Positions 1 to 56,233 of a stretch of 56,233 nt of DNA are shown here, in pieces. The first letter of the stretch is position 1, and every line of letters starts with the position of its first letter. The stretch spans positions 1 through 56,233 of the forward strand of contig JBDRDX010000047.1 in NCBI GenBank assembly GCA_043820285.1, in the 5' to 3' direction. A program made the position numbers and the translations under genes. The notes under the pieces are model-generated. The model saw only the letters and a program-made list of their open reading frames with translations, was not told the DNA's origin and made no database searches. The stretch comes from Patescibacteria group bacterium. Lineage in GTDB: Bacteria; Patescibacteriota; Gracilibacteria; UBA1369; JAHKBB01.

Positions 1-159
1 AAGCCTTGTTTTAAAGACGGGGTTGGTGCGATTGTAAACAGCAGTCGCGGAATTACATTTGCATACGAAAAAATGGATGGTTTTGACGAAAAGACATATG
101 CGGAAGCGGCACGAAAGGCTGTTTTAATGATGAAAGAAGACCTTGCGGGTGTTCTCTAA
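1..159 (+). CDS. pyrF: 3' end of orotidine-5'-phosphate decarboxylase (subfamily 2), partial
   Basis: Frame +1 translation KPCFKDGVGAIVNSSRGITFAY...AEAARKAV...* contains the GAIVNSSRGI motif typical of the PyrF type 2 C-terminus; TAA at 157-159. Confidence 0.8.
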   Translation, partial: KPCFKDGVGAIVNSSRGITFAYEKMDGFDEKTYAEAARKAVLMMKEDLAGVL

Positions 160-192
160 AGGGAGTACCATGCACTCCTGTAATTTTTTTGT

Positions 193-2289
193 ATGTCCGA
201 GCGTATCGATATACGAGAAGTTTGCGATGTGAGTCCGTTCTTTGCCGAGTGGGCGCAAGCTTGTGAAAAGAAAAGAGTTGAAAGGGATGAATACTTGATT
301 AATCCTCCCAGAAATTCAGATCTTTGGATAAAGAGGCTGCTTTTGGAAAAAGCTTTGAAACCCATTGCGGCCAAGGACAAAAATGACGAAGTCAATATTT
401 TGGAATCCAAGGGGGCGAATATGGAGGTTTATGACTTTATGCCTGACCAGCTCTATTATTTATTGGTGGATTTATTTCAGGAGAGATATGGGATGGTGCC
501 TTCGAGTAATGTAGATATAATATTTACGTGTTGGGCTCAATGGATTTCAGAAAGATATGTATTTAAGGTAGGGAATACTCGCGACTATGTTGTGAGGTTT
601 GGAAGTGAGCCTAACACTTTTCCTCGAGATCATATGGAGGAAGGGTTTGCCCCCTTAGGATTTCCGGTTAAAAATACGGAGAAGAGGGTTGCTAAAAATG
701 CGCGCGAAGTTGCAAGAGCCAACGCTTGGACCGGAAATGAAAAGAAGACGCCTATAACGGGGCCAACCGTCATTGATGAAATAAGGAGATTGATAGCGAG
801 TCCTCGGAGGTACTCTCCCGCCGAAACATCCGCACATTTTGTTAGAGATGACGGAGCCAGGGAAGGTCAAAATATTGAAACTATTTACAACGACAGAAGC
901 GAGGATGGGGAAATGGGTGGGAGTTTTGATTATTCCGATTATTGTGAATGGAATGAAAGAATGCGCTCCTTCGACGAGAATGTGTCCGGAGGGGATTTAG
1001 AGCCGTTTTTTGAGGCTCTGATGACTATTGGCTTTCATGATTCTGTTCGAAAAATTTTCGGCTATGGGAAACACACGACTCGTAATTATGAGCAGGCTCT
1101 AGGTATTATCAAGGAATTATGTGAAGATCATAAAGACGAGTCGTTTATGATTCCGGAACAAACCACTTTCGGGTATGATCCCAGGGTTTCCGGAGAAGAG
1201 TGGGGGACGACAATCAAGGGGAATGGACTTGCGGCCGACGTTTTTCGGGTCAATTTGTTGAAATATCTGCCCGATGGTTTAAGGTACATCTTTCGTGATG
1301 AAAGTGTGATGCGTGAATTTTCGCATAAGATTATGGAGCATTGGCATAGAGTTCCTGATTATGAAGTGGAGCAGGAAACGTCTGTGTTCAGTATGGCGAT
1401 GGTGAAGTTTGTGGTAAAAGCGGCGTATTTGTATTTTTTGAAGCCCGGAAGTGACCGACGTGAGGATTTTGATAAAGATGAAGATTTGTCTAAGTTTTTT
1501 GAGTGTTTGACCGAGAGGCAGAGGGGGGAATTGCAGAAAGCCGTTACTTTCGCGTTGTTCGGATATCTTGATTATACAAGACGGGGTATATGCAAGCCTT
1601 ATCAGCGTTTGGAAAAGACTCAGGTAAAAACTCAGGATAGGTTGGATTATAACGGTGATGGTTGGAAGGCCAGGGAGGGCCCGATGTCTATTGCTAAGCT
1701 TGTCAATGAGCGGAAAGGTCTTTTGGATAAGTATCCTGAAATTGCCGAGAAATTAGTTGTGTATTTCTTTCAGCTTTACAGATTTTATCAGGATACGGGA
1801 TATGTTTTGGATATGAGGTCCGAGAATGTGGTTAAATATGCTTTTGGTTTTGGAGAATGGGCTGTGCAGACGGAAAACCTTCAGATTACTATATTTGAGA
1901 ATGAGCGGGGTGAGACATATGTGAAAGTTGTTAATGTTGATCCTGAAGATCATTTTAGAGCTACTCCGAAAACCGAATGGGAAAGAGATTCTCGCGAGGG
2001 CCTCGCGACATATGGCTTGAATTTGACCGGTCCGATTGGATACAGGGCGCTTCTAAAAGCCATTGCCAGGTTTGTCGATCACGTCGCTGATAATAGGGGG
2101 ATTGTTGGGGAGAAAGAGCGGTGGAGTTTGCTGGAGCGGCTTGCGCAGCTTACACAGGATTTGCTTCGGGAAAGCAAGGCCACTACCGAGCAGGGAATCG
2201 AATTGTCCAGAATAAGTACGAGAGATCAAGTGTCAAAAGTCCTGAGGGGTTTAAGAAGAGTTGTCCAATCTGTGATAGACAAGGCCTGA
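193..2289 (+). CDS. hypothetical protein (698 aa)
   Basis: Long ORF with no recognised family motif; the only long plus-strand gene; 3' end overlaps rsmA convergently. Confidence 0.75.
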   Translation: MSERIDIREVCDVSPFFAEWAQACEKKRVERDEYLINPPRNSDLWIKRLLLEKALKPIAAKDKNDEVNILESKGANMEVYDFMPDQLYYLLVDLFQERYGMVPSSNVDIIFTCWAQWISERYVFKVGNTRDYVVRFGSEPNTFPRDHMEEGFAPLGFPVKNTEKRVAKNAREVARANAWTGNEKKTPITGPTVIDEIRRLIASPRRYSPAETSAHFVRDDGAREGQNIETIYNDRSEDGEMGGSFDYSDYCEWNERMRSFDENVSGGDLEPFFEALMTIGFHDSVRKIFGYGKHTTRNYEQALGIIKELCEDHKDESFMIPEQTTFGYDPRVSGEEWGTTIKGNGLAADVFRVNLLKYLPDGLRYIFRDESVMREFSHKIMEHWHRVPDYEVEQETSVFSMAMVKFVVKAAYLYFLKPGSDRREDFDKDEDLSKFFECLTERQRGELQKAVTFALFGYLDYTRRGICKPYQRLEKTQVKTQDRLDYNGDGWKAREGPMSIAKLVNERKGLLDKYPEIAEKLVVYFFQLYRFYQDTGYVLDMRSENVVKYAFGFGEWAVQTENLQITIFENERGETYVKVVNVDPEDHFRATPKTEWERDSREGLATYGLNLTGPIGYRALLKAIARFVDHVADNRGIVGEKERWSLLERLAQLTQDLLRESKATTEQGIELSRISTRDQVSKVLRGLRRVVQSVIDKA

Positions 2290-3032
2290 GCCCTTTTATC
2301 TTTATACTTGCCCAGGATTCCTTCCAGTTCTTTCGTTGGAATTTTGAGCGAGCTCGAAAGCGAGTTTATCAGCTTCTTTCTTTTTTGTGAGAATCCGGCC
2401 TTGACGATTTTTATGAAATTTTCAAAGTCTTCTACCAGCGGTTTTTCGAAAACTTTGATTTCGAGTATTGCGGAGTCTACTTTTGGGGCCGGGTGGAATG
2501 AGCCGGGTGAGACTTTCGCGACTATGCGTGGTTTGCCGAAGATTTGTACGTTTATTGCGAGTACATTTAGATTGCCTTCCTTTGCGCAGATTTTTTCCGC
2601 GACTTCTTTTTGTACAAGGAATACGATTTTTTCCGGCCTTTTTTTGGCCGTGAGGAAATGGGTTAGCAGAGGGGAAGTGATGTTGTATGGAATGTTCGCG
2701 ATTACTTTGTATTTTGTGGCTGGAGGTGTGAATTTCAACGCGTCCATATGGACGATCTTCGCTTTTTTGAGATGTTCTTTGAGGATTGGGATTAAATATT
2801 TGTCTGCTTCGATTGCCGTGACGCGTTTCGCGTATTTTTCGAGTTCGAGAGTTAGTGTCCCAAGGCCCGGGCCGACTTCTATCACGTGATCAGTCTTTTT
2901 TATTTCTCCTGTTTTAATTATTTTTTCCAGTATTCCGCGATTTGTCAAAAAGTTCTGGCCGAATCTTTTCTTTGCCCAAAGATTGTGCTTTTTCAGAACC
3001 TCCGTGAGTGTGCTTCTATTTGTTAGATCCAT
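2226..3032 (-). CDS. rsmA: 16S rRNA (adenine-N6,N6)-dimethyltransferase
   Basis: KKRFGQNFL, VIEVGPGLGTLT, ANIPYNIT, QKEVA and FHPAPKVDSA motifs. Confidence 0.97.
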   Translation of the reverse strand: MDLTNRSTLTEVLKKHNLWAKKRFGQNFLTNRGILEKIIKTGEIKKTDHVIEVGPGLGTLTLELEKYAKRVTAIEADKYLIPILKEHLKKAKIVHMDALKFTPPATKYKVIANIPYNITSPLLTHFLTAKKRPEKIVFLVQKEVAEKICAKEGNLNVLAINVQIFGKPRIVAKVSPGSFHPAPKVDSAILEIKVFEKPLVEDFENFIKIVKAGFSQKRKKLINSLSSSLKIPTKELEGILGKYKDKRAQALSITDWTTLLKPLRTFDT

Positions 3033-3258
3033 AAATTCGGATGAGTTTTAGCTGGTCGGCCGCCCCGCTTATTATCGCGATGTTGGTTTTCGGAATCCTC
3101 AATTCTTTTGAAAGGAATTTTATTAATTCTGCGTTTGCTTTCCCTCGTTCCGGCACTGCTTTTATACGGATTTTCAGTGTGCCGTCTTCGAGTTTTTCGA
3201 CGATTTCGTTTTTCTGACTTTTTGGAATGACTTTCACGCGCAAATATTTTTCAGGCAT
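3016..3258 (-). CDS. DUF167 (YggU/UPF0235) family protein
   Basis: VKVIPKS...LKIRIKAVPERGKANAELIKFLSK...IISG pattern. Confidence 0.9.
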   Translation of the reverse strand: MPEKYLRVKVIPKSQKNEIVEKLEDGTLKIRIKAVPERGKANAELIKFLSKELRIPKTNIAIISGAADQLKLIRIYGSNK

Positions 3259-5845
3259 AGCTTCTTCTTACAAAAAGTTTTCTTGTTTCTTCAGCTACTA
3301 ATACGAATAGCGATGCTACAACTATTACTCCCCATTCTTTGAGTGAAAGTGATGTTGTGCGGAGGAATTCCTGAAGGAATGGAACTTCCACAAATGCTAC
3401 CGTGAGGATTATCGAGATTATTATTGCTCCTACGAGTTTATAGTTTCTTTTCATTCCAGGCTTGAATACTGATCTTGTTTCACTGCGCGCGTTAAACGCA
3501 TTAATCATTTGGATGATTACGAGGATCACAAATGCCATTGTAGACGCCTTTACGTATACAAGTGAGTCTGAACTTAGGCTTTGGCCCCACTGCCATCCAT
3601 TGGACGTGAGTGTCCATATGAATGTTCCTATTACTACTATACCGATTGTGAGTCCGAGGAAGAGAAATCTTTTTACAAATGCGCCTTCCATGATCTTTTG
3701 CTTTTGATTGCGCGGAGGTTTATCCATTATGCCGGCTTCTACCGGATCTATGCCTAGCGCGATTGCAGGCAGCACGTCGGTGCCAAGGTCCACCGCAAGG
3801 ATCAAGACAGCCGTTAGGGGTGCGGGGAGGCCGAGTATTATGCCAGTGAAGACCGTCAGGAGCTCACCGACATTGCATGAGAATATGTAGAATACGAATT
3901 TCTTTAGGTTGCTGTATATTTTGCGTCCTTCCTCTATTGCTGTGACTATTGTGGAGTAGCTGTCATCCGCCAGCACCATGTTAGCGGCCTCCCTGCTCAC
4001 GTCTGTGCCTGTTATGCCCATTGCTATGCCTATGTCGGACCTCTTGAGGGCCGGAGCATCGTTTACGCCGTCTCCGGTGACTGCAACAATCTCTCCGAGT
4101 TCTTTCAAGCACTCTACTATGCGAAGTTTGTGCTCCGGCTTGCTCCGGGCGAAAATGATGCTTCTTCCTTTGTCTTTGAGGAGTTTCTTGAGGTCGCGCT
4201 TAGATATTTTTTCAAACTCATCACCCGTAATTATTCTCGTTTTATTGTCCGCAAGGCCGATTTCTTTAGCTATGGCGTGAGCTGTCAGTCCGTGATCTCC
4301 TGTTACTATATATGTGCGAATTCCGGCTTTTTTGGCCATTTCGATAGCGTGTTTGACTTCCGGGCGTGGTGGATCAATCATTCCAGCGAGTCCGATAAAG
4401 GTGAGATTCTCTTCCAGTTCATCTTTTGAATACTTTTTCTTTTGTTTTTCTATATCTTTGTACGCAAAAGCCAAGACCCTAAGGGCTCTTTTAGCCATTT
4501 CTTCGTTTTTTGCGATTAATTCTTTCTTGGTTTTTGCATCCAGCTTTTTCTTTTTCCCATTGACGAGGATGTATTTACATTCTTCTATTACGCTATCTGG
4601 CGCGCCTTTTACTAATGAAATATATTTATTGCCTTCCTTTACTACTACAGACATTTTTTTGCGGATAGAGTCAAATGGGATTTCGTAGATCCTTTTGTCG
4701 GTTTTCTCCAGCGCCTCTTCTTTGAATCCAAGTTTTTCAATTGCAATCTTTAGCGCCCCTTCTGTCGGATCTCCCAGAACTTTCCATTTCTTTCTTTGTT
4801 TTTGAACCTTGGAATCGTTGCAGAGCATTCCGATTTTCGCTATGAGCAATAGACTTCTTTTATTGAAATTAGTCTTTTTGTTCATATCTATTACAAAATC
4901 CGGACTATATATTTCTTCCACTGTCATTCTGTTTTGCGTCAAAGTTCCGGTTTTGTCCGAACAAATCACAGTTGTTGCTCCAAGTGTCTCTACGGACGAA
5001 AGCTGTTTTACTATAGCTTTCTTTTCCGCCAGTCTTTGGACTCCAAGCGCGAGGGCTATTGTTATTGTTGCCGGTAATCCTTCCGGCACCGCCGCTACCG
5101 CTACCGCCGCCGCAAAAAGCAGGGCGTGTACAAATGGTTGTCCTTGGAAAAATACACCAACGAGTAATAACACTCCGGAGATTACCAGCGTTGTCTTTCC
5201 CACAAAAATTCCTATTTTGTTCAATTCCTTTTGAAGCGGGCTTTCATCCTTCTTTGTTGTTGTCGTTAAGTGTGCGATCTTTCCAAATCGTGTGTTCATT
5301 CCTGTTTCTTCTATGATTGCTTTGCCTGTTCCGTGTACAACATTGGTTCCCATGTACAATTTGTGCTCCGGATCCTTTACAACCGGCATAGATTCGCCTG
5401 TCAATGTGGATTCATCTGTTTCCAGTTCGTTTTCCTCCACCACATACGCGTCTGCGCCAATGCTGTCTCCCTCTGCGAGTACGATTAGGTCACCCGGAAC
5501 CAGGAATCTTGCTTCAATGTCTTTGACTTTCCCATCTCTTATTACTTTTGCGTGTGGAGCGACCATCTTTTTTAATGCTTCCACCGCTCTTTCCGCCCGG
5601 AATTTTTGGACGAACCCGATTACCGCGTTTAGAATTACGATGAACATAATCACGCTTCCGTCTTGCCATTCTCCCGCGAGTAACGAGAAGACAGATGCGG
5701 CTATAAGGATTATGACCATTATGTCTTTAAACTCGTCGAAGAACTGCAAAATCAGTGATCTGTGTCTTTTTATTTCCAATTTGTTTTCACCGTATTTTTT
5801 TAGCCTTAATCCGGCTTCGTGTTCTGTTAATCCTGTTAGATCCAT
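3251..5845 (-). CDS. cation-translocating P-type ATPase (P2A, Ca2+-type)
   Basis: TGES, PEGLP, DKTGT, KGAP and TGDGVNDAPAL motifs; multiple TM helices. Confidence 0.95.
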   Translation of the reverse strand: MDLTGLTEHEAGLRLKKYGENKLEIKRHRSLILQFFDEFKDIMVIILIAASVFSLLAGEWQDGSVIMFIVILNAVIGFVQKFRAERAVEALKKMVAPHAKVIRDGKVKDIEARFLVPGDLIVLAEGDSIGADAYVVEENELETDESTLTGESMPVVKDPEHKLYMGTNVVHGTGKAIIEETGMNTRFGKIAHLTTTTKKDESPLQKELNKIGIFVGKTTLVISGVLLLVGVFFQGQPFVHALLFAAAVAVAAVPEGLPATITIALALGVQRLAEKKAIVKQLSSVETLGATTVICSDKTGTLTQNRMTVEEIYSPDFVIDMNKKTNFNKRSLLLIAKIGMLCNDSKVQKQRKKWKVLGDPTEGALKIAIEKLGFKEEALEKTDKRIYEIPFDSIRKKMSVVVKEGNKYISLVKGAPDSVIEECKYILVNGKKKKLDAKTKKELIAKNEEMAKRALRVLAFAYKDIEKQKKKYSKDELEENLTFIGLAGMIDPPRPEVKHAIEMAKKAGIRTYIVTGDHGLTAHAIAKEIGLADNKTRIITGDEFEKISKRDLKKLLKDKGRSIIFARSKPEHKLRIVECLKELGEIVAVTGDGVNDAPALKRSDIGIAMGITGTDVSREAANMVLADDSYSTIVTAIEEGRKIYSNLKKFVFYIFSCNVGELLTVFTGIILGLPAPLTAVLILAVDLGTDVLPAIALGIDPVEAGIMDKPPRNQKQKIMEGAFVKRFLFLGLTIGIVVIGTFIWTLTSNGWQWGQSLSSDSLVYVKASTMAFVILVIIQMINAFNARSETRSVFKPGMKRNYKLVGAIIISIILTVAFVEVPFLQEFLRTTSLSLKEWGVIVVASLFVLVAEETRKLFVRRSYA

Positions 5846-5849
5846 TTTT

Positions 5850-6494
5850 CTATTTTAAATGTTTTTTTCGCCATTTTTCTATCTCTGCGTGGTTTCCGGA
5901 CCTCAAAACTTCCGGTACCGTAAGCCCTTTGAATTTTACCGGCCTTGTGTAATGCGGGTATTCTTTTTTTCTCTTTAGTTTTTTTGAAAATGATTCTTCT
6001 TTGGAGGACTCATTGTCTCCCAAAACTCCGTTGATGAGTCTCGAAACCGCATCTACCACCACCATTGCAGGTAATTCTCCTCCTGTTAGTACAAATTTCC
6101 CAATAGAAAGCTCCATATCGATAAAAAGTTCTCGAATTCTTTGGTCAATTCCCTCATATCGTCCGCACAAAAGGATCATTTCTTTAAGTTTTGCAAACTT
6201 TTCAGCTTTTATCTGCGAAAACGTCTCGCCTTGCGGCGTCAGATACACTGTGGGGCCTTTATTTTTCTTTTTCACGGCTTTTATTGCGTCGTAGAGCGGC
6301 TGGGGGGTCATCACCATGCCCGGGCCGCCTCCGTACGGTATGTCGTCTGTCTTTCCGTGCTTGTCTTTAGTGTATTTTCTTATGTCGTGTACGTGGATTT
6401 CGATGAATTTCTCCTTAATAGCACGTTTAATAATACTTTCCTTAAAGTATGAGTCGAAAATCTCCGGAAAAATTGTAAGTATATCAAATCGCAT
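5850..6494 (-). CDS. trmD: tRNA (guanine37-N1)-methyltransferase
   Basis: MRFDILTIFPE, DDIPYGGGPGMVM, CGRYEGIDQR, VLTGGELPA motifs; ATG at 6494 preferred over GTG at 6500. Confidence 0.97.
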   Translation of the reverse strand: MRFDILTIFPEIFDSYFKESIIKRAIKEKFIEIHVHDIRKYTKDKHGKTDDIPYGGGPGMVMTPQPLYDAIKAVKKKNKGPTVYLTPQGETFSQIKAEKFAKLKEMILLCGRYEGIDQRIRELFIDMELSIGKFVLTGGELPAMVVVDAVSRLINGVLGDNESSKEESFSKKLKRKKEYPHYTRPVKFKGLTVPEVLRSGNHAEIEKWRKKHLK

Positions 6495-6503
6495 ATCCAC
6501 TCT

Positions 6504-6532
6504 ATTATAGATAACGTTCGGGGATATGGGAA
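6504..6532 (-). promoter_or_regulatory. putative sigma70 promoter for trmD (near-leaderless)
   Basis: Minus strand TTCCCA-17nt-TATAAT, 9 nt upstream of the ATG. Confidence 0.45.
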
Positions 6533-6569
6533 GAGAGAGCGTGGGTATGCCCGTCAGGTTTTTGACAAC

Positions 6570-6983
6570 CTAACGCTTACACCATTGTGGTGCGCGTCTA
6601 GCACGTTTAAGGCCGAATTTCTTTCTTTCTTTGATGCGTGAATCACGTGTAAGCATGCCCGCGCGTTTTAGAGTTGGTCTCAATTCTAAATTATATTCGA
6701 TAAGGGCTTTTGCGATTCCATGGCGGACGGCTTCAGATTGGCTCATTTGTCCACCACCAGTGACTTTTACTGTAATATCGAAGTCTTTCAAGTGTCCTGT
6801 AAGTTTAAGAGGGGAGAGGATTGTACCTTTTTGAGTGAATACTTTGCAGTATTGCTCTATAGGTTTTTCATTGATTGTGATATCACCTTTGCCTTTTGTG
6901 TATATGCGAACTCTAGCTACGGATGTTTTTCTTTTTCCGTTAGCGTAGAAGTAAATGCTGCTTTTTGCTGTTGTTCCTGTCAT
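6570..6983 (-). CDS. rpsI: 30S ribosomal protein uS9
   Basis: GKRKTSVARV, GGG...QSEAVRHGIA, ERKKFGLKRARRAPQ. Confidence 0.98.
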   Translation of the reverse strand: MTGTTAKSSIYFYANGKRKTSVARVRIYTKGKGDITINEKPIEQYCKVFTQKGTILSPLKLTGHLKDFDITVKVTGGGQMSQSEAVRHGIAKALIEYNLELRPTLKRAGMLTRDSRIKERKKFGLKRARRAPQWCKR

Positions 6984-6987
6984 TTAA

Positions 6988-7419
6988 TTATAGTTTAATT
7001 TTCTCTGGTTTTTGGGCTTCGTGTGTGTGCTCACCCTCCGGGAACACTTTTAAATTTAAAAGTAGGTTTTTTCTTAGTTTATTTTTCGGAAGCATTCCGG
7101 ATACCGCATTTCGTACGACTTTTTCAGGATTCTTTCCTTCCAAAACGTCTGCAGCTGATCGAGATTTTAATGCTCCCGGGTATCCACTATGTCTGTAATA
7201 CATCTTTTGATCAAGTTTCCGTCCTGAAAGCTTGATGTGTTTTGCATTTACAACTACTACATAGTCACCACAGTCCAGGTGTGGAGCAAAAAGCGGCTTA
7301 TCTTTCCCTCTAAGTATGTTTGCAATACGTGTCGCCGCGTGTCCTAGTGTTTGATCTTTCATATCCACTAGATACCATTTCTTTTCAAGTTCTGATTTTT
7401 TCGGTGAAAATGTTTTCAT
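6988..7419 (-). CDS. rplM: 50S ribosomal protein uL13
   Basis: KWYLVD...LRGKDKP.FAPHLDCGDYVVVVNA, YYRHSGYPG. Confidence 0.98.
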   Translation of the reverse strand: MKTFSPKKSELEKKWYLVDMKDQTLGHAATRIANILRGKDKPLFAPHLDCGDYVVVVNAKHIKLSGRKLDQKMYYRHSGYPGALKSRSAADVLEGKNPEKVVRNAVSGMLPKNKLRKNLLLNLKVFPEGEHTHEAQKPEKIKL

Positions 7420-7434
7420 CTTATTAGTATTTTT

Positions 7435-7467
7435 GGCGCAAATTAGGACGTTGTCCCCTTTGCGCTG
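7435..7467 (-). repeat. hairpin repeat (variant C) overlapping the rplQ 3' end
   Basis: Minus strand CAGCGCAAAGGGGACAACGTCCTAATTTGCGCC; near-identical to 7837-7869. Confidence 0.85.
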
Positions 7468-7820
7468 TTAATTAATTCAATTTGTACCATCGGTGCGTTG
7501 TCTCCGGCTCTGGAACCCATGTTGTATGTCTTTGTGTATCCGGATGTTCTATCTTTATATCTTATAGCTAGGTCGTCAATTAACTTTTTTGAGCAGTCTT
7601 TATGTTGAACCAGTTTTTCAATCCGACGAATCGCATTCATTTTATCTTTTGTCTTTGCGATTGTGATCAACTTCTCAACAAACGGCTGAACCGCCTTTAC
7701 CCTTTTACTTGTAGTCTTTACCTTTTCATGGATTATAACTTGCATGGCAAGTGTTCTTAGAAGTGAAGTTCTGTGATCTTTGTCCGATCCTATTTTTATA
7801 ACTCTCTTTTGGTGTCTCAT
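7443..7820 (-). CDS. rplQ: 50S ribosomal protein bL17
   Basis: MRHQKR...HR..LLRTLA, VEKLITIAK, RYKDRTSGYT, RAGDNAPM. Confidence 0.97.
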   Translation of the reverse strand: MRHQKRVIKIGSDKDHRTSLLRTLAMQVIIHEKVKTTSKRVKAVQPFVEKLITIAKTKDKMNAIRRIEKLVQHKDCSKKLIDDLAIRYKDRTSGYTKTYNMGSRAGDNAPMVQIELINSAKGTTS

Positions 7821-7836
7821 AGTTTTTAGTAATTTA

Positions 7837-7869
7837 GGCGCAAATTAGGACGTTGTCCTCTTTGCGCTA
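7837..7869 (-). repeat. hairpin repeat (variant C) starting at the rpoA stop codon
   Basis: Minus strand TAGCGCAAAGAGGACAACGTCCTAATTTGCGCC; stems GCGCAAA/TTTGCGC and AGGAC/GTCCT. Confidence 0.85.
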
Positions 7870-8841
7870 TTCTTCAGATAGGGTTAGTCCTTTAGATTCC
7901 AGTGCGTTTGCAACTTCCGTGAGTGCTTTTTTACCAAATCCGCGCAAGTTTACAAGCTTACTTTCAGTGCATTTTGATAGTTGCTCGATAGATCCGATTC
8001 CTCCATTGATCAATGCGTTTAGTGTCCTTGGAGAGAATCCAAGGATTTCTATTGGAGTGTAAGCTTCTTGTGTTGGTTTCTTTGATTCTTCTTCTTGTTC
8101 TTTCTCAACAATTGAATCGAAGTCACTCATGAAGTCGCTTTCAACCATTACTTTTTCTTCGTTGAATAGTCCGAAGTATGATTGAAGTACGTTTGAAGCA
8201 AATTTCAATGTGTCTTCTGGAGAAATCGAACCGTCCGTCATGATTTCAAGCGTCAATTTATCCAGATTTGTCATTTCTCCGACACGAGTTGCCTCTACTT
8301 CGTATCTAACTTTCTTAACCGGCGAGAACACAGCGTTGATTGAAATTAGACTTGGGTCCGCTTCGTCTACCGGTTTGTGGTTTGCAGGGATAAATCCGAC
8401 TCCTTTTTCTGCAACCATTTCCATTTCAAACTTTGCTCCTTTCTCAAGTGTTGTGATGTATGCGTCCCTAGTCAAAATTTCTGTTCCCGTTGGACATTTG
8501 ATGTCCTTTGCATAAATTTTTCCCGGTTTCGCAACCGATAATGTTAGCTTTGAAGGTTCTTTAGTGTCTTTCTTTAGACTGATCTCTTTGAGGTTCAGGG
8601 TAATGTCCAGGACACTGTCTTTCACCCCTTTTACCGTGGAATATTCGTGGCTAACACCGCCTATCTTAACACCTGTTATGCATGCTCCCGGAAGAGATGA
8701 TAGCAGAACTCTTCTGAGAGCGTTTCCCAAGGTTAATCCATATCCTGTCGGCAGCGGACTCATTGTAAATACGTAGTGACTGTCTGATATCTTCTCAGTT
8801 TTGATTCTTGGGACACCTATTTCTTCTTGAATTTGATGCAT
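7867..8841 (-). CDS. rpoA: DNA-directed RNA polymerase subunit alpha
   Basis: GYGLTLGNALRRVLLSSLPG, HEYSTVKGVKD, FSPVKKV, alpha-CTD RTLNAL. Confidence 0.98.
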   Translation of the reverse strand: MHQIQEEIGVPRIKTEKISDSHYVFTMSPLPTGYGLTLGNALRRVLLSSLPGACITGVKIGGVSHEYSTVKGVKDSVLDITLNLKEISLKKDTKEPSKLTLSVAKPGKIYAKDIKCPTGTEILTRDAYITTLEKGAKFEMEMVAEKGVGFIPANHKPVDEADPSLISINAVFSPVKKVRYEVEATRVGEMTNLDKLTLEIMTDGSISPEDTLKFASNVLQSYFGLFNEEKVMVESDFMSDFDSIVEKEQEEESKKPTQEAYTPIEILGFSPRTLNALINGGIGSIEQLSKCTESKLVNLRGFGKKALTEVANALESKGLTLSEE

Positions 8842-8874
8842 GTTTTTAAATGGTTAGGTGTTTAGTTAATATTT

Positions 8875-9501
8875 TTATTTCGAATAGAATTCAACGATAA
8901 GTTGGCTTTCAATGCTTGAGTCAATATCGTCCTTGCCCGGCAGTTTTGTGACTTCCGCTTTCAGATTTGGGAGATCTACTTCAAGCCATTTTGGCGATGT
9001 GTCCTTTTTCTTCTTTAGCGGCTCAAACATTTTTGCGGATTTTGATTTCTCGACAACTTCAAATTTATCACCAACCTTTAATGTGATTGAAGGTACTGTA
9101 ACTTTTCTTCCGTTTAGTTTAACAAGTCCGTGACTGGCAAGCTGTCTTGCCATTGCTCTTGATTCTGCAAATCCTGCTCTGTACAGGACGTTGTCCAATC
9201 TTTCTTCAAGTAATTTCAGAAGTGCATCGCCTGTAATATCGTCCATTTTTTCGGCTCTTTCATAGTAAATATGGAATTGTTTTTCAGCGATGCCAAAGAT
9301 TCTTTTAGCTTTCTGTTTCTCTCTTAACTGTTTTGCGTATTCAGAAAGTTTTTTGAAAGATCTTTTTCCTCCGTGTGCTCCGGGAATGTAATTTTTTCTT
9401 ACCAGTGCGCATTTTTGTCCTTCACATCGTGCACCCTTAAGAAAGAGTTTTTCACCCTCTCTTCTGCATAGTCTGCAAACCGGTCCGGTATTTCTAGCCA
9501 T
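8875..9501 (-). CDS. rpsD: 30S ribosomal protein uS4
   Basis: MARNTGPVCRLCRREG.KLFLKG, QLREKQK, LEERLDNVLYR. Confidence 0.98.
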   Translation of the reverse strand: MARNTGPVCRLCRREGEKLFLKGARCEGQKCALVRKNYIPGAHGGKRSFKKLSEYAKQLREKQKAKRIFGIAEKQFHIYYERAEKMDDITGDALLKLLEERLDNVLYRAGFAESRAMARQLASHGLVKLNGRKVTVPSITLKVGDKFEVVEKSKSAKMFEPLKKKKDTSPKWLEVDLPNLKAEVTKLPGKDDIDSSIESQLIVEFYSK

Positions 9502-9506
9502 TACTT

Positions 9507-9541
9507 GTTGTGGATTAATTTTTTCATTGTCCTCGCCTTCG
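9507..9541 (-). repeat. 5' motif (family II) with MKKLIHNK mini-ORF (9501-9527) upstream of rpsD
   Basis: Minus strand GAAGGCGAGGACAATGAAAAAATTAATCCACAAC; one of five copies. Confidence 0.85.
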
Positions 9542-9561
9542 GTAACTCGAGGGTGTCTTTT

Positions 9562-10008
9562 TTATACTCTACGTTTCTTTTTCTTCCTGCATCCGTTGTG
9601 TGGGACAGGAGTGATGTCTGTTAATGATTCGATATTGAGCCCCGCCGAGTGAAGTCCTCTTACCGCCTGTTCTCTTCCCGACCCAACTCCTTGTACAAAT
9701 ATGTGCGCTCTTTCCATTCCATACGCTTTCGCCTTTCCTACAGCTGTTTCCGCCGTAACTTGAGCTGCATATGGAGTTGCCTTTCTGGTTCCTCTGAATC
9801 CGCATGATCCAGCGGAGGCCCAAGCTATAACTTCGCCATTTAGTTCTGTGATGGTAACCAATGTGTTGTTGTAAGTTGATTTGACGTACGCGTTTCCTTC
9901 GATAACGCTTCTTCTTTTGCTTTTGCTCTTTTTAACCTTCTTAGGCTTGGCTTCTTCTTCGACTTTTTCCTCAATCTTTTCTTCTTTTTTAGCTTCTTTG
10001 TCAGCCAT
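9562..10008 (-). CDS. rpsK: 30S ribosomal protein uS11 with charged N-terminal extension
   Basis: STYNNTLVTIT, GFRGTRKATPYAAQ, DITPVPHNGCR. Confidence 0.98.
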   Translation of the reverse strand: MADKEAKKEEKIEEKVEEEAKPKKVKKSKSKRRSVIEGNAYVKSTYNNTLVTITELNGEVIAWASAGSCGFRGTRKATPYAAQVTAETAVGKAKAYGMERAHIFVQGVGSGREQAVRGLHSAGLNIESLTDITPVPHNGCRKKKKRRV

Positions 10009-10027
10009 TTATTTGCTGATTATTTTT

Positions 10028-10063
10028 TCTTGATAGGGCACTACGCCTTTCGGCTCCGTGCTG
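10028..10063 (-). repeat. G.A-loop hairpin repeat (family I) just after the rpsM stop
   Basis: Minus strand CA-GCAC-GGA-GCC-GAAA-GGC-GTA-GTGC-CCTATCAAGA; compensatory GCAC/GTGC in place of consensus GCGC/GCGC. Confidence 0.8.
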
Positions 10064-10067
10064 CTGA

Positions 10068-10445
10068 TTATTTTTTAGGTGCGGCTTTCTTATTCGCAAT
10101 TGTTTTTTTCTTACCTTTTCTAGTTCTGGAGTTGTATCTTGTTCTCTGCCCGCGTGTTGGAAGACCCCTCCTGTGTCTAAATCCTCTGTATGAACCGATC
10201 TCCTGAAGTCTTTTAATATCCATTTGAACTTTTCTGCGAAGGTCTCCTTCCACCGGCATTTTCTCGATGTACTCGCGTAATTTCCCAACCTCTGTCTCTG
10301 TCAGATCTTTGATCTTTGTGTCCTTATTTAATCCAAGAGACCGGGTAATCTTCTCACTTGTGTTGCGGCCAATACCGTATATAGCAGTCAATGCCGCTTC
10401 CAGTCTCTTATCTTTTGGTAAGTTGATACCCGCTATTCTTGCCAT
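10068..10445 (-). CDS. rpsM: 30S ribosomal protein uS13
   Basis: [35 protein letters not shown]. Confidence 0.98.
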
Positions 10446-10450
10446 CTTAA

Positions 10451-10482
10451 GTTGTGAATTAATTTTTTCATTGTCCTCGCCT
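10451..10482 (-). repeat. 5' motif (family II) with mini-ORF (10433-10471) upstream of rpsM
   Basis: Minus strand AGGCGAGGACAATGAAAAAATTAATTCACAAC. Confidence 0.85.
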
Positions 10483-10495
10483 CTGGCTTTGGCGG

Positions 10496-10609
10496 TTAAC
10501 CTTGTCTTTGCTTATGTTTTTTAATTTTACAGATCACACGAATCACGCTTTTTCTGCGGATTACCTTACACTTGTCACAAATTTTCTTTACTGACGCTCT
10601 GACTTTCAT
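10496..10609 (-). CDS. rpmJ: 50S ribosomal protein bL36 (not in the ORF track)
   Basis: Manual translation [37 protein letters not shown]; ATGA overlap with infA. Confidence 0.97.
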
Positions 10610-10836
10610 TCTTTATGTCTGTAAATTATTCTGCCTTTTGTTAGATCGTATGGGGACAATTCAACAGTAACCTTATCTCCGGGTAATATTCTGATGTGAT
10701 TTATTCTCATCTTTCCTGAGATATGGGCTAGAATCTCGTGATCTTGATATGCTTCATCTAGCAGTTTTACTCTGAATGTTGTGTTAGGAAGGGTTTCCAA
10801 TACCTCTCCGAGAACTTCTATTACTTCCTTGGCCAT
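10606..10836 (-). CDS. infA: translation initiation factor IF-1
   Basis: [43 protein letters not shown]. Confidence 0.98.
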
Positions 10837-10869
10837 ATGTAGTAAAAATTACTTACAAAAAGCGGTAGG

Positions 10870-10898
10870 ATTCTACCCAAAATGCCTAGCCTCGGCAA
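10870..10898 (-). promoter_or_regulatory. putative sigma70 promoter for the infA/alpha cluster
   Basis: Minus strand TTGCCG-17nt-TAGAAT. Confidence 0.55.
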
Positions 10899-10982
10899 GG
10901 CATTTTCTCCATATTTACAGGAAAAGGAGGTATTTCGCTTAATTTTGTGTTGCAGAGAGTTCGGAAATATGGTGTGAATATA

Positions 10983-11729
10983 TTATTTAGTCAGAACTTC
11001 ACATCCATTCGGCGTTATTGCAACAGTATGTTCCACTTGAACTGCTACAGATCTGTCTCTGGTCACTATTGTCCACTTGTCATCCAGGGTTTCTATTTCA
11101 CCTTCACCCATCGCCATAATAGGTTCGATTGCAAAAGTCGTACCCACTTCCAGGATCGGGCCTTTATATGGGGTTTTGAAGTTGGGTACTTCCGGATCCT
11201 CGTGAAGAGTTTTGCCCACTCCATGCCCAATCAGGTCTTTTACTATGGAATATCCTGCGCCTTCCACGATTTCTTGGATTACTGTGCCTATTTCAACCAC
11301 ATGTATGCCTGGGCGGACTGTATCTATTGCTTTTTGAAGTGCTTTTTCGCAGGTTTCTATGAATTTGCTAATCCGGGGAGCAACATTTCCCACTTTTACG
11401 GTGATTGCCGAATCCGTTATTAAGCCTTTGCTTCGAACTCCCGCATCTATACTGATAATGTCTCCTTCCCGGAGAATCCTGTTTCCCGGAACGGAGTGTA
11501 CAACTTCTTCATTTACCGAGGTGCATATTGCGGCCGGATATCCTTGATATCCTTTGAAAGCCGCTTCAACTCCATATTTTTTGAATAATTTTTGAGCATA
11601 TTCTTCCAATTCGTATGTTTTTATTCCCGGAGTGATCTTTTCTTTCAATGAGTGCAAAATATCATGCAAAATCTTGCCGCCTTCTTTCATGATGGCTATT
11701 TCTTCCTCTGTTTTAAGGATGATACTCAT
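10983..11729 (-). CDS. map: methionine aminopeptidase type I
   Basis: CTSVNEEVVH, DAGV...TDSA, GHGVG..LHEDP, AIEP, QVEHTV. Confidence 0.97.
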   Translation of the reverse strand: MSIILKTEEEIAIMKEGGKILHDILHSLKEKITPGIKTYELEEYAQKLFKKYGVEAAFKGYQGYPAAICTSVNEEVVHSVPGNRILREGDIISIDAGVRSKGLITDSAITVKVGNVAPRISKFIETCEKALQKAIDTVRPGIHVVEIGTVIQEIVEGAGYSIVKDLIGHGVGKTLHEDPEVPNFKTPYKGPILEVGTTFAIEPIMAMGEGEIETLDDKWTIVTRDRSVAVQVEHTVAITPNGCEVLTK

Positions 11730-12358
11730 AGTCTCTCATCTAGGAATGTGAATACTTCTTCAGTGACTTTCTCGATTGGCTGTTCTCCGTTTACTTCAAT
11801 CATTTTTCCTTCTTCTTTGTATTTTTCGATTACCGGAACTGTTTCTGATGCATATGCCCGAAGTCTGGTCTTGATGCTTTCCGGATTGTCGTCTGTTCTC
11901 GTGATCAGTTTTCCTCCGCATTCGCAAGTGTCACTTCCATATGAGGCCGGGTACACGGTTTTGCATGTTTTGCAAAGCCTTCTTGTTGTGAGTCTTCGGA
12001 GAGCTTCTTCTTCTGAGATTTGGATTAATATTCCCGCAAATGGGCGTTCCAGGCGGTTTAGCAGTGCATCTAACGATTCTTTCTGTTCTATTTTTCTTGG
12101 AATTCCGTCGAAAAGTACGTTTTTCCCGGGTTCTATTTTGTTGGTGAAGTTTTCTACAATTTCCATTACGACGTCATTTGGAACTAGATTTCCCGCTTCA
12201 ATTATTTCTTTTACTTTTCTTCCAAGTTCAGAGTCTTCTCGTGAGAGTTTTCGGAGTTCCGCTCCGGTTTCGAATACTTCAAAGCCATATTTTTCTGCAA
12301 TGAATATTCCTTGCGTTCCTTTTCCGGAACCTTGGATGCCGAATAGTATTAGGTCCAT
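11726..12358 (-). CDS. adk: adenylate kinase (Zn-LID type)
   Basis: GIQGSGKGTQ P-loop, DGIPR, CKTC...CEC LID, RTDD. Confidence 0.96.
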   Translation of the reverse strand: MDLILFGIQGSGKGTQGIFIAEKYGFEVFETGAELRKLSREDSELGRKVKEIIEAGNLVPNDVVMEIVENFTNKIEPGKNVLFDGIPRKIEQKESLDALLNRLERPFAGILIQISEEEALRRLTTRRLCKTCKTVYPASYGSDTCECGGKLITRTDDNPESIKTRLRAYASETVPVIEKYKEEGKMIEVNGEQPIEKVTEEVFTFLDERL

Positions 12359-12413
12359 GGCGAATCGAGTTTATGAAATGTTCAACAGGAATTGTATTTG
12401 TAAAAAAATCATA

Positions 12414-13712
12414 TTAGTAGAACTTGCTGTAATCGTGCATCACAAGTTGAGCGTTTATTTGTCGCATGAGTTCCAGTACAACTCCGACAACGATGATCAT
12501 TCCGGCACCGCTTACGAGTAAGGGAACACTGCCTCCTTGAGTTCCTTGGAATGCGATACTTAGAAGAATTGGGGCGATTGCAACAAATGCCAGGAATGTG
12601 CCTCCAAAGAAATTCAGTCTGCTTGAAATGTGTCCAAGATATTCGGAAGTTTGTTTTCCCGGCCTGATTCCCGGAATGTATCCGCCTCTCTTTTGGATAT
12701 TGTCAGCTACCTGCTCCGGATTGAATGTGATCGAAACATAGAAGTATGTGAATCCAAAGATGAGTAGGAAGTATGTAAGTAGGTATAGCGGGCTGTATAT
12801 TTGGAATTGAGTTGTCAGGAAGTCTGCTATTGCTCTTGCCCATTTTGATGTTGCGTTTGCCATAAATTGTCCGGCGATTGATGGGAATGAAACGATAGAA
12901 ACGGCGAAGATAATTGGGATCATTCCCGCTTGGTTTATCCTCATTGGCAAAACTGACTGTTCGCTTCGCGCCTTCATTCCACGTCCGGCATATGTGATCG
13001 GGATTCGTCTGTTTCCTTCGGTTACAAGTACGATGAATACGGTCAATAGAACCGTAACAAGAAGCATTACTACGAATGGAATGATTTTCTCTACGTTTTG
13101 CTGTGCGAGGAATAAGCTTTGTCCGATAACTGTTGGGACTGCTGATACGATGCTCGCAAAGATCAAAAGCGAGATACCATTTCCAATTCCTTTTTCTGTG
13201 ATCAATTCGCCCAGCCACACCAAGAATATTGTACCTGTGGTAATTGTTAGCATGACCGGAAGAATCACAAGCGGATCCTGGATGTTTTCGAGAATTGGAA
13301 TTTGTGATTGTGATGAAAGAAGTACGATCATTCCGTATGATTGGATAAACGCGAGTGGCATTGTGAGCCAACGTGTGTATTTGTTGATTTGTCTTTTTCC
13401 TTGCTCACCTTCCTTTGAGAGACTTTCGAGTTTTGGAACTATCACTGTAAGAAGCTGCATGATGATCGATGCGTTGATGTATGGGGAAATACCCATGAGT
13501 ACGATCGAAAAATTATCTGCACTTCCACCCGTGAGTAGCGCAAATGCTCCAAGGATCTGGTTTTGATTGAAAATTGCTTTAAGTGCCTCGAGGTTTGCTC
13601 CCGGGATGCTGATTTGCACACAAATTCTGTAGATCAAAATAATTCCCAATGTGAATAGGATCTTTTTCCTTAGATCTTTTGAATTCCAAATTTGGAGTAA
13701 GTATTTGAACAT
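12414..13712 (-). CDS. secY: preprotein translocase subunit SecY
   Basis: MGISPYINASIIMQLL, GIGNGISLLIF, AGMIPIIFA, GGYIPGIRPG. Confidence 0.98.
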   Translation of the reverse strand: MFKYLLQIWNSKDLRKKILFTLGIILIYRICVQISIPGANLEALKAIFNQNQILGAFALLTGGSADNFSIVLMGISPYINASIIMQLLTVIVPKLESLSKEGEQGKRQINKYTRWLTMPLAFIQSYGMIVLLSSQSQIPILENIQDPLVILPVMLTITTGTIFLVWLGELITEKGIGNGISLLIFASIVSAVPTVIGQSLFLAQQNVEKIIPFVVMLLVTVLLTVFIVLVTEGNRRIPITYAGRGMKARSEQSVLPMRINQAGMIPIIFAVSIVSFPSIAGQFMANATSKWARAIADFLTTQFQIYSPLYLLTYFLLIFGFTYFYVSITFNPEQVADNIQKRGGYIPGIRPGKQTSEYLGHISSRLNFFGGTFLAFVAIAPILLSIAFQGTQGGSVPLLVSGAGMIIVVGVVLELMRQINAQLVMHDYSKFY

Positions 13713-14197
13713 TATTCTGTTTTATCTTCTACTTTTTCCTTTTTTTTTGCAACTTCCACTTCTGCTTCGCTAACTTTACCTTTGGCTTTTTCAATTTTTT
13801 CTTTTGCGCTGCGGGAAACTTTGTCTACTTTTACTTCTAGTTTCTTTGTTAGTTCTCCGTTGCCAAGCACTTTTACCGGCGTATTCTTTTTTCTTATAAT
13901 TTTCTTTTCGTATAGTGAAATAACATCAACAGTAGCTCCGGCATCAAAAACTTCTAGATCGCTTACATTAACAACCTGGAAGGTTACTCTGTTTGGATTC
14001 TTGAAACCCCTAAGTTTCGGCATTTTCATGTGAAGTGGTGTTTGTCCACCTTCAAATCCCGGTCTTCTCTTTCCTCCCGATCTTGATGATTGGCCGTTCA
14101 TTCCTCTTCCGGAGTATGTTCCAGCGCCTGAGGCGTTACCTCTTCCGACCCTTTTCTTGGTCTTTTTTACGTTACTTCTTAGGTTTAGTAGATTCAT
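13712..14197 (-). CDS. rplO: 50S ribosomal protein uL15
   Basis: KRVGRG..SG.G...GRG..GQ.SRSG, GFEGGQTPL, VKVLGNGEL. Confidence 0.98.
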   Translation of the reverse strand: MNLLNLRSNVKKTKKRVGRGNASGAGTYSGRGMNGQSSRSGGKRRPGFEGGQTPLHMKMPKLRGFKNPNRVTFQVVNVSDLEVFDAGATVDVISLYEKKIIRKKNTPVKVLGNGELTKKLEVKVDKVSRSAKEKIEKAKGKVSEAEVEVAKKKEKVEDKTE

Positions 14198-14868
14198 TTC
14201 TTTTCGTTAGGCGCTTCGCTTCGCTCCGCGCTGGTCTTGACGGGAGTGCTTTGCTTCCCGTCGCTAGGGCGCTTCGCCTTCGGCTCCGCGCTGGTCTTGG
14301 CAGAAGCGCTATCGCTTTCTGCCGCTTTTGGCGCTTCGCTTCGCTCCGCGCTGTCCACTTTTTTCTTCGCCTTTTTCTTGAGCATCAACGGAGTTTCTTG
14401 CATTTGCATAAGCGCTTCATATGTGGCGTATGTGTTTCCGAGTTTGTTTGAGGTTCCAACCGACTTGCTCAAAATATTTTTAACTCCCGCCAGATCTAAA
14501 ATCTTTCTCACGGTTCCTCCAGCGATAAGACCTGTACCCGGTCCTGCCGGAAGAAGGATAAGTCTTGTACTCTTGTGTTTGATTTTCATCTCGTGTGGAA
14601 TTGTTCCTTCGTCCAAAATTACCTTTACGACGGTTTTCTTGGCTTGTGAAATGGCTTTTTGAATCGCGCCTGTAACCTCTGTGGATTTTCCAACACCGAT
14701 TCCGATCTTTCCTTTTCTATCACCAATTACAACGGTTGCTCTGAACCTTAGTCTTCGTCCACCTTTAACCACACGTGTTACACGTCTGATTTCTATGACT
14801 TCTTCGTCATATTCTTTTACCTCCTTTGGCACGTTTGATCTCTTTTGAAATGGTTTCTTTCCCATCAT
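14194..14868 (-). CDS. rpsE: 30S ribosomal protein uS5 with repeat-derived C-terminal extension
   Basis: RRVTRVVKGGRR.RF, PAGPGTGLIAGG; the tail SAERSEAP...SAERSEAP is encoded by hairpin repeats. Confidence 0.97.
   Translation of the reverse strand: MMGKKPFQKRSNVPKEVKEYDEEVIEIRRVTRVVKGGRRLRFRATVVIGDRKGKIGIGVGKSTEVTGAIQKAISQAKKTVVKVILDEGTIPHEMKIKHKSTRLILLPAGPGTGLIAGGTVRKILDLAGVKNILSKSVGTSNKLGNTYATYEALMQMQETPLMLKKKAKKKVDSAERSEAPKAAESDSASAKTSAEPKAKRPSDGKQSTPVKTSAERSEAPNEKK
14208..14353 (-). repeat. family I composite hairpin repeat (S-L-S-L-S) inside the rpsE coding sequence
   Basis: Three GCGC-GRA..GRA-GCGC units and two long hairpins (GGCAGAA/TTCTGCC and GACGGGA/TCCCGTC), read in frame. Confidence 0.9.
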
Positions 14869-14883
14869 TGTGTTAATTGGTTG

Positions 14884-15231
14884 TTAGAATTTCAATCCTC
14901 CCTCACGCGCACCTTCCGCGATTGCTCTGACGCGACCGTGATATTTGTATCCGCTTCTGTCGAATACACAAGTTCTGATTTTTTCTTTCTTTGCTTCTTC
15001 TGCGAGCTTTACTCCAACGCGCTTTGCCGAATCCAAGTTTCCGCCCTTTTCCTCTTTTATATCTGATACAGCTACTAATGTTTTCCCGGTTTCGTCGTCG
15101 ATAAGTTTTGCATAGTTTGCTTTCAAAGTTCTCTGTACGCATAGTCTTGGACGTACCGCTGTGCCGGAAATTTTAGCTCTAACGCGCCTTTTCCTATTAT
15201 CTCGTCCTAATTGTTTCTTATTTATTGTCAT
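14884..15231 (-). CDS. rplR: 50S ribosomal protein uL18
   Basis: RVRAKISGT..RPRL, VFDRSGYKYHGRV.A.AEGAREGGLKF. Confidence 0.98.
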   Translation of the reverse strand: MTINKKQLGRDNRKRRVRAKISGTAVRPRLCVQRTLKANYAKLIDDETGKTLVAVSDIKEEKGGNLDSAKRVGVKLAEEAKKEKIRTCVFDRSGYKYHGRVRAIAEGAREGGLKF

Positions 15232-15242
15232 AATTTTAATTA

Positions 15243-15803
15243 TTATCCTTCGCTACTGCTTGCAGCTGTTTTACCGGCTTTTCTTGCCACATATTCGCCT
15301 ACGTAGCGTATACCTTTTCCTTTGTATGGCTCCGGTGGTCTGTATGATCTTATTTTTGCCGCTACCTCTCCAACTGTTTGTTTGTTGATTCCGATTACTG
15401 TAAAGATATTTTTCTTATCTTTGCTTTGCTCTATCGTGATTCCTTCCGGAGCAGTATATTCGATAGGGTGTGAGAATCCCAGGTTTAGTGTAACTTTTCG
15501 TCCTGATGCATTTGCTTTGTATCCAACTCCTTGTATTTCAAGTTTCTTTTCGAATTCTTTTTCTACGCCTTGTGCCATGTTTGCGATAAGTGTTCTTGAG
15601 AGACCGTGTAAACTTTTGTCTTCTTTCGAATCGGATTGTCTCTCTGTCAGGATCTTTCCGTCTGCAATCGTAACTTTAATCTTTGGGTGAATCTTTGTTT
15701 TCAATTCACCTTTTGGTCCTTTTACAACTACCTCGTTATCTCCGCGTAGTTCTGCGGTTATTCCTGCTTTCAACTCGATTGGTAATTTGCCGATTCGTGA
15801 CAT
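15243..15803 (-). CDS. rplF: 50S ribosomal protein uL6
   Basis: MSRIGKLPI, VKGPKGEL, LGFSHP, RPPEPYKGKGIRY. Confidence 0.98.
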   Translation of the reverse strand: MSRIGKLPIELKAGITAELRGDNEVVVKGPKGELKTKIHPKIKVTIADGKILTERQSDSKEDKSLHGLSRTLIANMAQGVEKEFEKKLEIQGVGYKANASGRKVTLNLGFSHPIEYTAPEGITIEQSKDKKNIFTVIGINKQTVGEVAAKIRSYRPPEPYKGKGIRYVGEYVARKAGKTAASSSEG

Positions 15804-15812
15804 AATGGTTTG

Positions 15813-16196
15813 TTAGTACACTTCACAGATTAGTTCTCCTCCCAAATTTTGTTTCCTTGCTTCTTCTCCGGTCATAATCCCTTTAGGTGTGGACAGAATG
15901 TTTAGTCCAAGTCCGCTTCTTATACTTTTAAGCTCTTTTCTTTTAATGTAAATTCTTTGTCCTGTCTTACTAATTCTCTTCAAGTGGATACTTTTTTTAC
16001 CTTTTTTCAGATCTATCACAAGCTCATCAAACTTTCCGCTTTTTGCCTTTTGATAACTTTCGATGAATCCATTGTTTTTCAGCACAACCAAAATATTTTC
16101 TTTAATCTTAGAGTAGGGAACTCGTGTAAAGTCATGTCCCGCGCTCGTTGCGTTTCTGATTCTTGTTAATAAGTCTGCGATTGGGTCTGTATTCAT
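15813..16196 (-). CDS. rpsH: 30S ribosomal protein uS8
   Basis: DPIADLLTRIRNA, GLGLNILSTPKGIMT, GGELICEVY. Confidence 0.98.
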   Translation of the reverse strand: MNTDPIADLLTRIRNATSAGHDFTRVPYSKIKENILVVLKNNGFIESYQKAKSGKFDELVIDLKKGKKSIHLKRISKTGQRIYIKRKELKSIRSGLGLNILSTPKGIMTGEEARKQNLGGELICEVY

Positions 16197-16223
16197 TTTT
16201 TAGGTTCTTAGTTGTGATTAGTG

Positions 16224-16285
16224 TTGGCGCTCCGCTTCGCTTCGCGCTAGGTGCTCAGGTTGGCGCTCCGCTTCGCTTCGCGCTA
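16224..16285 (-). repeat. two family I S-units starting at the rpsN stop codon
   Basis: TAGCGCGAAGCGAAGCGGAGCGCCAA twice (16260-16285 and 16224-16249), separated by 10 nt. Confidence 0.9.
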
Positions 16286-16507
16286 CCAAGATGATTTTGT
16301 AACTCCCATAATCTTTCCGTTGCTTGCCAGCTCCCTAAAACATATTCTGCACATATCAAATTTCCTCATATATCCTTTATTTCTTCCGCACAGTTTGCAT
16401 CTGTTGTATACACGCGTTGGATGCTTTGGCTTCTTTCCGGCAGCCAATGCTTTTAGCTTATCCTTCTTTCTCTTCTCGGTTTTTACGATTAGGGCGGTTC
16501 TTGCCAT
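16283..16507 (-). CDS. rpsN: 30S ribosomal protein uS14 (Zn-binding type)
   Basis: [12 protein letters not shown]...[22 protein letters not shown]. Confidence 0.97.
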
Positions 16508-16512
16508 GGTTA

Positions 16513-16578
16513 GTTGTGGATTAATTTTTTCATTGTTCTCGCCTTCGGCTGCGGATTATTCAAAAATTAATCCACAAC
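16513..16578 (-). repeat. full-length family II element: 17-bp perfect inverted repeat with mini-ORF (16510-16533)
   Basis: GTTGTGGATTAATTTTT ... AAAAATTAATCCACAAC with a GCCGAAGGC apex on the minus strand. Confidence 0.85.
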
Positions 16579-16590
16579 CTTGGGTCTTTT

Positions 16591-17142
16591 TCATGTTTTT
16601 TTAAATGGGAATCCAAGTGCGCTCAATAACGCTCTTCCTTCTTCATCATTCTTTGCTGTTGTTGATACCGTTATTTGTAATCCGTGAATTTTTTCCATGT
16701 CATCCGGATTTATTTCCAGGAATACGACGTGTTCTTTTATTCCAACTGTGTAATTTCCTTGTCCGTCGAACGATTTCGGTGAAATTCCCCTAAAGTCTCT
16801 TACTCTTGGGAATACCACGTTTACCAATTTATTTATAAAATCGTACATTCTCTTTCCCCTTAACGTAACTGTTACTCCAACTCCCAATCCTTCACGGATT
16901 TTGAAGTTCGAAATAGCTTTCTTTGCTTTTGTTGTCACCGGTCTTTGGCCTGTGATTGCGGCGATGTTCTCGAGAATTTGACTGTTGTCCTTGCCTCCTT
17001 GCAAGATACTTCCGGTACCAACGTTTATTTGTACTTTTTCGATTTTTGGTACGGCCATGATGTTCTTCAGACCTAGCTCCTCTTTTAGTTTTGGAGCGAT
17101 TTCTTTGTAGAATCTGGTTTTTAAGTCTTTTGGTTCAGCCAT
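16591..17142 (-). CDS. rplE: 50S ribosomal protein uL5
   Basis: VPKIEKV, ITGQRP..TKAKKAISNFKIREG, PRVRDFRG. Confidence 0.98.
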   Translation of the reverse strand: MAEPKDLKTRFYKEIAPKLKEELGLKNIMAVPKIEKVQINVGTGSILQGGKDNSQILENIAAITGQRPVTTKAKKAISNFKIREGLGVGVTVTLRGKRMYDFINKLVNVVFPRVRDFRGISPKSFDGQGNYTVGIKEHVVFLEINPDDMEKIHGLQITVSTTAKNDEEGRALLSALGFPFKKT

Positions 17143-17159
17143 TGTTATTTCTTAGTTTT

Positions 17160-17218
17160 TCTTGACGGGAGCGCTTTGCTTCCCGTCGCTAGGGCGCTAC
17201 GCCTTCGGCTTCGCGCTG
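17160..17218 (-). repeat. family I S+L repeat supplying the rplX C-terminus and stop
   Basis: Minus strand CAGCGCGAAGCCGAAGGCGTAGCGCCCTAGCGACGGGAAGCAAAGCGCTCCCGTCAAGA. Confidence 0.9.
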
Positions 17219-17523
17219 TCTAATGATTGGTTGCAATGCTTGCAAACTCTCTGTTTTTTCTTATTTTCTAAAATAATGTACCCAACTCTGGTTGGTTTAC
17301 CACAGCTTGGGCAGATCACCATTGCGTTTGAAGCATCTATTGGAACTTCAAATTTGATAATTTCTCCCGGTCTGGTTTGCGTTTTTTTAATGTGCTTAGT
17401 GCGAATATTTACTTTTTCAACGGTAATCTTGTTCTGTTTTACCAGAACTCTCATTACTTTCCCTTTTTTTCCTTTGTCCTTTCCCGCTTGGACCAGGACA
17501 TTGTCGTCTTCTTTAATTTTCAT
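17197..17523 (-). CDS. rplX: 50S ribosomal protein uL24
   Basis: V.VQAGKDKGKKGKV KOW motif, EVPIDASN, PTRVGY. Confidence 0.97.
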   Translation of the reverse strand: MKIKEDDNVLVQAGKDKGKKGKVMRVLVKQNKITVEKVNIRTKHIKKTQTRPGEIIKFEVPIDASNAMVICPSCGKPTRVGYIILENKKKQRVCKHCNQSLDSAKPKA

Positions 17524-17525
17524 GT

Positions 17526-17894
17526 TTATAGTACGTCAGGCGCTTGTGAAATGATTTTTTGATAACCTTTGTCTCTGAGCTCTCTTCCCACCGGTCCAAA
17601 TACACGTGTTCCTTTTGGCAGTCCATCTTTGTTGATGATTACAACTGCGTTTTCATCGAATTTTATATATGAACCATCTTTACGTCTAGTGTTATTTCTG
17701 CATCTTACGACAACAGCTCTTTCTACGGCCTTTTTCTTAACAATCCCTTTTGGACTGGCCTTCTTTACCGCAACTACGATGATGTCGCCAAGTCCCGCAT
17801 ATTTTCTTTTGCTGCCGCCAAGTACTTTGATGCATTGTACTTCTTTTGCTCCTGTGTTATCCGCTACTTTTAGTCTTGATTCTGTTTGTATCAT
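17526..17894 (-). CDS. rplN: 50S ribosomal protein uL14
   Basis: [30 protein letters not shown]. Confidence 0.98.
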
Positions 17895-17899
17895 TTTAG

Positions 17900-17932
17900 G
17901 TTGTGAATTAGTTTCTCATTTGGTCCTCACCT
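17900..17932 (-). repeat. degenerate family II 5' motif upstream of rplN
   Basis: Minus strand AGGTGAGGACCAAATGAGAAACTAATTCACAAC; mini-ORF reduced to MRN*. Confidence 0.65.
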
Positions 17933-17942
17933 TTTTTTTTGG

Positions 17943-18001
17943 TCTTGACGGGAGCGCTTTGCTTCCCGTCGCTAGGGCGCTACGCCTTCGGCTCCGCGCT
18001 G
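17943..18001 (-). repeat. family I S+L repeat supplying the rpsQ C-terminus and stop
   Basis: Near-identical (1 substitution) to 17160-17218; encodes SAEPKA*. Confidence 0.9.
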
Positions 18002-18213
18002 ACAGTCCATCTCTTTTTCTTGCTAAGTGGTCTGGATTCGTAAATCGTCACTTCATCTCCCTCTTTGTACTTACTTGCCGGATCATCTGCCATATATTTC
18101 TTTGTGGATCTGTATCTTTTCTTATACTTAGGATGAGATTTGTATGTGTGAACTTCGACTACTATAGTCTTTTCCATTTTATTACTTACAACTTGTCCTT
18201 TTTTAGTTCTCAT
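17980..18213 (-). CDS. rpsQ: 30S ribosomal protein uS17
   Basis: GQVVSNKMEKTIVV, HPKYKK, ESRPLSKKKRW. Confidence 0.97.
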   Translation of the reverse strand: MRTKKGQVVSNKMEKTIVVEVHTYKSHPKYKKRYRSTKKYMADDPASKYKEGDEVTIYESRPLSKKKRWTVSAEPKA

Positions 18214-18400
18214 GTTTGTGATCGTTTATTATTGTTAATATTTGCGCAATGTATTTCTTTAACTTCTTGATCTTGTGAGATGCTTTTTCTTGTCCGGTCT
18301 CCACTTCAAATTTTACTTTAAATAGTTCAATTCGCGCTTCCCCTAATTCTTTCAGGAGGCTTTTTAGTGGTATTTTTTGTAGTTCTTCCAGGTCAACCAT
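18203..18400 (-). CDS. rpmC: 50S ribosomal protein uL29
   Basis: Position between rplP and rpsQ; ELFKVKF...TGQ...H.IKKLKK.IAQILT. Confidence 0.9.
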   Translation of the reverse strand: MVDLEELQKIPLKSLLKELGEARIELFKVKFEVETGQEKASHKIKKLKKYIAQILTIINDHKHEN

Positions 18401-18819
18401 TACTTTTCATGTGTGTTAATAAATCTGCATTTTACTGGTAATTTTTGTGCTGCGCGTCTCATGGCTTCCTTTGCCAGATCTGTTTCTACACCTGCCATTT
18501 CAAACAAAATTGTTCCTTTTTTTGCCAGTGCAACGTAAAAATCCGGTGCTCCCTTGCCACTTCCCATTGGTACTTCTGCTGCTTTTCTTGTTATTACCTT
18601 ATGCGGGAATATTCTAATCCAGATTTTCCCTCCTCTTTTTATATATCTTGTCATTGCTCGTCTCGCCGCTTCGATCTGCCTGGATGTAATTTCGCTTGTT
18701 TGCATAGCCTTTAACCCGTATTCACCGAAGCTTACAAGGGTTCCGCGTGTTGCAGTGCCTTTGAAGGCTCCTCTTCGTCTAAATTCTTTTCTATGTTTTT
18801 GCTTACGTGGCTGCAGCAT
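18400..18819 (-). CDS. rplP: 50S ribosomal protein uL16
   Basis: [35 protein letters not shown]. Confidence 0.98.
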
Positions 18820-19523
18820 TATTTCTCGGCTTTTTTAGTGGTTTTTTTAGGTTCTTTTTCCTCCCTTGGCTCCTCTACCGGCTCTTCCTTTTTTTTCTTG
18901 AATATTTCGCCTTTGTATATCCAAACTTTTATTCCAATTATTCCGTATGTCGTGTGTGCCGGGACCAGTGCATAGTCAATATCTGCTCTGAATGTGTGTA
19001 GAGGAATTTTCCCCTTCGAGAAAAATTCCGTTCTTGCGATTTCCACGCCGTTTAGTCTCCCCGACAGGAGGATTTTTGCTCCCAGAGCGCCCGCTTCTAT
19101 TGCCTTGTCGATAGCCATTTTCGCCGCTCTTCTGTATGAGATTCTCTTTTCAACTTGTCTTGCTACGCCTTCTCCCACGATTTTTGCACTTAGCGCCGGA
19201 TTTTTCACTTCTCGGATGTTGATCTCGAATCTGTCATCGAATTTTTTGTTTAATTTGTCTCTGAGTTTTTCGATTGCTGTTCCTCCACGTCCGATTATCA
19301 GTCCGGGTTTTGCTGTGTGAATGTTAATGATCACTTGATTTGCGGTTCTTTGGATCTCAAGATGAGAAATCCCGGCTTCTGTCAGATCTTTTTCTATAAG
19401 TTTTTCGATTTCCAGATCTTGATGAAGTAGTTTTGCGTAGTTTCTTTTTGTAGCGTACCACTTCGAGTTCCAGTCCCGAATCACTCCTATTCTAATTATA
19501 TTTGGATTAACCTTTTGTCCCAT
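18819..19523 (-). CDS. rpsC: 30S ribosomal protein uS3
   Basis: [41 protein letters not shown]. Confidence 0.98.
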
Positions 19524-19530
19524 AATACAA

Positions 19531-19563
19531 GTTGTGAATTAATTTTTTCATTGTCCTCGCCTT
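19531..19563 (-). repeat. 5' motif (family II) with mini-ORF (19507-19551) upstream of rpsC
   Basis: Minus strand AAGGCGAGGACAATGAAAAAATTAATTCACAAC; 32 nt identical to the rpsM copy. Confidence 0.85.
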
Positions 19564-19579
19564 AACTTTGGCACTGTTT

Positions 19580-19981
19580 TTATGATTTAGTTTTCTTTTC
19601 AGCTTTTTCCTCCTTTTTCGGCTCCTCTTTCTTCACCGGAGCTTCCTTCTTTTCTTCCTGGACTCCTACTGTAACGGTTATATGTGACGATCTTTTTAGT
19701 ATTGGGTGCGCACGCCCTCGTGAGATCGGGATGTGCCTTTTGTACATTGGGCCTTGAGTTACAATAATCTCTTTTATGTACAGATCATCCATATTTTGCT
19801 TGAAATTCGTTTCTGCGTTTGCGGCTGCCGATTTTACTACTTTGTGAAGAATCGCAGCTCCTTTCTTAGGTGTAAATTTCAATGTGTTTAACGCATCCGT
19901 AACTTTTTGATTACGAACCAAGTCAGCGATTAGATTCGCTTTTTTTGGTGAGATCAATTTGTATCTTAGGATTGCTTTCAT
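19580..19981 (-). CDS. rplV: 50S ribosomal protein uL22
   Basis: ISPKKANLIADLVR, SAAANAE, RGRAHPILKRSSHITV. Confidence 0.98.
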   Translation of the reverse strand: MKAILRYKLISPKKANLIADLVRNQKVTDALNTLKFTPKKGAAILHKVVKSAAANAETNFKQNMDDLYIKEIIVTQGPMYKRHIPISRGRAHPILKRSSHITVTVGVQEEKKEAPVKKEEPKKEEKAEKKTKS

Positions 19982-19990
19982 GATGTGGTG

Positions 19991-20013
19991 GGAGCGCTCC
20001 GCGCTTCGCGCTA
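19991..20013 (-). repeat. shortened family I S-unit starting at the rpsS stop
   Basis: Minus strand TAGCGC-GAA-GCGC-GGA-GCGCTCC (inner loop missing). Confidence 0.7.
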
Positions 20014-20280
20014 TGCAGCTAGTCTTCCTCCGTGTGCTTTAAATTTTCTGGTAGGGGAGAACTCTCCGAGTTTATGTCCTACCATATTTTCAGTAATAAA
20101 TACAGGTATATGTTGTTTCCCGTTGTGAACTGCGAATGTGTGTCCTACGAATTCCGGTGCAATAGCACTTCCTCTTGCCCAAGTCTTTATCGGTCTTTTT
20201 TGTCCCGTTGCGTTCAGCGCTTCTACTTTTTTTAGTAGTTTCGGGTCTATGTGTGGTCCTTTTTTGCTACTTCGCGACAT
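20011..20280 (-). CDS. rpsS: 30S ribosomal protein uS19
   Basis: [33 protein letters not shown]. Confidence 0.98.
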
Positions 20281-20302
20281 AATGTTTGATTACTAGTGTT
20301 TT

Positions 20303-20371
20303 TCTTGGCAGAAGCGCTGTCGCTTTCTGCCGCTTTTGGCGCTTCGCCTCGCTTTGCTCGGCTTCGCGCTA
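20303..20371 (-). repeat. family I S+L repeat starting at the rplB stop
   Basis: Minus strand TAGCGC-GAA-GCC-GA-GC-AAA-GC-GA-GGC-GAA-GCGC followed by GGCAGAAAGCGACAGCGCTTCTGCCAAGA. Confidence 0.9.
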
Positions 20372-21208
20372 TTTCTTATTTCTATGCCTGCTTCTTACGA
20401 TCCATTTATCTGTTGCTTTGTTCTTTCTCGTTTTCTTTCCTAACGCCTTTGCTCCCCAAGGTGTTTTTGGCGCCTTTAAACCGATTGGCTGATTTCCTTC
20501 ACCACCTCCATGTGGATGATCCACGGGGTTCATTGCGGAACCTCTTACTTCCGGTCTTCTTCCCATCCATCTGGATCTTCCAGCTTTACCTATTTTAATA
20601 TTTGAGTGCTCCGGATTACTCACTTCTCCCACTGTTGCGTAACATTCTTTTGGTACAAATCTTATTTCTCCGGATGGCATTTGTACCTGAGCGTGCTTTG
20701 TTTCCAGCGATACAACTTTTCCGCTTGATCCCGCGCTTCTTATCACTTGCCCGCCTTTTCCTTTCTTTAACTCGATGTTGAAGATTGGGAATCCAATGGG
20801 AATGTGGTTTAGCGTCATTCTGTTTCCGGGATATGCCTTCGCCTTTACCTTTGTTACCACTTCGTGTCCGATTTTTACTTCATTTGGCGCCAAATGATAT
20901 CTTCTCTCACTATCCTTGTATTTAACGAGCATAATGTACGCGTTTCTGTTTGGATCATACTCAATTTCTTCTACGATTCCCGGTATATTTAGCTTATCCG
21001 CTCTGTTAAAGTCAACCATTCTGTATCTTCTTTTGTGGCCTCCACCTCTGTGTCTTACGGTGATGCGGCCGCTATTGTTTCTTCCTGATCCGCGTTTCAT
21101 TGAAGTGGTCAGCTGTTTTGTTGGCGTTTTCTTGGTAATCTTCTCTTGGGCGTCTTTTGACATCCCTCTTCGTCCCGGTGTTGTTGGTTTGTACTTAATG
21201 ACTGTCAT
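20369..21208 (-). CDS. rplB: 50S ribosomal protein uL2
   Basis: GRNNSGRITVRHRGGGHK, EYDPNR, MNPVDHPHGGGEG. Confidence 0.98.
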   Translation of the reverse strand: MTVIKYKPTTPGRRGMSKDAQEKITKKTPTKQLTTSMKRGSGRNNSGRITVRHRGGGHKRRYRMVDFNRADKLNIPGIVEEIEYDPNRNAYIMLVKYKDSERRYHLAPNEVKIGHEVVTKVKAKAYPGNRMTLNHIPIGFPIFNIELKKGKGGQVIRSAGSSGKVVSLETKHAQVQMPSGEIRFVPKECYATVGEVSNPEHSNIKIGKAGRSRWMGRRPEVRGSAMNPVDHPHGGGEGNQPIGLKAPKTPWGAKALGKKTRKNKATDKWIVRSRHRNKK

Positions 21209-21235
21209 TATGGTATTTAGATCTTATTAGTGTTG

Positions 21236-21446
21236 TCTTGGCAGGAGCGCTATCGCTTCGCGCTTGGCGCTCCGCCTTTCGGCTCCGCGCTTGGCGCTCC
21301 GCTTCGCTTCGCGCTTGGCGCTCCGCTTACGCTTCGCGCTTTGGCGCTCCGCTTCGCTTCGCGCTTGGCGCTCCGCCTTTCGGCTCCGCGCTTGGCGCTC
21401 CGCCTTTCGGCTTCGCGCTTTGGCGCTCCGCTTACGCTTCGCGCTG
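21236..21446 (-). repeat. tandem array of 7 family I S-units plus one S/L hybrid between rplW and rplB
   Basis: 24-28 nt units AGCGC-GRA-(GCGAAGC|GCGTAAGC|GCCGAAAGGC)-GGA-GCGCCA; the first unit supplies the rplW stop. Confidence 0.92.
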
Positions 21447-21743
21447 CTTAACGTTAATTTTATTAACATCTATAGCTTTTTCACCTTTGCGCAATGTGAC
21501 GATTGCCTTTTTTAATTCAGGTTTCTTTATAAGTTCTCTTCTTTTCGCCAACATTCTCTTTTTTGGGTGAGTTTTAATGATTCTTATGGTACCAACTTTG
21601 GCTCCATATATCTTTTCCACCGCCTTTTTCACTTCAACTTTTGTCGCATCTTTCTTTACTATGAATACGTATTTAGAAATCCCGGCCAAATCTGTGGCCT
21701 TTTCCGTTACTACCGGTCGCGTGATTACTGTTAATTCACTCAT
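21432..21743 (-). CDS. rplW: 50S ribosomal protein uL23
   Basis: RPVVTEKA, YVFIV...ATKVEVKKAVE, KKAIVTL. Confidence 0.97.
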   Translation of the reverse strand: MSELTVITRPVVTEKATDLAGISKYVFIVKKDATKVEVKKAVEKIYGAKVGTIRIIKTHPKKRMLAKRRELIKKPELKKAIVTLRKGEKAIDVNKINVKQREA

Positions 21744-22366
21744 AGGAATAGTTTTTCCATTTTATCTAATGCGTCTTTTAAAAATAAAACCTTATCGTAC
21801 TTGATAAGGTCTTGAATATTTAAATAATTAACTAGAATTGTTTTTGTTGTCGTAATATTGCGTGCTGATTTCTCGAGAGATTCATGCTTTTCCGGAAGCA
21901 CGAGCAGCAGGTCTTTCTCAATTGCCATTTTCTTGATCATTTCTATAAAATCCTTGGTCTTTGGAGTCTTCGCTTTATACTCTTCCAATGCCAAAACCTT
22001 GTTTTCTCTAACTTTTTCGGAAAGTGCGGAGAAAAGAGCCTTTCTTCTTTGCTTGCGCGGCATGTCTTTCTTCCAATTCCTTTCGTTTGTTGGTCCAAAT
22101 ACAACTCCACCACCTCTCAGGTTAACTGTTCTTAATGAACCTTGTCTTGCTCTACCCGTTCCCTTTTGCCTGAATGGCTTTGCTCCACCACCTCTTACGT
22201 CAGCTTGCGTCTTTGTGTGTGCTGTCCCAAGTCTCTTGTTTGAAAGTTGTCTGACTAAAGCCTGATGTACAAGATCTTTGTTGAAAGGGATGTCGAAAAT
22301 GGAAGCATTTAGAGTTACTTCTCCTTTTCTTTCACCTTTCTGATTGTACAATGGCGCTTTAGGCAT
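21740..22366 (-). CDS. rplD: 50S ribosomal protein uL4
   Basis: GTAHTKT..DVRGGGAKPFRQKGTGRARQGS, GGGVVFGP. Confidence 0.98.
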   Translation of the reverse strand: MPKAPLYNQKGERKGEVTLNASIFDIPFNKDLVHQALVRQLSNKRLGTAHTKTQADVRGGGAKPFRQKGTGRARQGSLRTVNLRGGGVVFGPTNERNWKKDMPRKQRRKALFSALSEKVRENKVLALEEYKAKTPKTKDFIEMIKKMAIEKDLLLVLPEKHESLEKSARNITTTKTILVNYLNIQDLIKYDKVLFLKDALDKMEKLFL

Positions 22367-22943
22367 TTTTCTTTATAATGATTATTCCGTTTTTTCCTCC
22401 AGGGACCGGCCCTCGGAGGCCGATTAGGTTTTTTTCTATGTCTATGTATTCAACCTTTGTTCTTTTGATTGTGACTGTGTCTGTACCCATTCTTCCCGGC
22501 ATTTTCTTGCCCTTAAGTACTCTTCCGGGTTTTGCACAGGCTCCTATTGAACCTGGTTCTCTGTGATGATGGGAGCCGTGTGATTCCGGTCCTCTTGAGA
22601 AATTATATCTTTTGATTACTCCTTGGAAACCTTTGCCTTTTGAAATTCCTGTTACGCGTACTTCTTCCACTTCTTTGAATGTTTCCAATGTCACTTTGTC
22701 TCCTTTTTTGACTTCTTCACCGTCTTCTGCTTGAAATTCTTTCAAATGCATAAACTTCCTGGTCTTTCGCGGCTTTTTTAACTCAGAAAAACCGAGGACT
22801 ACCGCCGGATATCCGTCTTTCTCTTCTGTCTTTACCTGAGTAACCTCATTTGGGTCACACTGTATAACAGTTATCGGGATCACGCGACCATCGTCTTTTA
22901 TGACGCGAGTCATACCTAATTTTTTGCCGATAATTCCATTCAT
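22359..22943 (-). CDS. rplC: 50S ribosomal protein uL3
   Basis: GKKLGMT, SKGKGFQGVIKR, HGSHHHREPGSIG, KGKKMPGRMG. Confidence 0.98.
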   Translation of the reverse strand: MNGIIGKKLGMTRVIKDDGRVIPITVIQCDPNEVTQVKTEEKDGYPAVVLGFSELKKPRKTRKFMHLKEFQAEDGEEVKKGDKVTLETFKEVEEVRVTGISKGKGFQGVIKRYNFSRGPESHGSHHHREPGSIGACAKPGRVLKGKKMPGRMGTDTVTIKRTKVEYIDIEKNLIGLRGPVPGGKNGIIIIKKNA

Positions 22944-23030
22944 AGTTCATAGAGGTTAATGGCCTTAAAAAGACTTTCGGCAAGCCCTTTTCAGCGCTTT
23001 AACATACGAAAAAATTAATTTCGCCGCTAG

Positions 23031-23059
23031 AGTTTATCGAAATGGGTATCTACAGTCAA
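23031..23059 (-). promoter_or_regulatory. putative sigma70 promoter for rplC
   Basis: Minus strand TTGACT-17nt-TAAACT; the -35 box overlaps the TGA stop of the giant gene. Confidence 0.6.
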
Positions 23060-26000
23060 GCCTTTTTCTTTCTTTTGTGACGTCTTTCGTAAAGGAGGAA
23101 TCGTGCTGTCACGAGTACGGCCAGTCCGATCAATATATACGAGAAGAGTTCACTCATGGCTTTTTGGGCCGTGTAACCTGTCTGCGCTTCCTTTTTAGCG
23201 GCAAGTTTATACCTGTCTGTGATTATTGTACTTCCTTCTTCAATCTCAAATTCTATTCTCAGAGATTCACTCATGACTTTGTTGTCCTCTTTGATAGAAT
23301 ATACGATTACTTCGTGCTTTCCCGGTTCAAGTGGATGAGGTGGTTTTATGGCGAAGTATCCGGCTTGTGTATCTGCGATCAATGACGAGGTTGACACTAC
23401 GGATCTCCATACCGATATGACCTGGCTTCCCATGTCTGTTGTACCTTCCAGTGGCGGAAGCAGGTTTCGGAGGAATACTTTTCTCTTCCCTTCTATTACG
23501 CCTTTTGGAACCCTCTTTCCTCCAAGTTTCATTACGTTTGGCGCCTGTACTCCCAATGTTGTATCAATAAGGATTGTCACAGGCTTGCTTTGCCTAATTT
23601 GTTTTTCTTTGAGATTGATCTCTTGTGCGATGAAGATATATTCACCATCTTGCAGTGAATCTGCAGTTTCGAATATAAATGTGTTGTTTTCATCCGCTTT
23701 TACCTCTCCCAGTATCTTTTGATGTCCGAATGTATTTCTGACAAGTATTTGAACAGGAAGATTGTATTTTGCGGTACCTTTTACTAGTGGGGTATTGTCT
23801 GCAATTGTCTGTCCGTCTTGGAGATTGGTAATTTCAACTCCCGTTCCACAGGTTTCATTATATTTGGTTGGATCTGTGCCGCAATCAAATACTTCTTCCG
23901 CATCCGTGAATCCGTCACCGTCTGTATCCGGATTTAACGGGTTTGTGTTGTATGTGTATTCAAGTCTGTCCACAAGGCCTTCTCCGTCTGTATCTTGCAT
24001 TCCGTTTCCAACTTCAATGTCGAAGAATTTTTCCCATTCATCCGATACGTTATTACCATCGTTGTCAGTAGGGAAGTCGTATGGGTTTAATGGGTCGGTT
24101 CCGGCATGTACTTCCTGTTTGTCGGTGAATGTGTCTCCATCGGTATCCGCCTTTAATGGGTTTGTTTTGTATTTTTCAACTTCTTCATAGTCATCCAACC
24201 CTTCTTTATCGGTATCTTTGCGGAGTGGGGAAGTCTTGTGAGTTATGACTTCGTGGTAATCTGTTAAGCCGTCTCCGTCAGTGTCTTTATTATTAGGGTC
24301 TGTTCCATACACTATTTTTTCCATTATGTCCGTTAAGCCGTCTTTGTCTGTATCTCTGTTGAATTTGTCTTCCAGATCCCAAGCTTTTATATATGCGAGG
24401 GTATTTATAATGATTTCATCCAGTTTCTTTCGCGTCACGTATTCACTTAAATCTTCCTCGCAATTTGCGATGCCATACTTACAAGCTTCTTCAGCGCTTC
24501 CCATCTCAAGCGCTCTTACTATCATTTCAAGGGTTTCTTCTATTGTTGAAGGTTCGGATGGGTCAAATGCATATCCCATCTTTGTATTGTTTGGCATCAC
24601 TCCGAGTTCAATCGCTTTCATTGTGATTGCGTAGTATTGATCCGTGACCGGGATATCCGTGAATACTTCCGGTCTTGATGCTGAAAGACTTTCAGTGATC
24701 TTTTTTGAAGCTTTGTCTTTTGGCATGTAAATCTTCAAACATTCAATCTTGTTTTGATTACAAGCCGCTATTACCTGTTTTTTCAATTTCTCAAGTTTGA
24801 GTTCGTTTACAAGGGCCGTTATTATCTCTATTCTTGTTAGGAATTGTTTCAGTTCTTTTGGTTTAAGGAGTTTGGATAGAAGTTTTCCGGTATCATCATC
24901 TACGTCTGTATTGATCGGACTTGTAATGATTTGGATAACGTTATTATTGTCATCATCGTCATCACAGCCTTTTGTTCCTACGCATGTTCCTCCGCATCCG
25001 TTTGCGAATTGTTTTCCGCTGCATACATTTGGGGCTTGAGAACAACTTGGCGTACATTCCGGATCAGTTGCGCATTCGTCTGTGGTTTTTGTTCCTTCAC
25101 AAACTCCTCCGCAAGTATTTCCGAATGTATTTCCGACACAGACTCCTTCCGCTCCGGAGCAATTCGGGACGCAGACTACGGTGCATACATTTCCTTCATC
25201 TGTTTGACCGTCGCAGTCGTTGTCTTTGCCGTCGCATATTTCGCTTGTTGGGGCTGTGTTGCCTATGCATGTGCTCCACTCTTTGTTGTTTCTGCAAGCT
25301 TGGACACCTTCTGAACATTCACCTATATTGCTGCCGCATTTTTGAACATCTCCGGATTTACAGGCGCAATCCAGTTCCTCGTCTATCTTGCCATCGCAGT
25401 CATTGTCTTTACCATCACATATTTCCGCGCTTGATCCGGTTCCGCCCGCGCAAGCTCCCCATTGACTGTTTCCTCCACATGTTTGAGTTCCAAACGAACA
25501 CTCTCCCGTATCGATTCCACAGTTTTGAGTTGCTCCCGGTCTACAGGTGCAATCAAGTTCTTCATCTACTTTGCCATCACAGTCATTGTCAAGATTGTCG
25601 CAAACTTCCGCTGACCCTGTTTTGGGGGTTGCATTGCACGCTGTTGAGGCTCCATTCTTCGAGCACGTGATTGTGCCTGATGTCGAGCAAACTCCAAGTC
25701 CCGCACTGCAGGCTTGTCCCAGTGCAAAGCCTTCATCTGTTTCCCCATCACAGTCATTGTCTTTTCCGTCACAAATCTCTCTTGCGGCATTTATTCTTCC
25801 AACGCATTGTCCCCATTTTGAATTACTTCCGCATGTTTGAAGTCCGGCTTTACATTCTCCCGTATCTATTCCGCAAGGGATTGTTTCACCCGGGGTACAT
25901 GAACAGTCCAGACCTTCATCCGTTTCACCGTCACAATCGTTGTCCAGGCTGTCGCAAACTTCTGTTGATCCCGAAGACGGTGTTACGCTACAAATTGCGC

Positions 26001-29000
26001 TGCCTTTTTTGTCGCAGACAAGAGTTCCGCTTTTGGCACATACTCCGACACCCACGCTGCAGGCGGCTCCTTTGTTTAGGCCTTCGTCAATTTGTCCGTC
26101 GCAGTCATTATCGATGTTGTCGCAAACTTCCGCTTTCGGCTCGCATACAACGCAAACGTTTCCTTCATCTTTTTGTCCATCGCAGTCATTGTCTATGTTG
26201 TCACATATTTCTTCTGTTGGCAGGCAGGCCGCGCATACATCGCCCTCATCAATAAATCCATCACAGTCGTTGTCCTTATTATCGCAAACTTCCGTACTTG
26301 GAGTACATACCGCGTCCGCGCATGCTCCGTCCGTACAGACGTTTGGACATTTGTACCATTGGGTATGGACATATGTTGTTGAATATTTGGTGCTGCAATG
26401 TGTTTCCGCTATCCACGGTCCACTTTTCTTGTCTTTGTCTCCCGCTCTTTCTCCGCATGAATCCCAATATGCGCCGACTATATATGTCCCTTCTTTTGGC
26501 CCGTATGCATTGCCTTTAACTTTGTAATCCAATCCTCCATCTGAGTCTGTGCAAACGGTTTCTTCTTTACAATCTGAATCCGCTGTATCTGCTTTCCCGT
26601 CACAGTCGTCATCAATCTCATTGTCACAAATTTCATTTGATGGAGTTCCTTCCACTGCGGGGCAAGCCGCTCCTGTCCCTGCGTCGTTGCATATGTATGT
26701 TGAAGTTGATTTGCAGGCTCCGGTTCCGACCGTGCACGATTTCCCTAATTGGAAATCTTCATCCACTAGATTGTCGCAATCGTTATCCATACCATCGCAG
26801 ACTTCTGTTGAAGGTGTGCAGACCGCCTGACAGCCCTCATTTACTTGGCCATCACAGTTGTCATCTATGGAATTGTTGCAAACTTCGCTCGCGCCCGGAT
26901 TTACGTTCGCGTTTGTGTCATTGCAATCCGGTGCCTGGTTTCCCGTCCATATACATGTCGCGCGATTGTCTCCCGTGTATCCGTCTGCGTCCGGGTCCGT
27001 GCAGGCTGGGGGTGGGATTACAGGTGCTTCTCTATATATTTCGGTTGAGTCTGTGTCGTATGCGGAATATCCGGAAGTGTTGTAGCCTCGTGTTCTATAT
27101 TGGTACGTAGTCCCCGCTTGGGGATATGTGGAAGGATTTGTTGTTGGGTTGTCGGTAAATGTTACGGTATTTGCCGCTACCGATCCGATTTCAGTCCAGT
27201 TATTCCATCCCGCTCCTTCGTTTGTTCTGCGTTCGATTTTGTAGCTGTCTTCTGTAGTTGAATTATCTGTCCAAGTCATAGTTGTTTCTGTATCGGATAC
27301 GGCCGCGGCTAAAGTGTCAGACGGAGTTGCCGGTACGTCCTGCATTGTAAATGTTCCTGAACTTGGCCAGTCTCCTTCCGCGTCATCGTCGTCCCAGAAT
27401 TTTATTCTCCAATAATATGTTACGGCGCCATCGTCCAGACTTAGATTTAATGTTGGTGCAGTACCAAAACTTCCATACGTGAGGTCTGCTATTCTATTTC
27501 CCGCCGTGCAGTTTGTTATTGAAGTTTTGGCGCTGTCCCAATGCGTTATGGACGCGAATGTGTTATCCGTGCTGACTTGGATTCTCGCGTTATTAATGAT
27601 GTCTCCCGCGTCCGCGTCGTTGCAGAGCGCTGAGAACGCAGGTGTTGCATCGGTTAGGTTTGTTGGGTTTGTGTCTCCGGCTTGGGCCGTTGAGTTGTTT
27701 GCGTACAACGTGCCTGCGGTGGGGGATGAGTTGTCGAGAGTTACTAATTTACTTCCCGCGCTTCCGTTTTCCGGGCCGGTTCCACCGGTGACTGTAATGC
27801 TGCTATCCGTGAATGAGCTTGAGGTGCTGTATACGAAGTACGCACCGCCTCCGCCTCCTCCACCTCCAGGCAATACCGCTCCGCCACCATTATTTCCGCC
27901 TGTAGCGGTGATACTGTTTGGTGTTCCCGCATATGCGGCTGCAAAGAAATTAATTCCTCCTCCCGATCCGCCGCCGCCTCCTTGATTGCTGGATCCCGCG
28001 GTTCCGTTTGCTCCATCAGCGGTGATATCTCCGTTTATCGTGACTGTCCCTGTGGATGTCAATTTTATATATCCACCCCCGGCTCCTCCTGTTGCGTTTT
28101 CTCCTGCGCCACCACCGCCTGATCCCATGCCCAATGAATCCAAGCTTGTTAATGTGCAAGTACCGCTTCCTCCGGCGCCTGCCGCTCCTTCATCACCTGT
28201 TCCTCCGGCTCCGCAGTATCCGCCGCCGCCGCCGCCGCCGGCATTTCCTATTCCGGCGCCCGTTCCATTTCCATCCGCGCTTTGTGCGCCTCCGTCGAGC
28301 CCTTTGCCGTCTACATTTATAGATCCGCCGGAAGCTATAGTTGCATCTCCAACGGAGATATTTACTATATGTGATTGAGCGGTGCTGTTGTCTCCGTGAG
28401 TTAATGTTCCTCCATTGTTGACTATGAGGCTGTTTAGAGAGAGTGCGTTTGAAGTTGTGAAGTTTCTCATATCCAAGGTTCCGCTTGAACCGATTACCAG
28501 TGGTATATTACCTAAATTTGTCCACGTTGAACCCTGATAAAACGCCAATGTGGCTGAACTGATTTCCGGAGTCGCTGTTGTTGTCAGCGTACCTCCGTTT
28601 ATTTTCAAGGTTCCTGTTCCATCAGAGGATTGTACCAGAGCATTGGTATTGTCTAACGTTAATGTCTTGCCTGTTGAAACCGTATATATGGCGTTACCAT
28701 TTAATGATATTGCGGCTGGGTCCAAAGAGATTGCGACTTGAGGTGTTTCGGCTCCCGTTATCCCGTTATTGTGTGCGCATATTTGGTTTTGATCCACGAC
28801 GTATGCCAGACCGGACCCTCCGGATTCGGCTCCTATTCCGCCACGTGTTAAGGGATCCATTGAACACGCAAATTGATTTGTCCCTCCCGAAGACACATAT
28901 ATGCAGCCGCCGCCGCCGCCGCCACCGGAATCCATACCGCCAGCTCCTCCATAGGCGAGAGGTGTTACCGTCCCCAAAATTCCACCGGATCCGACGGAGA

Positions 29001-32000
29001 GTTTTATTGTGCCTCCGGCTCCTCCTCCGGATCCGTATGCGGTTCCGGCGACTCCGGCCCATCCACTTGCCTGTATGGAACCATTCATTATTAATGTTGT
29101 ATTTGCTGATAGTGATATATAGCCGCCGCCGTCTCCTCCCGCGGCGAACCCGTCAGCACCGGCGCCTCCGGCGCCCATTCCCGTTGGGCTTGTTGCATCA
29201 TTGTATCCTGTTCCTCCGGCTCCAGCTGATCCGCCGCCTCCGCTTCCGCAGTTAGCGCCACCTCCCCCTCCCCCGGCGGCGTTTGCCAGTCCGTATGCTC
29301 CTGCCGGGCCTTCACCGTTATTACTTCCCGCGGCGCCTCCGGCGTATCCTTTACCGTCCGTATTGACAGCTCCCATCATCTGAATTTCGATCATATCCGC
29401 TGAAAAGTCCACTTCATACGCCTGAGTGGTCGTATTGTCTGTGTGGGTCAGCGTTCCGTCGCTTTTGACCGTCAATGTTCCGGTGATCGTTTGGGTGTTT
29501 GCGTTCTTTTGTTCCAAGGTTGAGCGGTTTTCGATGATGATGTTGCGGCCGGCCGTTATATTGTTTGCAAGTTGCAGGGTGGCCGCATATGTGCCGGCGC
29601 TGTCGCCGATCACCAGTGTGTTAAATGAAATATCCGCACTTGTCGTGACAGTTATGTTTGCATCGATTACTACATCGTCCGAGCTTGTCGGAACTGCGTC
29701 TGTGTTCCAGTTCGCGGCTGTGTTCCAGGATCCGTCTCCGCCGCCGCCGTCCCAAGTTGTGTAGGTTAGTGATTTTTTGCTGTATATAAGGGAGTACTCT
29801 GAAAATCCTATATGATGAAGTATATTGTCTCCGCTTATGGCCATTGAACTTTGAGGCCATGTATTATTTTGAGAGATGGTATTGACTGTGCTTTCTTGCG
29901 CCCAAGTTGATGCTCCGGTTTTTTTTGCGACAAAGACTCCATCATACGATTCGTCCACTCCACTGATAAATATATTCCCGTACGCGTCCGCGCTGATTTG
30001 CGGAGAGTTTAGGTTTGGCCAAACCCCTATTGTGATATCAGAAGTTACAAAACTTCCACTTCTATTTGTTGCGTACGATATGTCTCCATCCGCAAATTCT
30101 ATTGAGTATGCCAGATGTATGTATCCGTTTGAGTCTATCAATATGGAGTTATGTTCGCCCAGGAGGTCGGTTCCTGTTTCTATAGTTTGGATGTCCCATG
30201 TTGAGCCGTTGAAGCCGGCGTATTTTAGCGCTTTGTTTGTATTATCGTGATAAGACACATGCGGATAATATGGTGATGAGCCTGCGGTAACTATATCCAG
30301 TGTCCGAGAACCCAGACTGCCGTTGTCTATCGTACTCACCGCCCAGCTTCCTAGCCAGCTGTCATATTTGGCGTATTTGATATTTGAAGTTGATGGATCC
30401 AAGAAAACCACGTGCATATTTCCGCCGTTGTCTATTGTGGACGCCAGTACCGTTCTGGACGATAAGCTTGTTATATTTTCGGTTGTCCATCCGCCGCTGT
30501 CGTACGCATGGACCAGGTAGCTTCCGGACTTGTAAAAGAAATGTATGGAATTATTCGTTGGATTTATTGATATATCCATATAGGGATATACATACCCTAC
30601 GTTGCTCGCTATGGTTTCTTCCTGCCAGATTCCTCCCGAGAGGTAAAAGTGTTTTAGATCGTAGGTTCCATCGGTGGAAATCATCGCTCCTATATGCGGA
30701 TTATTTGATGAATCCATTGCGATTTTCGGACGCGAATTGTCTGCCGATCTATACGTTCCGGATATACCTTCGGATTGCGACGCCCATGATCCTCCTACGT
30801 ATTTGTATCTGTTTGTGCTTCCGTATGCTCCGTTGATGAAATTTAGTACATTTGAATTATCCGGTTTTACCTCCCAGGGGTACTGAAGGCAGACGCCGCC
30901 CACTTCTGCTCTGGCTGACCAGGTGACGTCCTTTATTGTGTAGCGGGTGCACACAACTCCTGAAGGAGTGTACAAAATCATAGGTTTGCCGTCTGTGAAT
31001 TCCAGGCCCAGATTATTTAGATACATACCACTTGACCCGTCATCCGGGACTGCCGTTTCTATACCCCATGAAGATCCGTTCCAGGACGCGTATTTAATGG
31101 TTGAGGCGTCATACCCGTATGCTATGTGCGGGTTGCTTGATCCGTCTATTCTTATACTTACTGCAACGGGCCCGTAGCTTGCGGGACCCGAATCAACCAT
31201 TTCCGTTGTCCAGGTGCCGCTTTTATAAGCTCTTTTTACCCCGGATTTGTAGTACGCGATGTGAGGCGTTGTTACCACTATATCTATTTTCGGCGCTACT
31301 TCGCCCGATACGATCGCTTCCGCTGTTTCTGTAGTCCATGCCCCGTCATAGTATCCGTATTTCAAATCTCCATTGTCTAAATATGCGATGTGGTAATTAT
31401 CACTGCTGTCTATTTCCAAATCTATATTTGATTTCCTGTCATAGTAGGTTGTTTCGTGGGTCGGGAGAGTGGCATTGGCGATTTCCGTGTATGTCCAGGT
31501 GCTGCCGCTCCGTACCGCCGCTTTGATTTTGCTGGCTCCTCTGTCGTAATACACTATGACTACCTTTCCACTGCTGTCCAGCTCCATCGCGATTCCCGCT
31601 TCCGAGGTTCCGGGAAGGTCATGGTAATGGAAATTTGTTCCATCATAGTACGCGTGCTGAAATTTTGCCAACTCCGGTATTTGATAAACAACGTGATAGT
31701 TGCCGCTGGAATCAAACGCGAAGTCCAAGTATTGAAACATATTTATAATGGGGTCCTCTATAAAATCCTGCCGCCATACGCCGGCCATATTTGTGGGAGG
31801 GGACAGCGGCCCCGAGACACTGTTGTTTTTGTATGCGATAACCCGATACACGTAACCGGACGAGAAGCTTGTGTCGCTGTATGAAGTTGTGTTCGCCGCC
31901 AACGTTGTTAAATTGGTCCAATCATATGGATGTTCTCCATATGTACTCGCGTTTACTCCTCTTTGGACCAGGAATCCGTCTTCGATTGATGAGTTGTCCG

Positions 32001-32862
32001 TCCAGGTTAAGTCTGCCTGGGTGCCCGAGCTGAAAGTTACTGACAGATTCGTGGGTCTGCTCGGAGCCGTATATATCGGCGTCGCGTCCGTTGAATAGGC
32101 GGAATTCCCACTGGCGTTTACGGCTCGCGCTCGGTATTCATAATAGTTATCCGCCGCTATTGAGCTAGTGTCATAATATGAAGTTACGTTTGCCGCGGTT
32201 GTTGTAAGAAGTGTCCAAGATCCACCGTTGGCTTTTCTGTCTATTTCGAATCCTGTCTCTGATGAAGAATTGTCTGTCCACGTGACAAGCAGTTCCGTGT
32301 CTGAACCGTACCCGCCGTCTCCGTTGGTTGGAGCGGGTGGGACGTCTGATAATGTAAATGTAGCCGACTCTGCTGACCAGGCTCCCTCCGTAAGTTCATC
32401 ATCCCAGAATTTTATTCTCCAATAGTATGTCACTGCTCCGTCTTCCAGGCTTAAGTTTAGTGTTGGAGCTGTTCCGAAACTCCCATAAACTATGTCCGCA
32501 CTTCTATTTCCGGCTATACAATTTGCAATCACAGTCCCTGCCGCTCCACTGTCCCAATGTGTAACGGACGCGAATGTGGCATCCGTACTTACTTGGATTT
32601 GCGCTTTGTTTAATATGTCTCCCACATCCGGGTCATTGCATAGAGCAGAGAATGCAGGAGTTGTGTCTGTTAAATTTGTTGGATTTGCGATGCCCGCTTG
32701 TGCCGTAGTTGTGCTGTCGTTGGAGTAGAGGGTTGTTGGGGAGGTGGGGGCGAGAGCTCGTGCTATTGGGAGAGGCGGTATGCCTCCAAGAATCAACAAA
32801 GCCATAAGAAAAACACTTATAGCTTTGCTTTTGTTCAGTATATTTAAACGCTTTTTGCTCAC
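23056..32862 (-). CDS. giant (3268 aa) secreted, membrane-anchored surface protein/adhesin
   Basis: N-terminal signal peptide; FN3-like WTDNS..E.GF domains; propeller-like repeats (DS.G.PHIAY); Gly-rich GGGGG repeats; Cys/Asp EVCDGxDNDCDG repeats (MopE-like); DTDGDG Ca-binding repeats; Ig-like segments; C-terminal TM helix with basic tail. Confidence 0.88.
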   Translation of the reverse strand: MSKKRLNILNKSKAISVFLMALLILGGIPPLPIARALAPTSPTTLYSNDSTTTAQAGIANPTNLTDTTPAFSALCNDPDVGDILNKAQIQVSTDATFASVTHWDSGAAGTVIANCIAGNRSADIVYGSFGTAPTLNLSLEDGAVTYYWRIKFWDDELTEGAWSAESATFTLSDVPPAPTNGDGGYGSDTELLVTWTDNSSSETGFEIDRKANGGSWTLLTTTAANVTSYYDTSSIAADNYYEYRARAVNASGNSAYSTDATPIYTAPSRPTNLSVTFSSGTQADLTWTDNSSIEDGFLVQRGVNASTYGEHPYDWTNLTTLAANTTSYSDTSFSSGYVYRVIAYKNNSVSGPLSPPTNMAGVWRQDFIEDPIINMFQYLDFAFDSSGNYHVVYQIPELAKFQHAYYDGTNFHYHDLPGTSEAGIAMELDSSGKVVIVYYDRGASKIKAAVRSGSTWTYTEIANATLPTHETTYYDRKSNIDLEIDSSDNYHIAYLDNGDLKYGYYDGAWTTETAEAIVSGEVAPKIDIVVTTPHIAYYKSGVKRAYKSGTWTTEMVDSGPASYGPVAVSIRIDGSSNPHIAYGYDASTIKYASWNGSSWGIETAVPDDGSSGMYLNNLGLEFTDGKPMILYTPSGVVCTRYTIKDVTWSARAEVGGVCLQYPWEVKPDNSNVLNFINGAYGSTNRYKYVGGSWASQSEGISGTYRSADNSRPKIAMDSSNNPHIGAMISTDGTYDLKHFYLSGGIWQEETIASNVGYVYPYMDISINPTNNSIHFFYKSGSYLVHAYDSGGWTTENITSLSSRTVLASTIDNGGNMHVVFLDPSTSNIKYAKYDSWLGSWAVSTIDNGSLGSRTLDIVTAGSSPYYPHVSYHDNTNKALKYAGFNGSTWDIQTIETGTDLLGEHNSILIDSNGYIHLAYSIEFADGDISYATNRSGSFVTSDITIGVWPNLNSPQISADAYGNIFISGVDESYDGVFVAKKTGASTWAQESTVNTISQNNTWPQSSMAISGDNILHHIGFSEYSLIYSKKSLTYTTWDGGGGDGSWNTAANWNTDAVPTSSDDVVIDANITVTTSADISFNTLVIGDSAGTYAATLQLANNITAGRNIIIENRSTLEQKNANTQTITGTLTVKSDGTLTHTDNTTTQAYEVDFSADMIEIQMMGAVNTDGKGYAGGAAGSNNGEGPAGAYGLANAAGGGGGGANCGSGGGGSAGAGGTGYNDATSPTGMGAGGAGADGFAAGGDGGGYISLSANTTLIMNGSIQASGWAGVAGTAYGSGGGAGGTIKLSVGSGGILGTVTPLAYGGAGGMDSGGGGGGGCIYVSSGGTNQFACSMDPLTRGGIGAESGGSGLAYVVDQNQICAHNNGITGAETPQVAISLDPAAISLNGNAIYTVSTGKTLTLDNTNALVQSSDGTGTLKINGGTLTTTATPEISSATLAFYQGSTWTNLGNIPLVIGSSGTLDMRNFTTSNALSLNSLIVNNGGTLTHGDNSTAQSHIVNISVGDATIASGGSINVDGKGLDGGAQSADGNGTGAGIGNAGGGGGGGYCGAGGTGDEGAAGAGGSGTCTLTSLDSLGMGSGGGGAGENATGGAGGGYIKLTSTGTVTINGDITADGANGTAGSSNQGGGGGSGGGINFFAAAYAGTPNSITATGGNNGGGAVLPGGGGGGGGAYFVYSTSSSFTDSSITVTGGTGPENGSAGSKLVTLDNSSPTAGTLYANNSTAQAGDTNPTNLTDATPAFSALCNDADAGDIINNARIQVSTDNTFASITHWDSAKTSITNCTAGNRIADLTYGSFGTAPTLNLSLDDGAVTYYWRIKFWDDDDAEGDWPSSGTFTMQDVPATPSDTLAAAVSDTETTMTWTDNSTTEDSYKIERRTNEGAGWNNWTEIGSVAANTVTFTDNPTTNPSTYPQAGTTYQYRTRGYNTSGYSAYDTDSTEIYREAPVIPPPACTDPDADGYTGDNRATCIWTGNQAPDCNDTNANVNPGASEVCNNSIDDNCDGQVNEGCQAVCTPSTEVCDGMDNDCDNLVDEDFQLGKSCTVGTGACKSTSTYICNDAGTGAACPAVEGTPSNEICDNEIDDDCDGKADTADSDCKEETVCTDSDGGLDYKVKGNAYGPKEGTYIVGAYWDSCGERAGDKDKKSGPWIAETHCSTKYSTTYVHTQWYKCPNVCTDGACADAVCTPSTEVCDNKDNDCDGFIDEGDVCAACLPTEEICDNIDNDCDGQKDEGNVCVVCEPKAEVCDNIDNDCDGQIDEGLNKGAACSVGVGVCAKSGTLVCDKKGSAICSVTPSSGSTEVCDSLDNDCDGETDEGLDCSCTPGETIPCGIDTGECKAGLQTCGSNSKWGQCVGRINAAREICDGKDNDCDGETDEGFALGQACSAGLGVCSTSGTITCSKNGASTACNATPKTGSAEVCDNLDNDCDGKVDEELDCTCRPGATQNCGIDTGECSFGTQTCGGNSQWGACAGGTGSSAEICDGKDNDCDGKIDEELDCACKSGDVQKCGSNIGECSEGVQACRNNKEWSTCIGNTAPTSEICDGKDNDCDGQTDEGNVCTVVCVPNCSGAEGVCVGNTFGNTCGGVCEGTKTTDECATDPECTPSCSQAPNVCSGKQFANGCGGTCVGTKGCDDDDDNNNVIQIITSPINTDVDDDTGKLLSKLLKPKELKQFLTRIEIITALVNELKLEKLKKQVIAACNQNKIECLKIYMPKDKASKKITESLSASRPEVFTDIPVTDQYYAITMKAIELGVMPNNTKMGYAFDPSEPSTIEETLEMIVRALEMGSAEEACKYGIANCEEDLSEYVTRKKLDEIIINTLAYIKAWDLEDKFNRDTDKDGLTDIMEKIVYGTDPNNKDTDGDGLTDYHEVITHKTSPLRKDTDKEGLDDYEEVEKYKTNPLKADTDGDTFTDKQEVHAGTDPLNPYDFPTDNDGNNVSDEWEKFFDIEVGNGMQDTDGEGLVDRLEYTYNTNPLNPDTDGDGFTDAEEVFDCGTDPTKYNETCGTGVEITNLQDGQTIADNTPLVKGTAKYNLPVQILVRNTFGHQKILGEVKADENNTFIFETADSLQDGEYIFIAQEINLKEKQIRQSKPVTILIDTTLGVQAPNVMKLGGKRVPKGVIEGKRKVFLRNLLPPLEGTTDMGSQVISVWRSVVSTSSLIADTQAGYFAIKPPHPLEPGKHEVIVYSIKEDNKVMSESLRIEFEIEEGSTIITDRYKLAAKKEAQTGYTAQKAMSELFSYILIGLAVLVTARFLLYERRHKRKKKA

Positions 32863-32894
32863 TATATATATTTTATGTCTGTTTCTTTCCTGTT

Positions 32895-32923
32895 ATTTTA
32901 CCATAAAAAACCTCTTATAACAA
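32895..32923 (-). promoter_or_regulatory. putative promoter of the giant surface-protein gene
   Basis: Minus strand TTGTTA-17nt-TAAAAT with extended -10 TG. Confidence 0.5.
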
Positions 32924-32985
32924 TATAGCTGCGGGAGAAAAAAGCAATTCATTCGGGTGGCGATAATTTTAGAATTTGGGGAAGT

Positions 32986-33321
32986 TTATTTTTTGTCCTT
33001 GGTGGTCATCATCTTGATTTCCACCTCCACACCCGCCGGGAGGCTGAGGTTTGAAAGAGAATCGATGGTTTTTGCGGTACTGTCCGAAATGTCGATCAGT
33101 CTTTTGTGAGTTCGGATTTCAAACTGTTCGCGAGAGGTTTTATGAACAAACGTTGCTCTATTAACGGTATGTTTATCAATGTGAGTTGGAAGGGGGATCG
33201 GTCCCGCGACCATTGCGCCGGTTCTTTCCGCGGTGTCTATGATCAATCTTGCAGACTCATCTGCGACTTTGTGATCAAATGCGTGGATTTTTATTCGTAT
33301 CTTCTGACTTTTTGATGCCAT
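32986..33321 (-). CDS. rpsJ: 30S ribosomal protein uS10
   Basis: [44 protein letters not shown]. Confidence 0.98.
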
Positions 33322-33384
33322 GTACTCTCTTTTTTAATGAACTTTTAGGCCCCTCTCTTAAGAGAGAAGGGCAATAAAAATCAA

Positions 33385-34581
33385 TTATTCCAAGATCTTT
33401 GTTACAACTCCCGCGCCAACTGTTCGTCCGCCTTCACGGATGGCGAATCTGGTCTGGTCGTCGAGAGCGATAGGCGCTCCAAGTATAACCGTCATGTTTA
33501 CGTTGTCGCCGGGCATGACCATTTCAACGTCGGCCGGAAGCTCGATTGAACCCGTGACGTCTGTTGTTCTGATATAGAATTGCGGTTTGTATCCTTTGAA
33601 GAACGGAGTGTGTCTGCCGCCTTCTTCTTTGGTCAGGATATAAACATTGGCCTCAACCTTTGTGTGAGGAGTGATTGAACCCGGTTTTGCAATGACCTGT
33701 CCTCTTTGGATGTCTTCCTTTTCAACACCTCTTAAGAGAAGCCCGACATTGTCACCGGCTTCACCTCTGTCGAGAAGTTTGCGGAACATTTCCACTCCCG
33801 TAACAACAACCTTTCTCGTTTCTTTAATGCCAACGATTTCAACTTCGTCGTTTATATTTACCACTCCTTGCTCGATACGTCCGGTAGCTACGGTGCCGCG
33901 ACCTTTGATCGAGAAAATGTCCTCAACCGGCATAAGTACAGGCTTGTCGAGTTCACGCACGGGTTGCGGAATGTATGAATCAAGAGCTTCTAATAGCTCA
34001 AGAATTGGCTTAGCGGCCTCTTCATCGTCCGGATTTTCCATAGCCTTAAGAGCGGAACCCTTAATGACCGGGATCTCGTCTCCGGGATATTCATATTTCT
34101 TTAGGAGTTCTCGGACTTCCATTTCTGAAAGTTCGATGATGTCCGGATCCGCCATATCTGTCTTGTTCAGGAAGACAACGATAGCGGGTACATTAACCTG
34201 TCTGGCGAGAAGAACGTGCTCGCGGGTTTGCGGCATTGGCCCGTCCGCGGCGGACACCACCAGTATTGCGCCGTCCATCTGAGCCGCGCCGGTAATCATG
34301 TTCTTTATGTAGTCGGCATGTCCCGGACAGTCAACGTGCGCATAGTGTCTCTTGTCTGTTTCGTACTCTTGGTGCGATGTAGCGATCGTAATTCCTCTTT
34401 CCTTCTCTTCCGGAGCGTTATCGATTTCATCGAATTTCACTCCTCTGTTTTTTCCGCCGAACTTTCTTGCCGCAACCATTGTAATAGCGGCGGTAAGAGT
34501 TGTTTTACCGTGGTCGACATGACCAATTGTTCCAACGTTGACGTGTGGTTTTGATCTGTCAAATTTTTCTTTCTCAGCCAT
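33385..34581 (-). CDS. tuf: elongation factor Tu
   Basis: [47 protein letters not shown]. Confidence 0.99.
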
Positions 34582-34632
34582 TTAGTTAAGGGTTAATTTA
34601 TATATTTGGCCTATATTTTAAAACGCGAAGCG

Positions 34633-34661
34633 ATACTATACGAATTTTTTTGCCTTTGCAA
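34633..34661 (-). promoter_or_regulatory. putative promoter for tuf
   Basis: Minus strand TTGCAA-17nt-TAGTAT. Confidence 0.55.
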
Positions 34662-34668
34662 GCGATTT

Positions 34669-36744
34669 TTACTTATTTGCGGTGATTTTTTCGGCTATAT
34701 TCTGCGGAACTTTATCATAGTGGCCGAATTCCATTGAGTAATTTGCTCTTCCCTGTGTCATAGATCTCAAATCCGTGGCATATCCAAACATTTCCGCCAG
34801 TGGAACATCGGCTCTTATGAATTTTGCCATTCCTCTGTTTCCCGTTTCGTTGATTTGCCCGCGCCTTGAGTTCAGGTTCCCCATTACATCTCCAAAGAAT
34901 TCTTCAGGGGTAACAACTTCCACATCCATTATTGGTTCAAGCAGTACGGGATTGGCTTGTTTTGCCGCGTTTTGGAAGCAGATTGAAGCCGCGACTTTGA
35001 AGGCCATTTCTGATGAATCCACGTCATGATATGATCCGTCATACAATTCAGCTTTTACATCCACAACCGGGTATCCGGCCATGATGCCTCTGCTCATAGC
35101 CTCCTTAATACCTTTGTCTATCGCCGGGATGTATTCTTTTGGAATCTTTCCTCCAACGATAGAATTTTTGAACGAATATCCCTCTCCCGGTTCGGTAGGC
35201 GTGACTCTGAGTAGTACGTGTCCATATTGACCACGACCACCTGTCTGTTTTGAGTATTTTTCTTCCATCTCCACTTCTTTTTGAATAGTTTCTCTGTATG
35301 CGACCTGCGGTTGACCTACATTTGCCTCAACTTTGAACTCTCTTCTGAGGCGGTCTACGATGATATCAAGGTGAAGTTCTCCCATTCCGGAAATAATAAC
35401 CTGTCCGGTCTCCTCGTCTGTTTGAACACGGAATGTTGGATCTTCTTCTGTAAGTTTCTGTAGCGCGATGCCCATTTTCTCCTGATCCGCTTTTGTTTTT
35501 GGCTCGATCGCAATGGAGATAACGGGTTCCGGGAATGTGATTGATTCCAGAACAATTTCGTTGTTTTCAGCACAAAGAGTGTCACCCGTCGTGGTGTTTT
35601 TTAGACCGACCGTGGCGGCGATGTCTCCCGCGTGTACTTCTTGGATTTCTTCACGGGAATTTGAGTGCATCTGGAGCAGCCGTCCAATCCTTTCTTTATT
35701 TCCTTTCGACGAATTGTATGCGTAACTCCCGGCTTTTAAAGCTCCTGAATATACGCGGAAGAACGCCAGTTTTCCCACGAATGGATCTGTTGCCACTTTG
35801 AACACTAATGCCGAAAATGGTTCGGCGTCATCAGGTTTCCTTTCGATTGGCTCGTCCGTTCGCGGCTTTGTGCCTTTTACCGGTGGAAGGTCAAGAGGGG
35901 ATGGAAGGTATCTGATTACCGCGTCGAGCATTAACTGAACACCTTTGTTTTGCAGCGCCGTTCCGCAAAGAACCGGGTAGATTTCGTTCTTGATTGTCAG
36001 TATTCGGATTCCTTTGCAAATTTCTTCTATTGTTAATTCGTTTCCTTCAAGATATTTCTCTGTCAATTCATCATTTGCTTCCGCAACTTTTTCCATCATA
36101 ATTCCTCTGTACTCTTTGATTTGCGCTTTCATGTCTTCCGGGATTTCGGTTTCATTTACTTCTTCACCCATTTTCCCTTCAAAGTGATATGCTTTTTGTG
36201 TAATCAAATCAATTACTCCTTCAAAAGTGTTCTCTGCTCCGATAGGAAGCTGGATTGCAACCGCCTTGTCACTTAGTCTGTTGTGAATAGATTTCAAACT
36301 CATAAAGAAATCCCCGCCCACCTTGTCCATTTTGTTTATAAAGCAAAGACGCGGAACGTGGTATTTTTCCGCTTGGTGCCAAACTGTCTCTGATTGCGGC
36401 TCTACGCCTTGTGAACCGTCAAAAACAATAACACCTCCGTCGAGTACGCGAAGTGAACGTTCTACTTCCGCTGTAAAGTCCACGTGTCCCGGAGTGTCGA
36501 TGATGTTGATTCTGTGTTTTACGCCATCGGTTTCCCAGAAACATGTTGTTGCCGCTGAAGTGATGGTGATTCCGCGTTCTCTTTCCTGTTCCATCCAGTC
36601 CATGGTTGCTTCACCATCGTGTACTTCACCCATTTTATAACTTCTACCTGTATAGAATAGTACGCGTTCTGTAACGGTTGTCTTACCCGCGTCGATATGG
36701 GCGATGATACCTATATTGCGCAGCTTTGTTAGATCTTCTGCCAT
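34669..36744 (-). CDS. fusA: elongation factor G
   Basis: [46 protein letters not shown]. Confidence 0.99.
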
Positions 36745-36784
36745 ATTTTTTTAATATTTAAAGTATAAGAAAATAGCCGAAGGC

Positions 36785-36812
36785 ATTATACATAAGGATA
36801 TTGAATTTGCAA
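36785..36812 (-). promoter_or_regulatory. putative promoter for fusA
   Basis: Minus strand TTGCAA-16nt-TATAAT. Confidence 0.55.
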
Positions 36813-36819
36813 TCCGGAA

Positions 36820-37275
36820 TTAAAACTTCGCATAATGGGCGAAGGCTTTGTTTGCAGCCGCCATTCTGTGAGTGTCTTCTTTCTTCTTTATTGCTGATCC
36901 TTGTTCGTTTGCCGCATCTAAAAGTTCTTGAGCCAATCTTTGTGCCATTTTAGACCCCTTTTTGTCTCTTGCCGCCCCTAGGATCCATCTGAAGGAGAGC
37001 ATTAGTTGACGGCCGTATTTAACCTCGATAGGTATTTGGTAAACAGATCCGCCAATTCTTTTTGGGCGGACTTCCATTGTAGGTTTTACGTTCCCGATTG
37101 CTTTTTCGAAGACATCTTCGGGGTTTTTATTTCCTTTCTCCGCAATTGTTCGCAAAGTGTCACGCCAAATCTTTCTGGCAATAGACTTTTTCCCGTCAAG
37201 CATGAGGTAGTTTATGAACTTTTCTTGTAGTTCAGTTGAATCTTCCGGTACGAATTTTGCTCTCTTTTTTGCCAT
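36820..37275 (-). CDS. rpsG: 30S ribosomal protein uS7
   Basis: FINYLMLDGKKSIA, RIGGSVYQIP, KKKEDTHRMAAANKAFAH. Confidence 0.98.
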   Translation of the reverse strand: MAKKRAKFVPEDSTELQEKFINYLMLDGKKSIARKIWRDTLRTIAEKGNKNPEDVFEKAIGNVKPTMEVRPKRIGGSVYQIPIEVKYGRQLMLSFRWILGAARDKKGSKMAQRLAQELLDAANEQGSAIKKKEDTHRMAAANKAFAHYAKF

Positions 37276-37291
37276 TAAAGTTATCTTAGTT

Positions 37292-37372
37292 TCTTGACAG
37301 GAGCGCTATCGCTTCCTGTCGCTTGGCGCTCCGCTTCGCTACGCGCTTGGCGCTCCGCTTCGCTACGCGCTA
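37292..37372 (-). repeat. family I S-S-L repeat starting at the rpsL stop
   Basis: Minus strand T-(AGCGCGTAGCGAAGCGGAGCGCCA)x2 then AGC-GACAGGAAGCGATAGCGCTCCTGTCAAGA. Confidence 0.9.
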
Positions 37373-37783
37373 GCCCTTAGGTTTTTTAGCTCCATATTTT
37401 GAGCGGCCTTGCTTGCGGTCATCTACGCCGCTGGTATCGAGTGACCCCCGGACGATGTGGTATCGAACACCCGGAAGGTCTTTTACTCTTCCACCTCTTA
37501 GAAGTACCACAGAGTGCTCTTGCAAGTTGTGTCCCTCTCCCGGGATGTAAGCGGTGACTTCCATTCCGTTCGTGAGGCGGACTCTCGCAATTTTTCTAAG
37601 CGCGGAGTTCGGTTTCTTTGGTGTTTTTGTAGTTACCTTGATGCAAACGCCTCTTTTTTGCGGACAGTTGATGCCAACACTGCGATTTTTAAGCGTGTTG
37701 AACGTTTTGGTAAGAGCTGGTGTCTTGTCCTTTTTTTGCGCTTTTCTGCGCGGCTTCCTTACTAATTGATTTATTGTTGGCAT
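37370..37783 (-). CDS. rpsL: 30S ribosomal protein uS12
   Basis: [40 protein letters not shown]. Confidence 0.99.
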
Positions 37784-37792
37784 CGCCCCGAA

Positions 37793-37821
37793 AATTTATA
37801 GAATTTTTGTCCGGATTGCAA
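37793..37821 (-). promoter_or_regulatory. putative promoter for rpsL (very short leader)
   Basis: Minus strand TTGCAA-17nt-TAAATT, 9 nt from the ATG. Confidence 0.45.
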
Positions 37822-37823
37822 GC

Positions 37824-40800
37824 TTAAATTATAGGTAATTGCCTATTTTCTTCTACTCTTTCCGCGGCTTCCTCTTTTTTGGTCTTTTTCTTGTCCTTCT
37901 TCGGCAGCCTCGTTGCTTCTTCCACTAATTTCGGATTTTGTCGTCTGTACATTTCTCCAGCCGGGATTAATTTGCCGATAATCACGTTTTCTTTAAGACC
38001 TTCAAGATGATCCACTCTTCTAGTCGTAGATGCTTCTACCAAAACCCTTATTGTCTCCTGGAATGAAGCCGCACTTAGCCAGCTTTGTGTGTGCAGAGCG
38101 ATTCTTGTAAGTCCGAGAAGAAGTCTTTCCGCTCTTGCGGGTTTTTTATTTTTCATCTCTTTGTTTATTGCTTCGAAGTGGATGATGTCTATCAATTCTC
38201 CCGGTAGGAAATTTGTATCTCCCGGATCGAGAATTCTCATCTTTGAAAGCATTTGTCGTGCGATGGTTTCGATATGCTTGTCGTTGATTGTCTGACCTTG
38301 GGATGAGTAAATATGCTGTACCTCACTCATTATGTATTTCTGAACTGAGTACACGTCTGTCAGTCTCATTAGCTCTCTTAGGTCCAGGTGACCGGCTGTT
38401 AATGGGTCACCCTTTTTAACGAGATCTTTGTTTTTCACAATCAATGTTTTTGATGCGGGGATTATAACTGTCTTTTCAATGTATTGATTTGTTCGCAGAA
38501 CAACTCTGTTGGTATCGATTTCTTGGACTGTTCCACCTTCCTCGGCTTTTACGGTCTTTTTATTGCTGATTTTTGCTAGAACGTCCTTTGCTTTTACTTT
38601 TTCTCCTAACTTCACAGTTACTTCTGAATCCGGAGACAGTGCATAAATTCTTTCCGTTGGTCCGTCTGAAGTAATTGTGATTTCCGTTTCACCTTCTTTT
38701 CTCTTGATTTTAACTTCCCCGTCAATCTCGGCCATTATTGCAGGTGATTTTGGAGTTCTTGCTTCGAACAATTCTTCTACGCGTGTAAGACCTTGGGTAA
38801 TGTCCGATCCTTCCGCCACACCTCCCATGTGGAATGTACGCATGGTAAGCTGGGTACCGGGCTCACCGATGCTTTGCGCCGCAATAATTCCCACAGCTGT
38901 TCCGATTTCCACGGTTTTATTTGTGCCTAAATCTTTTCCGTAGCATTTGATGCAAATTCCGCCTTTGGTTTGGCATGTCATCACAGATCTTACCTCAACT
39001 TCTTCCACATTGTGCTCTGTGATTTTTTTCAAACTTTCTTTGTCGATTTCGCTGTCTTTTTCAATCAAAACCTTGCCTGTTTTTGGATCTTTAACATTGC
39101 TTGTAAGAACACGACCGTAGATTCTTCTTTCGAATGATTCGCCAATTTCCGCGCTTTCCTCCCTTGTTACTTTGTGTGCGTGGGTTGATCCGCAGTCATA
39201 CGCCTTAATAATAATGTCCTGTACGGCATCAACCAGACGTCTGGTCAAATATCCCGCTTCCGCGGTTTTGAGCGCTGTATCGGACTTACCTTTACGTCCA
39301 CCGTGTGTTGCAATGAAGTATTCCAGAATTGTAAATCCTTCTTTCAAGTTTGATAGGATTGGAAGTTCTATTGTTTTGCCGGCCGGGTTTGCCACCAAAC
39401 CTTTAATCCCGCAAAGCTGTGTGATCTGTCCCCAGTTACCACGAGCTCCGGAGTTGATCATATAATGAAGGTCATTTTCATCGTGGATTCCCGCAATCAT
39501 CGCGTTTGTAATATCTGATTTTGCCTGCGACCATACCTTGATGGTGTGAGTGTATCTTTCATTGTCTGTCACAAGTCCTTTCCAATATTGATTTGTGATT
39601 TTCTTTACAACTTCGGATGCTTCCTCAACGATTTTGTACTTTTCTTTCGGTACGATCATGTCCGCGGCTGAGATGGAAAGTCCTGAAAGTGTTGCAAATT
39701 TGAATCCCATTCTTTTCAAGTCGTCACCAAGGCGGGATGTTCTCTGCATGTCATAGTGTTCGAGACATTCAGCCACGATATCGCTTAGCATTTTCTTGTC
39801 CACGTTTTCGTTGATGTATCTAAGTTTTTCAGGAAGGATGCTGTTGAAGATTGCACGTCCGATAGTTGTTGAAAACACCTCTCCGTACGCTCTGACCTTT
39901 ACCGGTGCCTGCAAGTGAGTCTCTCCAAGCTGGTATGACATAACTGCTTCTTCAAGATTTGCGAATGCCATTCCTTCTCCTTTGTTTCCGGGAGTCATTT
40001 TCGTGAGGTAGTAGCACCCAAGCACCATGTCTTGAGTAGGTGTGATAACCGGTTCTCCCGCGGATGGTTTTAGTACATTGTTGCGTGAGCACATTAGCGC
40101 TTCCGCTTCCGCTTGTGCTTGGCGCGATAGGGGAACGTGTACGGCCATTTGGTCTCCATCGAAGTCCGCGTTGAATGCCGCACATACCAGCGGATGGATT
40201 TGGATCGCTTTGCCTTCTACCAGGACCGGCTTGAACGCCTGGATACCTAGTCTGTGGAGGGTGGGAGCGCGGTTTAGGAGAACGTATTTGTCGTGTGTTA
40301 CCTCTTCGAGGATGTCCCAAACTTCGCGTTGTCCGGTCTGGATCAAGCGCTCCGCATTTTTGATGTTATGAGCATAACCGTCATTGATCAGTCTTCCAAT
40401 TACGAATGGCTTGAAAAGCTCAAGAGCCATTATTTTTGGAAGTCCACATTGGTCCAAGTTCAGCTTTGGTCCAATAACGATCACCGAACGCCCTGAGTAG
40501 TCCACACGTTTTCCAAGCAGGTTCTGTCTGAATCGTCCTTGTTTACCTTTCAGCATGTCTGAAAGTGATCGAAGTTTCCTCTTTTCTCCCGTATTGAATA
40601 CCGTTCGTCCTTGTCTTGCGCTGTTGTTAAGCAATGTGTCGACAGCTTCCTGAAGCATTCTCTTTTCATTTCGCGAGATAACTTCCGGTGCGCCGATTGC
40701 GATAAGTCTTTTTAAACGATTATTCCTGTTAATTACACGTCTGTATAGATCGTTTAGGTCTGATGCCGCGAATCTTCCACCGTCCAGTTGTACCATTGGT

Positions 40801-41762
40801 CTTAGATCCGGCGGGATTACCGGTAGTGTTGTTATAACCATCCATTCCGGTTTGATGTCTGCTTTGAGCAGGCTTCCGGCAAGTTTGATTCTTTTTATGA
40901 TTTTCTTTTGCTTTTGGCCTGTTGTTTTCTTTAATTCTTCTTCTAAGTTTTCGATGAGTTTTTTGAGGTCCAGTCTCCCGACGATTTCGCGGACCGCTTC
41001 AGCGCCTGTTGATACTTTAAAAATATGTCCGAATTTCATTGAAATTTCTCTGTACTCAAGCTCCGAGTAGATCTTGCATACACTAAGTGAATTTAATTCA
41101 TCCTTTGTAGTTCTATGTTGCTCATCCAGCTCTTCCGTTTTTTGAGCGTATGCTTTCTCAAGTTCTTCTATCACGTTCCTCGTTTTTTTATTTTTTTCTT
41201 TTTCAACGTCGATTTCCGGAGCTTCTTTCTCCTTTTTCTTGAACTCTTCTTTGAACTTTTTCTTCATCGTCTTGTATTCGTTGTCGAGATTCACTTTTGC
41301 TTCCTCTTTTGCTTTCTCATCTACTTCAGTGACGATATATGCCGCGAAGTAAACAACTTGTTCGATCGCTTTTATTGGCAAATCCATTAATAATCCGATA
41401 CGGCTTGGAGTTGAGCGAAGGAACCAAATGTGTGTTACCGGGACAGCAAGTTTGATGTGTCCCATTCTTTCTCGTCGTACCGTAGAACGTGTTACTTCGA
41501 CTCCGCATTTTTCACAAATTACGCCTTTGTATCGAATTCTTTTGTACTTTCCGCAGTAACATTCCCAGTTTTTCGTTGGTCCAAAAATTCTTTCACAGAA
41601 AAGACCATCTCTTTCCGGTTTTTGAGTACGGTAATTGATTGTTTCCGGCTTTTTTACTTCTCCGTGAGACCATGAAAGGATCTGCTCCGGTGATGCCACA
41701 GAAAGTGATATCGCATCGAAGTTATCCAGGTTGGTCGCTCTAATACTTGTAGGAGTTGCCAT
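37824..41762 (-). CDS. rpoC: DNA-directed RNA polymerase subunit beta'
   Basis: [12 protein letters not shown] catalytic motif, [23 protein letters not shown]. Confidence 0.99.
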
Positions 41763-41776
41763 TTATATGGTGGTTA

Positions 41777-42727
41777 TTAATGTGAATATATAAACAATTG
41801 CGTGATAAATATTCCGTAAATTGCCAAGCACAAAATCCCCTCGTCCAAACTAAAGGACTTTTTGTGTGCGGCTGATGTTGTGAAAAGGTAGGTAGCTACT
41901 ATCAAAAATGGGATACCTACTTTCATCATGCTTGCGCTCATTGGTAAGTCGGAAACAAGTCCTGCAATTCCAAATATCAACGTTGTGTTGAAAAAATTGG
42001 ATCCAAAAATATTTCCAAGTGAGATCCCAAAGTTTCCTCTAATGGCTGTCATTATCGAAACTGTGAGTTCCGGTAAGGAAGTGCCGAGAGCGACGGCTGT
42101 GAATACTAAGAATGTTGAATTTATTTTTGTAATTTCGGCTATTTTGATGATCGATTCAACTGTGTATTCGGCGCCAAAGTAAACGCCGACAGCCCCTAGT
42201 GCTATTAGTGTTGGGATTTTCCAGGTAAATTTTTCCGGTTCTTCAATAATTTCTGTTACTTTTTCTTTCCAAGTCAAGCTTGATATGACTTTGTATGCTG
42301 CATAACCTGCGTATCCGATAAGCAGTATGACAGCTTCATACATTACAAGTTTCGCATCCAATATCATTAAAATAAATGTTGCTGTTATTCCTCCGAGTAT
42401 CAAAAGGTCATGTCCGATGTTTTTTTCTTTAAAGTCAATTTTCTTCAATATCAGTGTCGTGATTCCAATAAACAAAAGTATATTTGCGACATTTGACCCT
42501 ATTACGTTTGCGGCTACAAATTCCGGTTCGCCTTTTGCTATTGCTATAATGCTTGTCAAAAGTTCCGGCAGTGAAGTTCCGATAGAGACTATTGTTATTC
42601 CGATTATGAATTGCGGAATACCAAAAATTTTCCCAAGTTTCTCAGAGTTTTTGGTGAATATATCCGCCCCTATCAGCAGAACCGCTATTGCTACCAAGAA
42701 TGTTATGCTCCACAGAGCTATTTGCAT
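41777..42727 (-). CDS. calcium/sodium antiporter (YrbG/CaCA family)
   Basis: Two GTSLPEL alpha-repeats, each followed by N.IGSN/N.FGSN; about 10 TM segments. Confidence 0.93.
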   Translation of the reverse strand: MQIALWSITFLVAIAVLLIGADIFTKNSEKLGKIFGIPQFIIGITIVSIGTSLPELLTSIIAIAKGEPEFVAANVIGSNVANILLFIGITTLILKKIDFKEKNIGHDLLILGGITATFILMILDAKLVMYEAVILLIGYAGYAAYKVISSLTWKEKVTEIIEEPEKFTWKIPTLIALGAVGVYFGAEYTVESIIKIAEITKINSTFLVFTAVALGTSLPELTVSIMTAIRGNFGISLGNIFGSNFFNTTLIFGIAGLVSDLPMSASMMKVGIPFLIVATYLFTTSAAHKKSFSLDEGILCLAIYGIFITQLFIYSH

Positions 42728-42740
42728 TTCCTCAGGTTAA

Positions 42741-43262
42741 TTAAAGACCCAGGTCTCCATCTATATCTACGCCGTTGTTTCCCTTTTTCTCTTCTTCCGG
42801 TTCTTCTTCCGGTTCTTCAGCAGGAGCCTTCTCTGCTTTTATTGGCGCTTTTTCTTTAACCGGCGTTTCTTCTTCAACCGGCGTTTCTTCAGCTGGAACA
42901 TATCCTTCGCTGTTTTCGATGTTACTATCTTTTCTTTTTTCCAGCCTGATCATGTCTTGGATGATGACTTCAGTTTTGAATTTTTTTACTCCCTCCGGAG
43001 TGTCCCAACTCCGTGTTTTTAAATATCCTTCCAGATATATAAGATTTCCTTTCTTTAGGAATTTGCTGCAGATTTCTGCGAGCTTTGCCCATGCTACTAC
43101 CTCGTGGAATTCTGCTAGTGAGTGTCTTTCACTATCTTGTGTTGACCATTCACGGTTTGTTGCGATACCGAATGTGCATACGCTTTGACCGTTAGGTGTT
43201 TGTCGTAATTCCGGATTGCGTGTTAGGTTTCCGATCAAAATTACTTTGTTTACGCTTCTCAT
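42741..43262 (-). CDS. ssb: single-stranded DNA-binding protein
   Basis: SVNKVILIGNLTRNPELRQTPNG, EFHEVVAW.KLAEIC..FL.KG, EGYLKTRSW. Confidence 0.95.
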   Translation of the reverse strand: MRSVNKVILIGNLTRNPELRQTPNGQSVCTFGIATNREWSTQDSERHSLAEFHEVVAWAKLAEICSKFLKKGNLIYLEGYLKTRSWDTPEGVKKFKTEVIIQDMIRLEKRKDSNIENSEGYVPAEETPVEEETPVKEKAPIKAEKAPAEEPEEEPEEEKKGNNGVDIDGDLGL

Positions 43263-43288
43263 TGTTGTTTTGGTTAAATGAGTATCAA

Positions 43289-46200
43289 TTAAGTTTTTAA
43301 AGCCTTCTTCTTGGCTTCTTCTAATGTTTCTTCTGCCACAACTCCACCTCCCTCAGTCTCTAGATCTATCATCTTTTCTTCTACTTCCTTTTCGACCTTA
43401 CTCATTGTGTCCGGACTTTCTTTCATCTCTTCTTTAATTTCTTCGGACGGAGTGTACGCGTCATTTCCTTCAGTTTTTCTTCCTTTTACGGATAGAAGAT
43501 CAATGTTTAGACATAGACTTTGAAGCTCTTTTAGAAGTACGTTGAAACTTTCCGGAGTTCTAGGTTTTTTAATTGGCTCCGCTTTTACTATGGATTCGTA
43601 TGCTTTCGATCTTCCGTATACATCGTCTGATTTGATCGTCAGCATTTCTTGCAGTGTGTGTGATGCTCCGTACGCCTCGAGCGCCCATACTTCCATTTCT
43701 CCAAATCTCTGTCCGCCATGCTGAGCCTTGCCTCCGAGTGGCTGCTGTGTGACGAGAGAGTATGGCCCAACTGATCTTGCGTGAATTTTGTCTTCCACTA
43801 AGTGGCTCAGCTTTAAAATGTATGTGATTCCCACCGTGGTTTTGTGATCAAATGGTTCACCACTTCTACCATCATGCAATTGGATTTTCCCGTCTTCCGG
43901 TAACCCGGCTTTTATGAGAAGTTTTGTAATTTGATCTGTTCCAATACCATTTAACACCGGAGTTGCAACTTTTATTCCAAGTTTGTCAGCCGCCCATCCC
44001 AGGTGAGTTTCCAAAATCTGTCCGATATTCATACGGCTTGAAACACCAAGTGGATTTAGGATGATGTCTACAGGAGTTCCATCCGGAAGGAATGGCATAT
44101 CTTCTTCCGGCACGATGATTGAAATCACGCCTTTGTTACCGTGTCGTCCCGCTACTTTATCACCTACAGAAATTTTTCTTGTCTGCGCCACGTTTACTTT
44201 AATCTGTCTGTTTACTCCCGTTGGAAGTTCGTCCCCGGCTTCTCTTGTAAAAATTTGGATTCCGACAACTTTACCGCCTTCGCCTCCCGGCAGTCTCAGC
44301 GATGTGTCTTTTACGTCGCGGGCCTTATCTCCGAATATTGCGCGAAGAAGTCTTTCTTCCGCGGTTAGTTCAGTTTCACCTTTTGGGGTAATCTTGCCAA
44401 CGAGGATGTCACCTTCACTTACTGACGCGCCGATTCGCACGATACCGTCTTCGTCCAGGTCTTTCAGTCTCGCCTCGCCTACATTTGGAATGTCGCGTGT
44501 GATTATTTCCGGTCCAAGTTTTGTGTCCCGCACATCCATTGTGAATGTTTCGATGTGAACGGAATCATATAATCCTTTCTTAACAACACTTTCGGAAACG
44601 ATGACCGCATCCTCAAAGTTGTATCCTTGCCATGCCATGTAGGCAACCAGCAAGTTTTGGCCCAGGGCAAGTTCTCCGTCTGTGATTGCCGGACCATCCG
44701 CAAGGATATCTCCTTTCTTGATTTTGTCTCCTTTTCCCACTTTTGCTCTTTGGTGAATACATGTTGCCTGGTTTGATCTTTCGTATGTTTGGAGTGCGTA
44801 TGTAACTTTTCGTCCGTTGTCGTATATAACTGTGATTTGGTTTGCATCTACGTATGCGACTTCACCATTTCTTTCAGCCACAACCACTTGTCCGGAACTT
44901 CTCGCGGCCAGTTCTTCCATACCTGTTCCAACTACCGGCGGTTTAGGGCTTACCAGTGATACCGCCTGACGCTGCATGTTTGATCCCATTGATGCGCGAG
45001 TGTTGTCATCATGCTCCAGGAATGGAATAAGTGAAGTTGTAAGAGACACAATCTGTTTTGGAGATACGTCGATGTGTGTCACGTCTTGCATTCTTACGTA
45101 TGCCGGCTCTCCGTTTTGGCGGGCGGAAACTCTTGTCTGAACAAATTCGCCAACATTGTTTAGTTCGGAATTTGCCTGAGCAATTGTAAGTTCTTTCTCT
45201 TCTTCTGCGTCAAAGTATGTAAATTGATCCACTACGTAAGGTTGTACCGCGATTTCATCCTGTTTTACCTTTGAAAGTTTTTTAGCAATTGCTTCCGTGA
45301 TTAAATCACCCGCTTTTACGTGTGGGGCGATTGTTTCTGCAGTCCTGTGCCCTTTCGAAAAACTTGCTTTATTTGGAACATTTCTAAGTACTGCCCTAAA
45401 TGGGGTTTCGATAAACCCGTATTTATTAATCTTCGCGAATGATGCGAGATGCACAACAAGTCCGATATTTGGTCCTTCCGGTGTTGCAATAGGACAAATT
45501 CTACCGTAGTGAGACGTGTGTACATCACGTACGTCAAACGATGCTCTTTCTCTCGAAAGTCCTCCGGGTCCCATAGCGGAAAGTCTTCTTTTGTGTGCGA
45601 GTTCCGCCAGCGGATTTGTCTGGTCCATAAACTGTGAAAGTTGTGAGCTTGCAAAAAACTCTCGAAGTGCCGCTGTGATCGGACGGCTGTTTACAAGCTG
45701 TGTTGGGGTTACGGTTTCCAGGTCCATAACTGTCATTCTGTCTTTCGCAATTCTATCGGTCCTCAAAAGTCCAACCCTGAATTTATTCTGCACAAGCTCT
45801 CCAACCGCACGGATTCTTCTGTTTGATAGGTGGTCGATATCGTCCGGCTGTGATTCTCCGTTATTCAACTTGATCAGGTGTTTCAGAATGTGGATTAGGT
45901 CATCGACCTGAAATGTATGAAATTTTTTCTTGTTCGGTGTGTCCAGTTTGAATCTCTTGTTGAGTTTGTATCTGGCTACCGGTCCCATGTCATATTTCCT
46001 GTAATCGAAGAACATGGATTGAATGAGCGCCTTTGCGTTTTCCGGAGTAGCGAGGTCGCCCGGGCGGATCTTTTTGTAGATACTTTGGTATGCTTCGTCC
46101 AATGTTTTTGCCGGATCTTTTTCAAGGGTGTTTAGGATATAATCCATCTCAAGATTTATATTCGCGTCCTTGAACAGGTACAAAATGTCTTTATCTTTTT

Positions 46201-46936
46201 CGTATCCAAATACTCTTAGAAGTTCTGTTATAGGGATTTTTCTCTTTCTATCGATCTTTACCGTGATAATCCCTTTTTTGTCTGTTTCAATTTCAAGCCA
46301 AGCACCTCTTTTTGGGATGATTTTTGCACAATGCATTCCTTTTGCCTGCATGTTTCCGGAAAAGAAAACACCGGGTGATCTTACGATCTGACTTACAACC
46401 ACCCTTTCAATTCCGTTTACGACAAAGGTCCCCCTATTTGTCATCAGAGGAATTCCTCCCAAAAACACGTCCTGCTCTTTGATTTCTCCGGTGTCTTTGT
46501 TGATAAGTTGCACGTGAACTTTTAACGGAGCTTCGTATGTAATGTTTTTCGCTTTGGATGTTTCCGCGTCGTATTTTGGTTCCCCAATCTCGTGTTTTAG
46601 GAAATGGAGCTCAAGCTTTTTCCCCGAAAAATCCGAAATAGGGGATACTTCGTCTAAAAGTTCGCGGATGCCCTCCTCAAGGAACCATTTGTATGAGTCT
46701 GTTTGGACTTCAATGAGGTTTGGAAGAACGGCGTGCTTGTCCAGACGTGTTGTAAAGTATTCTCTGGTTTGAGACTCTTTCAGGTCGTCGCAAACAAGCT
46801 TTTGTTGAGAAGGTTTTAATGGTTCATCCTTCTTCTTTTTTGGGGCGATTATCTTCTTTGAGGTTTTAGAAACCTTAACCTTTGCTTTTTTAGGAGCAGC
46901 GGCCTTTTTTGAAGGCTTAACAGTCTTCTTTTTCAT
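43289..46936 (-). CDS. rpoB: DNA-directed RNA polymerase subunit beta
   Basis: [61 protein letters not shown]. Confidence 0.99.
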
Positions 46937-47009
46937 GGCAAAACGTTGTGAAATAATAGCTTAATGCTATCTCTCACAACTCATCCGAAGCTATCTGATA
47001 GCAGTGTAG

Positions 47010-47037
47010 ATTGTATTTATCTTGTTAATAATGTCAA
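47010..47037 (-). promoter_or_regulatory. putative promoter for rpoB
   Basis: Minus strand TTGACA-16nt-TACAAT. Confidence 0.6.
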
Positions 47038-47105
47038 ACGGAAAACAAAGTATTAACAAAAAGGGCTTGCGCAAAACTCAACAGCATTGCCTAATCATCT
47101 TTTGA

Positions 47106-47861
47106 TTAAGCGTCGACGTTTACATAGTATTTCTCGTAAAACTCCTTACATTCCTTCAAGTGCTTTATCACTTTTTCGTCGTTTCCGGCGTCCAAAAACT
47201 TTGGCTTGACTTTTATCGAAATTGCGCCGGGATATTGATCCTGTTTGAGTTTTGCCAAAAGACTTTCCAGCGGAAGAATTCCCTCTTGTGGCATTGCGTA
47301 CTTCTTTCCTCTGTTTACATTGGAAAGATGTATGTGAACAAGGTAGTTTCTAAGGCTTTTATAAACTCTCATTATGTCCTCGCTCTTTTCCGCGACTCTC
47401 GAAGTGTCGATACAAGCGTGTTTGAATTCTTTTAGTTCCGCCAGGTTTGAAAGTGCGCGTTCAGGGAAGATTCCCAGAAATGTTTTCGAAGGCGCGTTCT
47501 CGAGGGCGATCGAGATTCTTTCTTTAGTTCTAAGTTTAGGAATTTCTTTCTTTAACCAACCAACAAATTTGAAGTTTAGAAGTTTTGGCGGCTGAATTAC
47601 TACAACTTTTGCATCGAGTTCTTTTGCCATCTCGATTGCTTCTGTTACCTCTCGCGGGCTGTTTGCGTCATATCTCGCTTTTACGGCTTGAATTGGAAGT
47701 TCATATTCTTTGCTAAGTTTCCTTATATACTCCGTGTTTTGTGTGTCGTACAAATCAGGTTCAACTTGCAGATCTATACCATCGTATCCAGCCTCCTTTG
47801 CGAGTTCGAAAATACGATTTAAGCCGTATCCTTTTAATGAGTCTGTAGAAAGTGTTAACAT
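47106..47861 (-). CDS. sugar phosphate isomerase/epimerase-like TIM barrel (AP endonuclease 2 superfamily)
   Basis: AKEAGYDGIDL, IALEN, CIDTS, LVHIHLSN, P.EG.LP pattern. Confidence 0.8.
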   Translation of the reverse strand: MLTLSTDSLKGYGLNRIFELAKEAGYDGIDLQVEPDLYDTQNTEYIRKLSKEYELPIQAVKARYDANSPREVTEAIEMAKELDAKVVVIQPPKLLNFKFVGWLKKEIPKLRTKERISIALENAPSKTFLGIFPERALSNLAELKEFKHACIDTSRVAEKSEDIMRVYKSLRNYLVHIHLSNVNRGKKYAMPQEGILPLESLLAKLKQDQYPGAISIKVKPKFLDAGNDEKVIKHLKECKEFYEKYYVNVDA

Positions 47862-47888
47862 TTCTATTTTGAATATTGATTTTAGTAT

Positions 47889-47917
47889 ATTATACCCGAA
47901 AATCGATTTCTTTTCAA
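47889..47917 (-). promoter_or_regulatory. putative promoter for the TIM-barrel gene
   Basis: Minus strand TTGAAA-17nt-TATAAT. Confidence 0.6.
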
Positions 47918-47924
47918 GTGTGCA

Positions 47925-49160
47925 CTAACCAATTTTCTCCTTTCCGAACATAAAAGGGCGAAGAACTTCCGGAATTTCCACAGATCCATTCTTTTTTTGA
48001 TAGTTCTCGAGGATTGCTAGAATTGTTCGTCCGATCGCAAACGCTGTGCCGTTCAGCATGTGAACGTGTTCATTTTTACCCGTTTTCGGATTCTTGTATC
48101 TGATATTTAATCTGCGTGCTTGATAGTCCGTGCAGGTCGAAGTTGAATGTGTTTCCCGATAGCGTTTCTGGAATGGGAACCAGCATTCAATATCGTATTT
48201 GCGTGCGGCCGGGATCCCGAGATCGCCTGTGCACATTTTTACCACTTGATAGTGCAGGCCGAGCCCCTGTGTCAATTTTTCTTCTAAACCGAGCAAAAAT
48301 TCATGTTCTTTGTCTGATTTGTCCGGATGTGTGAATGAAAACATTTCAATCTTGTCGAATTGATGTACCCGGAAGATACCTTTTGTGTCTTTTCCATACG
48401 ATCCGGCTTCTCTTCTGAAACAGGTTGAGAATCCGGCGTATCGTAGTGGCAGGCGGTCCGCTTCCAATATTTCGTTCATATGGAATGGGCCGACTGATTG
48501 TTCCGATGTTCCGACCAGATACAGATTGTCTTTTTTGAAGTGATAGGATTCTTCATCTCCTCCGTGAATCAGGTATCCCATTGCATCCATTGATTCATCC
48601 GAAATCATAACAGGTGGAACGATTGGTTCGAATCCTTCTTTGGTAAGTACGGACATTGCATATTGAATCAATGCAAATTCGAGCAATGCGCCGTCTCCCT
48701 TAAGGTATCCAAATCTGGATCCGGATACTTTCGCACCTCTTTCCGTGTCGATTATTCCTAGATCTTTCCCGATATCTGCGGAATCTTTTGGTTCGAAGTC
48801 GAATTTCCTCTTTTCTCCAACTGCGCGGATTACTTCGTTTTCTTCTTCACTTGCACCCTTTTTCACATCCTCTTTCGGAATGTTTGGAAGAACTTGGAGA
48901 ATTTTCCCGAGTTCTTCCTCAACTTTCTTGAGTTCCGGTTCGATTTTTTGGATTTCGACCTTCAGCGCCGGTCCTTTTTCTTTGGCTTCTTCTCCTTGAA
49001 GAGCTTTTTGTTCACTTCGGAGTTTTTCAACCTCCTGGATTAGTTTGCTTCTGCGTTTGCTCAAATCCGGAACTTTGGATAGATCAGCTTTGATCCCCTT
49101 TGTTTCGGCGGCTTTTTTGAATTGGTCAAGATTTTCTGCGATAAATTTGATATCCAGCAT
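47925..49160 (-). CDS. serS: serine--tRNA ligase
   Basis: MLDIKFI, GAKVSGSRF, GTSE, CFRREAGSYGKDTKGIFRVHQF.K.E, HMLNGT. Confidence 0.98.
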   Translation of the reverse strand: MLDIKFIAENLDQFKKAAETKGIKADLSKVPDLSKRRSKLIQEVEKLRSEQKALQGEEAKEKGPALKVEIQKIEPELKKVEEELGKILQVLPNIPKEDVKKGASEEENEVIRAVGEKRKFDFEPKDSADIGKDLGIIDTERGAKVSGSRFGYLKGDGALLEFALIQYAMSVLTKEGFEPIVPPVMISDESMDAMGYLIHGGDEESYHFKKDNLYLVGTSEQSVGPFHMNEILEADRLPLRYAGFSTCFRREAGSYGKDTKGIFRVHQFDKIEMFSFTHPDKSDKEHEFLLGLEEKLTQGLGLHYQVVKMCTGDLGIPAARKYDIECWFPFQKRYRETHSTSTCTDYQARRLNIRYKNPKTGKNEHVHMLNGTAFAIGRTILAILENYQKKNGSVEIPEVLRPFMFGKEKIG

Positions 49161-49243
49161 CGCTATGCAGTTTATTGGATATTTTTTAATCCCGCAATGT
49201 TAATTAAAATACTTCCTTCCTGTCCAAGCAACTCCCTTCCTGT

Positions 49244-50542
49244 CTAGTCTTTCCAGTTAAATCCCTCCTTTAGCGCCTGTTCTTTTGTGAGCGGGTAATA
49301 GATATGAGCTGTTGATTCGTTGTAGCCAAAGCAGGACAGGTCTGGCGGCAGAAATTGGCCGTATTCGCCGGTTTTCTTCATCTGTTCGATGATACGACCG
49401 CGCATTTGTTTATAGTCTTCGCGAGAATACTGCTTGTTTAGGATGCAGTATTTTTTGTGGCGCAGGCTGACACAGCCAAAAAGATGGGAAGAGCTTATGG
49501 CATGATCGCTGTAGTCTATGTCCGATGCATATATTATGAAGAATGAGTGTTTGCAATTGAATGCGCTCAGCATTGACTGCATGTTGTAGCCCATAACACT
49601 CGCGTGTCCGAGAAGGCCGGAATTGTAGCAGTCTTTGCATTTCGGAGAAGCGTATATGATGTCTTTCATGTCCTCGCATTCTGCGGCGTCAAAGCAGTTT
49701 ATACAGTTTTTGCAGTTTTTCAGGTAGTCACCTGTGCAATTTTCACAATTTATCTGGTGAGCGAACTTGACGATTCTTTTTTCGCGAATTTCAAGGAATT
49801 TTTCGTAGGCCTTTTCGCGGTCTTTCAGTATTTCTTTTTTGCGTGCGGGATATTTCTCTTTTGTCAGCTTTTTGTTTTCGATGTAGTAGGATTGGTTAAT
49901 TAAATTGGTGCAAAAAATACATTCCCGGCACCCGATACAGTCCGCGATGTAATTGCAGTCGGTACATTCCTTGCAGTCTGTCGCAAAATTGCAATTGTAG
50001 CACCTTATACAATCCGAAATTTCATAACAGACCTCGCAGTAGTTGCTGTAGTCGCAGTCTGCGACGTCCCGATTTTCCATGCAGAGTGTTCCGTACATTG
50101 AATCCTCGTTAAAATCGCCGCCAAAAATCAAATAGCAATTTTTATTTCCCATTGTCATGTTGCAGTAGTCGCTGTTTATTCCGCGAAAGTTTGATAAGGC
50201 GAGGCGGGGGACTTCAAGCTGGAGTTCTTTGAATTGCTCAAAGAATGGACGGTCAAAATCAAAATCTCCGCCGTATTCGAGCGGATCCCATTTATCGCTG
50301 TACCAATAGTCGCTTTTGCAGACTTTATAAGGTTTGTCCGGCGAATATATAGAAATTATCTCCTCTCCCGTCGCATCGCATTTCCTTTTGTAAAGCGAGC
50401 GCTCGTTCCGGAAGCAGAGCCGGCGTTTTTGGGAACACTCAAAACACAGACCCTGTGGCTCTTCGTTGAATTTTTTGTACCAGGCAAGATCTTCGTTCGT
50501 GAGTTCAAAATCGTTGCTGCAGACTTTACACGTTTCTATCAC
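49244..50542 (-). CDS. Cys-rich CPR-type hypothetical protein, paralog of 50615-52261, C-terminally shorter
   Basis: CxxC...RNERSLYKRKCD..G..IISIYSPDK, W.SDKWDP, CxxC repeats, ILNKQYS, GEYGQF.P, YNESTA. Confidence 0.85.
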   Translation of the reverse strand: MIETCKVCSNDFELTNEDLAWYKKFNEEPQGLCFECSQKRRLCFRNERSLYKRKCDATGEEIISIYSPDKPYKVCKSDYWYSDKWDPLEYGGDFDFDRPFFEQFKELQLEVPRLALSNFRGINSDYCNMTMGNKNCYLIFGGDFNEDSMYGTLCMENRDVADCDYSNYCEVCYEISDCIRCYNCNFATDCKECTDCNYIADCIGCRECIFCTNLINQSYYIENKKLTKEKYPARKKEILKDREKAYEKFLEIREKRIVKFAHQINCENCTGDYLKNCKNCINCFDAAECEDMKDIIYASPKCKDCYNSGLLGHASVMGYNMQSMLSAFNCKHSFFIIYASDIDYSDHAISSSHLFGCVSLRHKKYCILNKQYSREDYKQMRGRIIEQMKKTGEYGQFLPPDLSCFGYNESTAHIYYPLTKEQALKEGFNWKD

Positions 50543-50614
50543 GACTTTATTATAGTCTTAGCCAAACGTTTTCGCGATCCAATCTCCTCGCCGAACGTGT
50601 CATTGTTAAGAACG

Positions 50615-52261
50615 CTAGAAAACTTCTTTGAGATAGCATTCTTCACACAACACCGGCTCTGGTCTGTTCCCTGCGTATGAAGTTTTTATGTCAGTATTAC
50701 ACTTGCTGCATTTGCGATCGAATATTTTTCGTTTGTTTCGAAGGGCGATTCTGTCCGCATGTCTGCAGTTGAAACATTTGCGGGGGATCGGGACTCCGAT
50801 TTTTTTGTAATGTCTTAATTCCTGTTCCGTGATTTTGTAGTTTTTGCCACAACATGTGCACGCGAGGATTTCTTTTGTGATTTTGTTCGGAACATCTTTT
50901 ATATCTTCCGGGATTTCGTATGATTGCTTCTGGTATTCTCGTTCATCTTTGTCTTGCCACTTATATCCTTTCGCTAAAGCGCTTTCTTTTGTTAGAGGAT
51001 AATATTCTTGAGCTACGGTTTCGTTGTATCCCCATGGGGAAATTTCGATTGGGAAGAATTCGCCGTACTCCCCGGTTTCTTTCATGTGTGCGATTATTTT
51101 TTCTTTCAGCGATTCGTATTCCTCAGGCGAATATTGTTTGTTTAATATACAATGTTTCTTCTTTCTGAGCGCAATACAGCCGAACAAATCTTCGTTGCCG
51201 AGACAGAGGTCGCAATATGTTAGGTTCTTGTTGCCATCCCAGCAATTCATTGAGAATTTACAGTTAAAAAGATTGTGCGCACAACTACTCATTTCATAGC
51301 AAAGGGAAGAGTCTACTCCGACAAAGTCCCAATCGTAGCAATCTTGGAGTTTGTGACAGTGAGTTATGTATTTTGTGTCGTATAGATCGAAACAGTCGAA
51401 GCAGTGCTGAGCATTTTTCGAAGATTTCAAATAGTCGCCGAGACAATCTTCACATTGAACAACTTCTAGATACTTTCGAGGTTGAGATTGGAGAAAATCC
51501 TTGTATTTGAACCACGCTCTTTCGACTCCTTTTGAAGATGTTAGCTGAAGATTTTCTAAAAATTTGCCGTACTCTTCTTTCTCAACTCTTTTATTTAGAA
51601 TGTGATGAGTTTTGTTGCTTAAATTTGCACAGAAAATGCAGTTATGACATCCGCGCATGTTGTAACAAAAGTTCAGATTGCTTGAGTTGTAGCATTTTTG
51701 TGAGTAATGGGCCGCGTTGCATCCGTACACGTCCACGGTTTCATAGCAGAATGTATTGTTCCAAGAAAATGCCATATCGCATGAGTGTACATTACTATCC
51801 GCAAAGCGTGAATAGTAGCAATCTTCGTTGAAGTCGGCAGTAAATACGAGGTATGAGGACTTGTTTCGGAACGCATAGTTTGCATATTCGCTGTTGATAT
51901 TCCCGATTGAGTTTAGTCCCATCCTAGGAACTTTTAATTGGAGTTCTTTGAATTGTTCAAAGAATGGTCTTTTGAGATCAAAATCTTGTCCGTGGTCCAT
52001 CGGGTCCCATTTGTCACTCCACCATACGTCCGGATGATATACTTTGTATGGTTTATCCGGAGAAAACATGGAGATCATTATTTTCCCCGAGTGGTCGCAT
52101 TTGCGTTGATACAGAGATACGTCGTTTCGGATGGCAAGCCTTCGTTGTCTGCGGCAGTCCGGACAGCGAGTCGGAGTTGGGGACTCTACTTTTTCGTAAA
52201 ATTTCAGATCTTCGTCTGTTATTTCAAAGGGTGTGCCGCATTTTTTGCAGTCCCGATTCAT
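50615..52261 (-). CDS. Cys-rich CPR-type hypothetical protein with C-terminal Zn-ribbons
   Basis: Same motifs as its neighbour, plus CTCCGKNYKI...PRKCFNCRH and CSKC...CEECY. Confidence 0.88.
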   Translation of the reverse strand: MNRDCKKCGTPFEITDEDLKFYEKVESPTPTRCPDCRRQRRLAIRNDVSLYQRKCDHSGKIMISMFSPDKPYKVYHPDVWWSDKWDPMDHGQDFDLKRPFFEQFKELQLKVPRMGLNSIGNINSEYANYAFRNKSSYLVFTADFNEDCYYSRFADSNVHSCDMAFSWNNTFCYETVDVYGCNAAHYSQKCYNSSNLNFCYNMRGCHNCIFCANLSNKTHHILNKRVEKEEYGKFLENLQLTSSKGVERAWFKYKDFLQSQPRKYLEVVQCEDCLGDYLKSSKNAQHCFDCFDLYDTKYITHCHKLQDCYDWDFVGVDSSLCYEMSSCAHNLFNCKFSMNCWDGNKNLTYCDLCLGNEDLFGCIALRKKKHCILNKQYSPEEYESLKEKIIAHMKETGEYGEFFPIEISPWGYNETVAQEYYPLTKESALAKGYKWQDKDEREYQKQSYEIPEDIKDVPNKITKEILACTCCGKNYKITEQELRHYKKIGVPIPRKCFNCRHADRIALRNKRKIFDRKCSKCNTDIKTSYAGNRPEPVLCEECYLKEVF

Positions 52262-52653
52262 CGGTAATAAGTTAGCACGAGATCAAAGATTATTGCCAAT
52301 CCCGAAAGAATGAAAATTATGTAGTAATTGTAATTTTCCCTGGATTTTTTAATGGAAGATACAAGATAGAGGAGCGCTTCTCTTTGATCGTCCGAAAGTT
52401 TTTCCTTGCTTTCCAGGCTTTTTACGAGTTTGTATTTCTTTACAATTTCTTTTCTGCGTTTTGATATCCAATATCTGTACAGGAAGAAAAAGAAGTATCC
52501 GATTACGCCGATGTACCAGATCGGGCGCGCAATGTGTTCATAATCGTCTTTGAAGAATATTACTATTCTGAATGAGATCGCGGAAACAACTCCAAGAACG
52601 AAGAAAAAATATACCACCCAAAGCGGAACTGTGCGGAATTCTTTTTGATTCAT
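52258..52653 (-). CDS. hypothetical membrane protein (3 TM)
   Basis: Three hydrophobic stretches; ATGA overlap with the downstream gene. Confidence 0.75.
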   Translation of the reverse strand: MNQKEFRTVPLWVVYFFFVLGVVSAISFRIVIFFKDDYEHIARPIWYIGVIGYFFFFLYRYWISKRRKEIVKKYKLVKSLESKEKLSDDQREALLYLVSSIKKSRENYNYYIIFILSGLAIIFDLVLTYYR

Positions 52654-52705
52654 TGAAGATGCTTAAGCGGCTTAAGTATAACAGGTTGACTGGTGTTGGT
52701 GAAAT

Positions 52706-53221
52706 TTATTGGTCCCCCCGCGTTGATTGTTCAACACGTTCTCTGACTTCTTGGAGATATGCTTCAAACTGTTTTCCGTCCAACCCTATTCTGTCATCGA
52801 GTTGTTTTAGAAAGCAGTCTGCAGTTTCTTGAAAATCTCCTAATGTTTTGATAAGACCGATTTTAACTCCTCTTAGCAAAGCTTGAACGAACTGAAGGCT
52901 TCCTGATTGAAGTTTATATACCGCTTCGAATCTGGGAAGTAGTATGTCTGACAAGTCTATGAAATCTTGTGGTGTTTTACAGAGTTGTACCAATGCGTTT
53001 TGTTTCCCCCCTTCCCCGCTAGGCGTTTCGCCGTCTTTTTTGTCGGGAAATGAATACAATAGTATAAAATTTAAATAAACATGATATCCGCCGGCTGTGT
53101 CCCATGCTTGAGATATTTCCTCAAAGGTTCTTGAGTACGTTTCCGGATCAAGTCCAAGCCTGTTACAAGCTTCTAAGCTGTTCTTAGCATGCTGATATGG
53201 TTTGGTATCTGGTGTGTTCAT
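52706..53221 (-). CDS. hypothetical protein
   Basis: ORF; ATG at 53221 chosen to avoid overlap with the upstream gene. Confidence 0.6.
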   Translation of the reverse strand: MNTPDTKPYQHAKNSLEACNRLGLDPETYSRTFEEISQAWDTAGGYHVYLNFILLYSFPDKKDGETPSGEGGKQNALVQLCKTPQDFIDLSDILLPRFEAVYKLQSGSLQFVQALLRGVKIGLIKTLGDFQETADCFLKQLDDRIGLDGKQFEAYLQEVRERVEQSTRGDQ

Positions 53222-53240
53222 TTTTAATGCGTTAAATTTA

Positions 53241-53729
53241 TTAAGGCGTTTCTTCCTGTGTTGCCTGTTCCTGGTCTGCAAGTGCTTTTAACAGGAGTTC
53301 TCTTTTTTGACCGAACATGACGACGTATTCCGCGAAATCTTCCAGATCGTCTTCTGTTATTTTTCCTTCCGCTTTCAATTTCGAGAATTTGTTCATAAAT
53401 GGATTAAGGTATCCTTCTGCTTGCTCGAGGGTTTCCATGTCAAAATTCCCTCCTTTTTTATACCGCTCATATTTCGCGAAGAATATTTCCAGTAATCTTT
53501 TCACAAAATCCCACCTATTTTTTAGTAATTGAACGTCATCCACCTGTTCGGTTGGAGCTTCGTTCAGCTCGATTGGTGCGCCCGCGCAAGAAGCCATGGT
53601 AAATGCCGCAAGGGTTGCCATTAGTAAGCTCCTTATCCTTCTCGTCGTACTGCGTAATGCTTCAAAGCCGCCCCGATGGGTTTCGGTTTCCGTGTGTTTT
53701 GGGATGGACGGGTATACTTCAGTGTCCAC
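53241..53729 (-). CDS. hypothetical protein, possible lipoprotein
   Basis: Basic RRIR, hydrophobic LLMATLAAFT and lipobox-like MASC. Confidence 0.6.
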   Translation of the reverse strand: MDTEVYPSIPKHTETETHRGGFEALRSTTRRIRSLLMATLAAFTMASCAGAPIELNEAPTEQVDDVQLLKNRWDFVKRLLEIFFAKYERYKKGGNFDMETLEQAEGYLNPFMNKFSKLKAEGKITEDDLEDFAEYVVMFGQKRELLLKALADQEQATQEETP

Positions 53730-53847
53730 AATTTATACGTTAAATGCAGGGGGTAATTGTCATGCTTATGCGAGAAGATGTCAATAGCTGTTTTTTATGT
53801 AGCGTTTAGGTGTATCTGAAGTCCCGCTTTTATAAAATCCTAACCCT

Positions 53848-54231
53848 TCAAAAGCTGAATTGGAGGAAATCGATTATATATGGAATAAAAATCAGCAAGC
53901 CCGCAATGATAGATAATATAGTCGCCATCAATACCGCTCCGGCAAGTATATCCTTTGCCACTCCGTATTTCCTTTTTGTTTCGCCGTTCGATATTGCGTC
54001 AATCGTTCTTTCGATGGAGGTATTTATCATTTCCAGAATAATGACGAAGAAGCAGATGAAAACGACAATTATCAATTCGTGTTTTTTGATATTTAAAAGA
54101 TATGCCAACAGTATTACCGCAAGTCCGATAATAAGCATAATTTTAATATTTCTTTGCTCGTGGAATGAGTGAAATATCCCGTTGAAGGCGTGCTTGAAGC
54201 TGTTTGCGAATTCTTTTAATTTATTTCTCAT
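53848..54231 (-). CDS. dgkA: diacylglycerol/undecaprenol kinase family protein (DgkA-like)
   Basis: SFKHAFNGI..., EMINTSIERTID, AKDILAGAVL; 3 TM. Confidence 0.88.
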   Translation of the reverse strand: MRNKLKEFANSFKHAFNGIFHSFHEQRNIKIMLIIGLAVILLAYLLNIKKHELIIVVFICFFVIILEMINTSIERTIDAISNGETKRKYGVAKDILAGAVLMATILSIIAGLLIFIPYIIDFLQFSF

Positions 54232-54293
54232 TTGTTTGAGTTGGGGGGAGGTACAATGGGGCGGGATGACTGAACAAAACCGCTTATATCTTA

Positions 54294-54656
54294 TTAGGTC
54301 TTATCTATCTCTTTGTTTTTCAAATTCAGACCCTTGTAGGCTGTGCTTAGTGAGACGCTTATGCTTGAAACAAACACTGCAATTATAATGAATATAGAGC
54401 TTCTTAACAGATCATTCAGTATCGATATTTCTTGTCGAAGTATTAAATGAGAGGTTATTAAGATTATTCCAAGAAGTAGAGCAATTATTATTCCCTTTCT
54501 TTGCCACCAAATGCAGGAAAGAATAATGGGGATGTAAAACAAATGTGTATAAACTTCCCCGATACCAATCATTTGAAAATAAAAGGCCATGAACGCGCAA
54601 AAGGCGACCAAAGCCGAAACTATCGTTATCTGTTTTTTAAGGTGTGGAGTTTTCAT
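54294..54656 (-). CDS. small membrane protein resembling a histidine-kinase N-terminal membrane sensor
   Basis: 4 TM; YTHLFYIPIILSCIWW..KG pattern; no kinase domain follows. Confidence 0.6.
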   Translation of the reverse strand: MKTPHLKKQITIVSALVAFCAFMAFYFQMIGIGEVYTHLFYIPIILSCIWWQRKGIIIALLLGIILITSHLILRQEISILNDLLRSSIFIIIAVFVSSISVSLSTAYKGLNLKNKEIDKT

Positions 54657-54721
54657 AGTGCTACTTGCAGTATTTACTTTTTTCGTAAGTATTTCAATGT
54701 TAATTTTTGTCGCGGGGGTAC

Positions 54722-54750
54722 TTGATTTTGTTTTGGGAATGTGGTATTAT
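54722..54750 (+). promoter_or_regulatory. putative sigma70 promoter with no downstream ORF
   Basis: TTGATT-17nt-TATTAT with extended -10 TG. Confidence 0.55.
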
Positions 54751-54755
54751 GTACA

Positions 54756-55047
54756 TGGTGATCTTTGAAAAATACATGAAACTTGGGGCGCGAGTGGTGA
54801 TAAAAATATTTATCGCTAGTTGGGCCTCAAGTTTTGAATAGCAATAATAGGCCTGGTTGTAGACTTTCCCAAAAGTTTATGGTCACTGTCAACTCGTTCT
54901 AAGCGGGCTTGGTGTTTAGGGAGAAGTGACAGACAGATTGCAAGTTAAGGCAACTTGATTTGCAGGGGATTGGCTCAGTGATGTGTTGATTTCTACTTTA
55001 ATCTCTCATCTGCTGCTGAAACTACTATTTGAAACTTGGGGCTTTTT
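54756..55047 (+). ncRNA. candidate structured non-coding RNA of unknown family
   Basis: 18-bp closing stem (54824-54841/55025-55042) with G-U pairs, followed by a T-tract; 11-bp GCAA-tetraloop hairpin at 54939-54964; no annotated ORF. Confidence 0.5.
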
Positions 55048-55065
55048 ATTATGGCGTACAACTAT

Positions 55066-55284
55066 TTAACCTTGCAGAAGTCGTTTTATCCGTTGATTAA
55101 ATTTTTCTCGCGGCCCTTTGAAGCATCTGATAGCATCCAAAATAAGACTATGTTTGTCATCCGGCACATTTAGATCTATGCGTGTCCACATACCTTCAGA
55201 CTCGCGTTCATCTTCTTTTAAAGAAGGATAATATTCTGTATTTGATGCGTCGTCCGGTCCATGCTGATAGACTATTATTTCCAT
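55066..55284 (-). CDS. hypothetical protein (72 aa)
   Basis: ATG-started ORF after an AT-rich upstream region. Confidence 0.5.
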   Translation of the reverse strand: MEIIVYQHGPDDASNTEYYPSLKEDERESEGMWTRIDLNVPDDKHSLILDAIRCFKGPREKFNQRIKRLLQG

Positions 55285-55437
55285 ATTTTATATATTTATT
55301 ATATTTACAGGTATCTTAAACAAATTTTCAATTTTACACAACATCCCGAGCGTTAGCGAAGCCAAGCTGGATACGTGTCTGTTGTGCGAGCGCGGTGGCA
55401 CCGAGTGAGCGATAGAGAGCGGGAGTTGCGAGGACGC

Positions 55438-55914
55438 CTAGTCAAATGTCGAACCAACCCAATCACCAACATAATGCGTTATAACTATAACTACTAGCGC
55501 AATAGTCAAATGTTCCATCACCACTTTCCAAGGTTTTGTTTTCTGCCCTTTGGCAATATGGAAACTGAAAATACCCAGCAAAGATAAGCCGCAGATTATA
55601 CTTACTATAATCGCTGTTGACAGTTGAAGCAGCAGAAGGGGAACGATAAATATCAATGCAAAGGTAAATTTGGACAAAAAAGTGGAGATTGTCGATTCCC
55701 AGATCTCTTTCGTGGTGTGCTTATTCTCTGACTCTTCCGAAATATGTATACCCAACGCGTCTGAGAACGCATCCGCTATTGCTATTGTCAATATGCCACC
55801 AATAACCACGAGTTTTGAGTGAGTTCCGGAATGCAAACCTACCATTAATCCAAGTGTTGTGATTATCCCGGAGGTCAAACCAAAACTAAGCCCTGTTTTT
55901 AGTGAATGTTTCAT
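55438..55914 (-). CDS. VIT1/CCC1-like membrane protein
   Basis: GLTSGIITTLGLMVGL, IAIADAFSDALGIHISEES; about 5 TM. Confidence 0.8.
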   Translation of the reverse strand: MKHSLKTGLSFGLTSGIITTLGLMVGLHSGTHSKLVVIGGILTIAIADAFSDALGIHISEESENKHTTKEIWESTISTFLSKFTFALIFIVPLLLLQLSTAIIVSIICGLSLLGIFSFHIAKGQKTKPWKVVMEHLTIALVVIVITHYVGDWVGSTFD

Positions 55915-55992
55915 TACAATTCTGTTAAGCTTATCTTGTTAAGAATATCATTTTCTTTTAGGCGTGCAATGTGAATTTTTGCTACCTTGCCT

Positions 55993-56214
55993 TCAAAGAT
56001 AGCTTAAATTGATAAACTTCCTCGGCATCAAAACCGGTGGCTTCTTTGAATAGTCGAGCGGCTTCTGCCAGACGCGGGGGTGACTCCGGTGACGGATTAT
56101 TTCTATAATGGTAATAATTGTTCCAAGGAACTCTTGCAGCTTCCGGTATCTTTTCTTTAACCGTCCAATATATGCCGCCAATTTCAGCAAACCAAGTACT
56201 CCAAACATCTTCAT
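55993..56214 (-). CDS. hypothetical protein (73 aa)
   Basis: Short ORF, no recognised motif. Confidence 0.35.
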   Translation of the reverse strand: MKMFGVLGLLKLAAYIGRLKKRYRKLQEFLGTIITIIEIIRHRSHPRVWQKPLDYSKKPPVLMPRKFINLSYL

Positions 56215-56233
56215 TTATTTGAGGGGTTGAACC

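What the first reader, a model, noticed from the sequence alone, without database searches (positions are those of the whole stretch)
7435..37372. Modular G.A-loop hairpin repeat family anchored at the stop codons of ribosomal-protein/RNAP genes
Seen: related GC-rich elements lie at the 3' end of 11 genes: rplQ (7435-7467), rpoA (7837-7869), rpsM (10028-10063), rpsE (14208-14353), rpsN (16224-16285), rplX (17160-17218), rpsQ (17943-18001), rpsS (19991-20013), rplB (20303-20371), rplW (21236-21446) and rpsL (37292-37372). All have the same orientation and begin YAGCGC (CAGCAC after rpsM). In five cases (rpoA, rpsN, rpsS, rplB, rpsL) the YAG is the gene's own TAG stop. The basic S unit on the mRNA strand is GCGC-GDA-[GC-GAA-GC | GC-GTAA-GC | GCC-GAA(A)-GGC]-GDA-GCGC (D = A, G or T), a stem with a symmetric purine-rich internal loop. 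The rpsM copy shows a compensatory change (GCAC/GTGC). I found no complete copy after trmD, the ATPase, rsmA, serS, the giant gene or the accessory genes. Established: tandem sheared G.A pairs and GNA/GNRA loops stabilise single-stranded hairpins, and d(GCGAAGC) is an unusually stable ssDNA mini-hairpin. Inference: either a REP-like non-autonomous mobile element targeting YAG at the ends of highly expressed genes, or a cis-acting RNA system for mRNA processing, stability or termination-reinitiation across the r-protein operons.
Basis: partly seen in the sequence, partly recalled or inferred. Interest (0 to 1): 0.88.

Follow-up and report, generated by a model that had tools for sequence, protein, structure and literature searches.

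The report
Hairpin repeats capping ribosomal-protein genes
A small family of GC-rich hairpin repeats has spread through the ribosomal-protein genes of a tiny groundwater bacterium, sitting exactly on their stop codons and sometimes being translated into protein tails; it behaves like the REP elements of other bacteria but lacks their defining hallmarks.

Summary
The 21-nt S core occurs 8 times in the window and 0 times in 100 shuffles.

**Distribution in the genome.** Of 22 S-unit matches in the 1.07-Mb genome, 19 lie in this r-protein cluster. The others lie inside the genes for L19, S1 and a TraC-like protein. A degenerate copy ends DnaK.

**Modules.** There are three hairpin types: S, T and a distinct Q type at rpoA and rplQ.
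- T has good covariation.
- S has one compensatory change.

**Relation to host ORFs.** The element supplies the stop codon or the last residues of 10 of 11 host ORFs. S5 reads through 3 S and 2 T units.

**Relatives.** T-like hairpins with a conserved GCGAAGC apex occur in 17 of 150 other genomes of the order.
- They often sit at +0 or +3 nt from a stop codon, or directly after tRNA genes.
- One genus shows filled and empty sites after the HU gene.

**What was not found.** There is no Rfam match, no RAYT, no target duplications and no close relative.

**Best reading.** This is a lineage-specific, REP/RPE-like insertion-derived hairpin family, transcribed as 3'-end hairpins. Its mobilising agent and function are unproven. 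It is a new variant of a known kind.

The parts
7435..7467 (-). Q-type hairpin at the end of rplQ (L17). The ORF runs 25 nt into it and stops at a TAA inside the hairpin.
   Evidence: (MFE -14.7, z -4.0)
7837..7869 (-). Q-type hairpin at rpoA. Its TAG is the rpoA stop codon.
   Evidence: (z -5.0)
10028..10063 (-). S unit with a compensatory GCAC/GTGC outer stem, plus a T remnant (..TCAAGA), 4 nt after the rpsM stop. It is flanked by a 15-nt direct repeat at about 10062-10076 and 10014-10028.
   Evidence: (E 1.2e-3)
14208..14353 (-). Composite S-T-S-T-S (S 14330-14353, T 14295-14327, S 14268-14293, T 14235-14266, S 14210-14233). It lies inside the rpsE ORF and is translated as the S5 C-terminal tail.
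16224..16285 (-). Two S units (16262-16285 and 16226-16249). The TAG of the first is the rpsN stop.
17160..17218 (-). S-T composite (S 17193-17218, T 17160-17191). The L24 ORF ends at the TAG in the S 3' internal loop.
17943..18001 (-). S-T composite, 98% identical to the rplX copy. The S17 ORF ends at the TAG in the S 3' loop.
19991..20013 (-). Degenerate S unit. Its TAG is the rpsS stop.
   Evidence: no significant fold; E 0.043
20303..20371 (-). S frame with an enlarged apex (20338-20371) plus T (20303-20335). Its TAG is the rplB stop.
   Evidence: (z -3.6)
21236..21446 (-). Head-to-tail array of 7 S units plus an S/T fusion (21236-21265). The L23 ORF ends at the TAA in the GTAA loop of the first unit.
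   Evidence: (period 27, 7.7 copies)
37292..37372 (-). S-S-T composite (S 37349-37372, S 37325-37348, T 37292-37324). Its TAG is the rpsL stop.
   Evidence: (z -3.1)

Best explanation
These are members of a lineage-specific family of small, non-autonomous palindromic repeats. They behave like REP/BIME and Rickettsia RPE elements but are not members of those families.

**Anatomy.**
- The basic design is a 5' YAG tag, then a stem whose sequence is free but whose pairing is kept.
- A purine-rich internal loop follows, then a conserved GCGAAGC-type mini-hairpin apex.
- The element ends in an A-rich or CAAGA tail.

**Placement (shown).** Copies arise by insertion or duplication in sense orientation, at or directly after stop codons or inside disordered protein termini.

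**History in this genome (shown for the pattern, inferred for the process).** Two derived modules, S and T, plus a Q variant, multiplied as composite blocks and tandem arrays through the str/S10/spc/alpha cluster. They replaced the original stop codons. C-to-T in the tag gives TAG where the tag is in frame. They also added residues to L17, L24, S17, L23 and S5.

**How it works (inferred).** Each copy is transcribed with its host gene. It folds into a stable hairpin at the 3' end of a cistron. There it most plausibly acts as a barrier to 3'-to-5' exonucleases and as an obstacle that the terminating ribosome must melt.

**Open points.** The agent that copies the element is unknown.
For: **Structure.**
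- T covaries within G000: 3 of 10 pairs are compensatory, 92.5% of cells are paired against at most 50% in slid controls, and 0 of 500 shuffles reach the score.
- Across 46 rows (41 distinct) from 20 genomes, 6 of 12 pairs are compensatory (51 cells) and 0 of 500 shuffles reach the score.
- S is 100% paired.

**Copy-paste.**
- The 59-nt S-T block is 98.3% and 96.6% identical at rplX, rpsQ and rpsE.
- The T of rplB matches rpsE at 97% and the L19 copy at 92%.

**Non-random placement.**
- 19 of 22 S hits lie in the cluster.
- Elements follow 11 of 30 r-protein or rpoA genes against 0 of about 28 other genes in the window (P=3e-4).
- 11 of 15 loci lie in 2.8% of the genome (P=1e-14).
- The hosts elsewhere are L19, S1 and DnaK.
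- All loci are in sense orientation.

**Stop anchoring.** See for the window. In relatives, 13 of 43 hits have a sense ORF of at least 80 aa ending at 0, -3 or -8 nt. The antisense control gives 0 of 43.

**Insertion-type polymorphism.**
- After the HU stop, G040 and G086 are filled while G013 and G068 of the same genus are empty.
- G040 has 99 nt where G013 has 24 nt, between conserved flanks.
- G150, in another family, has an independent copy with a different stem.

**A nucleotide-level element, not a protein module.** Copies are read in more than one frame or not translated at all.

**Known behaviour of REPs.** REP termini supply TAG stops, REPs sit at ORF termini and they lie downstream of genes (PMC3733652, passages read). 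REPs less than 16 nt from a stop down-regulate translation (PMC12306157, passages).
Against: - **No mobilising enzyme.** Y1/RAYT gives 0 hits and OrfB_IS605 gives 0 hits in a 97.9%-complete genome.
- **Y1 genes in the order are unrelated.** They are not enriched in hairpin-positive genomes (4 of 18 against 36 of 132). The 10 best are not flanked by S or T.
- **No target-site duplications.** They are absent at 15 of 16 loci.
- **Low copy number.** There are about 18 loci.
- **No empty sites for the r-protein junctions.** No close relative was found: the best L23 match is 57% identical and the best S5 match 77%.
- **Weak covariation in S.** It has one compensatory cell.
- **Orientation is partly confounded.** The 11 window loci are not independent, because all the genes there are co-oriented.
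- **No strand asymmetry in folding energy.** The summed MFE is -346.9 (sense) against -345.1 (antisense) as RNA.
- **RNA level versus ssDNA level is unresolved.** The G.U versus A.C count is uninformative.
- **No data on transcript ends, stability or translation.** The RNA run is contigs only.
Confidence: 0.6

Rival explanations
1. A selected cis-regulatory RNA system. On this reading the hairpins are operators or processing signals that coordinate stability, processing or termination-reinitiation of r-protein cistrons. They would serve a bacterium that shows no classical r-protein leader RNAs, possibly through one common binding factor.
For: - The apex is conserved while the stem covaries across the order.
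- Orientation is strictly sense and the distance to the stop is exact.
- The family is enriched in the most highly expressed genes.
- Rfam finds no r-protein leader in the window, even at E<=1 for 7000-38000.
- A second repeat (U5) sits at the 5' side of five cistrons.
- Other relatives carry private palindromic repeats at the same kind of junction: 4 of 21 loci.
Against: - Only 11 of about 30 r-protein junctions carry an element, and the pattern has no evident logic.
- In relatives the hosts are unrelated genes such as IspDF, PriA and PilB-type ATPase.
- The HU site is polymorphic within a genus.
- Copies lie inside coding tails.
- Neither a binding factor nor an effect has been shown.
Confidence: 0.2
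2. DNA-level elements. On this reading single-strand DNA hairpins or cruciforms, built on the very stable GCGNAGC mini-hairpin, act in replication priming, supercoil relief or nucleoid-protein binding within a heavily transcribed region.
For: - GCGNAGC and CCGAAGG DNA mini-hairpins are unusually stable. They occur at phage and plasmid priming sites and at N4 promoters (PMC13037366, passages).
- The same 22-mer caps unrelated palindromes in 54 stretches from many phyla.
- DNA-parameter folding slightly favours the sense strand: -191.5 against -179.9.
Against: - The exact register with stop codons and reading frames is not expected for a DNA-structural role. TAG appears only where the tag is in frame.
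- Neither is the placement after tRNA 3' ends.
- The replichore test could not be made, because GC skew follows gene strand.
Confidence: 0.07
3. Intrinsic transcription terminators or attenuators of this clade.
For: - The hairpins lie at the 3' ends of genes.
- In G080 they lie directly after tRNA genes at 3 of 3 copies.
Against: - Most copies have no U-tract.
- They sit between co-transcribed r-protein cistrons.
- Canonical terminators (hairpin plus U-tract) are used in this order and in G000 itself after the HU gene.
- In G040 the element lies between the stop codon and such a terminator.
Confidence: 0.03
4. Protein-level modules, meaning that the repeats were selected because they encode useful disordered tails. 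Alternatively, an assembly artefact.
For: - S5, L19 and S1 all read S-T in the same Ser-Ala frame.
- S5 of this clade ancestrally has a K/A/P/E-rich tail.
Against: - Most copies are untranslated or contribute only 0 to 7 residues.
- Other frames are also used, by the TraC-like protein and by L23.
- Against an artefact: contigs of two independent studies break at the same repeat positions, and the gene order is canonical.
Confidence: 0.03

Closest known systems
REP / BIME elements of Enterobacteria and the GTAG- and CGTC-tagged REP superfamilies (Di Nocera et al. 2013, PMC3733652)
   Same: - Both are short imperfect palindromes with a conserved tag at one end.
- Both lie mostly downstream of ORFs and are transcribed with them.
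- In both, the tag's TAG often serves as the stop codon.
- Both have some copies inside ORF termini.
- Both form mosaic clusters.
- CGTC REPs also lack a transposase.
   Different: - The tag here is YAG and not GTAG or CGTC.
- There is no RAYT.
- All copies are head-to-tail, with no inverted dimers (REPINs).
- There are tens of copies, not hundreds.
- The internal loops are purine-rich and the apex is GCGAAGC.
- In this genome the family is almost confined to ribosomal-protein genes.
Rickettsia palindromic elements (RPE)
   Same: Both are palindromic repeats of a reduced genome that are tolerated in frame inside functional protein genes.
   Different: - RPEs are 100-150 bp and are scattered over many gene classes (recalled, and background passages of PMC3733652).
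- Here the units are 21-33 nt, modular, and sit at the extreme 3' end or in disordered tails.
- Sequence relatedness was not tested.
Bacterial MITEs (Correia/NEMIS, RUP, ERIC)
   Same: Both are non-autonomous, are co-transcribed with neighbouring genes, and form hairpins that alter mRNA fate.
   Different: - MITEs are 70-300 bp, with terminal inverted repeats matching an IS, and they make target duplications.
- Here no matching IS was found, and a flanking repeat occurs at 1 of 16 loci.
GCGNAGC / GCGNNAGC mini-hairpins (PMC13037366)
   Same: The apex of S and T is exactly this motif, in the forms GCGAAGC, GCGTAAGC and GCCGAAGGC.
   Different: The mini-hairpin is a structural motif, not a genetic element. 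Its stability was measured mainly for DNA.
Stop-proximal REPs that stall terminating ribosomes (Liang, Rudd and Deutscher 2015, seen only as cited in PMC12306157)
   Same: [quoted passage not shown] Here the distance is 0 to 4 nt.
   Different: The effect has not been tested here. The hosts are essential, highly expressed genes, where down-regulation by trans-translation would be costly.

Membership tests
REP (GTAG/CGTC superfamilies) / REPIN-RAYT | Short (20-40 bp) imperfect palindrome | tested here: met
   S is 21-24 nt, and T and Q are about 33 nt. Hairpins are predicted and the pairs were counted.
REP (GTAG/CGTC superfamilies) / REPIN-RAYT | Conserved GTAG or CGTC tetranucleotide at one end | tested here: not met
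   The tag is YAG. The base before it varies, and GTAG occurs at 1 of 11 window loci (rpsN). CGTC occurs in only 3 of 8 T arms.
REP (GTAG/CGTC superfamilies) / REPIN-RAYT | Cognate RAYT (Y1 HUH transposase), often flanked by the repeats | tested here: not met
   PF01797 gives 0 hits in G000 at 97.9% completeness, and the control finds it in 6 of 14 genomes. The 10 best Y1 genes of the order have no S or T nearby; the best E-value is 0.39.
REP (GTAG/CGTC superfamilies) / REPIN-RAYT | High copy number dispersed over the genome; inverted dimers | tested here: not met
   There are 22 S, 10 T and 3 Q copies at about 18 loci. 19 of the 22 S copies lie in one cluster, and all are direct.
REP (GTAG/CGTC superfamilies) / REPIN-RAYT | Extragenic, downstream of ORFs; the tag may supply a TAG stop; some copies in ORF termini | tested here: met
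   The trait is described in PMC3733652.
MITE | Terminal inverted repeats of a parent IS, and target-site duplication | tested here: not met
   A flanking direct repeat is found only at rpsM, 1 of 16 loci. No parent IS was found. Only two transposase families were searched.
Rickettsia palindromic elements | In-frame insertion in functional ORFs | tested here: met
   S5 has a 52-residue tail. L19, S1, the TraC-like protein and DnaK also carry in-ORF copies.
Rickettsia palindromic elements | 100-150-bp unit, sequence family of Rickettsia | not tested
   The unit size differs. No RPE sequence was compared.
Intrinsic terminator | GC-rich hairpin directly followed by a U-tract at the end of a transcription unit | tested here: not met
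   The tails are A-rich and the elements lie inside operons. Canonical terminators exist elsewhere, and one lies downstream of the element in G040.
Any Rfam 15 family | Match to a curated covariance model | tested here: not met
   The window gives 0 hits at gathering score and 0 at E<=1 for 7000-38000. Relatives' loci give nothing at the hairpins.

The most novel reading that the evidence does not exclude
The family may be a stop-codon-seeking element whose copying is coupled to gene expression, not to a conventional transposase.

**Evidence that leaves this open.**
- It lands in sense orientation at +0 or +3 nt from the stops of highly expressed genes. These include the r-proteins, HU (hit independently in two families), S5 in a second lineage, and tRNA 3' ends.
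- It carries its own stop-capable tag.
- Its hosts have no cognate Y1 enzyme.

**If true,** either a new mode of target choice operates, using the 3' ends of transcripts or terminating ribosomes. Alternatively, the cell has domesticated the hairpins as a common 3'-end control for r-protein cistrons, in a lineage without classical r-protein leaders.
Probability: 0.15. Interest if true: 0.85.

Novelty: new variant of a known kind. Interest (0 to 1): 0.55.

Why it matters
**Unusual placement.** Mobile or repeated DNA is normally excluded from ribosomal-protein operons. Here a roughly 1-Mb, Patescibacteria-type genome concentrates its only sizeable repeat family there. The repeats rewrite the stop codons of ten essential genes and add a 52-residue tail to S5.

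**Questions this makes testable.**
- How are REP-like hairpins copied when no RAYT is present?
- Why do they land exactly on stop codons?
- Do stop-proximal hairpins tune expression of polycistronic r-protein mRNAs in organisms that lack the classical autogenous leaders?

**A new structured motif.** The work defines an order-wide motif that is not in Rfam. It has a conserved GCGAAGC apex, a covarying stem and a YAG tag.

**A practical point.** These repeats break short-read contigs inside the marker-gene block used for phylogenomics. They also create spurious or extended ORFs.

Tried and rejected
- **RAYT/IS200 link.** PF01797 and PF01385 are absent from G000. Y1 genes occur in 40 of 150 other genomes of the order, without enrichment in hairpin-positive genomes (4 of 18 against 36 of 132). 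Both genomes with an S singleton (G025, G055) have a strong Y1 gene, but no S or T hairpin flanks the 10 best Y1 genes. The link is dropped.
- **Reverse-transcriptase route.** The single RT is a DGR, and no family hairpin was noted in the 3-kb locus examined.
- **Terminator reading.** Rejected.
- **TAG recoding signal.** Rejected, because TAG is an ordinary stop here (216 of 866 long ORFs).
- **Giant ORF as an N4-like RNA polymerase that reads hairpin promoters.** Rejected. It has MopE, TSP3 and fn3 repeats.
- **Replichore test.** Inconclusive, because GC skew follows gene strand.
- **Sense versus antisense folding energy, and G.U versus A.C counts.** Uninformative.
- **Close relatives with empty r-protein junctions.**
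  - No genome of the same family is held.
  - The best metagenome L23 match is 57% identical, and R1 finds 0 S units in the 38 loci.
  - The best S5 match is 77% identical.
  - A search with the repeat-encoded peptide found only the genome's own S5 among 36 candidates, which is weak evidence.
- **Laid runs.** All four were contigs, which break at the repeats. They give no polymorphism, no RNA ends and no cover of the elements in the RNA run.
- **Literature searches.**
  - Three searches found no description of this family.
  - A 2026 preprint on intergenic features concerns a different uS2-linked RNA.
  - Two searches traced the stop-proximal REP literature.
  - A passage look-up in PMC5009743 found nothing.
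  - Supplements of PMC3733652, which list REP sequences and in-ORF cases, could not be seen. They might hold a similar family. Its main text has no GCGAAGC.

Full report
**Setting.** The window is a whole contig (C47) of a 1.07-Mb, 66-contig genome that is 97.9% complete.
- From about 3 kb to 56 kb the genes run on the minus strand.
- The region holds the str/S10/spc/alpha ribosomal cluster in canonical order.
- Family searches confirmed L17, RpoA, S4, S11, S13, L15, S5, S14, L24, S17, S19, L2, L23, S12, S7, S10, L3, L4, L22, L5, S3, L14, S8, SecY, EF-Tu, RpoC, L13, S9 and TrmD.
- L16, L29, L6, L18, Adk, Map, IF-1 and EF-G are named from position only.
- No L30 gene is found.
- The nearest named homologues come from Candidatus Peregrinibacteria and Patescibacteria MAGs.
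- The DNA occurs in groundwater metagenomes of several studies.
- Together this fits a CPR bacterium.

All 11 elements are at the stated places on the mRNA strand and begin YAGCGC, or CAGCAC after rpsM.
- The 21-nt S core occurs 8 times in the window against 0 in 100 shuffles.
- A strict S expression finds 19 copies in the genome, 17 in this contig and all on the minus strand.
- A covariance model built from 20 copies (A1, R1) finds 22 at E<=1, of which 19 are in the contig.
- TAG of the tag is the stop of rpoA, rpsN, rpsS, rplB and rpsL.

**Anatomy.** There are three modules.
- **S** has a 4-bp GCGC stem, a 3x3 GNA/GNA purine loop, and a GCGAAGC, GCGTAAGC or GCCGAA(A)GGC apex. It is 100% paired but has only one compensatory change, in rpsM.
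- **T** is a 7-bp stem, a bulged A, a 3-bp stem and a loop, followed by CAAGA. It closes the composites at rpsE (twice), rplX, rpsQ, rplB and rpsL, and as a fusion at rplW. Three of its 10 pairs show compensatory changes, 92.5% of cells are paired against at most 50% in slid controls, and 0 of 500 shuffles reach its score.
- **Q**, at rplQ and rpoA, is a different hairpin in the same YAGCGC...GCGCC frame. A third copy, with a compensatory outer stem, lies between a PKD-domain gene and rpmE on C17.

Tandem S units can also pair with each other into long rods. TRF reports period 27 with 7.7 copies at rplW, period 60 with 2.4 copies at rpsE, and period 24 with 2.2 copies at rpsL.

**Relation to the host ORFs.** The host ORF ends in or at the element in 10 of 11 cases.
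- Five ORFs stop at the tag's TAG.
- L24 and S17 stop at the TAG of the S 3' loop, which adds SAKPKA and SAEPKA.
- L23 stops at the TAA of a GTAA loop.
- L17 stops at a TAA inside Q.
- S5 reads through 3 S and 2 T units, giving a tail of 52 residues, and ends at the ATGA overlap with rplO.
- Only S13 keeps its own stop, 4 nt upstream.

All seven TAG stops among the r-protein and rpoA genes of the cluster belong to elements. TAG is otherwise an ordinary stop in this genome, used by 216 of 866 long ORFs. Y is T only where the tag is in frame: 6 of 7 in-frame copies against 0 of 9 others, P=9e-4 (tabulated by hand). This points to selection for an immediate stop after insertion.

I first read the S5 tail in the wrong frame. 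One search corrected that.

**Copies elsewhere in the genome.**

| Locus | Element | Relation to host |
|---|---|---|
| L19 gene | S-T | inside the C-terminal tail |
| S1 gene | S-T | inside the C-terminal tail |
| TraC-like gene | two S-like units | at the N-terminus |
| DnaK gene | degenerate S | supplies the last residues |
| 459-aa membrane ORF | S frame with another apex | at its TAG stop |
| C43 | T-like hairpin | in a 5' region |

- All are in sense orientation.
- That makes about 18 loci. Twelve have an r-protein host, and RpoA and DnaK add two more.
- Elements follow 11 of 30 r-protein or rpoA genes in the window, against 0 of about 28 other genes (P=3e-4; hand counts).
- 11 of 15 loci fall in 2.8% of the genome (P=1e-14).
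- 12 r-protein hosts among 15 loci gives P=9e-14, assuming 52 r-protein genes among 941 ORFs. That test was made before three further loci were found.

**Relatives.** No genome of the same family is held.
- R1 finds single S units in only 2 of 150 other genomes of the order. In G025 the unit lies in frame at the N-terminus of a membrane protein. In G055 it is intergenic.
- A T model (R2) finds hits in 18 of 150 genomes at E<=0.01, and in 17 at E<=1e-3. They are concentrated in two families (6 of 8 and 5 of 9). Only 3 of 150 genomes elsewhere in the phylum have hits.
- These copies share a conserved apex (GGAAGCGAAGCGMTCC).
- Of the 33 full-length hits among the 43 with E<1e-3, 27 carry a YAG tag.
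- Their tails are often A-rich and their outer stems vary freely. Six of 12 pairs are compensatory (51 cells), 0 of 500 shuffles reach the score, and 85% of cells are paired against 31-48% in slid controls. This alignment was fitted to the model.
- Of the 43 hits with E<1e-3, 13 have a sense ORF of at least 80 aa that ends at 0 (TAG), -3 (TAA or TAG before the tag) or -8 nt. The antisense control gives 0 of 43.
- The hosts are IspDF, a DUF3352 protein, HU, PriA, H+-pyrophosphatase, V-ATPase subunit C, SecY, a decarboxylase and a PilB-type ATPase.
- In G080, all 3 copies follow tRNA genes directly.

**Terminator or insertion?** HU is present in 144 of 151 genomes.
- Of the 30 best HU loci, only 2 carry the family hairpin after the stop (G040 and G086, one genus).
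- Most of the others, and G000 itself, show a canonical hairpin with a U-tract.
- In the same genus, G013 and G068 are empty.
- G040 and G013 share the downstream terminator and next gene. G040 has 99 nt between stop and terminator, beginning with the tag and hairpin directly after the stop, where G013 has 24 nt.
- G150, in another family, has its own copy at the same position with a different stem.
- This is insertion-type polymorphism, and it rules out the terminator reading.

**How it spreads is unknown.**
- No Y1/RAYT gene and no OrfB gene is found.
- Y1 genes of the order are neither enriched in hairpin-positive genomes nor flanked by the hairpins.
- The only RT is a DGR.
- Only rpsM's copy has a flanking direct repeat, of 15 nt.

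**What it does is inferred.**
- An RNA library holds contigs identical to several cluster genes. Contigs give neither ends nor cover of the repeats.
- Published work on REPs shows tag-derived TAG stops, copies in ORF termini, and transcription as RNA hairpins (PMC3733652, passages). [quoted passage not shown] 2015).
- GCGNAGC mini-hairpins are unusually stable and have been used to protect mRNA 3' ends (PMC13037366, passages).
- By analogy, I take the copies to act as 3'-end hairpins of cistrons.

**Verdict.** This is a real, structured, strongly non-random repeat family. It works like REP, BIME and RPE elements but fails their membership tests on tag, transposase, copy number and dimer form. 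It is a new variant of a known kind.

Noticed in passing
window 9502-9545, 10451-10482, 16513-16548, 19531-19563, about 17895-17942 (minus strand): A second repeat family (U5), 97-100% identical and found only in this contig, lies immediately upstream of rpsD, rpsM, rpsN and rpsC, with a degenerate copy before rplN. It holds a CCGAAGG-type mini-hairpin, GAGGA, and an ATG mini-ORF (MKKLIHN..). The mini-ORF ends at or overlaps the real start at rpsD and rpsN. Before rpsN, an inverted copy of its 3' half (16562-16578) could enclose the SD-like site.
   Followed up: partly
L091 (metagenome contig, relative with 48% L23 identity), e.g. 11626-11745, 15162-15280, 12320-12425, 16121-16230: A distant relative has at least four private families of 85-113-nt palindromic repeats, 90-96% identical with fold z-scores of -2.5 to -5.3. 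They fill r-protein junctions up to the next ATG. Own repeats occur in 4 of 21 related loci of at least 5 kb.
   Followed up: partly
L032-L085 (genome contigs): The exact 22-nt S core occurs in 54 stretches from many phyla, including Acidobacteriota, Micromonospora, Microbacterium, Holophagales, Polyangia and Anaerolineae. It is mostly the apex of larger lineage-specific palindromes, and in two Polyangia contigs it forms 33-nt tandem arrays. My rough hand estimate of the chance expectation is a few hits. Rfam has no family for them.
   Followed up: partly
G000 C46, locus L211: 365-486, 772-893, 1282-2370: A diversity-generating retroelement. A 122-nt variable repeat at the 3' end of an ORF matches a template repeat upstream of a reverse transcriptase, and 20 of 21 mismatches are at template adenines.
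   Followed up: yes
window 23056-32862 (minus strand): A 3268-aa ORF with MopE metal-binding, bacterial TSP3 and fn3 repeats sits between rpsJ and rplC, inside the otherwise canonical S10 cluster.
   Followed up: partly
proteins P0003-P0011, P0016, P0042-P0044: S5 proteins of this clade carry 40-55-residue K/A/P/E-rich C-terminal tails ending ..P(N/Q)KK. Homologue P0010 (62% identity) has ARSEAKRQ at the start of its tail, which is what an S unit gives in another frame. Its DNA could not be fetched.
   Followed up: partly
L135, L136, L137 (G080): In one genome of the order, all three copies of the T-like hairpin lie 2 nt after the CCA end of tRNA genes.
   Followed up: partly
window 10014-10028 and 10062-10076: A 15-nt direct repeat flanks the rpsM element and includes the rpsM stop codon. 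It is the only locus of 16 with such a repeat.
   Followed up: yes
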